Assembly: GCA_036012755.1 (NCBI GenBank)
Contig: DASCPX010000203.1
Location: forward strand, 1 to 39,304
Direction: 5' to 3'
Source of the DNA: Myxococcota bacterium
GTDB taxonomy: Bacteria; Myxococcota_A; UBA796; CAJQPC01
Length of the DNA stretch: 39,304 nt
Positions within the stretch are counted from its first letter, which is position 1. Every line of letters starts with the position of its first letter. The notes beneath the pieces were generated by a model. It was given only the letters and a program-made list of their open reading frames with translations, was not told the origin of the DNA and searched no databases. The translations under genes and the position numbers were made by a program. Shown here piece after piece: positions 1-39,304 of the stretch.

Positions 1-171
1 GGTGACCTCCACGAAGGCCGCACCCTCGGGAAACTCGCGCAGCCAACGGCCCAGCGTCGTCGTCGACATCCCGTGCCTCTTCGAGAACCTCGTCTGGCTC
101 AGGCCCGAGGCGCGAAACGCTCCCACGAGCTTCCGCCGCCGCGGCGCCGAGCGCCGGGTTCGTTTGGACAT
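1..171 (-). CDS. tnpA: IS66 accessory protein TnpA (HTH), 5' part, truncated by window edge
   Basis: Manual translation: MSKRTRRSAPRRRKLVGAFRASGLSQTRFSKRHGMSTTTLGRWLREFPEGAAFVEVT. This has the typical 'SGLS..F...HG.S..TL..W' HTH and 'FVEV' motif. A strong RBS lies upstream. Not in the ORF track. Confidence 0.8.
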   Translation of the reverse strand, partial: MSKRTRRSAPRRRKLVGAFRASGLSQTRFSKRHGMSTTTLGRWLREFPEGAAFVEVT

Positions 172-239
172 GTTCTGCCTCCTCCGAACCTCTGCGCGAG
201 GCCGAGGAGCGGTTCAAGATGGATTCGCCGGACGCATAC
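1..239 (-). mobile_element. Left end of an IS66-family insertion sequence (continues beyond the window start)
   Basis: The minus strand from 239 reads GTATGCGTCCGGCGAATCCATCTTG, resembling IS66 terminal inverted repeats (GTAAGCG...). About 70 bp inside lie a GGAGGAGG RBS and a TnpA-like ORF. Confidence 0.8.
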
Positions 240-487
240 ACCTTGGCGAGCTGAATCGGTCCATTGCGGGCCGGATCGAGGTCGTGGAAGGCTGGATTGG
301 AGCGGAGTTCGAGCGATGCTGCGGGCTTGCGGTTTCCGGTCATGTCGATGGCGTCGAGTTGGAGGCCTTTCTCGCTCAGTTGGGCTCAGTTGAGCTGGTG
401 GCTTGGAGACCTGGCCTGACCTGATGAGTCGCGCCGATCACGTGTGCCGCCCGGACACGACGTCGGCTAACAGGCGGGTCTACCGCA

Positions 488-505
488 GGGCCGGCAAGCC
501 GGCCC
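488..505. terminator. GC-rich hairpin downstream of the MopE-repeat gene
   Basis: GGGCCGG-CAAG-CCGGCCC perfect inverted repeat 60 bp past the stop at 565; no clear U-tract. Confidence 0.35.
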
Positions 506-564
506 GGAGCGCGTCGCATGGGCGTTGACGGCGCAGGTCGAAGGCTCCTGATGACCACGTCCCA

Positions 565-3318
565 TCAGAGCTCGGTTGCTGCGACCGTGGTCTTGATGTC
601 GAAGCCCGAGTAGCTCCCGTAGTTGAGGTTGATCGTGCTCCCGACGGCAGTCCCCGAGGGGTTCCCCGCCTTGTAGAGGTAGCCGACCTGCACCCCGAGC
701 CCAGTCACCGTCTTGTTCGAAGCCGTGCCTGCCGAGAAGTAGGCGGTGCACCCGTTGTGGCTGGACACCAGCCCGTAGTAGTTCCCGCTCTCGACGGGGA
801 TCTGGATGCTGATTTGAGACGTCGAGGTCGTGTCCTCGACGCTCCAGAGAACCGTCCAGTTGCCGCCCGTCGCGGCGTTGTTCGTCACGAGGAACATGTC
901 CGAGCCGCAGCCGGAGCTGTAGTCGTTCGTCGCGATCTTCGCGGAATCGAGGGTTCCGTTCGTCGTCGCCGAGATCACCGTTCCGATGACGCCGCTGTAG
1001 GAGTAGCCGGAGCTGCTGGCTCCGATGGTGGACGACACCGAGGTGCCGCACGTCCCGCCGGTGCACCGGAAGCTCGCGCCGTCCTCGGCCATGTAGGCTG
1101 CGCCGTCCTCTGTCGTGATGTCGTACAGGCTGTTGTCGTCGCCGCCGCCGCTGGTTCCGAAGTCCACGTTCGCGATGGTGACGAAGACGTCGTCCGCCAC
1201 GAACAGGCCCCCTTCCTCGCCACCGTCGGTATTGCTGGTCAGCGCCGAGATGCCGGTGCTGGAACCGGACCAGGTGAAGTCCTCTGCGCCGTCCAGGACG
1301 ACGCCTCCCCCGCTGCCCGTCGCGGTGTTCGAGTCCACGACGACATCGTCCAGGTCGAGGACCGCCTCCGATGCGTAGATGCCGGCCCCGCCGCCCGCAG
1401 TGTTCGAGCTGAACTCGGAGTCCGTGATGGTCACGTCGCATTCGTAGGCGAAGAGCCCGCCGCCGTAGGAGCCGGCGTCGTTGCTCTCGACGATCACCGC
1501 GTCGAGTTCGAGCTCGACCCCCGTACTGCCCTCGCATTGGATTCCACCTCCGGTCTGTGTGGAGGTGTCCCAGTACACCGAGGCGTCCGCTTGCCCGTTC
1601 TGGAGCGTCAGGCCTGAAAGGGACGCCGCGACACCGTCGGTCGTGAGGCGGACCACCGAGCCGGCACCGGCCCCATCCAACACGGTCGTGGTGGGGTCGC
1701 CATCGTAGCTCGAGACATCGATGTCACTCGTCAGATCGAGCAGCACGTAGAAGGTCCCGTCACAGAAGACCAGGTCCTCTGTGGGCGCATAGGACGCGGG
1801 CGACGACGAGGTGCCCGTGACGGAGGAGGTCACGTCCGTGTAGGCGCCGGTGGCGTCCACGGTCGAGGCCATGTCGTCCTCGGTCACCCCGCTGTCGCAG
1901 TCGTTGTCGACGCCGTCACAGATCTCGTCGCCGTCCGGATTGACGTCGTCGTCGTCGTCGTCGCAGTCCTGGTCGTCCTCGACCGTTCCACCAGGCTGGT
2001 CGCAGCTCGTCGAGCTGTCGTCCGGGTCGCCGTAGCCATCGCTGTCGTCGTCGGCGTACCAGGTCGTGGCATCGACCGCGTCGTCCTCGTCGGTGTCGCC
2101 GTCGCAGTCGTCGTCCTCGTCGTTGCAGTACTCGTCGGCCCCTGGGTACTGGTCGCCGTCGGCGGGATCGCAGTCGTCGTCGCTGGACGCGTAGCCGCTG
2201 GGGAGCTCGCAGGTCTGCGTGGTGTTGTCCGGGTCGCCGTAGCCGTCCGAGTCTGCGTCCTCGTACCAGGTCGTGGGGTCGACTGCGTCGTCCTCGTCGG
2301 TGTCACCGTCGCAGTCGTCGTCCTCGTCGTTGCAGTACTCGTCGGCCCCCGGGTACTGGTGCCGGTCGTCGTCGTCACAGTCCGAGTCGTCCGCGACGCT
2401 GCCCTCGGGTTGGGCACAGCTGGGGGCGCTCGCCGACGCGTCGCCGTAGCCGTCCGCGTCGCTGTCCGCGTACCAGGTGGCGGCGTCCACGGCGTCGTCC
2501 TCGTCCACGTCACCGCGGCAGTCGTCGTCCTCGCCGTTGCAGTACTCGTCGGCCCCAGGGAACTGTGCCCCATCGTCGGGATCGCAGTCCTCGTCGTTGG
2601 CGGCGTAGCCGCTCGGGAGTTCACAGGCGGTGGTGGTCGATGCGGCGTCGCCGTAGCCGTCGCCGTCGGTGTCCGCGTACCAGGTCTCCGCGTCGGTCGC
2701 GTCGTCCTCGTCCAGAGCTCCGTCGCAGTCGTCGTCCTCGCCGTTGCAGTATTCGAGGGCGTCGGGGTGCTGCTCGGGGTCCCCGTCGTCGCAGTCCTCC
2801 GCGTTCTCGGCGTAGCCTTCGGGGAGCACACAGACCTGCGAGACGGCATCCGGGTCGCCGTAGCCGTCCTGATCCACGTCAGCGTAGAAGGGGGTTCCGG
2901 TGCTCGCATCGAGGTCGCCGTCGTCGTCGTCGATGGACTCGTCACAGTCGTTGTCGATCCCGTCGCACACCTCGACGTTGCCTGGGAAGTTGGCGCCCTG
3001 GCCGTCGTCGCAGTCGCCGGCCTCGGCGGCGTAGCCATCGGGCACCTCGCAGGCGTGCACGGTCGTCAGCTGGTCGTCGCCAACGCCGTCGCCATCTCCA
3101 TCCACGTAGAACATCGCTCCGGTGCCCTCGTCGACGGACCCATCGCAGTCGTCGTCGGCTCCGTTACAGACCTCTGTGGCGCCCGGGAAGCGGGCGGCGT
3201 TCCCATCGTCGCAGTCCTCTTCTGCGGCGTAGCCATCGCGGTCCTCGTCGCCGATGTAGCAGGCCGTCATCAGCGGCACGAGAGAGAACGCAGCGATGTT
3301 CAGCCAGCGAGGAGACAT
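565..3318 (-). CDS. Lipoprotein with 7 MopE-type putative metal-binding (DCDD...PGAxExCNGxDDDCDG) repeats followed by a pectin-lyase-like parallel beta-helix region
   Basis: Start ATG 3318 with a GAAGGGG RBS. Signal MSPRWLNIAAFSLVPLMTAC. Repeated WYxDxDGDGYGD/DCDD units. 'TTVLDGAGAGSVV', 'GLTLQNG' and 'N.A...GGG' beta-helix signatures. Confidence 0.85.
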   Translation of the reverse strand: MSPRWLNIAAFSLVPLMTACYIGDEDRDGYAAEEDCDDGNAARFPGATEVCNGADDDCDGSVDEGTGAMFYVDGDGDGVGDDQLTTVHACEVPDGYAAEAGDCDDGQGANFPGNVEVCDGIDNDCDESIDDDDGDLDASTGTPFYADVDQDGYGDPDAVSQVCVLPEGYAENAEDCDDGDPEQHPDALEYCNGEDDDCDGALDEDDATDAETWYADTDGDGYGDAASTTTACELPSGYAANDEDCDPDDGAQFPGADEYCNGEDDDCRGDVDEDDAVDAATWYADSDADGYGDASASAPSCAQPEGSVADDSDCDDDDRHQYPGADEYCNDEDDDCDGDTDEDDAVDPTTWYEDADSDGYGDPDNTTQTCELPSGYASSDDDCDPADGDQYPGADEYCNDEDDDCDGDTDEDDAVDATTWYADDDSDGYGDPDDSSTSCDQPGGTVEDDQDCDDDDDDVNPDGDEICDGVDNDCDSGVTEDDMASTVDATGAYTDVTSSVTGTSSSPASYAPTEDLVFCDGTFYVLLDLTSDIDVSSYDGDPTTTVLDGAGAGSVVRLTTDGVAASLSGLTLQNGQADASVYWDTSTQTGGGIQCEGSTGVELELDAVIVESNDAGSYGGGLFAYECDVTITDSEFSSNTAGGGAGIYASEAVLDLDDVVVDSNTATGSGGGVVLDGAEDFTWSGSSTGISALTSNTDGGEEGGLFVADDVFVTIANVDFGTSGGGDDNSLYDITTEDGAAYMAEDGASFRCTGGTCGTSVSSTIGASSSGYSYSGVIGTVISATTNGTLDSAKIATNDYSSGCGSDMFLVTNNAATGGNWTVLWSVEDTTSTSQISIQIPVESGNYYGLVSSHNGCTAYFSAGTASNKTVTGLGVQVGYLYKAGNPSGTAVGSTINLNYGSYSGFDIKTTVAATEL

Positions 3319-3343
3319 GGGCCCCTTCAGAGGGTGGTCCACT

Positions 3344-5173
3344 CTACTCTGGCCGACGACGCACCAACATGGCCATCAACAGGGCGAAGAGCCCCACGCC
3401 GCCGGCGCCTGCGCCAGTGGTGCAGCGACAGCCGGGGCCACCCTTGACGTTCGCGTCGAATGACACGCAGGCATCTCCGGTCCCCGGGGTCCCGTAGTTG
3501 CAGTCCTCTGCGTCGTCTTCGCCGCGAGCGAACTCCTGGGAGAACCCGGCTTCACACCAGGCATCCAGCGGATCGTTGTCGGTAGCCGGATCGGAGCTGG
3601 AGGCGACGTCGAACACGAGCGAGTGGCCCTGCCGGACCCCCTGCACGTCGAGATCGTAGGAGAAGGTGTCGATCTCGAGCTCGCCCAGCCCGGTCGAGGC
3701 GTCAGGACAGACCAGGGAGACAGTGCGGGTCCCCGTGTTGGGCAGGGAGAGCCCCGAGAGTGGGACCTCGCCCTCCGTGCAGTCCGGCACTCCGCCGGTG
3801 TCTCCGCCCTCGCCGCCGAGCAGGCAGCCGCCGCTGGTCAGCGCCAGGCTCTGGCCAGCCGCCAGGGCCACTTCACCAATCTGTGTCGTGTCGACGGAGT
3901 CGTCGTCGGCGACCTGGACGGTGCAGCCCTCGAGCTCCAGGTCCCCACTTGTCGTGTTGGTCACCTCGAGCCACTCGGAGAGTCCCGCCGGGTTCGCCAT
4001 CACCTCGCTGAAGACGACCTCGCCGACGGCGGGGTTGTCGAAGACCGCGCAGCCGTTGACCTCGCCCGGAGTGGCACGGACCGTGTTGCCGTCGTCGTCT
4101 GCCACCTCAGCGTCGCCCAGGCACCACTGGCCGAGGTCGTCGTTGGTCGACGGATCGTAGGACGACGGGCTGAGCTGGACACTGCAGGAGACATCCTCCG
4201 GGCAGCGATCTTCGAAGAGAGACCAGTCCAGCGGCGCGGTGTCGACCGCCAGGCCGTCACAGATCAACGACAGCCAGCGGGCCTCGCTGTTGGACTGGGA
4301 CAGGCCCGAGTAGGTCCCCGCCGCGTCGACATAGAGGAGGTCCCCGCGGGAGAAGACGGCGTGCTCACCACCGGCGAGCTCGATGATCGCCCCCTCGATC
4401 TCTTTTTCGTCACTGATGCAGTCGGGGTTCGTCGTGTCGGCGCAGGCCCCGATGGCCAGGAAGCAGCCGGTCAGGTTGCAGGCATCGCCGGAGCGCCCCG
4501 CGAGCTCGATCCACTCGTCCGAGGAGTTCGGCGGATCCGCCATCAGCTCGCTGATCACGACCTCGCCCGCCTCGCACAGAGGGGGTGGGGCGACGCAGAC
4601 ATTGGCTGCACCCGGCGTGCCCACGGCGTCGCCGCCGACCTGGTCCAGGTAGACCTCGTCCTCTGGAGGGATGCACCAGTTGTCGAGGTCGTCGTTGTCC
4701 GTGTCGGACATGGTGTCCTGACCTAGGTTGATCGCGCAGCTGTCCCCCGCACAGAGCCCCGAGAACTCGCTCCAGTCATAGGGCGCTTCGTCCACGAGCG
4801 TGCCGCCACAGGTGATCGACAGGGTCTCCGCGGCGGAGTCGTTGAAGCCCAGTGACGGGTAGTAGTAGGCAGGCTCCACCGAGCAGTCCTCGACCACGCA
4901 GTAGTCCGAGGAGTCGGAGCCGGGCCGGTAGCCCAGGACCGTGAAGTCCTCTCCCGGGATCAGGACCGTGTCCGAGATCGTGTGTGCGTTCGTAGTCCCG
5001 CCGTCGGAGCCCTCTGTGAGGACACAGCCGTCCAGATCCCACTCTGTCTGCGTGGGATTGTAGACCTCGAACCACTCGCGCACACCGCTGGGTGCGCTGA
5101 CGTGGATCTCGCTGATGACGAGCTCTCCTTCACCGGGGGCGTCGGCGAGTGCCAGGGTGATCGTCAGGAGCAT
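3344..5173 (-). CDS. Secreted protein with three lamin-tail domains and C-terminal MYXO-CTERM-like anchor
   Basis: Three 'GE(L/V)V(I/F)SE(I/L/V)...EW.E' units, each ending 'NDD...WC...(G/A)TPG'. C-terminus GCRCTTGAGAGGVGLFALLMAMLVRRR. ATG 5173 overlaps the upstream stop (TGATG). Confidence 0.85.
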   Translation of the reverse strand: MLLTITLALADAPGEGELVISEIHVSAPSGVREWFEVYNPTQTEWDLDGCVLTEGSDGGTTNAHTISDTVLIPGEDFTVLGYRPGSDSSDYCVVEDCSVEPAYYYPSLGFNDSAAETLSITCGGTLVDEAPYDWSEFSGLCAGDSCAINLGQDTMSDTDNDDLDNWCIPPEDEVYLDQVGGDAVGTPGAANVCVAPPPLCEAGEVVISELMADPPNSSDEWIELAGRSGDACNLTGCFLAIGACADTTNPDCISDEKEIEGAIIELAGGEHAVFSRGDLLYVDAAGTYSGLSQSNSEARWLSLICDGLAVDTAPLDWSLFEDRCPEDVSCSVQLSPSSYDPSTNDDLGQWCLGDAEVADDDGNTVRATPGEVNGCAVFDNPAVGEVVFSEVMANPAGLSEWLEVTNTTSGDLELEGCTVQVADDDSVDTTQIGEVALAAGQSLALTSGGCLLGGEGGDTGGVPDCTEGEVPLSGLSLPNTGTRTVSLVCPDASTGLGELEIDTFSYDLDVQGVRQGHSLVFDVASSSDPATDNDPLDAWCEAGFSQEFARGEDDAEDCNYGTPGTGDACVSFDANVKGGPGCRCTTGAGAGGVGLFALLMAMLVRRRPE

Positions 5174-7392
5174 CAGAACCTCCACTCGACCGAAGCCCGG
5201 ACGAGTCCATACAGACTGCCGGGCTCTGCGAGCTCGTTGTCGTTTGTGTCGGTGGCCACGCAGCTGCCTTCCAGCTCGGGCAGGCCGGCCCGTGAGCATG
5301 CATCAGCCCAGTCGGCCTCGGGATCCGCCAGGTTCTTGCCGACCGTGCCGCGGACCGAGAGGCGCACTCGGCGCTCCGGGAGCTTCTGGTCGAGCTGCAG
5401 GTAGCTCTCCACGTAGCGCTCTCCGTGGCTGCCGTGGACGCTGTCGTCCAGGTACTTGACGCGCCACTGCAGGCCGGTGTTCGGGGTCGGCTTGACCTGG
5501 GCCTTGACCCAGACGTACTGCCCGATCTGGAACCAGTACTCGCAGGGGCCGATCCCGTCGAGGGTCGGGTAGAGCAGGCCGGTGTCCTCGTAGTAGCGCT
5601 TGTAGAAGGCGGTCAGGGTGAGGACGCGCAGGGACTCGTTTCGGACCTCGCCGCCCCAGGTGGTCCGGATACCAGCGCGGTCGGTGACCTCGATGTCGTC
5701 CAGGTCTTCGCCGCTGTACTCGGCGAAGGCGTCGTACTCACCGCCGTAGACGTAGCCGCGGCCGTTCCGGCTCAGGTCGCGGTTCTTGTAGTCGGCGAAG
5801 GCGGCCAATCGCCAGTCATCGCGGGTGTGGGTCACCCGCCCGTAGGCCTCTGAGTTCCAGCGGGCGACGCTGATGTTCTGCCAGAGGTCGAGGCGCCCCC
5901 GCAGGCTCCAGCCGATCGCTGGATCCAGCTGGGTCTTCAGCAGGATCCCCTGCTCGTCTCGATCCCGGTAGCCCTGGACCTCGTCCGCGTTGGCCGTGCC
6001 CCTGGCGTGGGGGTTGTCGAAGTCGACGTCGTAGCGCCGAAGCGTCACGTCGAACTCGCCCCAGCCCTGGTCGACGACTGCCTGGAGCGAGTAGCCGTTG
6101 CCCCCGGTGAAGCTGGTGGCGACCTCTGCGCGGAGCTCGGCCAGACCCACCATCGCGCCGCCGTGGACGCCCGCCGCGCCGTAGTAGTCCTCTACCGGGT
6201 AGCCCCCCCGGAGCACGAGGTCGTAGTCGCTCTCGGCGCCATCGAGGAGGGTCCGGTCCATGTGCCCGGCCCAAGCGGTGGCGCCGACATAGTGGAGGCC
6301 GTGACCCAGGCGCAGGGTGGCGTCCGCCCCCAAGAGGTCCTCTCGGTAGACATCCGGAATGGTGACGTACTGGGTCTTCTGGTAGTTGCCCTCGCGGTCG
6401 AGGACGTAGACCCGGGGGCTCGTGAGCTCGTCGGACTCGGGGTCGACGACATCGCCCTCCCCCAGCCCGAGGTCGTACTGGTAGACGTCGTAGCGCCAGC
6501 TGCTGGCGAAGAGCGTCGTCTCGAGGACGTGCTCGCCGACGGGCGTGCGCATCTGCACGGCGCCACCGAAGAGGCCCCTCGCGCTGCGGTAGTGCTCCGT
6601 ACCGCTGAGCTCGAGATCCCGGTACCAGCCCTCCGGGTTGCGCCTGGAGGAGCGGTCGAAGGTGAGCCCGTTGCCGAAGCCGACGTTGTAGGAGCCCATG
6701 ATCGCGCTGACCCGCTGCCGCTCGATCGAGGCGAAGCCCTTGGCGAAGGTGAAGGTCGGCGTGCCCCAGCCGACGTAGACGTCCCCTCGCTCGGCGTCGA
6801 ACTGGACGTCGCGCACGTCCTCCTGGGCGTAGCCAGCGAAGCCCACGGTCCAGTCCTTGTCGTAGCGGACGGTGGTCTTGAGGTAGGTCGAAGGCAGGCG
6901 CTCGTAGCCAAGGTCGGAGAGCCGGTGGGAGCGGTTGGGGTGGTCGTCCTCGATGGCGGGTTCGGCTTGTTCGAGAGCCAACACCGTGCGCACGCGGGTG
7001 ACCCCATGCAGCGGTGGCACGGAGGTGATGCGGACCTCGACGAAGGGGGCGATCTGCTCGACCACGTTGGCGTCGACGCCCTCGATCGAGAGCAGGTCCT
7101 CTACGCGGTCGAAGCGCCCTCGGCTCCGACGAGCCTCGATGATGCGGGCCGCGGTCTCCGAGCTGACCCCCGGCAGATCCACGAGCTCGCCTCTGCGGGC
7201 CCGGTTCAAGTCGATCGGGTCGTGGAGCAGCTCGAGCAAGGTCTCGTAGTCGTCCGCGGTGAGCAGACCGTCCCGGTAGAGCTGCTCGAGGTCGTCCTCG
7301 TCGTCGACGAGGATGGGCGACGGGTAGACGCGGGCCTGGGCGACCGAGGTCACCAACAGGAGCCCGAGGCCGACGCTAAGGCGCTTCAGCAA
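5173..7392 (-). CDS. ComEA-type helix-hairpin-helix domain fused to a putative outer-membrane beta-barrel
   Basis: Signal peptide ending AQA. 'PIDLNRA...ELVDLPGVS...AARIIEAR..RGRFDRVEDLLSIEGV' HhH. About 600 aa of alternating amphipathic beta-strands. Ends ...RASVEWRF (terminal Phe, Bam-type signal). TTG start overlaps the PLD gene end. Confidence 0.8.
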   Translation of the reverse strand: MLKRLSVGLGLLLVTSVAQARVYPSPILVDDEDDLEQLYRDGLLTADDYETLLELLHDPIDLNRARRGELVDLPGVSSETAARIIEARRSRGRFDRVEDLLSIEGVDANVVEQIAPFVEVRITSVPPLHGVTRVRTVLALEQAEPAIEDDHPNRSHRLSDLGYERLPSTYLKTTVRYDKDWTVGFAGYAQEDVRDVQFDAERGDVYVGWGTPTFTFAKGFASIERQRVSAIMGSYNVGFGNGLTFDRSSRRNPEGWYRDLELSGTEHYRSARGLFGGAVQMRTPVGEHVLETTLFASSWRYDVYQYDLGLGEGDVVDPESDELTSPRVYVLDREGNYQKTQYVTIPDVYREDLLGADATLRLGHGLHYVGATAWAGHMDRTLLDGAESDYDLVLRGGYPVEDYYGAAGVHGGAMVGLAELRAEVATSFTGGNGYSLQAVVDQGWGEFDVTLRRYDVDFDNPHARGTANADEVQGYRDRDEQGILLKTQLDPAIGWSLRGRLDLWQNISVARWNSEAYGRVTHTRDDWRLAAFADYKNRDLSRNGRGYVYGGEYDAFAEYSGEDLDDIEVTDRAGIRTTWGGEVRNESLRVLTLTAFYKRYYEDTGLLYPTLDGIGPCEYWFQIGQYVWVKAQVKPTPNTGLQWRVKYLDDSVHGSHGERYVESYLQLDQKLPERRVRLSVRGTVGKNLADPEADWADACSRAGLPELEGSCVATDTNDNELAEPGSLYGLVRASVEWRF

Positions 7393-7879
7393 GGTCCCAG
7401 ATCTCCGAGAAGACGCGCTCGAACTCGGCGGCCAGCGGCGGGTCCGCCAACAGCAGGAGGTTCTCGCGGTGCAACGTGTTGGCGAAGTCGGTGTAGTTGA
7501 AGGAGCCGGTCAAGACCGTGCCTTCATCGAGCACCGTGAACTTGTGGTGCAGGATCCCGCCCGCGCTCAGGCCCCCGGCGAGTCGCACCTCGACCCCCCC
7601 GGCGATCAGGCGGTTCAGCGTGGGCGCCATGGCGTTGTCGGCCGAGTCGTACTGGCCGCGATCGGCGACGACCTGGACCTCGACCCCGCGCAACGCCGCG
7701 TTCTCCATCGCGTTGGCGATGCCTTCGTGGGTGAAGGTGTAGATGGCGACGTGCACGGTGGAGGTCGCCGCGTCGACCTCCGAGGTCAGGACCTCGGAGA
7801 GATCGGTCTCGCTGGAGAAGAACGGCTGCCGCGAGGAGCAGGCCGAAAGGGCCAGGAGCACGGGCGCGAGGGGGAGCAT
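7376..7879 (-). CDS. Phospholipase D superfamily single-HKD (Nuc/Zucchini-like) lipoprotein, probable nuclease
   Basis: HHKFTVLD-x6-GSFN...RENL motif, 'AIYTFT' and 'RGVEVQVVAD'. Lipobox LSAC. Alternative start at 7930. Confidence 0.85.
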   Translation of the reverse strand: MLPLAPVLLALSACSSRQPFFSSETDLSEVLTSEVDAATSTVHVAIYTFTHEGIANAMENAALRGVEVQVVADRGQYDSADNAMAPTLNRLIAGGVEVRLAGGLSAGGILHHKFTVLDEGTVLTGSFNYTDFANTLHRENLLLLADPPLAAEFERVFSEIWDLAEAP

Positions 7880-7940
7880 GCGTCGGAGGCTCACGAGATC
7901 CCTTGGGCCGTTCGGCGCCGGTGATACCATGCGCGCGCTC

Positions 7941-8915
7941 TCATCCGCTCGTGATCCGCGCGGCGCGCCACTGGCCCAGGAGCTCGGCGAGCTGGTTCGG
8001 GATCTCTTGTGGTCCCGCCAGCATCGCCGGCCGAATCACGCCGGGGAGCGCGCCGAGCAGAGCCCCGAGCGTGGGCACGGCGGGCTGGTCGCCGACGAGG
8101 TGGTGTTGGACGTGCAGGTCGCGACTCCGGCGGTAGAGCACGCCCGGGCGCCGCGGGTGGCTGTGCACGACGACAGCACGCGGCACGTAGCCGACCCGCC
8201 GGCCCCGCCTCCAGTGGAGGTCCTCGCCGATCGGCACCGCGGACAGCGGGTTCTCCAGGAGCGTGTCGCGCCGGTAGAGCGCGAAGACGTTGTCGAGCTG
8301 CTCGACGCGGAAGTGCCCCCGGCCCGGAGGTGTCCATGAAGCGAGGCGGCGGCCGGTCACCGGATCCGCTGTCGGCCATGGCACCTGGCGGCCGAAGACC
8401 GCGTCGTAGCCTCCATCTTCGAGGGCATGCACCAGGGCGCGAACACAACCACGACCGCGCGGGAGGGCATCATCGACGCTCAAGAGCACGTACTCGCCGG
8501 TGGCGTGGCGCACCCCCGCTTGCCGGGTGGCCCCGTGACCGAGCCAGGGCACATCGAGGACCCGATCGCCCTCCACCCGGCCCGACGCGTCCCCGTTGGC
8601 CAGCACGAGGACCTCCATGCAGACATCCTGCTCCCTCAGCGCCTGCAGGCCGATCGGCGTGCGCCGATGGCTGGGGATGATCGCGGTGACCGTGATCCCC
8701 TCTTCCCGCCGAGCGCCGGGGGTGGGCAGGTGCTCGGACAGCGCCGCCGTGAAGCTGGGCGTCCGCGTGACGACCTCGTCCACCAGCGGCACGATCTGGT
8801 CGGCGCGCAGGCGCTTGGGGAAGTCATCGGTCAACTCCAGGCGCACGCTCTCGTTTCGACGGAGGGCCTCTCCGAGCGCGTCGAGGTCCTTCGAAGAGAG
8901 CCCACCAAGCCGCAT
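7941..8915 (-). CDS. Glycosyltransferase family 2 (rhamnosyltransferase-like) with ~70-aa N-terminal extension
   Basis: 'TAIIPSH', 'GHGATRQAGV..ATGEYVLLSVDDALP', 'AVFGRQVP', 'GEDLHW' and 'VVHSH' motifs. Confidence 0.8.
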   Translation of the reverse strand: MRLGGLSSKDLDALGEALRRNESVRLELTDDFPKRLRADQIVPLVDEVVTRTPSFTAALSEHLPTPGARREEGITVTAIIPSHRRTPIGLQALREQDVCMEVLVLANGDASGRVEGDRVLDVPWLGHGATRQAGVRHATGEYVLLSVDDALPRGRGCVRALVHALEDGGYDAVFGRQVPWPTADPVTGRRLASWTPPGRGHFRVEQLDNVFALYRRDTLLENPLSAVPIGEDLHWRRGRRVGYVPRAVVVHSHPRRPGVLYRRSRDLHVQHHLVGDQPAVPTLGALLGALPGVIRPAMLAGPQEIPNQLAELLGQWRAARITSG

Positions 8916-8922
8916 CAGCGGG

Positions 8923-8928
8923 ATGCTA
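8923..8928 (-). promoter_or_regulatory. -10 hexamer TAGCAT positioned for leaderless transcription of the GT2 gene/cluster
   Basis: TAnnnT 7 nt upstream of ATG 8915, with no SD in between. Confidence 0.5.
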
Positions 8929-8971
8929 ACCGCCCGACCGACCGCCCTTCATCGGCACGTCTGGGGGAGAA

Positions 8972-8977
8972 TTGACA
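8972..8977 (+). promoter_or_regulatory. Perfect -35 hexamer TTGACA upstream of prkA
   Basis: TTGACA in the divergent intergenic region; no convincing -10 at 17 bp. Confidence 0.3.
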
Positions 8978-9176
8978 ACTTTCTCCGAAGTCCGGCCCGA
9001 TCCCGTCCGAATCAGGGACCGTAGGGCCTCCATACTCGGGCGGAACCCGGACCTCGGGTCGCGCGGGCAATGATGATGCTCACGGATCACCTCGCGAACC
9101 GCTCTCGCATCCCTGGACTCCAAGCACCTGGCCCACCAGGGACCACCGGTGACTCCACCGACCTCAAGGAGAAGGC

Positions 9177-11222
<2,046 letters not shown>

Positions 11223-12302
11223 ATGCCCCTGAACATCGACAACGATCTCCACCGCTTCCGCCAGATCGTGAAGGGCCGGATCCGAAAGGACCTGAAGCGC
11301 TTCATGAGCTCCGGCGAGATGATCGGGAAGCAGGGGAAGAAGGTCGTGTCGATTCCGCTGCCCCAGATCGCCATCCCCAGGTTCCGCTACGGCAAGAACC
11401 AGGGCGGCGTAGGGCAAGGCGAGGGAGACGGCCAGGGCTCCGGCCAGGGAGAGGCTGGCAACGAAGCCGGTCAGCACGTGCTCGAGGTCGACGTCTCCTA
11501 CGAGGAGCTCGCCGAGATCCTGGCAGAGGAGCTCGAACTCCCGAACATCGAGCCCCGCGGCCAGAAAGAGATCACGACCGCAAAGGACCGCTACACCGGC
11601 ATCTCCCAGCAGGGGCCGGAGTCCCTGCGCCACACCCGGCGGACCTTCCGCGAGGCGCTGAAGCGCCAGATCGCGGGGGGGAACTACGACCCGAAGAACC
11701 CACGGATCGTGCCGGTCAAGGAGGACAAGCGCTACCGCTCCTGGAAGGCGCAGACCCAACCACAGTCTGCCGCGGTGATCATCTACATGATGGACGTCAG
11801 CGGCAGCATGGGGAAGGAGCAGAAGGAGATCGTGCGGCTGGAGGCATTCTGGATCGACACCTGGCTGTCCCACCAGTACAAGAACGTCGACACGCGCTTC
11901 ATCATCCACGACGCCGTGGCCAAGGAAGTGGACCGGCACACCTTCTTCCACACCCGAGAGAGCGGCGGCACGTTGATCTCGTCCGCGTACAAGCTGGCCA
12001 TGCGCATCATCGACGCGGAGTACCCACCGCAGGAGTGGAACATCTACCCCTTCCACTTCAGCGACGGGGACAACTGGAGCTCCAGCGACACGAAGCAGTG
12101 CATGGAGCTCCTGAAGACCCAGATGGTCCCGAAGGTGAACCAGTTCTGCTATGGCCAGGTCGACTCCGAGTACGGGAGCGGCCAGTTCATCAAGGACCTC
12201 GAGCAGAACTTCGGCGAAGAGAAGTTCGTGCGTCTTTCTCGCATAGCAGACCGCGAGGGCATCATGGACTCTATCAAGGACTTCCTCGGGAAGGGCTACT
12301 GA
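11223..12302 (+). CDS. yeaH: YeaH/YhbH (DUF444) vWA-domain protein
   Basis: 'EELELPNI', 'MMDVSGSM', 'ESGGT..SSAY' and '[13 protein letters not shown]'; directly follows prkA. Confidence 0.93.
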
Positions 12303-12303
12303 G

Positions 12304-13814
<1,511 letters not shown>

Positions 13815-13818
<4 letters not shown>

Positions 13819-14261
13819 GCCTCAAGGACGCCCTCGGTGACAAGCTCGACCTGCCCGGTGTCGACAGCGGGCACATCGAGGTGGAGTACGACAACCGCAA
13901 GGCGGAGATCGATCTCGTAGAGGTCGGCCCCATCGGTGCGAGAGTGAAGCGCGTCAGGGTGAGCGTGCCGAGCGCCGCCCCACTCCAGCAGCAAGCAGAC
14001 GGAATCTGTGAACGACTCAGGGGACTTGGCGAGCGTCTTGTTCCTGTAGAGGTCGACGAACGCCTGGGCGGTGGGGTCCTGCGCAGCGATCCCAACGAGA
14101 TGAACGGGCGCCGCTACTACGAGGTCGGCCTCGACGGTGATTCCGCTACTGTCGAACGATATCGCGCACTTGACGATGGCGGTCGAGAGCAAGAGGACTT
14201 CACCGTCACCCGAGACCAGCTCGGGCGCATCGTGGACGACCTCGCAGAGGGCTTGAGCTGA
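13815..14261 (+). CDS. Hypothetical protein translationally coupled to spoVR
   Basis: GTG start overlaps the spoVR stop (GTGA). 148 aa with plausible globular composition. Confidence 0.7.
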
Positions 14262-14262
14262 G

Positions 14263-15372
14263 TCAGCAGCGCTGGAAGGTGTGCACCACGAGGATCTCGC
14301 CGGTCTCGGTGTTCACGACACCGACGGCCTCCTCCGAGCACTCGGACATGTCCATGTAGAGCTGGAGCTCCACGTGGTCAGACGGGGCCGCCGTGACCGG
14401 GTCGCGGATGTCCTCGAACATGGTCTCGACCTCTCCGTAGAGCGCCGCGGCCTCGCTCTCGTCCGTGGGGTCCCAGTCGCCGTCCTCGGCGTGCTCGTCG
14501 ATGGCGGTCAGCGTGGTGTCCAACAGCTGCGTGTAGGCACGACCACCGCTGGTCCAGTCACCGACCTGGCGAACGTCCCGGTACTGGCCGGCCTCGCTGT
14601 AGCTGAGGAAGAAGACCTCGTTCCACAGCGCCTCTTCGATGGCGGCGCGAGCCTCGTCGTCGTCCTGCCAGTCTCGGCAGCCCGACAGGCTCAGGGCCTT
14701 CACGTCGGCGAAGGGGGCATCGCTGGTGGTCGTGAGGGCCAACAGCCTGGTGTAGTCCTCTGCGGAGAGGTTCTTGCCGGCCGTGATGCTCAGCTCGCAG
14801 CCTGCCGCGGTGGCGTCGTCACCGACTGCCTCGAGCCGGAGGATCGTCATCGCTGCGTTGCCGATCCAGTAGAGCTCTGAGAGCGCGTGGATGGTCTGGA
14901 TGTCGCCTGCCGCGAGGATGCTGTCGACGGCGCGGCGATCCAGGAGCGCGTCGAGCTCCTGCTCATCGGCTCCGACCACGAAGTCGAGGGTGAGCTCGGC
15001 CTGCTCGGTGGTGAAGGTCACGCCGTCCCAGGTGCCGAGTTCGTCGTCGCCCTCTGGAACCCAGCCGTTGGCGTAGGCGTGTGACTCGAGCTTGGTGAGC
15101 GCGGCCGGGCCGACCCACCAGGAGTCGTCGACCTCTGTGATGTCGTCGAAGGAGCCGGAGTCGAGCTTGTGCTGCATGAGCGCCTTGGCCGCCCGGCGAT
15201 CGAGACCGACGAGGTCGTCGAGGACCGGGAGGTTGGTGCTGTCGTCGTTGACGAAGCGCACGACGCCGACGGCGCCAGGGCTGCCTTGGAGCAGGGTGTT
15301 GTCGATGCCCTTGGCGTGTGCGGCGAAGCCGCCGCTGTTGGAGCCAGAGCAAGCGAGGATCAGGATGAACAT
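14263..15372 (-). CDS. Acidic lipoprotein with two degenerate ComEA-like helix-hairpin-helix repeats
   Basis: GGAGG RBS and MFILILAC start. Repeats 'LDRRAAKAL...FDDITEVDDSWWVGPAALTKL' and 'LDRRAVDSIL...IQTIHALSELYWIGNAAMTIL'. Confidence 0.7.
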   Translation of the reverse strand: MFILILACSGSNSGGFAAHAKGIDNTLLQGSPGAVGVVRFVNDDSTNLPVLDDLVGLDRRAAKALMQHKLDSGSFDDITEVDDSWWVGPAALTKLESHAYANGWVPEGDDELGTWDGVTFTTEQAELTLDFVVGADEQELDALLDRRAVDSILAAGDIQTIHALSELYWIGNAAMTILRLEAVGDDATAAGCELSITAGKNLSAEDYTRLLALTTTSDAPFADVKALSLSGCRDWQDDDEARAAIEEALWNEVFFLSYSEAGQYRDVRQVGDWTSGGRAYTQLLDTTLTAIDEHAEDGDWDPTDESEAAALYGEVETMFEDIRDPVTAAPSDHVELQLYMDMSECSEEAVGVVNTETGEILVVHTFQRC

Positions 15373-15487
15373 GGGAAGCCTCCACAAGTGGGTGCAACCG
15401 CAGATTCGACGTTGTAGGGGGGACCCGGGTCGGGGACTCTTGTCGCTGCGGACCCGACCGGGGCAGCGCCCTTATTCCACAGCTTCC

Positions 15488-15508
15488 AAGGTGGCAAGGC
15501 CACTTTTT
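15488..15508. terminator. Hairpin with T-run just downstream of hpt
   Basis: AAGGTGGC-AAG-GCCACTTTTT. The T-run is on the + strand, so orientation relative to hpt is atypical. Confidence 0.35.
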
Positions 15509-15514
15509 CTCACG

Positions 15515-16033
15515 TCAGTCGGTCTTCACCCCGATGAAGGGCAGCTCCCGGTAGCGCTGAGCGAGGTCGGCGCCATAGCCGAGCACGAAGAGATCCTCGA
15601 TCTCGAAGCCGACATGATCGACGGGGACCTCGACCACCCGCCGTGAGGGCTTGTCCAGGAAAGCGGCGATGCGCAGGCTGGCGGGGGACAGCGAGAGGAT
15701 GTGCTCTCGGGCCCAGGCCAGGGTGCGGCCGGTGTCGATGATGTCGTCGACCAGCAGCACGTGGCGGCCGGTGATCGGATCGCTGAGGTGTTTCTTGACC
15801 TCGATGACCCCGCTCGAGGTCGTGCCAGCGCCGTAGCTGGAAAGCTCGAGGAAGTCCATCTCCACCCTCACGCCGGCGTCGTGCAGCGCGCGGGCAAGGT
15901 CAGCGCAAAAGACCACGCAGCCCTTCAGAGGCCCGACGAGCACGACCTCGTCCGTGGGCAGGGCAGCGGCGATCTCCCGACCCAGCTCGGCGACACGGGT
16001 CTGGATGCGCTCGCGAGAGATCAGGATGTCCAT
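15515..16033 (-). CDS. hpt: Hypoxanthine phosphoribosyltransferase
   Basis: 'MDILISRERIQTRVAELG', 'LKGCVVFCADL', 'SSYG', PRPP-binding 'VLLVDDIIDTGRTL' and 'FVLGYGADLAQRYRELPFIG'. GGAGG RBS before ATG 16033. Confidence 0.95.
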   Translation of the reverse strand: MDILISRERIQTRVAELGREIAAALPTDEVVLVGPLKGCVVFCADLARALHDAGVRVEMDFLELSSYGAGTTSSGVIEVKKHLSDPITGRHVLLVDDIIDTGRTLAWAREHILSLSPASLRIAAFLDKPSRRVVEVPVDHVGFEIEDLFVLGYGADLAQRYRELPFIGVKTD

Positions 16034-16076
16034 CAGGGAGCCTCCAAGAGCAGGGATCGATGTCGGGGTCTGACCC

Positions 16077-17072
16077 CTACTGAACCGGCTCGCCGAGGCG
16101 CGCCGACAGCATGGCGATGAGATCAGCCCGCTTGGCGAAGACGAGATCCTCGCCCTCGATGATGCGGTCGTAGTCGACCTGTCGGTCGATGGCGAAGCGT
16201 CCGATGGGGTTGTGCACGTAGCGCAGGGGACCGGCATCCTCCCAACGCGACTCGAGCACGATCGGGCTCCGCTGTCCCCACGGCTTCTCGTACTGCTCGA
16301 TCCGCGCGCGACAGGCCTCGCGACCCCATGCGACCGTCGCGTCCTGGTCGTAGAGGAAGCGGACCTGGCGCCATGCCCCGTCACCGGAGGTCATGGCCTC
16401 GACGTCTCCGTAGTAGGCGTCGAGCCCGTTGCACTCGACGGCCATCGCACGGGGGCCAGCCCTCCGCGCCTGCAGAGCCTGCAGAGCCTCCAGCGCACGG
16501 CGCTGTGCAGCCTGGTCACCAGAGAGCAGATCGAGCATCAGGTCCAGCTGGTCCAAGGAGCTGTCGATCAGGCTCACGCCGCCAATGAAGCTGATGAGAT
16601 CGCCGTCGGCGTCCTTGAGGAGCACGCCCCAGCGCGCGGGTTCGAGCACGGCGTCGACGGCGGCTTCGGAGTCGACGGCCACCAGCTCCCAGCCCTTCAA
16701 CTGGGAGGCTCGAGAGAGCTGGACGAAGGGCGCCATGTCGGGGCGCCCGACCTCGACGCCCTCGACGACCGGCAGCGACAGCGCGCCACCGGCCATGGCC
16801 GCCTCGAGCGCAGCCAGCGCCTCCGCGTCCTGCTGCCAGGAGGTCAGGAGCAGGAGATCCGGTGGGCGATCCTCGCGGAGGATGTCCCGGTGGGAGCTCG
16901 GTCCTCGCAGCGCGAAGGCCGCCTGGACAGCCTCCCAGGTCCCCGCCCCGCCAGGCACCGCCGCCGGAGGGACCTCGATGGGCCCCTGCTCCGCGCCGCC
17001 ACAGCGCAGCGCGAACAGGCCCAGGATGCACAGCGCTGTGAGCACGCACAGCCCCACGACCAGCTTCTTCAT
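16077..17072 (-). CDS. Hypothetical N-terminally membrane-anchored, helical protein
   Basis: MKKLVVGLCVLTALCILGLFAL hydrophobic start; ATGA overlap with the upstream thioredoxin-like gene. Confidence 0.7.
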   Translation of the reverse strand: MKKLVVGLCVLTALCILGLFALRCGGAEQGPIEVPPAAVPGGAGTWEAVQAAFALRGPSSHRDILREDRPPDLLLLTSWQQDAEALAALEAAMAGGALSLPVVEGVEVGRPDMAPFVQLSRASQLKGWELVAVDSEAAVDAVLEPARWGVLLKDADGDLISFIGGVSLIDSSLDQLDLMLDLLSGDQAAQRRALEALQALQARRAGPRAMAVECNGLDAYYGDVEAMTSGDGAWRQVRFLYDQDATVAWGREACRARIEQYEKPWGQRSPIVLESRWEDAGPLRYVHNPIGRFAIDRQVDYDRIIEGEDLVFAKRADLIAMLSARLGEPVQ

Positions 17073-17536
17073 GGAGCCTGGTCGGCTGCGAAGAAGCGCT
17101 CGAGCACTGGCGCCATGTTCGCGACGGTGTTGTCGGCCCAGGCTCCACCGGTGATGGACTCGGGCTGCGGCGCGCCGTGCTCGTCGAGGTGGACCCAGAA
17201 GGGGATGCCGCTGGTGATGAAGCCTGCCCCAGGCAGCTCGGCGGCGTACTCGTCAGCGTCGATCTCGATGATCCGCACGCCCTCGTGGGCAGCCACCATC
17301 GCCGGATCGTCCTTCACCTTCTTGTAGACGAGGCAAGGCGCGCACCAGCCCGCTCCCAGGTACGCGACCGGCTTTTCACCAGCCTCTACGGCGGCGGCGG
17401 CTTCACGCGCGACCTCGTCGGTCAGCACGCGATCTCCCTCGATCTTCGTCCAGGATATCGATGCCTCCGGAGCCCCGCTGATCTCAGCCTGCGGCGTGCA
17501 GGTGCACGCGAGCGTCATCCACAACATCATGCTCAT
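17069..17536 (-). CDS. Thioredoxin-fold (lipo)protein
   Basis: 'KPVAYLGAGWCAPC' CxxC, 'IEIDAD' and cis-Pro 'GIPF'. N-terminal MMLWMTLAC; start could be 17536, 17530 or 17527. Confidence 0.8.
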   Translation of the reverse strand: MSMMLWMTLACTCTPQAEISGAPEASISWTKIEGDRVLTDEVAREAAAAVEAGEKPVAYLGAGWCAPCLVYKKVKDDPAMVAAHEGVRIIEIDADEYAAELPGAGFITSGIPFWVHLDEHGAPQPESITGGAWADNTVANMAPVLERFFAADQAP

Positions 17537-17583
17537 GTTGGACCGGTAGCCCCGCCGCGAGGTTCCCGCACTACGCTGGTGGC

Positions 17584-18177
17584 ATGTGGTGGATCGCCGC
17601 CTGCACATTCGAGGGCCCTGCTCCTGACGTCGTCTACGGCGGCGGGCGCATCTGGGGGGAGATGACGCTCTCCGACGAGTTCGACGAGGGCCCCATCGGC
17701 ACCTTCGAGATCGAGGGCACGGACGACCCCGCCGGTTTCGACTTCGACGACTGCGACTCCGGGGGAGCCCTCCGGCTCGGAAACGACGCGATCCACGAGC
17801 GGGTCACGGCCTGCTTCCAGCCCGACGAGATGGAGGGCTTCGATCTCAAGGAGGTCCGCCGCTGGTGTGGCATCGACGACTACGGCCCGCTGCTCATCGA
17901 CTTCGAGTTCGACGAAGACGGCAAGCGCATCTGGACCATAGACCCGGTGATGGAGGTGATCGGCTCGCCCGCCGGCGGTCTGGAGGCTTGGAGCCAGTCC
18001 TCGCTGTCCATGAACGACGTCGAGACCCACGGCATGAGCGTCTACATGACCCACGTGGACTGGGTGATCATGGCGGCCGAGGAGGAGGGCTGCGACAAGC
18101 ACCTCGGCATCCTGGGCACCGGCACGGCCACCGTCAGCTGGGAGTTCGACCCGGAGGTCCGCGCCGTGCTCGAGTGA
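17584..18177 (+). CDS. Hypothetical acidic protein, probable lipoprotein
   Basis: MWWIAAC start, strongly C/G-ending codons, TACGCT 6 nt upstream. Confidence 0.7.
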   Translation: MWWIAACTFEGPAPDVVYGGGRIWGEMTLSDEFDEGPIGTFEIEGTDDPAGFDFDDCDSGGALRLGNDAIHERVTACFQPDEMEGFDLKEVRRWCGIDDYGPLLIDFEFDEDGKRIWTIDPVMEVIGSPAGGLEAWSQSSLSMNDVETHGMSVYMTHVDWVIMAAEEEGCDKHLGILGTGTATVSWEFDPEVRAVLE

Positions 18178-18179
18178 GC

Positions 18180-18217
18180 GCGGACCCTCCAGACCACCTT
18201 GGGCCTGGAGGGTCCGC
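18180..18217. terminator. 13-bp perfect stem-loop between convergent genes
   Basis: GCGGACCCTCCAG (18180-18192) and CTGGAGGGTCCGC (18205-18217), 2 nt after the stop at 18177. Confidence 0.6.
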
Positions 18218-18326
18218 CCCCTCCCGGGGGGGTGTCCAACTCGGGACTCCCGCAACCTGACATGTTCGCGGCGTTTTGAACATTACAGCCGATTACAGCT
18301 GCCCTCGATCAACTCGTACGTCGGTG

Positions 18327-19481
18327 CTACCGGCGGCGACGAACCCACAGCAGAGCCAGGATCCAGCTGGCACCGATCGCCCCAGAGGAGCAGCCACAGC
18401 CCCCCAGCGGCGTGCGCTCCCCAGGCATCAGGTTCTTGGGATCGCGGCCGTCGTCGGCCGTGTCCCGCTCCGGGTCGCTGTCTCCTGGCGGGTCGCTGTC
18501 TCCTGGCGGGTCGCTGTCTCCTGGCTGCTCCACCTCGCCGACGCACTCGACGCTGAGCGTGAAGTCGCTCTGGGCATCCTCCCAGCCGTCCACGACCGCC
18601 ACGTAGACGTGATCGGCGCTGGCGGACCAGGCGACGGACTCGTCCGAGGCGTCGCTCTCGGAGCTCGATCCGAGACAACCGGAGCCATCGCAAGCGGCGT
18701 CCTCGAGCACGTAGAGGTCAAGGTCGGCGGAGAGCCCGGTCATCCTCACCGTCACGTCCTCGGAGAGCCCGGTGACGACCTCGAAGGCAAGCTCCTTGCC
18801 CGTGTAGGTCCAGTCCTCGCACCCGTACGCCATGTGCTCGGCGTCTCCAGAGGCGTTGCTGCCAGACCAGGTGTCCCCGCAGGTGAGACGGCTGGTGGGA
18901 GAGCACTCGGGCACGTCCTCGCAGACACCGCCAGGCACGCTGCCGTGTGAGCCCTGGGAGACCCAGTAGGAGGGCGGCGAGGAGCAGTCCCCGTAGAAGG
19001 GATCGTGGGCCACCGAGTCGACCCGCACCTCGAAGTGGAGGTGGGGCCCCGTCGAGTAGCCGCTGGAGCCCATCTCGCCGAGCACGGTGCCGCAGGCCAC
19101 GCTGTCTCCCGCGCCGACCGCTACGGACCACTGCTTCAGGTGGGCGTAGTAGGTGACCTTGCCGTCGGGGTGCTCGATCACGACGTAGTTGCCGAAGCCG
19201 CCGCCGCCGTCGCAGTCGCCGGTCGTGCACTCGTCGAACTCGCCGTCGTTGGTGTAGAGCACCGTGCCCGGTGCGGCCGCGACGATGGTCCGACCCTCCT
19301 CCATGCCGTCGAAGCCGCCGCCGCCGAAGTCCGAGCCGTTGTGCCCGGAGTAGCGGATGGACCCGCAGGCCCAGTCGACCCCGCTGTGGTCCTTGTAGGC
19401 AGTGGGGTACATCGAGGAGATGTCGTCGTCGGCCACGGGGAACCGGTAGTCCTGGGCCAGGGCCAGGCCGACGAGGATCAA
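18327..19481 (-). CDS. M23 family metallopeptidase with PPC-like domain and MYXO-CTERM-like anchor
   Basis: HNGSD (HxxxD), 'GFGNYVVIEHPDG..TYYAHL', 'GSSGYSTGPHLHFEVR' (HxH), 'ADLDLYVL' PPC-like motif and a GGCGC...WILALLWVRRRR tail. TTG start overlaps the upstream stop (TTGA). Confidence 0.88.
   Translation of the reverse strand: MILVGLALAQDYRFPVADDDISSMYPTAYKDHSGVDWACGSIRYSGHNGSDFGGGGFDGMEEGRTIVAAAPGTVLYTNDGEFDECTTGDCDGGGGFGNYVVIEHPDGKVTYYAHLKQWSVAVGAGDSVACGTVLGEMGSSGYSTGPHLHFEVRVDSVAHDPFYGDCSSPPSYWVSQGSHGSVPGGVCEDVPECSPTSRLTCGDTWSGSNASGDAEHMAYGCEDWTYTGKELAFEVVTGLSEDVTVRMTGLSADLDLYVLEDAACDGSGCLGSSSESDASDESVAWSASADHVYVAVVDGWEDAQSDFTLSVECVGEVEQPGDSDPPGDSDPPGDSDPERDTADDGRDPKNLMPGERTPLGGCGCSSGAIGASWILALLWVRRRR
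18471..18525. repeat. 3 x 18-bp perfect tandem repeat encoding a PGDSDP linker
   Basis: CGGGTCGCTGTCTCCTGG repeated three times. Confidence 0.9.
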
Positions 19482-19882
19482 GGCGCCGCCACGCTCTTCG
19501 GCCCCTCTGGCGAGTCCCAGCTGATCACATCGCCGTCGAAGACCAGGCCCCCCCGATGAGGCGGCGGCACGAAATCGGGAGAGGGGCCGGTGAGGCCGAC
19601 GTTCGTGAGCTGCACGGGGTCTCGCTCGGACAACGACATCCACCAGACGGAGGCCACCGGTCCGGCGACCCACACGAGCTCCGTGCCGTCCGGGCTCAGG
19701 GCCGGACGATCCCCGCGCTGCACGAGCACCTCCCTCTGTCCGTCCGTCACGAGCTCGATGCGGGCCTCGCCACCGGCTGTCGTGCACTCCACGGTCGTGG
19801 ATCCGGCCTCGACGACAGCAAGGACCCCCGGGAGACGGTCTGTCTCCTGCGCGCCGGCGAGTGCAAAGAAGACCTGGAGCAT
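19478..19882 (-). CDS. Small secreted protein with a single TolB/PD40-like motif
   Basis: 'RPALSPDGTELVWV...SVWWMSL...PVQLTN'; short signal MLQVFFALAGA; TAGCCT 5 nt upstream. Confidence 0.65.
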   Translation of the reverse strand: MLQVFFALAGAQETDRLPGVLAVVEAGSTTVECTTAGGEARIELVTDGQREVLVQRGDRPALSPDGTELVWVAGPVASVWWMSLSERDPVQLTNVGLTGPSPDFVPPPHRGGLVFDGDVISWDSPEGPKSVAAP

Positions 19883-19922
19883 GCCTCAGGCTAACCGCCC
19901 TCCCAACCGGATAGACGAGCGC

Positions 19923-20633
19923 ATGATCTGGTGGACCCTCGGAGCGGCTCTGGCCTGGGACGTGACCGACGCTGGCGAGGCGGTGCCCGACGCCACCAAG
20001 GCGGTCATCGTCGTGACCCCCGGGGTGAGCCGCCAGGCGGTCTTCACCTGGGTCGAGATCTTCGAGCAGGAGGGGCTCGACGCCTGGACCGCCACCCTGC
20101 CCTCCAAGGGCCAGTCCCTGGACGCGGCCGTAGAGAGCCTGGGCGAGGCCATCGCTGCCCTCGACGAAGAGGTCGTCATCGCGGCCCACGGCTACGCAGG
20201 CGTGCTCGTCCTGTTGGCAGGCCTGGAGCCGAAGCGCCTGGTCCTCGTCGGGGTGCCGCTGGCCAAGCAGGTCACGACGACCATCGCTGTCCATCCCGGC
20301 GAGGTCGTCAGCGAGGGCATGCCCTTCCCAGCGGAGCTGACGGGTCACCTGCCGCTGGAGCCCTACTCCGGCGACCTCGGCGGGGCCTACTTCACCTGGG
20401 CCTCCGACTTCCCGGACTACGCGGCGCCCACGACCCCCACGCTGGTCATCGGGTCCAACGTCGATCCGATCGCCCCGCCCGAGATCTGCAGGCTCCCCAG
20501 CCGAGACTGGCCCGACCGCGCCTGGCACCGGGCCGGCAGGCTGGGGGTGGCCGAGGAGGAGCTCGAACACTCCGGGCTGCTCACCCATCCGCGGACCGCC
20601 AGGATGATCGCGCGCTTCCTGGGCGAGCCATGA
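19923..20633 (+). CDS. Alpha/beta-hydrolase-fold protein lacking the nucleophile serine
   Basis: 'FEQEGLDAW', 'VIAAHGYAG' (vs GHSxGG), 'PTLVIGSNVDPIAPPE' and 'LEHSGLL'. Parallels the downstream paralog. Confidence 0.65.
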   Translation: MIWWTLGAALAWDVTDAGEAVPDATKAVIVVTPGVSRQAVFTWVEIFEQEGLDAWTATLPSKGQSLDAAVESLGEAIAALDEEVVIAAHGYAGVLVLLAGLEPKRLVLVGVPLAKQVTTTIAVHPGEVVSEGMPFPAELTGHLPLEPYSGDLGGAYFTWASDFPDYAAPTTPTLVIGSNVDPIAPPEICRLPSRDWPDRAWHRAGRLGVAEEELEHSGLLTHPRTARMIARFLGEP

Positions 20634-21667
20634 TCTGGCTCCTGGCCTGCACGGGCGAAGAAGAAGTCCGGATCGAGCGCGACCTGCCCGAAGCCGAGCA
20701 GTTCACGGTCGCGACAGACGACGGAGCAGCCATCGTGCTCACCCGCCGAGCGGCAGAAGGACCGCCGGTGGTCATCGTCCACGGCATCTCGAGCAACCAC
20801 CACTGCTGGGACCTGACGAGGGAGCGCAGCCTGGCCGTCTACCTGCAGGAGCAGGGCTTCGACGCCTGGCTCGTCGACCTGCGCGGCCACGGTGACGCCA
20901 CCCTCGACGCAGACGAGAAGCGTCAGTGGGCGGGCTGGTCCATCGATCACTATGGCCAGCACGACATCCCGGCGGCGGTCGATTTCGTCCGGCAGGAGAC
21001 CGGCTACGAGCAGGTCGGCTACGTAGGACACAGCCTCGGCGGCATGGTGGGCGCCATCTACGTCGGCACCCAACCCGGCGCCGAGGACGCCCTCTCGAGC
21101 CTCATCGCGGTGGGCTCGCCGATGGACTTCAGCGACCCGGACCCGGTGATGTGGAGCGCGCTGTACTCGGCGGGCTTCACCTGGATCCCGCTCATCCCGA
21201 GCGGGCTCGGGGGGCGCTTCGCTGCGCTCTTCGACGGCAAGACCTTCACCCGGGCCGATGTCTGGGCCCAGGAGCTCCTGTTCACCGACATCGAGCAGGG
21301 CTTCGTGCCGCTGATGTACGCCAACGTCGCCTCACCGCTGACCCGCGGAGAGCTGCTCCAGCTCTCCCGCGTCGTCGAGACCCAGTCCTTCGTCAGCGCC
21401 GAGGGCAGCATCGACTACACCAGAGCCCTCAACGACGTCACCACCCCGACGCTGGTCATCGCCGGCCGCGGGGACCAGATCGCCCCTGTGGACCGGGTGT
21501 ACGCCTACTACGACGAGGTCGGCGCCACAGAGAAGGCCTTCGTGGTAGCTGGCCGAGCCACCGGCTTCGCCGCGGACTACGGGCACCTCGACCTGCCGCT
21601 GGGTGATCACGCCCGAGAGGAGATCTACCCGCTGATCGCGGAGTGGCTCGCTGGGGAGGGCCGATGA
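20630..21667 (+). CDS. Alpha/beta hydrolase (lipase/PHA-synthase-like fold), probable lipoprotein
   Basis: 'VVIVHGISSN', 'GFDAWLVDLRGHG', GHSLGG nucleophile elbow, 'GDQIAP' Asp and 'YGHLDL' His. ATGA coupling; starts MIWLLAC. Confidence 0.9.
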   Translation: MIWLLACTGEEEVRIERDLPEAEQFTVATDDGAAIVLTRRAAEGPPVVIVHGISSNHHCWDLTRERSLAVYLQEQGFDAWLVDLRGHGDATLDADEKRQWAGWSIDHYGQHDIPAAVDFVRQETGYEQVGYVGHSLGGMVGAIYVGTQPGAEDALSSLIAVGSPMDFSDPDPVMWSALYSAGFTWIPLIPSGLGGRFAALFDGKTFTRADVWAQELLFTDIEQGFVPLMYANVASPLTRGELLQLSRVVETQSFVSAEGSIDYTRALNDVTTPTLVIAGRGDQIAPVDRVYAYYDEVGATEKAFVVAGRATGFAADYGHLDLPLGDHAREEIYPLIAEWLAGEGR

Positions 21668-22101
21668 ACCACGCCCTCTTCGTCGTCGAGCTCGGAGAGG
21701 CCACAGCCATCTCGCTGGGCCCCGCAGCCGTGCTGGTGGACTGCCCAGAGGGCACATGGGCCGCCTGGAACGCCAGCAGCCTCCGGGCCACGGGCCCCGA
21801 CGCCGTCGCCTTGACCTCCGGCCGCGCAGAGGTCATCGCCGGGCTCTATGGGCTGCTCGCGGGGATGGCGGCGGCAGGCCGCACGGAGCCGGTTCGCCTG
21901 CTCCACCACATGGCCGACGGACGTCCCGGGAACCTCGTCGGCGCCTACCTCCAGTCGGAGCCTGTCAGCTTCCCCGTGAGCCTCGAGGGTGACTGGCCCG
22001 GGGCGGTGCTGATGGTCGGGGGCCTGCGCCTGGAGAGCCGCGGCCAGGACGACGGCAGGCGCTGGGCCATCGAGGGCGGGGGCCGCCGGGTGGAGCGGTA
22101 G
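21664..22101 (+). CDS. Degenerate RNase Z/metallo-beta-lactamase-fold protein (N-terminal half, no metal motif)
   Basis: 'VLVDCPEGT...DAVALTSGRAEVIAGLYGLLAGM...GRTEPVRL' aligns by eye with RNase Z 'LFDCGEGT...IFITHLHGDH..GLPGLL.....GRTEPL'. ATGA coupling. Confidence 0.6.
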   Translation: MNHALFVVELGEATAISLGPAAVLVDCPEGTWAAWNASSLRATGPDAVALTSGRAEVIAGLYGLLAGMAAAGRTEPVRLLHHMADGRPGNLVGAYLQSEPVSFPVSLEGDWPGAVLMVGGLRLESRGQDDGRRWAIEGGGRRVER

Positions 22102-23334
22102 GTGCCCTACGACGTCGCCATCGTCGGGCTCGGCACGGCGGGCTCGGCGCTGGCCTTTCAGTGCGCCCGCGTGGGTCTCCGGGTCCTCGGCGTCGACGCC
22201 AGAGCATTCGACGAGGCAGGCGCCCGCTGGGTCAACGGTGTACCCGCGTGGACCTTCGACGCCGCCAGCATCGCCCGCCCCAGCGGCGAGGAGCGCTGCG
22301 CCATCGGCCTCGACTTCCACATGGTCGCCGGCTGGGGGCCCACCCGGACCATCGTCCGCGCACACGACCTGGTCGAGGTCGACATGCGTCACCTCCAGCG
22401 ACGCCTGCGCGACGAAGCCCGCGCCAGGGGCGCTGAGCTGAGGGAGGGCGTCGAGGTCCACGACGCAGAGACGCTCGACGCCACCTATGTCGTCGACGCC
22501 GCCGGGCTCGCCGGACCGAACCTGCTCGGTCGCCCCCCCCTCGATCCCGAGGAGCTCTGCGTCGCGGCCTGGGAAGAGCGCCGGGTCGACGACCTGCCAG
22601 CAGCGAGCGCCTTCTTCAGGGGCCACGGCGTGGAGCCGGGAGCCACCCTCTGCTTCACCTCGATCGCTGGTGGCTTCAGCATCCTCAACCTGCGGCTGCA
22701 CGGAGACGCCATCGCCGTCCTCGCAGGCTCGATTCCCGGCCTCGGCCACCCCAGCGGGCCAGAGCTGCTGAAGGACTTCGTCGCCGAGCACGACTGGGTG
22801 GGTGCGCGAGTCTTCGGCGGGTCACGGGCGCTGCCGTTGGCCCCACCACCAGTCGAGCTGGTGCGCGGCAAGGTGGCGACCATCGGCGACACCGCCCGGC
22901 AGATCCACGCTGCTCATGGCTCCGGCGTCGGACAACAGCTCCTGGCCGGCCGCCTGCTCGCAGAGGCCATCGCCGACGACGACCTCGCCGAGTACGAGCA
23001 CCGCTGGCTCCGGGACTACGGCGGACTGCTCTCCGGGATGTCGCTCTTCGCTCGCTTCTCGACGACCCTCGCACCAGAGGACCTCGAGCGGCTGATGGCG
23101 GCGGGGGCCCTCCCAGAGGGCATCACCAGGCGGATCCTGACCCAGCGCTTGCCGCTGCTCGGCCCGCTGGAGCTAGCGCGAGCCACCGCCGGCCTCGCCA
23201 GGGAGCCGGATCTCGCTCGGCGGCTGCTCCCCGTGGTGGCGAAGATCGTCGCGCTGGAGGCCCACCACCGGCGCGTTCCCCGGCACGACCGTGGAGCCTG
23301 GGAGCAGCGAAGAGAGAGGCTCCAGGTGCTCTGA
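22102..23334 (+). CDS. FAD-dependent oxidoreductase (geranylgeranyl reductase/lycopene cyclase-like)
   Basis: 'YDVAIVGLGTAG' Rossmann motif, 'VVDAAG' and 'IGDTARQIHAAHGSGV'. Confidence 0.8.
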   Translation: MPYDVAIVGLGTAGSALAFQCARVGLRVLGVDARAFDEAGARWVNGVPAWTFDAASIARPSGEERCAIGLDFHMVAGWGPTRTIVRAHDLVEVDMRHLQRRLRDEARARGAELREGVEVHDAETLDATYVVDAAGLAGPNLLGRPPLDPEELCVAAWEERRVDDLPAASAFFRGHGVEPGATLCFTSIAGGFSILNLRLHGDAIAVLAGSIPGLGHPSGPELLKDFVAEHDWVGARVFGGSRALPLAPPPVELVRGKVATIGDTARQIHAAHGSGVGQQLLAGRLLAEAIADDDLAEYEHRWLRDYGGLLSGMSLFARFSTTLAPEDLERLMAAGALPEGITRRILTQRLPLLGPLELARATAGLAREPDLARRLLPVVAKIVALEAHHRRVPRHDRGAWEQRRERLQVL

Positions 23335-23344
23335 AGACGGCCGC

Positions 23345-24268
23345 TCAGTCGTCCGGGTCGTCGAGGTCGATGTCCTCGTCCCTCGACTCGTAGGGCTGCT
23401 CTGGAGCCAGCCCCTTGGGCAACCGCCAGGCGACCAAGACGAAGGCGAGGACGACCACGCCCAGCGAGGTGACCTGCGAGGTCGAGAACAGCCCGAAGTA
23501 GTCGGTGCCCCGAATTGCGTCGCCCCGGTAGACCTCGATGAGGTACCGCATGACCGGGTACCAGACCATCGTCATCGCCATGATCTGCCCGTCGAACTTG
23601 CGGTAGTGGTACCAGACGAAGGACAACAGCGCGAAGCCGAGGAAGGCGCCGATCGATTCCCAGGCCTGCGTCGGGTAGACGGCGGTCTCGAAGATGGTGC
23701 CCATCGTCTCGCCGCGGTGGTAGGAGAAGGCGAGCTGGGGGAAGCCGTCCATCAGGAGGATCTCGCCACCCGGGAAGAACTCGCCCGTCAGGGTCTGGCC
23801 ATGCCCGGCGTCCTCGACGGCGCGACCGTGGCAGCAGCCGGCGAAGAAGCAGCCGAGCCGCCCGATGCCGCTGCCGAGCATCATGGCCGGACCCGCGATG
23901 TCCGCGATCTTCCAGAAGTTGATCTTTCGCCAGTAGAGGTAGAGCGCGCCGCAGACCACCCCCGCGATCTGGCCGCCCATCACCGCCATGCCGCCCTTGC
24001 TGAACTGGAACAGGACCAGCGGGTTGTCGAAGAAGAGGATGCGGTCGTCCGGCGAGCCGAGGAAGTGCAGGAGCCGGGCGCCGAGGATCGAGCTGACGAT
24101 TGCGACGACCAGGAGCGGGACGACCGTGTCGGGGTTGACGCCGATCTTCTTGAAGCGAACGCCAGCGACGAGCGCGGCGCCGAGGAAGGCGAGCACGAGC
24201 ATGAGCCCGTAGGTGCCGTACTCGACAGGGCCGCTCTCCGTCTGCTGGACCCAGAGGTAGGGATACAT
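23345..24268 (-). CDS. lgt: Prolipoprotein diacylglyceryl transferase
   Basis: 'MYPYL...TYG', 'LGARLLH', 'GRLGCFFAGCCHG', 'YPTQAWES', 'RYLIEVYRGD' and 'STSQ'. AGGAG RBS. Confidence 0.9.
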   Translation of the reverse strand: MYPYLWVQQTESGPVEYGTYGLMLVLAFLGAALVAGVRFKKIGVNPDTVVPLLVVAIVSSILGARLLHFLGSPDDRILFFDNPLVLFQFSKGGMAVMGGQIAGVVCGALYLYWRKINFWKIADIAGPAMMLGSGIGRLGCFFAGCCHGRAVEDAGHGQTLTGEFFPGGEILLMDGFPQLAFSYHRGETMGTIFETAVYPTQAWESIGAFLGFALLSFVWYHYRKFDGQIMAMTMVWYPVMRYLIEVYRGDAIRGTDYFGLFSTSQVTSLGVVVLAFVLVAWRLPKGLAPEQPYESRDEDIDLDDPDD

Positions 24269-24340
24269 CGCCCGGCTCCTAACGCTCCCGCCGCCGAAGG
24301 TCCCTACGAACCGAACCCGCGCGCTGTTTCCGCTGCCGCT

Positions 24341-25180
24341 TCAGGCCTCTGCGGTCACCCGCTCCTCGGCCGCCTCTCTGCGGCACTGCTCTGCGAGGAC
24401 CCTGATGGCCTCCATGCAGCGATTCGTCGCCTTGCGCGAGGCCCCGAGATCGTTGGTCGCAGCTTGCAGATCGCAGAACTCGACCTCTGGCCCGAAGGCC
24501 AGGTACACGGGGTAGTTCTCCGGCTCGAACCAGTTCCGCCGGATCTCCTCGAGGAGGTCGTTGGTGATGCCTGCCAGGAAGACCGGCACTATCTGCGCGT
24601 CCCTCGCCTCCAAGGCGATGACAGCCGCGCCGACGCGACCCTTGCCCACCTCGAACATGTCGTCCGCGCGCGAACGGCTGCCCTCTGGGTGGATGCCGAT
24701 GACGGCGGCGTTGTCCTGGAGATCAGAGATGCACCGATCCAGGGCGTAGGTGTTCCATTCCTTGCGGTCTCGGTCGCGGAGAATCGGCGGGAACATCACC
24801 ATGCCGCTCATGAGCATGTTCACGATCGGGCCCGCTGGATGATCGTAGAAGAAGGTCGACCGCACAGGGAACATGATCCGACCGGCGGGAAAGCACGACT
24901 CTTCGTTGAGCCGGGAGCAGATCGTGAAGAAGTCGTAGAAGGTCCGGTGGTTCGCGACGAGGCAGACGCCGCGCTCCCAGTCCAGCCCTCGTATGTGCTC
25001 GAGCCCGCTGGAGTTGAGGCGACGCTTCACCGACAGCCACGTCAGCCCGACCATCACCGTCGTGTTCCAGAGCTCGGCCTGCCAGCGCATGCGCCGGTTC
25101 CAGAAGTCGGCCAGCTCGAAGCTGAACCGCTCCATGCGGTCCAACAGGTCCAGCTGCTCTTCGCTCGGCCGAGGTGTCAT
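24341..25180 (-). CDS. Lysophospholipid acyltransferase (PlsC family)
   Basis: 'LVANHRTFYD' (NHxxxxD), 'IHPEGSRS' and 'IVPVFLAG'. Confidence 0.85.
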   Translation of the reverse strand: MTPRPSEEQLDLLDRMERFSFELADFWNRRMRWQAELWNTTVMVGLTWLSVKRRLNSSGLEHIRGLDWERGVCLVANHRTFYDFFTICSRLNEESCFPAGRIMFPVRSTFFYDHPAGPIVNMLMSGMVMFPPILRDRDRKEWNTYALDRCISDLQDNAAVIGIHPEGSRSRADDMFEVGKGRVGAAVIALEARDAQIVPVFLAGITNDLLEEIRRNWFEPENYPVYLAFGPEVEFCDLQAATNDLGASRKATNRCMEAIRVLAEQCRREAAEERVTAEA

Positions 25181-25197
25181 GTGACCATTCTATAGCC

Positions 25198-26326
25198 GTG
25201 AGCGACCACTACCTGAAAGAGGAGCTGTACAAGCTCGTTCGAAAGGATCCTGCGATCTTCGAGTTCCTGCAGGCAGGCTCGCTGGATGGCATCTGGTACT
25301 GGGATCTCGAGAACCCGGAGATCGAGTGGATGAGCCCGCGGCTCTGGGAGGTGCTCGGGTTCGATGCCGAGGAGATGCCCCACCGGGCCGAGGCCTGGCA
25401 GCACCTGATCCACCCCGAGGATCTGCAGACCGCGAACGCCAACTTCAACGCCCACTGCGCGGACCCGAGCCATCCCTACGACCAGCTCGTGCGCTATCGG
25501 CACAAGGACGGCTCGACGGTCTGGGTCCGCTGCCGAGGTGTCGCCATCCGCGACGAGTCCAACAACCCGATCCGCATGCTCGGCGCCCACAACGAGGTCA
25601 CCCTGCTCAAGCAGGCCGAGCAGGAGCTGAGCGAGGCGGTCGAGCATCTCGAGCGCTCCAACCGGAACCTCGAGGAGTTCGCGTCGGTGGCCTCTCACGA
25701 CCTCCAGGCGCCGCTCCAGACGATCACGAACTTCCTCACGCTCCTCCAGTTCTCCGCCGACGAGCGCCTGACCGAGAACGAGCAGCACTACATCGAGCGG
25801 GCGGTCGACGCGGCCCAGCGTCAGTCCCAGATGGTCCGCGCCCTGCTCGACTGGTCTCGGGTACAGATGCACGACATGTCCCGGCGCCCCGTGGACACCG
25901 GGGAGCTCGTGGCTGAGGTCACCTCGGAGCTACGGGCCAGCCTCGACGAGGCCAACGCCGAGGTCCTCGTCGACGATCTCCCGCTGGTCAGGGCCGATCC
26001 CGTGCTGCTGCGACGGGTCTTCCAGAACCTCCTCCACAACGCCCTCAAGCTCCGCTCCGAGCGGCCCCCGCGCGTCCACATCCGAGCACAGCCGGTCAGG
26101 AGCACCTGGAGCTTTCCGCGTCGAGGACAACGGCATCGGCTTCGACTCCAAGTACAACGAGCGCGTCTTCGACTTCGGCGAGCGCCTCCACGGCAAGGCC
26201 CGCTACGAGGGCTCCGGCATCGGCCTGGCCGTGTGTCAGCGGGTCATCAGGGACCACGGGGGTGACATCCGGGCCGAGGGGCGGGCCGGACAGGGCGCGA
26301 CCTTCGTCTTCACGATCCCCTTCTGA
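25198..26326 (+). pseudogene. PAS-domain sensor histidine kinase, +1 frameshift near 26113-26116
   Basis: PAS (LIHPED, YRHKDGSTVWVRCRG), H-box ASHDLQAPL and N-box FQNLLHNALK are in the first frame. The G1/G2 boxes (VEDNGIG...GSGIGLAVCQRVIRDHGG...GATFVFTIPF*) are in the +1 frame from 26120 to the stop at 26326. Confidence 0.85.
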
Positions 26327-26328
26327 GC

Positions 26329-27279
26329 TCAGCTCGAGAGGATGCCCTCGATCCCGCTCATCACGTCGGGCTCGAGCTTGTCGATGACCTCGAGCGCCGC
26401 GAGGTTCTCGTGGACCTGCTCGACCCGCGAGGCACCCGTGATCACCGTGCTCACGTTGGGGTGCTTCGCCGTCCACGCCAGCGCGAGCTGAGCCATCGTG
26501 CACTCCAACGCCTCCGCGACGGTCTGGAGACGGCGGAGCTTCGGGATCTTGTCGTCGATGCCCTCGAGCACGAGGTCCCGGAGCCAGGCCTCTCGGTGGA
26601 GACGGCTGTCCTCGGGCACCCCGTCGTTGTACTTGCCGGTGAGCAGCCCGCTGGCGAGGGGGCTCCAGGTCGTGGTGCCCAGGCCGTACTCGGCGACCAG
26701 CGGTGAGAGCTCCGTCTCCAGGCGGTCTCGACAGAACATGTTGTATTGAGGCTGCTCCATCGTCGGGCCCTCGAGGCCCAGGCGTTCGGCGGCGGCGTAG
26801 GCCTCCTGCAGCTGCTCCGCGGTCCACTCGCTGGTGCCCCAGTAGAGGATCTTGCCCTGCTGGATCAGCGTGTTCATCGTGCGAACGACCTCGTCGACCG
26901 GCGTGTCGGGGTCGTGGCGATGGCAGAAGTAGAGGTCGAGGTAGTTCACCTGGAGCCGCTTCAGGGCCGCGTGGCAGGCCTCGACGACATGCTTGCGGTT
27001 GAGCCCGACGTCGTTGGGGCCGTCGCCCCCCCAGAAGACCTTCGAAGAGACGACGTAGTCCTGGCGTCGCAGCTCCGAGAGCACGCGACCGACCACGACC
27101 TCTGCGTTTCCGTGGGCGTAGGCCTCGGCGTTGTCGAAGAAGTTGACGCCCTTGTCGAAGGCCGCGAGCAGGCACTGGCGGGTGAGGGCCTCGTCGCACT
27201 GCTTGCCGTAGGTCACCCAGGAGCCGATGGAGAAGCGGGAGACCACGAGCCCGGAGCGGCCGAGGCGGTTGTAGATCAC
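26329..27279 (-). CDS. Aldo/keto reductase (Kv-beta subunit-like)
   Basis: 'YNRLGRSGLVVS...GSWVTYG', 'GVNFFDNAEAY', 'SSKVFWG', 'GKILYWGTSEW' and 'WSPLASGLLTGKY'. GTG start overlaps the upstream stop (GTGA). Confidence 0.92.
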   Translation of the reverse strand: MIYNRLGRSGLVVSRFSIGSWVTYGKQCDEALTRQCLLAAFDKGVNFFDNAEAYAHGNAEVVVGRVLSELRRQDYVVSSKVFWGGDGPNDVGLNRKHVVEACHAALKRLQVNYLDLYFCHRHDPDTPVDEVVRTMNTLIQQGKILYWGTSEWTAEQLQEAYAAAERLGLEGPTMEQPQYNMFCRDRLETELSPLVAEYGLGTTTWSPLASGLLTGKYNDGVPEDSRLHREAWLRDLVLEGIDDKIPKLRRLQTVAEALECTMAQLALAWTAKHPNVSTVITGASRVEQVHENLAALEVIDKLEPDVMSGIEGILSS

Positions 27280-29810
27280 TCGGCGCCCACGAAGGTGAAC
27301 GAGAGGGGTCCGGTGACGTCGAGGGTCTCCAGCGTCGTGCTGTCGTAGGTCCCGCTGGAGCTGCCCGCGTAGAGGTAGCTGTCGGCCGGAGAGGACCAGC
27401 TGCCGCCGTAGTAGTTCACGAACAGCAGCTCTGGCAGGCCGTCTCCGTCGAGGTCCGCGGCGCCGGCGTCCCGCGGGCCGTAGGTCGCCGCCGTCGCGCT
27501 GTCCGCCGAGGACAGCCCGCTGGTGCTCCCGTAGTAGACGTAGCTGGTCGTGCTGTAGCTGCTGGAGGTCCGGTAGACCGGCACGATGAGGTCGTCGACG
27601 CCGTCCGCGTCGAGGTCCGCCGACTCGGGGTAGAGGACACCTTCCGTGGACAGCCCGGTCCGGTCGGAGTCCGAGTACCCGCTGGAGCTGCCCCACCAGG
27701 CGTAGCTGGTCGTGCTGAAGCTGGAGCCGTCGTAGTAGCTGCCAGCGAAGAGATCGGTGTAGCCGTCGTCGTCCCAGTCGCCGCTGGCGAGACCCGCCTG
27801 CCCCGTGCCGCTGAGTCGCTGGCGGTCGCTGTTGCCGAAGCCCGTGCTGCGGTCGTTCCAGTAGACGTGCACGTCGGTGGAGTAGCTGCCGTTGTACCAG
27901 GCGCTGAAGACCAGGTCGGTCAGCCCGTCGCCGTCGAGGTCCTCGTTGATCACGTCCAGCGGGCCCTCGGTGGAGAGGTCGGTGGTGTCGCTGGTGGAGT
28001 AGCCGCTGGAGGAGCCCCAGTAGATGGTCGAGTCCGGGTTGCTGGAGCCGTCCCAGTACTCGGCGAAGACGAGGTCGATGTAGCCGTCCTGATCGAGGTC
28101 CTCGGCCACGCTCTTGCGAGCCCCGTAGGTCTCCAGGTCCGTGCGGTTCGAGGTCGAGAAGCCCGTGGCCGACCCGTAGTAGACGTAGCTGTCGGTGCTG
28201 TAGCCGCTGTTGTAGTAGCTCGCGAAGACGAGGTCTTCGTAGCCGTCCAGATCGAGGTCCTCGATGTCGACGTCCAGAGCCCCGATGGTGTCCACGAGCT
28301 CCCGGTCCGAGGAGGAGTAGCCGCTGGCGGAGCCGTAGTAGATGTAGGAGCTCGCCGAGTAGCTGCCGTCGTAGTAGGTCGCGAAGGCGAGGTCCTGGTA
28401 GCCGTCGCCGTCGATGTCACCGGCCTCCACGTCCCAGGTCCCCGTGGTGGTGACCGTGTCGCTCCAGGAGTCGGAGAACCCGCTCCCGTCGCCGTAGAAG
28501 AGCGCGCTCGAGGTCGTGTAGCTCGACCCCGAGTAGTAGCTCCCGATGGCCAGGTCCATGATGCCGTCGCAGTTCAGGTCCGTGCAGAAGTCGTTGCCGT
28601 CACAGTCCTGGTCGATGCCGTCACCGGGGGTCTCGGTCGCCGTGGAGCCGGGGTAGGCGGTCGAGTCCGAGTCCTCGCAGTCGCTGTCGTCGTCGACGTA
28701 GCCGGAGGGCTCGTCGCAGGAGGTCGTGGTGGTCGAGGAGTCGCCGTAGCCGTCACCGTCGCTGTCCGCGTACCAGGTCTCGGCGTCGAGGCTGTCCGCG
28801 TCGTCGACATCACCGTCGCAGTCGGAGTCCTCGCTGTCGCAGTGCTCGTCGGCTCCCGGGTAGATGTCGGCGTCGCTGTCGTCGCAGTCGGTGGCGTCAG
28901 AGACCTGGGAGCTGTCGCCGTAGCAGCTGATCGTCTCCGTGCTGGCGTCGCCGTAGCCGTCACCGTCGCTGTCGCTGTACCAGGACTGGGCGTCGACGGC
29001 GTCGTCCTCGTCCGTGTCGCCGTCGCAGTCGTCATCGACTCCGTTGCAGCTCTCTGCGGCGTCCGGATTGACCGCGGAGTCGTAGTCGTCACAGTCCCCG
29101 TCTACCTCTGCGTAGCCAGTCGGCAGCTCGCAGGACTCGGCGCTGGCGGAGCTCCCGTAGCCGTCGCCGTCACCGTCTTCGTAGAAGGTCGTCGTCACGC
29201 CCTCGTCGATCTCGCCGTTGCAGTCGTTGTCTGCCTCGTCGCAGACCTCTGGGTTGCCGGGGAAGGCGTTGGCGTCGGTGTCGTCGCAGTCCGTGTCGTC
29301 GGCGACCCAGCCCTCTGGTGGGTTGCAGTCCTCGAGCGGGCTGCTCGCGTCGCCGTAGGTGTCGCCGTCGGCGTCCTCGAACCAGCTCGTCAGGACATCT
29401 TCGTCGACCTCTCCGTCGCAGTCGTTGTCGAGCTCGTCGCACTGCTCACCGGCGTCCGGAAAGACCTCTGCGCTGCTGTCGTCGCAGTCGGTGTCGTCGT
29501 CGACGTAGCCCTCGGGCTGCTCACAGGAGACCGTCGAGCCCGCGGCGTTGCCATAGCCGTCGCCGTCGGCGTCCTGGAACCAGGTGTCACCGACGCCATC
29601 GTCGACCTCGTCGTTGCAGTCGTTGTCGATGTCGTCACAGATCTCGACCGCCTGGGGGTTCACGGCGGGGTCGTTGTCGTCGCAGTCCTCTGTGACGTCG
29701 AAGCCGTCGCCGTCTACATCCGCAGGGGGGCTCGAGTCGTGGACTTCGGTCAGACCGCTGTCGTAGTCCTTCGAGCGGCATGAAATGGCGAGCAGGAGGG
29801 CAAGAGGCAC
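27276..29810 (-). CDS. Lipoprotein with 6 MopE-type repeats and 8 FG-GAP/VCBS-like repeats (beta-propeller)
   Basis: Probable GTG start at 29810 (MPLALLLAISC). DCDD repeats are followed by eight 'D(L/I/W)DxDGxxDL' units with 'YxYYGS..G.S'. Confidence 0.85.
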   Translation of the reverse strand: MPLALLLAISCRSKDYDSGLTEVHDSSPPADVDGDGFDVTEDCDDNDPAVNPQAVEICDDIDNDCNDEVDDGVGDTWFQDADGDGYGNAAGSTVSCEQPEGYVDDDTDCDDSSAEVFPDAGEQCDELDNDCDGEVDEDVLTSWFEDADGDTYGDASSPLEDCNPPEGWVADDTDCDDTDANAFPGNPEVCDEADNDCNGEIDEGVTTTFYEDGDGDGYGSSASAESCELPTGYAEVDGDCDDYDSAVNPDAAESCNGVDDDCDGDTDEDDAVDAQSWYSDSDGDGYGDASTETISCYGDSSQVSDATDCDDSDADIYPGADEHCDSEDSDCDGDVDDADSLDAETWYADSDGDGYGDSSTTTTSCDEPSGYVDDDSDCEDSDSTAYPGSTATETPGDGIDQDCDGNDFCTDLNCDGIMDLAIGSYYSGSSYTTSSALFYGDGSGFSDSWSDTVTTTGTWDVEAGDIDGDGYQDLAFATYYDGSYSASSYIYYGSASGYSSSDRELVDTIGALDVDIEDLDLDGYEDLVFASYYNSGYSTDSYVYYGSATGFSTSNRTDLETYGARKSVAEDLDQDGYIDLVFAEYWDGSSNPDSTIYWGSSSGYSTSDTTDLSTEGPLDVINEDLDGDGLTDLVFSAWYNGSYSTDVHVYWNDRSTGFGNSDRQRLSGTGQAGLASGDWDDDGYTDLFAGSYYDGSSFSTTSYAWWGSSSGYSDSDRTGLSTEGVLYPESADLDADGVDDLIVPVYRTSSSYSTTSYVYYGSTSGLSSADSATAATYGPRDAGAADLDGDGLPELLFVNYYGGSWSSPADSYLYAGSSSGTYDSTTLETLDVTGPLSFTFVGAE

Positions 29811-29859
29811 GATCGGCTCCGTCTCAGGTGTCAAACAGGGAAGGAGGTAGGCTACACCC

Positions 29860-30816
29860 ATGCTCACCCTGCTGCTCTCCGGCCTCGCACAGGCCGCCAC
29901 CTGCGACTCGGTCCTGCTGAACGTCAACCTGGACTCGAAGGGCTTCCACGTCAGGGGGGCGGACGAGCTGCTCTACCCGGGGGGACGCCCGGCGATCGCC
30001 GACAACCCCGAGATGAAGTGCAAGACCGAGGTCTGCGATGACCTCGAGGACTTCAACTGGGCAGGCCTCGACGCGACGCTGGGTCGCCTGAAGTCCTCTT
30101 GCCCGGCGGTGACGGAGGCCCAGGTGGTGCTGAGCCCGGAGCTCGCCCACGACATCTTCCTCGAGACCCTCGACCACGTCGATGCCGACTTCCCGAGCGT
30201 GTTCGTCGGTGGCGGCGCCCAGGGCTACGGCGACGGGGGAACTCCTACGACCTCGTCGATGCTCCTGCGGCCGGGCCAGGTGGTGGTCTACGACCGTGCC
30301 TTCTCGCTGGACTCGGATCCCGGAGTGCTCGCGAAGGCCTTCGAGCTCGGCACGAAGACGCAGACGACGCTCAAGATCGAGGCCGCCGACACCGCGACCT
30401 TCGGTGAGCTGGCGCAGATCATGAGGGCCGCGGGCGCAGCCGGCTACCTGCGCTTCGAGCACTCGGACCCCAACGGCAAGCGCCTCCACAAGACCACCAC
30501 CCCGGGAGGCGGCGCGCTGGCCCCGGTGAAGAAGGCGGAGATCTCCGCGAAGGCGCTCAACGCGGGCATCCAGCCGGTCGTGCCGGCGGTGCTGGAGTGC
30601 TACAACACGGCGCTGGGCGATGACCCGACCCTCAGCGGCACCGTCGAGATCTCGATCACGATCACGCCGCAGGGCAACGTCAGCGGGACAGAGGTCAAGA
30701 AGGGAATCGAGTCGCACCTGGACCGCTGCGTGGCGGAGGCGGTGGAGGAGACCAGCTTCGGGGCGCCGGGCGGGACGGTCGTGACGAGCTTCCCCTTCAA
30801 CCTGGCTCCGAGATAG
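29860..30816 (+). CDS. Secreted fusion of two ExbD/TolR-like periplasmic domains and an AgmX/PglI-type TonB C-terminal domain
   Basis: Signal ending AQA. 'FNWAGLDATLGRLKSSCP...HDIFLETLD...FPSVFVGGG'; 'LKIEAADTATFGELAQIMRAAGAAGY'; 'ECYNTALGDDPTLSGTVEISITITPQGNV...LDRCVAEAV...F...FPF'. Confidence 0.7.
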   Translation: MLTLLLSGLAQAATCDSVLLNVNLDSKGFHVRGADELLYPGGRPAIADNPEMKCKTEVCDDLEDFNWAGLDATLGRLKSSCPAVTEAQVVLSPELAHDIFLETLDHVDADFPSVFVGGGAQGYGDGGTPTTSSMLLRPGQVVVYDRAFSLDSDPGVLAKAFELGTKTQTTLKIEAADTATFGELAQIMRAAGAAGYLRFEHSDPNGKRLHKTTTPGGGALAPVKKAEISAKALNAGIQPVVPAVLECYNTALGDDPTLSGTVEISITITPQGNVSGTEVKKGIESHLDRCVAEAVEETSFGAPGGTVVTSFPFNLAPR

Positions 30817-30897
30817 CTGGCCGACGGTCGCAGCAGCGCGGCGCGGCGAACCGCCGGGGCAAACAAGACAGGATAGGCTCGGCGCTCAGGGAGTCCA

Positions 30898-32599
<1,702 letters not shown>

Positions 32600-32607
<8 letters not shown>

Positions 32608-33076
32608 GGCCAACTGCGTCCAGTGTCAGCGTCTCCTCCACGCGGACGAGGCCCGACACGCCGTCGACGCGGGGCTGCTCTGCGCGAACTGCTACACCGC
32701 GCTTCGAGACGAGGTCGAGCGACAGCTGGGCGAGATCCAGAGCGGCATCAACTACCCCCTGGCCTTCATCGCCCACGGCTTCGGCGCAGGCATCGGCGCG
32801 GCCCTCTACGTGGCGTCGATCGTCCTGTCGGGCTGGGACATCGCCATCGTCGCGATCGCCATGCCGTGGATCGGGACCAAGCTCCACCAGAAGGCCATCG
32901 GCTTCAAGCGCTCGACGGGGCTCGTGATCATGGCGGTCGGCATCTCCCTGCCACTGTTTGCAGTGACCCGCCTCTTGATGTGGGGCGGTGACATGAGCAT
33001 GTTCGATCCGCTGGACCTGTTGTGGGTCGGCATCATCGCCTACGAAGCGTGGCGACAGAACAAGCCTCTCCGATGA
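32600..33076 (+). CDS. Small membrane protein with N-terminal CxxC...CxxC zinc finger
   Basis: CVQC...CANC followed by about 4 hydrophobic segments; overlaps both neighbours. Confidence 0.7.
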
Positions 33077-34005
33077 ACGACGAACAGAAACGCACCCAGG
33101 ACAACCTCAGCGCGGTCGCTCGCCAGCTGCTGGCCGAAGACAAGCCCCAAGCGGCGCCCTCAGGCCTCAAGCAGAAGCTGAAGAAGTGGGGGCCGGTCGG
33201 AGCCTTGGTGCTCTTCGCCTTTGGCAAGTTCAAGTGGCTCATCGCGGGACTGAAGTTCGCCAAGCTGGGCTCGCTGCTGACGATGCTGCTGGCGGTGGTG
33301 GTCTACGCCCAGTTCTTCGGCTGGCCCTTCGCCGTCGGCTTCGTGCTGCTCATCTTCGTCCACGAGATGGGCCACGCCCTCGCGATGCGACAGCAGGGTC
33401 TGCGTGCCGGAGTGCCTGTCTTCATTCCCTTCGTCGGCGCCGTCATCGCGATGAAGGACCTCCCGAAGAACGCCTGGGTCGAGGCGGTCGTCGGGATCGG
33501 CGGGCCATTTCTGGGCACCGTCGGCGCGGCCATCACCTTCGGCCTGGCGATGGCCTTCCAGAGCGATCTCCTCTACGCGCTGGCCAGCGTTGGTTTCTTG
33601 ATCAACCTCTTCAACATGATCCCCTTGTCCCCGCTGGACGGGGGACGCATCGTCGGTGTCTTCGGGCGCTGGATGTGGGTCCTGGGCTACCTCATCGCCG
33701 GGATCGTGCTCCTGGTCACCTGGTCGCCGATCCTGATCCTGATCCTCCTGATGGGCCTGATGAACCTCAAGCGCATCCTCAAGCCCCCGCCCGGGTACAA
33801 CGACGTGGAGACCTGGCGGCGCGCGACAATGGCCGTGGCCTACTTCGCCGGAATCGGCATCATGGTCGGCGGGATGATCGCCGCGGATGCAAACCTGGAG
33901 CACATCCGCCCAGTCGAGGCCTTCGCCCTCTGGGGTGGGGCTGCAGCGCCGGCCTTTGGGGGCCTGATAGGCTCCCGGCCATGGAAGCGCTCGTTGCGGC
34001 CCTAG
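33073..34005 (+). CDS. Site-2 protease (peptidase M50)
   Basis: HEMGH, 'GGPFLG' and 'NLFNMIPLSPLDGGRI'. ATGA coupling at 33073. Confidence 0.92.
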   Translation: MNDEQKRTQDNLSAVARQLLAEDKPQAAPSGLKQKLKKWGPVGALVLFAFGKFKWLIAGLKFAKLGSLLTMLLAVVVYAQFFGWPFAVGFVLLIFVHEMGHALAMRQQGLRAGVPVFIPFVGAVIAMKDLPKNAWVEAVVGIGGPFLGTVGAAITFGLAMAFQSDLLYALASVGFLINLFNMIPLSPLDGGRIVGVFGRWMWVLGYLIAGIVLLVTWSPILILILLMGLMNLKRILKPPPGYNDVETWRRATMAVAYFAGIGIMVGGMIAADANLEHIRPVEAFALWGGAAAPAFGGLIGSRPWKRSLRP

Positions 34006-34796
34006 GCGTCCTCCTCGGCTTCGGTATGGCCCTCGTTGCCTACCGTTTCCATGGATTCCGAAAGCAGGCCCTCTTGGACCTGGAGCGTGCGAGAGAGCGC
34101 ATCGGCGTTCTCGACGTTCAGGTCTTCCATACGATGAAGGACCGCGACAGCACGGTCAAGCGCATCCAGAACCGCGCGGCCGAGGAGAAGAAGTTCGGCC
34201 ACCGGGACCTCGCGTTCGAGCTCCTGGAGGTCATCGACAACCTCGACCGCTCGCTGGAGCACACGGACGCCGAGGCCTTCGTCCAGGGCATCGAGATGAT
34301 CCGGCAACAGCTCGGTACCGCCCTGCAACGCCACGGGGTGGAGAGTGTCGACGCGCTCGGAGAGCACTTCGATCCGCGCCTTCACGAGGTGGTCGAGACC
34401 GAGGAGTCGATCGAGGCCCAGGACACCGTGCTGCACGAGTGGGTCCGCGGCTACACGATCAACGACCGCGTGCTGCGCGCCGCGAAGGTCGTCATCGCGG
34501 TGCCCCCGGGGTCCAAGGTCGAGGAGGCGGAAGAGCTCGTCGAGGAGGCGGAAGAGCTCGTCGAGGAGGCCCCTCCCGAAGAGGCCCCGCCCGAAGAGGC
34601 CCCCGTCGAGGAGACCCTGGACGAGCCGGTGATCGTCCAGGACAGCGACGACGCCGTCGAGCACGTCGTCACGCTCGACCGCCCGCTCGCAGAGCTCGAG
34701 GAGGATGACCTGGCTTCGACCGAGGTCATCGACGACGACATCCTCGAGGAGATCACCGAGGAGCTACCGCAGATGAACCTCGAGATCGAAGAGTAG
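33981..34796 (+). CDS. grpE: GrpE nucleotide exchange factor homolog with N-terminal TM helix and acidic tail
   Basis: 'ELLEVIDNLDRSL', 'GIEMIRQQL..AL..HGV', 'GEHFDPRLHEVV' and 'RGYTINDRVLRAAKVVIA'. N-terminus MEALVAALGVLLGFGMALVAY. Confidence 0.85.
   Translation: MEALVAALGVLLGFGMALVAYRFHGFRKQALLDLERARERIGVLDVQVFHTMKDRDSTVKRIQNRAAEEKKFGHRDLAFELLEVIDNLDRSLEHTDAEAFVQGIEMIRQQLGTALQRHGVESVDALGEHFDPRLHEVVETEESIEAQDTVLHEWVRGYTINDRVLRAAKVVIAVPPGSKVEEAEELVEEAEELVEEAPPEEAPPEEAPVEETLDEPVIVQDSDDAVEHVVTLDRPLAELEEDDLASTEVIDDDILEEITEELPQMNLEIEE
34518..34601. repeat. 21-bp and 15-bp tandem repeats in the acidic tail of grpE
   Basis: GTCGAGGAGGCGGAAGAGCTC x2.5 (VEEAEEL), then GCCCC(T/G)CCCGAAGAG x2 (APPEE). 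Confidence 0.85.
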
Positions 34797-34897
34797 TCCG
34801 ACGCCACTCCAGGGCTACAGCGATTCCAGCTGGCGTCTGGGGAGACGCGAAGAGTAGACTTGCGGTCCGGCTGCCCAGGACGGCACGGCGTCACAAG

Positions 34898-35990
34898 ATG
34901 GACCCACGTCAGGCTCGCGCCAGCAGCATGTTCCAGCTCGCCCGAGTAGCGGAAGAGGACATCGACGACAAGGAGAAGGCGCGAGTCGAGCGAGCCATTC
35001 GACGCGACAACGCGCAGAAGTACTACCAGCGGGGCGAGACGGCGCGGCTGGCCGAGGACTGGGACGAGGCGTTGAAGTGCTTCGAGGGCGCGCTGGCGGA
35101 TTCGCGTCGGACTGACGATCGGTCTGGTCTTGGCGACCCTGGGCTACATCGCCCCCCAGCTCGAGTGGGAGCCACCAGTCGACCTCGCAGAACGCTACGC
35201 GGCCGTGGGGCCCTTCGAGCGCCTGAACAAGGCTCGGGGCGTCGACTGGTCGGGGAGCCTCGTAGAGGGCTTCGCCGAGCTGTCGGCCGGAGAGCGGGAC
35301 GCTCGCTGCCGCAGCATCGTCGATGTCCTACCCGGCATCATCGAGATCGAGGACCGAGCGGCGGCCGAGTCCGTCTCCGCCGACCTGGCGTCGGGGAGCG
35401 CCCCTCCTCCACTGTTGTCGATGCCAGCGACCACCCTGAGCTCTGCCAGGCAGCGCTTTGGCGAGGCGAAGCAGTCCCCTGTGGAGGACTCCAAGGTGCG
35501 GGCTGCGGCGGAGGAGCTGCGCAAGCGCAACGCCGAGCGCTACTACCACCGCGGCGTCAACGCCAGGCGCATGGAGATGTGGCAGGAGGCTGTCGCTTGC
35601 TTCGAGGGCGCCGTCCGCATCGACGCGACCAACGCCGAGTACACAGAGGCCCTGGCGGATGCACAGGACCACCTGAAGGCCGTCGATACGATCAAGGCGA
35701 AGAGGGCGGAGACCACCGAGACCACCGGGATCCTCGCCGGCCTGCGGGACCAGATCACCGTGGACAAGCGACTGCTCGGCGTGGCGGTCGGTGTCGTCAT
35801 CGTGGGACTGGTGTTGTCGATCTGGCGCATGCTGCCAGAACCGACCCCCCCGACGCCGGCTGAGATCACGCTGATCGAAGAGCTCGGCATCTTCGCCAGC
35901 CTGGAGGAGGTCGAGGGGGTGGGCTGGCGCGCGACCATCAACGAGTCGCTGTCAGACGATCCGCGGAAAGCGACCGATGCGCGGTGGGGC
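34898..35990 (+). pseudogene. Duplicated TPR-TM protein(s), frameshifted near 35096 and lacking a proper stop
   Basis: Two homologous TPR-like units (RRDNAQKYYQRG...WDEALKCFEGAL and RKRNAERYYHRG...WQEAVACFEGAV), each followed by a TM segment and a 'GV.W' domain. Removing one G at 35096 gives ALRI. The reading frame runs into the convergent gene; the end coordinate is approximate. Confidence 0.5.
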
Positions 35991-36770
35991 GGCGAGGCAG
36001 ACGATGCTGCGCAGGCCCCAAGGCGAGGGCTGGGCCGTCATCGTGCCCCCGTCCGACTCGACGCGCTCCTTCAGCGCCCGGTAGGCGAGCACCGCGCGGT
36101 GCTTGCTGGCCGTGCCCTCCAGGAGCGCTCGCTGAGCCTTCTCGGGGAGGCGGCCGCTGCGGTCCTCGACGACGAGCCAGAGCCCGGACTCTCCCTGGGC
36201 GAGGAAGACATGTACGCAGGACATCGCCTGGCGCTTCTTGGCGTTCTTCAGGGCCTCTTTGAGGAGGACCTCCATGACGTCGGCGAGCACCTGTCCGTCC
36301 CCGAAGACCTGGCCCTCGCGAATGTCGAGCACGATGGGCACGGCCTCCTTGCGGTAGGTCTTCATCGCCTCTCGCAGCTTCGCCATGGCCAAGGCCTGGG
36401 CGTTGGTCCTGCCGCGCAACGCGGGCAGCCGAACGGGCGGGGCGGCCTCTGCGACGAGGATGCCGACGATCTCCGGACCCTCCTGCACGAGCAGGGGGCG
36501 ATGGTCGGGCAACATCATCGCCGAGAGATCGCCGGAGACGATGAGTCCGTCGCTTCCGCCAGGCAGCATGTCCAGCATCAGGTCGGGGTCGGCCCGCAGG
36601 ACCTGGCTCGAGCGGAAGACCCGAGCGCGGTCCCCCGAGCCGCCGCGGACGGCGAGATGGCAGACGACGCCGGAGAGCCGGGAGAGCACGTCCCGAACGC
36701 TCTCCGCACCCCAGGCAGTGACGACCTCCCCGAGGGGGAGGTGCGAAATGGTGACTTCGGTGGCTTCCAC
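35952..36770 (-). CDS. Protein with degenerate C-terminal HATPase_c (GHKL)-like domain
   Basis: 'LADVMEVLLKEALKNA' (N-box-like), 'LWLVVEDRSG' (G1-like) and 'VESDGGTM'. No G2 glycines and no H-box. Start (GTG 36770) is uncertain. Confidence 0.55.
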   Translation of the reverse strand: MEATEVTISHLPLGEVVTAWGAESVRDVLSRLSGVVCHLAVRGGSGDRARVFRSSQVLRADPDLMLDMLPGGSDGLIVSGDLSAMMLPDHRPLLVQEGPEIVGILVAEAAPPVRLPALRGRTNAQALAMAKLREAMKTYRKEAVPIVLDIREGQVFGDGQVLADVMEVLLKEALKNAKKRQAMSCVHVFLAQGESGLWLVVEDRSGRLPEKAQRALLEGTASKHRAVLAYRALKERVESDGGTMTAQPSPWGLRSIVCLAAPPRIGRFPRIV

Positions 36771-36933
36771 GAACCGTGAATCGGATCGGCAGCGCGTGCG
36801 CGATAGGCCCTCGATCGATCCGCTCCGCCTGACGCTGCTGCGAGGGTTGATAGCGGGTTGAAACCACGATCCTCCTCCGGTGGCGGTTCTGAGAGATGGA
36901 GGCACCGCAGCCTCCTGCCACCCGGAGCCCGTC

Positions 36934-37587
36934 ATGAAGCGCATCACCCCCCTCGCCGCCCTCGCCATCCTCGTCGGCTGCTCGGATCTCGAGCAGGAAG
37001 AGGTCCTCACCCTCGACGCCATGGACCAGAGCCTGACCAAGGCCCTCGACGACCAGGAAGCCGAGGAGCCGGTCCTCATGGACCTCGACGTCGAAGAGCT
37101 CGACAACAGCGAGCTCGACGACGAGGACACCCGGCGCGAGAACATCCGCCGTGCCCTCCGACGCCTCGCAGAGGACGAGCCCTGCGCCATCCGCGGCGTC
37201 GTGGCCGGTCGCTACCAACCCGCGGAGCTGGAGGACGCCGACGGTGTCTTCGCCGGCCGAGCCTTCCGCAAGGACCAGGAGCTGGTCGCCAAGGGCGCGG
37301 GCACCTACGCCGGCGAGGGCGGCTTCGGCGAGTTCGACGGCGAGTACGTCAACTTCGAGCGCGACACCGGCATCGTCAGCGGACGCTACGGCCACATCCA
37401 CGATGACGAGCGCATGCTCGGGCTCTTCGACGGCGAGTGGGACCCCACCGACGAGACCATCGAAGGCGGCAACATGCGCGGTGTCTGGCACCCGCTGAAG
37501 GAGGCCTCGGGCGGCATGTTCGTCGGCTACTACAGCCGCTGTGACCTCGACCCACGCCACCTCGAGGAGAGCAACGCGAGCGAGTAG
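36934..37587 (+). CDS. Hypothetical lipoprotein with Gly/aromatic beta-strand repeats
   Basis: Canonical signal MKRITPLAALAILVGC, GGAG RBS, repeated G.F.G..(Y/W) strands. Confidence 0.8.
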   Translation: MKRITPLAALAILVGCSDLEQEEVLTLDAMDQSLTKALDDQEAEEPVLMDLDVEELDNSELDDEDTRRENIRRALRRLAEDEPCAIRGVVAGRYQPAELEDADGVFAGRAFRKDQELVAKGAGTYAGEGGFGEFDGEYVNFERDTGIVSGRYGHIHDDERMLGLFDGEWDPTDETIEGGNMRGVWHPLKEASGGMFVGYYSRCDLDPRHLEESNASE

Positions 37588-38724
37588 ATCCAGATCAGCG
37601 CGGGGGCCCCCGGGCCCCCACAGCCACAGCCCGCCGAGCCCAACAGGGAGCGCCCCCCCGGCGCCCCGTCGAGGGCCGGCGGGCTCGTGTCGTCCTGGTC
37701 CGGAAGGTCGCTGTCCGCGACGCAGGGCGGCTCGAGCAGGCGGTAGATCCAGCGGGCGGCGTCAGCTCGGACCAGGTCGTCGTCGGGACAGTAGTGGTCC
37801 GCCTCGCAGGCCTCGGCGACGCACTCGACCAGCAGGGCCTCCACGTAGGGCGCCCAGGTCTCGTCGACGTCCGTGAAGCTCCGACCGCCCGGGTCCTCGA
37901 GGGCCCAGCTGCGCGAGCACGGCCAGCACCTCGTCGTCGTCCACCATGTCCGCGAAGTGCCCCGCGCCGTCGACCGGAAGGGCGAAGCAGCCCTCCTCGA
38001 CCAGGCAATGGCCCGCCTCGCCGGAGCCGCTGGCGACCACTCCCCAGTGGTTCGCGACCGAGCGCATGGAGCCATCGCTGGGTTCGTTGAGCGCTCCGGA
38101 GCCCTCGACCCAGAAGGTGCTGGAGCCGCCGCCGTCGAGGTTGAAGGCCTGCCAGGCACCCAGCGCTCCCATGAGCTCCGCGAGCTCGGCCCCGTACATC
38201 CCCGAGCTGCGGGTGGAGCGGCCGTCGACCACAGCGAAGATCAGCGTCCTGCGGTCCACGGAGAGCCCCATCGCCGTGCGCGGATGGCGGTCGCGCATGT
38301 CAGAACGATCCGGGAAGCAGTCGCTGTCGGTCGGGGAGACGCAGGTGTAGACCTCTCCCCCGTAGACGAGCTGGGGGAAGCCGCTGACCAGCGCGAGCGT
38401 GTCGTCGTCGACGCCGAGCTGGTCCAGGGGCCAGCGCTCACCCCCGCCCACGGCGTCGCCGTAGACCGAGGTGCTCGAGTAGAAGTCGCCGTTGACGGCG
38501 AGCTGGGCGCCGACATCTTCAGCCCAGGCGCCGGCGGTCTGTCGGGAGCTCGGCGCCTCGGTGGCGAGGACCGAGATCCCGGCGGCGCAGAGATCGATCT
38601 CCGCGACGAAGACGTCGTTGTCCGGGTCATCCCACCGCTGCTGCCGCACGACCACGCCGACGAAGGGCTCCTGCACGTCCTCCGAGACGAAGGTCGAGGC
38701 CAGGACGTGGGTGATGAGGAGCAC
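37530..38724 (-). pseudogene. Phosphodiester glycosidase (NAGPA/DUF2233) + SLH-like domain + MYXO-CTERM-like tail, +1 frameshift near 37904-37906
   Basis: 'AVNGDFY', 'RHPRTAMG', 'VVDGRS' and 'AFNLDGGGSS' are in the first frame. After removing one G: 'SFTDVDETWAPYVEAL...YCPDDDLVRADAARWIYR' (SLH) and a 'GCGCGG...ALIWIYSLALL..RWR' tail. Start is 38724 or 38739. Confidence 0.75.
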
Positions 38725-38747
38725 CTCCGCACCGCACACTCGGAGCC

Positions 38748-39071
38748 GTGAGCGGACGCTTCTACTGCGAGAGCTGCAGCCACCGGCAGGAGCTCGTCGG
38801 GGACAGCCCGAAGTGCGAGGACGAGCCGCTGCTCGACCTGGATGACGGCGAGGTGCGGTTGATGCTCAGGGAGATCGACGCGGCCACCATCCGACGTCGC
38901 AACTACACGATCGGTGCCATCTCTGCGGTGGTCGCGATCGCCCCCGCGGTGGCGCTGTCGTTCTTCAGCCGAACCCCCGGTGCCGTCCCAGTTGTCTGGG
39001 TCGGAATCTCCATCGGGCTGGCCTGGGTCGGAACGAAGATCTTGGGCGCCAAAGCTCAACATCCGGTGTGA
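38748..39071 (+). CDS. Small membrane protein with N-terminal zinc-ribbon-like motif
   Basis: CESC...C-x4-LLDL followed by two hydrophobic helices; GGAG RBS. Confidence 0.65.
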   Translation: MSGRFYCESCSHRQELVGDSPKCEDEPLLDLDDGEVRLMLREIDAATIRRRNYTIGAISAVVAIAPAVALSFFSRTPGAVPVVWVGISIGLAWVGTKILGAKAQHPV

Positions 39072-39149
39072 TTGCTAGGGCATCTCCAGAGGGAGCTGGT
39101 TGACTTGTCAACAGAGTTGTCCCCGCCTGTGGACAGCTGGTCGCCACCT

Positions 39150-39304
39150 TCATGGTGGCCCCACCACCACCACCCTGTCGGGCCAGGACCAGACCATCAC
39201 GTCCCCGACCTGCTTCACCGTTGCCGGGGCCTCCGGTGCGTGGATCAGCCGCAGGTGGCAGCACCGACACAGGGTGATCTGCCGCTCCGGGGCGTCATCG
39301 CCCC
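39150..39304 (-). CDS. 3' end of an HNH endonuclease-like gene entering from beyond the window
   Basis: Manual translation from 39302: GDDAPERQITLCRCCHLRLIHAPEAPATVKQVGDVMVWSWPDRVVVVGPP*. This matches the HNH tail 'GG.D...NL.TLC..CH...H'. Not in the ORF track. Confidence 0.6.
   Translation of the reverse strand, partial: GDDAPERQITLCRCCHLRLIHAPEAPATVKQVGDVMVWSWPDRVVVVGPP

Follow-up and report, generated by a model that had tools for sequence, protein, structure and literature searches.

A conserved myxobacterial gene trio combines a predicted 24-stranded outer-membrane barrel with a likely nuclease and may scavenge nucleic acids

Among the described systems closest to the one reported here is the ddbABCDEF locus of Bacteroides thetaiotaomicron, in which nucleases that are secreted or are lipoproteins go together with a transporter in the outer membrane and a partner protein at the surface for the nutritional breakdown of DNA (PMC12478041). 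The myxobacterial module has the same kinds of component, but where the ddb locus uses the TonB-dependent DdbC and the DUF5689 protein DdbD, it has a predicted 24-stranded barrel with an HhH domain and a partner with multiple lamin-tail domains (LTDs). No family match of the DdbC TonB type or to DdbD (DUF5689) was found in the five proteins of the locus. Transporters of the DdbC/SusC type have 22 strands and an N-terminal plug, whereas the barrel has 24 strands in two models and no plug match. Three further groups invite comparison: the 24-stranded chaperone-usher ushers FimD and PapC; the small single-HKD enzymes Nuc (1BYR), NucT and Zucchini; and the competence protein ComEA, whose HhH_3 fold recurs in the barrel protein.

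The module lies on the minus strand of a 39,304-nucleotide window (the whole stretch of DNA analysed, from a Myxococcota bacterium), in which the first-pass annotation had described five tightly coupled genes as one unit. The five open reading frames, at 565..8915, and their overlaps were verified in the sequence. They encode, in order, a protein with a Glycos_transf_2 domain (GT2; 7941-8915); a 167-aa single-HKD PLD of the Nuc/NucT type, predicted to be a lipoprotein (7376..7879; longest open reading frame from 7930); a 739-aa outer-membrane barrel protein (5173..7392); a 609-aa cysteine-rich, acidic LTD protein (3344..5173), the predicted surface-anchored partner of the barrel; and a protein with six MopE stretches (565-3318). 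The PLD stop region overlaps the TTG start of the barrel gene by 17 bp (7376-7392), a TGATG at 5171-5175 forms the barrel/LTD gene junction, and a 25 bp gap (3319-3343) separates the LTD and MopE-repeat genes, in agreement with the overlap, TGATG and gap originally described. No sigma-70 promoter was found in 300-9300. No RNA record holding 3344-8915 was listed, which has no bearing on whether the genes are expressed.

Comparison with 25 loci of close barrel relatives reduced this five-gene unit to three. The PLD gene lies directly upstream of the barrel gene in 23 of these loci, the other two being cut by contig ends, and the LTD gene lies directly downstream in all 25. The GT2 gene occurs in none of them, and MopE repeats occur in three and never directly after the LTD gene. 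MopE-like repeats are encoded by 42 of the 5724 genes called in this genome, so such a neighbour is plausibly there by chance. Neither gene is a conserved neighbour, and both were rejected as parts of the module. The conserved unit thus consists of the PLD, barrel and LTD genes.

The linkage extends well beyond close relatives. Among 78 distinct myxobacterial loci, an LTD gene lies within two genes of the barrel gene in 71 and a predicted secreted nuclease does so in 68, with gene order changing; seven barrels have neither nearby. The profiles behind these counts were derived from the very neighbours that they detect, and related genomes do not count as independent observations; the genome's base rate near any gene is 18/5138 for an LTD, 21/5138 for a nuclease and 1/5138 for both. 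The three genes are also kept or lost together in myxobacteria. In 57 genomes of the same class, the barrel is present in every one of the 13 that show a PLD match at E<=1e-20 and of the 20 that show an LTD match at E<1e-50, and neither match occurs in any of the 34 barrel-less genomes. Sampling 301 genomes of the phylum gave a full-length barrel match in 76. No Myxococcus orthologue was found among the best 120 matches to a Myxococcaceae-type homologue, which named only MAGs, a result that does not prove absence.

The PLD is likely a nuclease, as first proposed. PF13091/PLDc_2 matches it at E 4e-27, its best PDB match is Nuc 1BYR (E 1.4e-13), and, like Nuc-type enzymes, it has one H-x-K-x4-D-x6-G-S-x-N motif and a downstream Glu within a domain of roughly 155 aa. 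It shares its size, the single HKD and every aligned catalytic residue with Nuc, NucT and Zucchini; it differs from them as a predicted lipoprotein (a lipobox is read from the sequence) tied to a barrel operon, and it scores far below the NucT equivalog cut-off (48 versus 225 bits). It is the only protein of its type found in a search of the genome. Neighbouring PLDs of barrel loci keep the HKD motif intact in 36 of 37 cases, and catalytic residues are likewise retained in the staphylococcal-type nucleases (SNases) and metallo-beta-lactamases (MBLs) that replace the PLD in other lineages. Since the nuclease is a PLD, staphylococcal-type or ComEC-like by lineage, unrelated folds fill a single slot: PLD alone in 26 loci, SNase alone in 31, MBL alone in four, PLD with MBL in four, SNase with an LTD-PLD in two and PLD with SNase in one. 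The type of nuclease switched at least four times on the barrel tree. The MBL neighbours are ComEC-like, with activity inferred from motifs.

We consider it an evenly balanced proposition that this three-gene module scavenges nucleic acids through a new type of channel. DNA or RNA outside the cell would be cut by the predicted lipoprotein nuclease, the fragments would cross the outer membrane through the barrel to be used as food, and the predicted lipid-anchored LTD protein would sit on the barrel as a lid or scaffold at the surface. Were such import to take place, it would constitute a third outer-membrane route besides secretins and TonB-dependent transporters and would give predatory or scavenging myxobacteria a means of using prey DNA.

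The barrel protein has a signal peptide, a degenerate HhH pair within an acidic, helical N-domain, and a barrel domain at residues 128-738 (5179..7011). An AlphaFold model gives this domain 24 long strands (pLDDT 84.7, pTM 0.83), with long conserved loops and conserved inward-facing arginine and acidic residues (the arginines being R452, R519, R644 and R681), and the protein ends in WRF; the model thus agrees with the suggestion in the first-pass annotation of an outer-membrane barrel ending in Phe. Inward-facing positions are mildly basic (K+R 18.7% versus D+E 14.0%), a weak signal taken from this barrel alone. When the myxobacterial and FCB family profiles were searched against PDB sequences, only the HhH was matched and no solved relative of the barrel came up. 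Fold searches with the model returned only generic large barrels, a result that is not evidence for a new fold. Pfam and NCBIfam gave no TonB-receptor or plug family match, and neither a plug of the TonB type nor an energy source is apparent, with ExbBD/TonB genes near only five of 86 loci. In several VIA alignments, to TonB receptors and to VDAC, the match begins at about residue 20, which is no more than a hint that the N-domain may lie in the lumen.

Homologues of the barrel form an FCB family of "HhH domain-containing proteins" (HHalign P 100%, 600 columns) that includes Parabacteroides WP_121956131.1 and Bacteroides WP_237924592.1. They share a degenerate HhH, and a model of a Bacteroidota homologue also has 24 strands (pLDDT 91.1). 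Their neighbourhoods differ: by the myxobacterial profiles, none of 72 FCB loci has an LTD or a nuclease gene, and the homologues instead adjoin a PorV-like small barrel in 43 of 56. The ancestral function of the barrel may therefore be unrelated to nucleic acids. T9SS C-terminal domains are found in FCB multi-LTD clusters, an observation that we mention as a lead only. A literature search limited to main texts and to few subscription journals found no study of the barrel or operon and no characterisation of the FCB family.

These comparisons bear on the main alternative, in which the barrel, in the manner of an usher or a Slam protein, serves to export or display the nuclease and/or the Ig-like LTD protein, so that DNA is degraded outside and none passes through the pore. 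The predicted barrel has as many strands as an usher, and its top fold matches include FimD (Z 15.8, rmsd 4.6, 367 aligned) as well as PapC (Z 15.0, rmsd 5.2, 362 aligned). PorV belongs to a protein-shuttle family, the T9SS domains in FCB multi-LTD clusters offer a tentative lead in the same direction, and an exporter would fit an HhH without DNA-binding residues. The usher matches are nevertheless generic (8-11% identity, TM 0.31-0.39 by query), with an unrelated porin tied at Z 15.1; no usher match was found in Pfam, NCBIfam or PDB sequences, and chaperone and pilin genes are absent from the recurrent neighbours of the barrel. One study predicts that MYXO-CTERM proteins arrive at the surface via type II secretion (PMC11980579). 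Export would also require a cargo that changes among nucleases of three unrelated folds and between two types of anchor, and there is no reason for an exporter's cargo to be so consistently a nuclease. We regard export or display as possible but on the unlikely side; if it holds, the barrel would be a new translocon.

An extension of the scavenging proposal to both lineages is more speculative, and we hold it, as a whole, to be somewhat unlikely. The barrel would represent an undescribed channel class common to Myxococcota and FCB bacteria that imports oligonucleotides without pili or TonB, with the acidic, degenerate HhH mimicking DNA as a plug that gates a pore with a basic lining. Substrate would be fed to the pore by a multi-LTD lid at the surface, which a lipid anchor would hold in myxobacteria and the PorV-like protein in Bacteroidota. 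These large barrels form a widespread family in which we found no member solved or characterised, and the recruitment of three unrelated nuclease folds beside the myxobacterial barrel gives it a first testable function. Because cultured gut Bacteroidales carry a homologue, the barrel can be tested in tractable organisms.

A different import mechanism was suggested by the first-pass annotation, namely a pilus-independent channel for DNA uptake in which a built-in ComEA-like HhH would act as a ratchet drawing long DNA into the periplasm, possibly in the service of transformation. The HhH_3 fold at residues 59-118 (7039..7218) is real (PF12836/HHH_3 55 bits, cut-off 27; E 8e-15), aligns to the ComEA structures 8DSS, 2DUY and 8DFK, and precedes the barrel, which places it on the periplasmic side. 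In ComEA itself, function of the V. cholerae protein is abolished by G60V/E and K63E and DNA binding of the Geobacillus protein by K166A (PMC3879209, PMC9747964). The barrel protein lacks the GIG hairpin of HhH1 and the DNA-binding lysine, with Ser77 and Thr80 instead. Across the family, the second hairpin glycine is present in three of 123 members (Thr or Ser in 115), the lysine equivalent to K63 and K166 in at most four, and the median net charge of the domain is -12; the FCB family retains the glycine in two and the lysine in one of 87. The NCBIfam comEA models also score below their cut-offs (TIGR01259 35.6 versus 152; TIGR00426 25.8 versus 53). The best PDB match of the HhH, human EEPD1, likewise has one non-GIG hairpin, a point in favour of the ratchet. 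The missing glycine and lysine and the acidic charge nonetheless argue against a ComEA-type ratchet, and the HhH probably plays a structural part in the periplasm or acts like a plug.

The genomic context points the same way. As previously noted, no comEC or pilus gene is present among the scanned genes of the window, but the genome encodes comEC, pilQ, pilM, six pilT-family genes, dprA and a canonical comEA elsewhere, so a transformation role for the barrel is not needed. Competent Bacteroidota lack type IV pili and have an outer-membrane step that is only partly known (PMC11532111). In Riemerella, that step is assigned to a TonB-type barrel (PMC8459023, PMC12478041); RA0C_RS02645 of that organism, which is essential for transformation (PMC8459023) and predicted to be periplasmic, has an HhH at 236-301, and we do not equate it with the barrel protein. 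Of the earlier channel idea, the modelled barrel and the nuclease linkage thus stand, and the built-in ratchet, which we judge improbable, does not. Still less probable is action of the module on lipids or other phosphoesters with the PLD as a phospholipase: single-HKD PLDs do include MitoPLD/Zucchini, annotated as a cardiolipin hydrolase and matching the PLD as well as Nuc does (E 4e-13 versus 1.4e-13), and MBL activity is read from motifs, but staphylococcal-type nucleases, a family for which we know of no action on lipids, occur in 34 of the 78 loci and are the sole small nuclease in 33 of those.

For the LTD protein, we infer a position at the cell surface in contact with the barrel. PF00932 matches three stretches of it, in keeping with the triple-LTD surface protein first described, and its very acidic composition (18% D+E, 2.6% K+R) argues against direct DNA binding; with the HhH degenerate and acidic as well, no component has a clear DNA-binding surface. 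The proposed MYXO-CTERM-like sorting tail (3347..3433) has the expected architecture of a Cys pair, hydrophobic helix and Arg cluster, though at 16.3 bits it falls under the TIGR03901 cut-off of 20, which two of 14 relatives' tails tested pass (22.6 and 21.6). Relatives without such a tail mostly begin with a lipoprotein-like Cys signal. Pairing of anchor and nuclease type (MYXO-CTERM with PLD or MBL, lipoprotein with SNase) was not significant over independent pairs (p 0.5). An LTD is required for full in vitro activity of the extracellular nuclease ExeM (PMC6085458), and in some barrel loci the LTD is itself fused to SNase and to PLD.

The genome that holds the window (6.7 Mb, 96% complete) contains the five minus-strand open reading frames claimed by the first-pass annotation. 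In order of transcription, these encode a GT2 protein (7941-8915; Glycos_transf_2), a predicted single-HKD PLD lipoprotein nuclease (7376-7879; PLDc_2), a 739-residue predicted outer-membrane barrel with an N-terminal HhH domain (5173-7392; HHH_3, residues 59-118), a protein with three LTD stretches (3344-5173) and a protein with six MopE stretches (565-3318). The claimed PLD/barrel overlap (17 bp), the TGATG coupling (5171-5175) and the 25-bp spacing before the MopE gene are likewise present. The proposed five-gene unit, however, contracts to three genes (PLD, barrel and LTD) when set against 25 GTDB loci with barrels 39-61% identical. LTD lies directly downstream of the barrel in all 25 and PLD directly upstream in 23 (contig ends truncate the other two), whereas GT2 is absent from all 25 and MopE repeats occur in three, never immediately after LTD. 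MopE-like genes number 42 among the 5724 called in the genome.

Two members of this MopE family, which has dozens of members in the genome, are lipoproteins in the window (565-3318 and 27276-29810). Many operon-carrying records of the close-relative set (L001-L025) are labelled uncultured Enterobacterales, Rickettsiales or Pseudomonadota and are probably mislabelled MAGs; several loosely labelled sequences are identical to genomes of the window's own class, and some records are titled Myxococcota or Deltaproteobacteria. These titles, together with the MYXO-CTERM-like tails, suggest a Myxococcota lineage for the window. In one clade (L002, L003, L005, L006, L007 and L023), a TamB gene is transcribed divergently from the operon, in most cases accompanied by an Omp85/TamA-like gene.

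The three genes tend to be retained and lost together. The barrel is present in 23 of 57 same-class genomes. PLD matches at E<=1e-20 (single-protein query) occur in 13 and LTD matches at E<1e-50 (profile search) in 20, all barrel-positive (13/13 and 20/20). The 34 barrel-less genomes all fall short of both thresholds, which were set post hoc with scores already seen. Because 13 of the 20 LTD-positive genomes had fed the LTD profile, only the barrel-less negatives are independent; three of these do contain an LTD match, though a weaker one (E 1e-39 to 1e-44).

A 123-sequence barrel profile searched against 301 genomes of the phylum, with three candidates scored per genome, identified full-length or nearly full-length barrels in 76 (hand count from the match table), a patchy distribution that includes 2 of 10 genomes of the window's own family. 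We retrieved 60 regions from 58 of the 76 genomes and predicted genes with an in-house caller; 86 loci, less two without a barrel call and six duplicates, left 78 for analysis. Gene order is variable, with partners upstream, downstream or divergent. Within two genes of the barrel, 71 of 78 loci encode an LTD protein and 68 a predicted secreted nuclease (all 68 also with LTD), as detected by profiles that favour these subfamilies because they were built from barrel neighbours themselves. Seven of the ten loci without a nuclease at this distance also lack LTD. By comparison, 21 of 5138 genes in the window's genome have such a nuclease within two genes and 18 an LTD gene, and the barrel is the only one with both.

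The nuclease slot is occupied by a single-HKD PLD in 26 of the 78 loci, a staphylococcal-type lipoprotein (SNase; PF00565) in 31, a metallo-beta-lactamase (MBL; weak Pfam match), probably ComEC-like by its motifs, in four, and two nuclease types together in seven. Of the 37 PLD neighbours, 36 preserve the full PLD motif, and catalytic-type residues are retained in the SNase and MBL neighbours. The best case for a nuclease in this slot comes from the substitution of SNase for PLD. A FastTree phylogeny of the 78 barrels implies at least four switches in nuclease class and five in LTD anchor type; the two are not significantly paired when independent pairs are compared. One genome (G257) contains three barrel loci, one of the PLD/MYXO-CTERM type and two of SNase types (L076, L094 and L109). 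Directly downstream of two other barrels, ~1000-residue proteins (L064:4029-6992 and L065:3815-6877) combine LTD with two PLD stretches, and an SNase is additionally present.

The window's LTD protein contains three LTDs and is rich in Cys (4.4%) and acidic residues (18% D+E; 2.6% K+R). Its tail has a MYXO-CTERM architecture that scores below the cut-off, which 2 of 14 relatives' tails pass. PMC11980579 describes myxosortase cleavage of such tags and predicts that they are lipidated and displayed at the surface via type II secretion. LTD relatives without this tail mostly start with a lipoprotein-like Cys signal (read by eye), so tethering to the membrane appears, from these sequence signals, to be conserved despite anchor switching. 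LTDs are also fused to SNase and to PLD within barrel loci. In Shewanella ExeM, according to the excerpt of PMC6085458, the LTD is needed for full in vitro activity but dispensable in vivo for extracellular DNA degradation. An M23 peptidase in the window (18327-19481, minus strand) has a MYXO-CTERM-like tail by eye.

We consider nutritional nucleic-acid scavenging through the barrel pore the most likely reading, with confidence evenly balanced. The nuclease would cut nucleic acid, the tethered LTD protein would cap or scaffold the barrel, and fragments would pass in through the pore. Such a module would work similarly to the Bacteroides DNA-utilisation locus ddb but is not a ddb member, because the ddb transporter is TonB-type in the excerpt of PMC12478041 and the barrel is not. 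Literature searches listed no study of the barrel or operon; mutant-screen tables in supplements may contain a phenotype of a Bacteroidota homologue.

An AlphaFold model (pLDDT 84.7, pTM 0.83) agrees with the earlier suggestion of a probable outer-membrane barrel, placing 24 long strands (residues 128 to 738) after a helical N-domain. The hits from fold searches are all generic large barrels, at 7-11% identity (FimD, Z 15.8, rmsd 4.6, 367 aligned; OmpM1, Z 15.1; PapC, Z 15.0), and PDB sequence searches matched the HhH and nothing beyond it. Inward-facing positions, assigned from hydrophobic alternation of strands, are mildly basic (K+R 18.7% vs D+E 14.0%, figures for this barrel alone). Four arginines among them (R452, R519, R644 and R681) are conserved, as are acidic residues on strands 8-15.

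The barrel family matches Bacteroidota/KSB1 (FCB) "HhH domain-containing proteins" with 100% probability over 600 columns, and an Emticicia homologue is likewise modelled with 24 strands. The PLD/LTD linkage proposed in the first-pass annotation holds in Myxococcota; in 72 FCB loci, LTD, PLD, SNase and MBL were all undetected, using myxobacterial profiles that may be insensitive there. Instead, a PorV-like small barrel (NF033709, 62 bits; cut-off 90) lies directly upstream of 43 of the 56 distinct FCB barrels having an upstream gene. These neighbourhoods are the main evidence against nucleic-acid import as the barrel's general job, and they also give an export or display role its main support; export or display of the nuclease by the barrel is a tentative and rather unlikely alternative.

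A ComEA-type DNA ratchet, as first proposed for the HhH domain, is improbable. Excerpts report that G60V/E and K63E abolish transformation in V. cholerae ComEA (PMC3879209) and that Geobacillus ComEA K166A does not bind DNA (PMC9747964). Aligned to ComEA structures, the barrel HhH has Ser77 and Thr80 at the essential Gly/Lys sites and Asp107 at the second hairpin. Among 123 members of the barrel family, Gly occurs at 77 in three, Lys at 80 in at most four and Gly at 107 in three; the FCB counts (n=87, mapped by motif offset) are two, one and seven. The region spanning residues 21-120 is acidic (median net charge -12). Judged by these residues, the barrel HhH is probably not functionally ComEA-like. 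The genome also encodes a separate, canonical ComEA that retains GIG and lysine, along with comEC, pilQ, pilM, pilT and dprA.

A canonical two-domain ComEA (L121:1216-2741; G000:C183:78447-79972) adjoins a secreted ComEC-like metallo-beta-lactamase, with comEC itself far away. A 740-residue lipoprotein-like protein (G000:C47:110916-113138) contains a ComEA-type HhH (residues 575-649) that retains the first GIG hairpin and lysine.

The window's PLD best matches Nuc in the PDB (1BYR, E 1.4e-13) and retains the HKD, GSxN and Glu residues. MitoPLD/Zucchini scores about equally well, which would favour lipid substrates, but SNase replaces PLD in the slot and makes this reading very unlikely.

Other genes near the barrel include a predicted lipoprotein (14263-15372, minus strand) without a Pfam match, in which two HhH-like repeats are visible by eye. 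It is encoded once in the genome, and L119 has a homologue of 44% identity five genes away from its barrel. Four of the 86 loci (the window, L060, L063 and L095) have a phosphoribosyltransferase (PF00156; in the window 15515-16033, minus strand), probably for purine salvage, no more than about 8 kb from the barrel, and a nucleoside-recognition Gate protein is near the barrel in L022 and L111; these neighbours are weak hints of nucleotide salvage. An ordinary PrkA, DUF444 and SpoVR operon (9177-13818, plus strand) is divergent from the locus.

Follow-up and report, generated by a model that had tools for sequence, protein, structure and literature searches.

Short uncharged leaders as probable minimal Sec signal peptides in an uncultured bacterial lineage

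Hundreds of proteins encoded in this genome begin with a very short hydrophobic leader that ends in a lipobox Cys or an Ala-x-Ala motif, and we consider it probable that these leaders serve as minimal Sec signal peptides, lacking a basic n-region and handled by the ordinary export machinery. According to the textbook rule, a signal peptide is tripartite, positively charged and 15-30 residues long; how short a signal can be and still work, and what the n-region contributes, have been studied chiefly in mutants. Pinned short leaders were counted on about 640 genes (up to about 1450 if unpinned ones are included, nulls not subtracted in either count). Judged by their sequences, these 640 or so genes, that for BamA among them, appear to dispense with the n-region. 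The lineage is likely a natural test of minimal signal peptide size, with predicted signals about half the textbook length. Such half-length uncharged export signals were not found in the literature searched.

Results

Short leaders in the window

A sequence-only reading of a stretch of 39,304 nucleotides (the window) had claimed 11 ultra-short export signals and, as internal contrast, two canonical ones. All were found where it had placed them:

5144..5173, minus strand: 10-residue SPase-I-type leader of a lamin-tail-domain protein (gene 3344-5173, PF00932); stop/start overlap with the upstream gene
15352..15372, minus strand: 7-residue lipobox leader, Cys at 8 (gene 14263-15372); SD-like GGAGG at −11; identical start in public records
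17507..17527, minus strand: 7-residue lipobox leader, Cys at 8 (gene 17069-17527); start uncertain by 1-3 codons
17584..17601, plus strand: 6-residue lipobox leader, Cys at 7 (gene 17584-18177); no upstream in-frame start; TAnnnT at −12
19455..19481, minus strand: 9-residue SPase-I-type leader of an M23 peptidase (18327-19481, PF01551); TTGA stop/start overlap; C-terminal anchor
19850..19882, minus strand: 11-residue SPase-I-type leader (gene 19478-19882); in-frame stop 1 codon upstream; TAnnnT at −11
19923..19955, plus strand: 11-residue SPase-I-type leader (gene 19923-20633); start not pinned, ATG 14 codons upstream
20630..20647, plus strand: 6-residue lipobox leader, Cys at 7, of an alpha/beta hydrolase (20630-21667, PF00561); ATGA overlap
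29781..29810, minus strand: 10-residue lipobox leader, Cys at 11, of a MopE-type-repeat/FG-GAP protein (27276-29810, PF11617, PF13517); SD-like site at −10
29860..29895, plus strand: 12-residue SPase-I-type leader of a TonB_C-like protein (29860-30816, PF03544); in-frame stop 3 codons upstream; TAnnnT at −12
38698..38724, minus strand: 9-residue SPase-I-type leader of a phosphodiester glycosidase (NAGPA) protein (PF09992)
36934..36978, plus strand: canonical-type lipoprotein signal with a Lys-Arg n-region, Cys at 16
7333..7392, minus strand: canonical-type 20-residue SPase I signal of a helix-hairpin-helix protein

Six of the 11 short starts are pinned, either by a stop lying upstream or by a stop/start overlap. 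The overlaps claimed at 5173, 19481 and 20630 hold, as do the TAnnnT boxes before 17584, 19882 and 29860. Ahead of these last three starts the previous in-frame stop lies 34, 1 and 3 codons away, with no ATG, GTG or TTG between, and the transcripts of gene 17584-18177 and of the TonB_C-like gene are likely leaderless. Less firm are the starts at 15372 (initiation at a TTG 5 codons upstream would lengthen the signal to 12 residues and bring in one Arg), 17527 (more ATGs at 1, 3 and 27 codons upstream), 29810 (a GTG start codon with five alternative starts upstream) and 38724 (a GTG 5 codons upstream). Five of the proteins were looked up in public collections, and those starting at 17584, 20630, 29860, 19882 and 15372 were present there with exactly the same starts, each on 10-14 contigs. 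Three apparent frameshifts were seen within the window.

The mature parts had been described as clearly extracytoplasmic. Pfam families support this for five of the 11 proteins (lamin-tail domain, M23, MopE-type/FG-GAP, TonB_C and NAGPA) and do not for the other six, four of which have no Pfam family, one a sub-threshold match and one a location-neutral hydrolase fold. The product of gene 17069-17527 has a WCAPC motif in its mature part, and the lamin-tail-domain protein ends in a Cys-x-Cys/hydrophobic/Arg-Arg anchor.

Genome-wide counts

Read from the most upstream start, 444 of 5788 genes encode an uncharged hydrophobic lipobox leader, with Cys at positions 6-15 and a mode of 8. The null was about 7 (mean 7, maximum 13 in 20 shuffles); of 23633 internal methionines, 34 gave the same pattern. 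SPase-I-type leaders were found by the same rule in 198 genes (mode 11; null 48-63). An in-frame stop lies within 3 codons of the start in 136 of the 444 lipobox genes. Short lipobox genes total 896, and the remaining 452 have an alternative start upstream; among these, TAnnnT stands before the short start in 50 genes and before the upstream alternative in 8, while stop/start overlaps number 94 at the short start versus 14 at the upstream one.

Starts fixed by a stop/start overlap or a −10 box, regardless of signal, gave the same lengths: Cys stood at position 12 or earlier in 279 of 312 lipobox genes so fixed, and at 7-10 in 261. These counts, with the 136 genes that have a nearby stop, contradict the case that the sequence-only reading had named against itself, namely true starts lying upstream. 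Its statement that most exported proteins carry such leaders was borne out in this independent set, where Lys and Arg are absent from 283 of 312 lipobox leaders and 81 of 121 SPase-I-like ones. Canonical-like signals in this 6.7-Mb diderm genome amount to only about 90 for lipoproteins and 94 for SPase I.

Among known envelope proteins, BamA (TIGR03303, 592 bits, cut-off 297) has a 13-residue leader without Lys or Arg; its counterparts in G004 and in a class outgroup begin with canonical signals. A LolA paralog carries a short leader, and of 18 proteins ending in a Cys-x-Cys/TM/Arg-Arg anchor, 10 fell into the short-leader class. TolB keeps a canonical signal in five of five genomes examined, which counts against short leaders on all exported proteins. 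LptE was not found in four of five genomes and is therefore unusable as a test lipoprotein; BamD has no lipobox Cys. The motif search recovered no start for Pal, and the assembly gave no match to 16S rRNA. For positions 17000-21700 no RNA record was listed, a result with no bearing in either direction. No twin-arginine (Tat) motif was found, the leaders being without Arg.

Selection on the cleavage motifs

Composition was examined in leaders chosen without requiring a lipobox or AxA motif. Among 351 short Cys leaders, position −1 is Ala, Gly or Ser in 341, compared with 29% before internal Cys, and position −3 is Leu in 202. Position −2 is Leu in 225 and Phe in 31 (256 of 351), outside the E. 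coli-type consensus; [ASTVI], the consensus set in PMC8689077, occurs there in only 85. An [AVS]xA motif ending at positions 8-16 was present in 86 of 112 Cys-free leaders versus 37 in shuffles. The lipobox and AxA motifs are under selection. The SPase-I mode of 11 residues exceeds the lipoprotein mode of 7 by 4, the same direction as in canonical signals, where PMC9360617 gives SPase-I signals as the longer. The acidic early mature region is shared by canonical lipoproteins of the same genome (−3.0 vs −2.7).

Descent, distribution and length floor

Alignment of orthologs, which had been proposed as a check, revealed that G004, G006 and L110-L112 share the lipobox Cys and place it after longer signals, most of which contain Arg or Lys; the homologs of the hydrolase 20630-21667 in L110-L112 are examples. 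Fifty pairs were listed, and we relied on lipobox pairs and clear cases only, many unpinned SPase-I-type entries being false positives of the filter (cytoplasmic or membrane proteins). The comparison indicates that the short lipobox leaders descend from longer canonical lipoprotein signals.

The same pattern occurs in many genomes. It is limited to one order and is patchy within it, with at least three changes on the tree, and the Cys and non-Cys classes shortened together, grading continuously into canonical signals across the order. The length floor is sharp, at six residues in this genus and seven in the sister genus. In this genome 77 genes have Cys at 7 and 4 have it at 6. By the strict pattern, Cys at 6/7/8 was counted 5/43/42 times here and 5/4/90, 15/3/56 and 5/3/44 times in three sister-genus genomes. 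Sampled lipoproteins of two other order members, G025 and G029, have canonical 15-19-residue basic signals. A 100-kb sample of G012 held 2 lipobox-type genes among 79, both short and too few to add weight.

Export and lipidation machinery

The genome encodes one each of SecA, SecY, SecE, Ffh, SRP RNA, FtsY, YidC and LepB, with no second SecA or SecY, and LepB has its Ser/Lys motifs. Also encoded are two LspA proteins, each with both catalytic Asp motifs, five Lgt paralogs, Lnt and LolA, and there is an lspA-lspA-lgt-lgt cluster. One Lgt gene lies in the window and had gone unremarked:

23345..24268, minus strand: Lgt-family prolipoprotein diacylglyceryl transferase (PF01790, 166 bits; match to E. 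coli Lgt 5azb), one of the five paralogs

Its product has MGG in place of the E. coli HGG, which is found in only one of the five paralogs. Lgt matches number 3-6 in each of 41 relatives and 2-7 in five outgroups, two LspA are also present in low-trait genera, and the copy number of neither enzyme tracked the short-leader trait.

Inspection of the machinery for lineage-specific changes, also proposed as a check, brought out an order-wide change in SecY and no convincing high- versus low-trait change in SecA or Ffh. SecY residue I187 (E. coli numbering) is Ala or Ser in 28 of 28 order genomes and Ile or Met in 28 of 28 outside, and a change of F192 to Thr accompanies it in the order. Twelve further SecY columns also separate the order from the outgroups, so the I187 change may be a lineage marker; nor is it sufficient, because G025 and G029 have it along with canonical signals. 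Inspection of the SecY alignment by eye brought out no high- versus low-trait difference. In SecA, 11 columns separated order from outgroups and 4 high- from low-trait genomes, and none in the groove region could be linked to signals. Ffh gave no high- versus low-trait column and has an M-domain finger loop common to outgroups, and nothing was apparent in SecE among five genomes. Between the floor-7 genus and the floor-6 genomes only 4 SecY and 10 SecA columns differ, resembling ordinary divergence; none clearly explains the floor.

Discussion

The proposal of a minimal export and lipidation signal gains support from motif selection, from orthologs with the same Cys behind canonical signals and from the BamA leader. 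Such a signal would consist of Met and 5-11 hydrophobic uncharged residues, followed by the lipobox Cys or Ala-x-Ala. Export would proceed through SecA/SecYEG, and processing by Lgt-LspA-Lnt for the Cys class or by LepB for the Ala-x-Ala class. A short Leu-rich core may suffice to open the channel, and the strongly acidic early mature region may aid orientation. A helix rises about 1.5 Å per residue, and 6-7 residues cannot span the bilayer; the leader is therefore probably held at the lateral gate or in the membrane's outer half, which would bring the Cys or Ala-x-Ala to the periplasm-facing active sites.

How n-regions became dispensable is a more tentative matter. The order-wide change of SecY I187 to Ala or Ser, with F192 to Thr, might be a natural prl-like relaxation, after which several sublineages eroded their signals; we regard this as possible, though less likely than not. 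Erosion plausibly went by starts hopping into the h-region, down to the floor, and the Leu codon CTG is one base from each of ATG, GTG and TTG. Somewhat short of an even chance, in our estimate, is the wider picture of a whole order living on a relaxed prl-like translocon, with several lineages arriving independently at a physical minimum, six residues in lipoproteins and about nine in SPase I substrates, with neither n-region nor membrane-spanning hairpin. If the relaxed-translocon reading is true, the one-residue difference in floor points to a mappable ruler in SecY, Lgt or LspA.

It is unlikely that the leaders depend on a factor or route peculiar to this lineage. They might be read by an unknown targeting chaperone, by YidC-only insertion or by a specialised Lgt or LspA paralog able to capture the N-terminus, and Sec would then act later or be bypassed altogether. 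Such a factor would fit the hard floor one residue apart in sister genera, which suggests a ruler-like binding site, as well as the five Lgt and two LspA genes with their cluster and the lack of a matching change in SecA or Ffh. However, both leader classes shortened together and in continuity with canonical signals, large substrates such as BamA use short leaders, and multiple Lgt occur in all 41 relatives and five outgroups, as do two LspA in low-trait genera.

It is improbable, too, that the leaders drive export yet stay uncleaved, serving as short hydrophobic anchors at the N-terminus whether or not the Cys carries diacylglycerol. A six-residue leader does leave only three residues before the lipobox, residue −2 is bulky, and LspA acts on a membrane-anchored signal according to PMC8689077. 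Against this, the small −1 residue in 97% and the AxA enrichment are what peptidases select, and LspA, Lnt and LolA are kept in the genome. BamA, moreover, must leave the inner membrane. Very improbable is an attachment of many non-exported proteins to the cytoplasmic membrane face by leader and Cys; the six window proteins without a location-diagnostic Pfam domain would allow it, but such leaders occur on BamA, the LolA paralog, M23, TonB_C and proteins anchored at their C-terminus, and canonical-like signals are few in this diderm genome. Mis-called starts, or single-base assembly errors removing real n-regions, are scarcely credible and already largely refuted: a custom gene caller was used, the window has its frameshifts and 452 of the 896 genes an upstream alternative, but the 444 genes without one, the preference of TAnnnT and overlaps for the short start, and the recurrence of the proteins on 10-14 contigs and of the pattern in many genomes all oppose an artefact.

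With minimal Sec signals as the preferred reading, the lineage offers hundreds of natural sequences, a sharp genus-dependent floor and a single candidate SecY change. One implication is that annotation may miss part of the secretome and lipoproteome of these uncultured bacteria, or give their members wrong starts.

Comparison with known signal types

Like Sec/SPase II prolipoprotein signals of the E. coli Lpp type, the Cys leaders have a hydrophobic core running to a lipobox, a small −1 residue and a Cys followed by a Pro/Gly/Asp-rich linker; they share the Cys of canonical orthologs, and Lgt, LspA and Lnt are encoded. They differ in their length of 6-11 residues, below that of a transmembrane helix and compared with 16-26 on average in PMC8689077, in the absence of a positive n-region and in a −2 residue that is mostly Leu or Phe rather than [ASTVI]. 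The Ala-x-Ala leaders resemble Sec/SPase I (LepB) signals in their Leu-rich core, Ala-x-Ala end and acidic mature start, whereas their mode is 11 residues against 15-30 (PMC12190922). E. coli-type SPase I signals have a positive n-region of 5-6 residues and a core of about 12 (PMC2132503); here the core begins at residue 2.

I187 belongs to the pore ring, where prl suppressors have been located (PMC2171872, PMC3164448). The order resembles prlA (SecY) suppressors and sec61 prl alleles in combining a small or polar ring residue with export, here predicted, of seemingly defective signals. In contrast to those suppressors, the change is natural and fixed in a whole order, its co-occurrence with short signals is order-wide only, and 187 is absent from the prl positions named in the available parts of the two papers. 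Class III (type IV pilin/archaellin) leaders also have a very short N-terminal piece, which is cleaved there and predicted to be cleaved here. They have no h-region of the usual kind, and prepilin peptidase cleaves them (PMC12190922), whereas here the leader itself is hydrophobic.

Short leaders in the window

Each of the 11 short N-termini named by the sequence-only reading was present in the window at its stated position, and so were the two canonical signals (36934 and 7392), a short leader being a Met with 5-11 uncharged hydrophobic residues before a lipobox Cys or Ala-x-Ala. The starts at 5173, 19481 and 20630 do overlap the preceding stop, and those at 17584, 19882 and 29860 have the claimed −10 box (TAnnnT at −11/−12) and no upstream in-frame ATG, GTG or TTG; the starts at 15372, 17527, 19923, 29810 and 38724 are less secure. 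The mature parts had been called clearly extracytoplasmic, for which Pfam gave support in 5 of the 11 proteins and none in the other 6.

Three divergent pairs (17527/17584, 19882/19923 and 29810/29860), with starts 40-56 bases apart, carry a short leader on every member gene. Two big acidic lipoprotein-type proteins, 565-3318 and 27276-29810 (-), both contain PF11617 metal-binding repeats; the signal of one has 19 residues with an Arg, and that of the other 10 uncharged residues. Tandem PrkA-like kinase, YeaH/YhbH-like and SpoVR-like genes lie at 9177-13818 on the plus strand, with a GC content of 0.62, below the remaining window. Three apparent single-base frameshifts, at ~26100 (histidine kinase tail), ~35100 (gene starting at 34898) and ~37860 (NAGPA gene), appear to be assembly errors or pseudogenes. 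The NAGPA continuation in another frame ends with a Cys-x-Cys/hydrophobic/Arg anchor.

Genome-wide census and length floor

The genome to which the window, contig C203, belongs (G000; 6.73 Mb, 96% complete) was annotated with a dicodon gene caller written for the analysis (5911 genes, 92% coding), and the survey covered the 5788 genes whose 5' end is closed. Pinned starts were read as the most upstream possible, which gives the longest possible signal. Uncharged hydrophobic leaders with a lipobox Cys at 6-15 were found in 444 pinned genes, compared with a mean of 7 in 20 shuffles and 34 among 23633 internal Met; the Cys lay at position 7 in 77, 8 in 150, 9 in 96 and 10 in 61. In 136 of these genes an in-frame stop lies within 3 codons of the start, so that an n-region cannot be gained from any type of start codon. 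Another 452 genes have a short lipobox leader at a later start, and their start signals favour it over the upstream start (TAnnnT, 50 vs 8; overlaps, 94 vs 14). Only 90 canonical-like lipoprotein signals passed a loose filter. SPase-I-type leaders numbered 198 pinned (mode 11; nulls 48-63) and 352 unpinned, false positives among the latter, beside 94 canonical-like SPase-I signals.

An independent set comprised 1736 genes whose start was assigned solely from an overlap or a −10 box. It held 312 lipobox genes, with the Cys at 12 or earlier in 279 and no Lys/Arg in 283; 81 of 121 SPase-I-like leaders also lacked Lys/Arg. Given these counts, the assertion that most exported proteins have such leaders is fair. 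A TAnnnT box precisely 12 bases ahead of the start, as leaderless transcripts typically have, preceded 70/444 short-lipobox genes vs 178/2518 other genes; in the window, TAnnnT stands before 17584, 19882 and 29860.

Beside the 77 leaders with Cys at 7, G000 has 4 with Cys at 6. Strict-pattern counts for Cys at 6/7/8 were 5/43/42 in G000 and 10/46/48, 7/30/11 and 13/38/103 in G002, G007 and G298, but three genomes of g4, the sister genus, gave 5/4/90, 15/3/56 and 5/3/44; some Cys-6 matches come from an internal Met within a longer leader. The floor lies at seven residues in g4 and at six in most lineages. We infer selection by a length-measuring step, because drift alone would not yield so sharp a heritable edge.

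Descent and distribution

Orthologs indicate that the short leaders descend from normal signals. MFPLLLAC in G000 matches MRALPLLFGLAAC in its relative G004, and relatives' orthologs (L110-L112) of the window MIWLLAC hydrolase bear longer lipobox signals containing Arg/Lys. BamA of G000 has a 13-residue leader without Lys/Arg, its start pinned two ways, while the BamA proteins of G004 and the outgroup G145 have canonical signals; a second LolA has a 12-residue leader, and the TolB signal remains canonical. Eighteen proteins end in a Cys-x-Cys/hydrophobic/Arg-Arg anchor, which we take to be MYXO-CTERM-like; their leaders were classed as short in 10, canonical in 3, both in 1 and none in 4.

YajC (L026:4381-4737, minus strand) has a short uncharged signal-like start ending in Ala-Trp-Ala, then a transmembrane helix. 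BamD starts with an SPase-I-type signal and lacks a lipobox Cys in 5/5 family genomes (L059-L063, from G004, G005, G000, G006 and G007), and may therefore be a soluble periplasmic protein there rather than a lipoprotein. A search of five genomes for LptE (PF04390) gave no match in four of them (G000, G005, G004 and G081), probably through divergence.

The pattern M-x-x-h-h-h-A-C occurred 92 times in G000, and 69-136 times in the 7 other genomes of genera g1, g4 and g6. The remaining 33 relatives had 1-43 occurrences per genome, and 215 genomes from outside the order had 0-19. Gene-level samples agreed: pinned short leaders were 0 of 296 genes from four outgroup genomes, 0 of 169 from G025 and G029, 4/165 in G004, 4/157 in G006 and 5/72 in G033. 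The remaining G004 and G006 signals are shortened, with Cys mostly at 12-18 and often one Arg. The high group, set for the analysis at at least 6 matches per Mb, needs 4 changes on both the SecY (34 rows) and SecA+SecY (21 rows) trees, and well-supported branches force at least 3; the high genomes do not form a single clean clade, and either shortening or its reversal occurred repeatedly. The trait genuinely departs from the signal-peptide rule, throughout the genome and within a restricted lineage.

Export machinery and mode of action

G000 has single copies of SecA, SecY, SecE, YidC, Ffh, FtsY, SRP RNA, LepB, TatC and SecDF-YajC, together with two LspA (both Asp motifs), five Lgt, Lnt and LolA. 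Multiple Lgt copies are common to relatives and outgroups.

23345-24268, minus strand: Lgt in the window, MGG where E. coli Lgt has HGG
G000:C59 99967-102645 (= L027:2968-5646): tandem lspA-lspA-lgt-lgt cluster elsewhere in the genome

Position 185 of SecY corresponds in the alignment to E. coli I187, and passages of PMC2171872 and PMC3164448 place I187 in the isoleucine ring and prl suppressors in ring, plug and gate. This position is Ala/Ser in 28/28 order genomes and Ile/Met in 28/28 outside; that of F192 is Thr in 25/28 vs 2/28. Against a causal role, G025 and G029 have canonical signals and the same I187 change, 12 further SecY columns also separate the order from outgroups, and SecA and Ffh alignments of high and low genomes revealed no convincing difference. 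That a permissive SecY came first, followed by erosion of n-regions, can be proposed only tentatively.

With the starts, motif selection, ancestry, floor and machinery genes established, the short leaders are most likely minimal h-only Sec signals handled by ordinary enzymes. The proteins would be exported through SecYEG, with the leader in a non-spanning position, the Cys lipidated and the leader cleaved. Handling by a dedicated factor is unlikely. Selection tests run without a motif filter found Ala/Gly/Ser at −1 in 341/351 short Cys leaders (background 29%) and [AVS]xA ending at 8-16 in 86/112 Cys-free leaders (null 37, maximum 52); it is unlikely that the leaders stay as uncleaved anchors. 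That the proteins are not exported is very improbable. Five short-start window proteins looked up in public collections each had an identical start in 10-14 contigs apiece, and an artefact is barely conceivable.

Comparison with known signals

Passages of reviews give lipoprotein signals 16-26 residues and a positive n-region (PMC8689077), signals in general 15-30 residues, export being slower where the n-charge is zero or negative (PMC12190922), and lipoproteins shorter h-regions (PMC9360617); SignalP 6.0 labels, as described in 10.1101/2021.06.09.447770, presuppose at least 2 n-region residues. Signals this short are not reported in the main-text portions covered of PMC11495043, PMC9957290, PMC5468347, PMC8082313 and PMC2132503, and a literature search thin on subscription journals found no paper on genome-wide n-region-less signals for any bacterium. 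Although the short leaders fail the n-region and length criteria of the Sec/SPase II and Sec/SPase I systems, they descend from the signals of those systems and probably work in the same manner.
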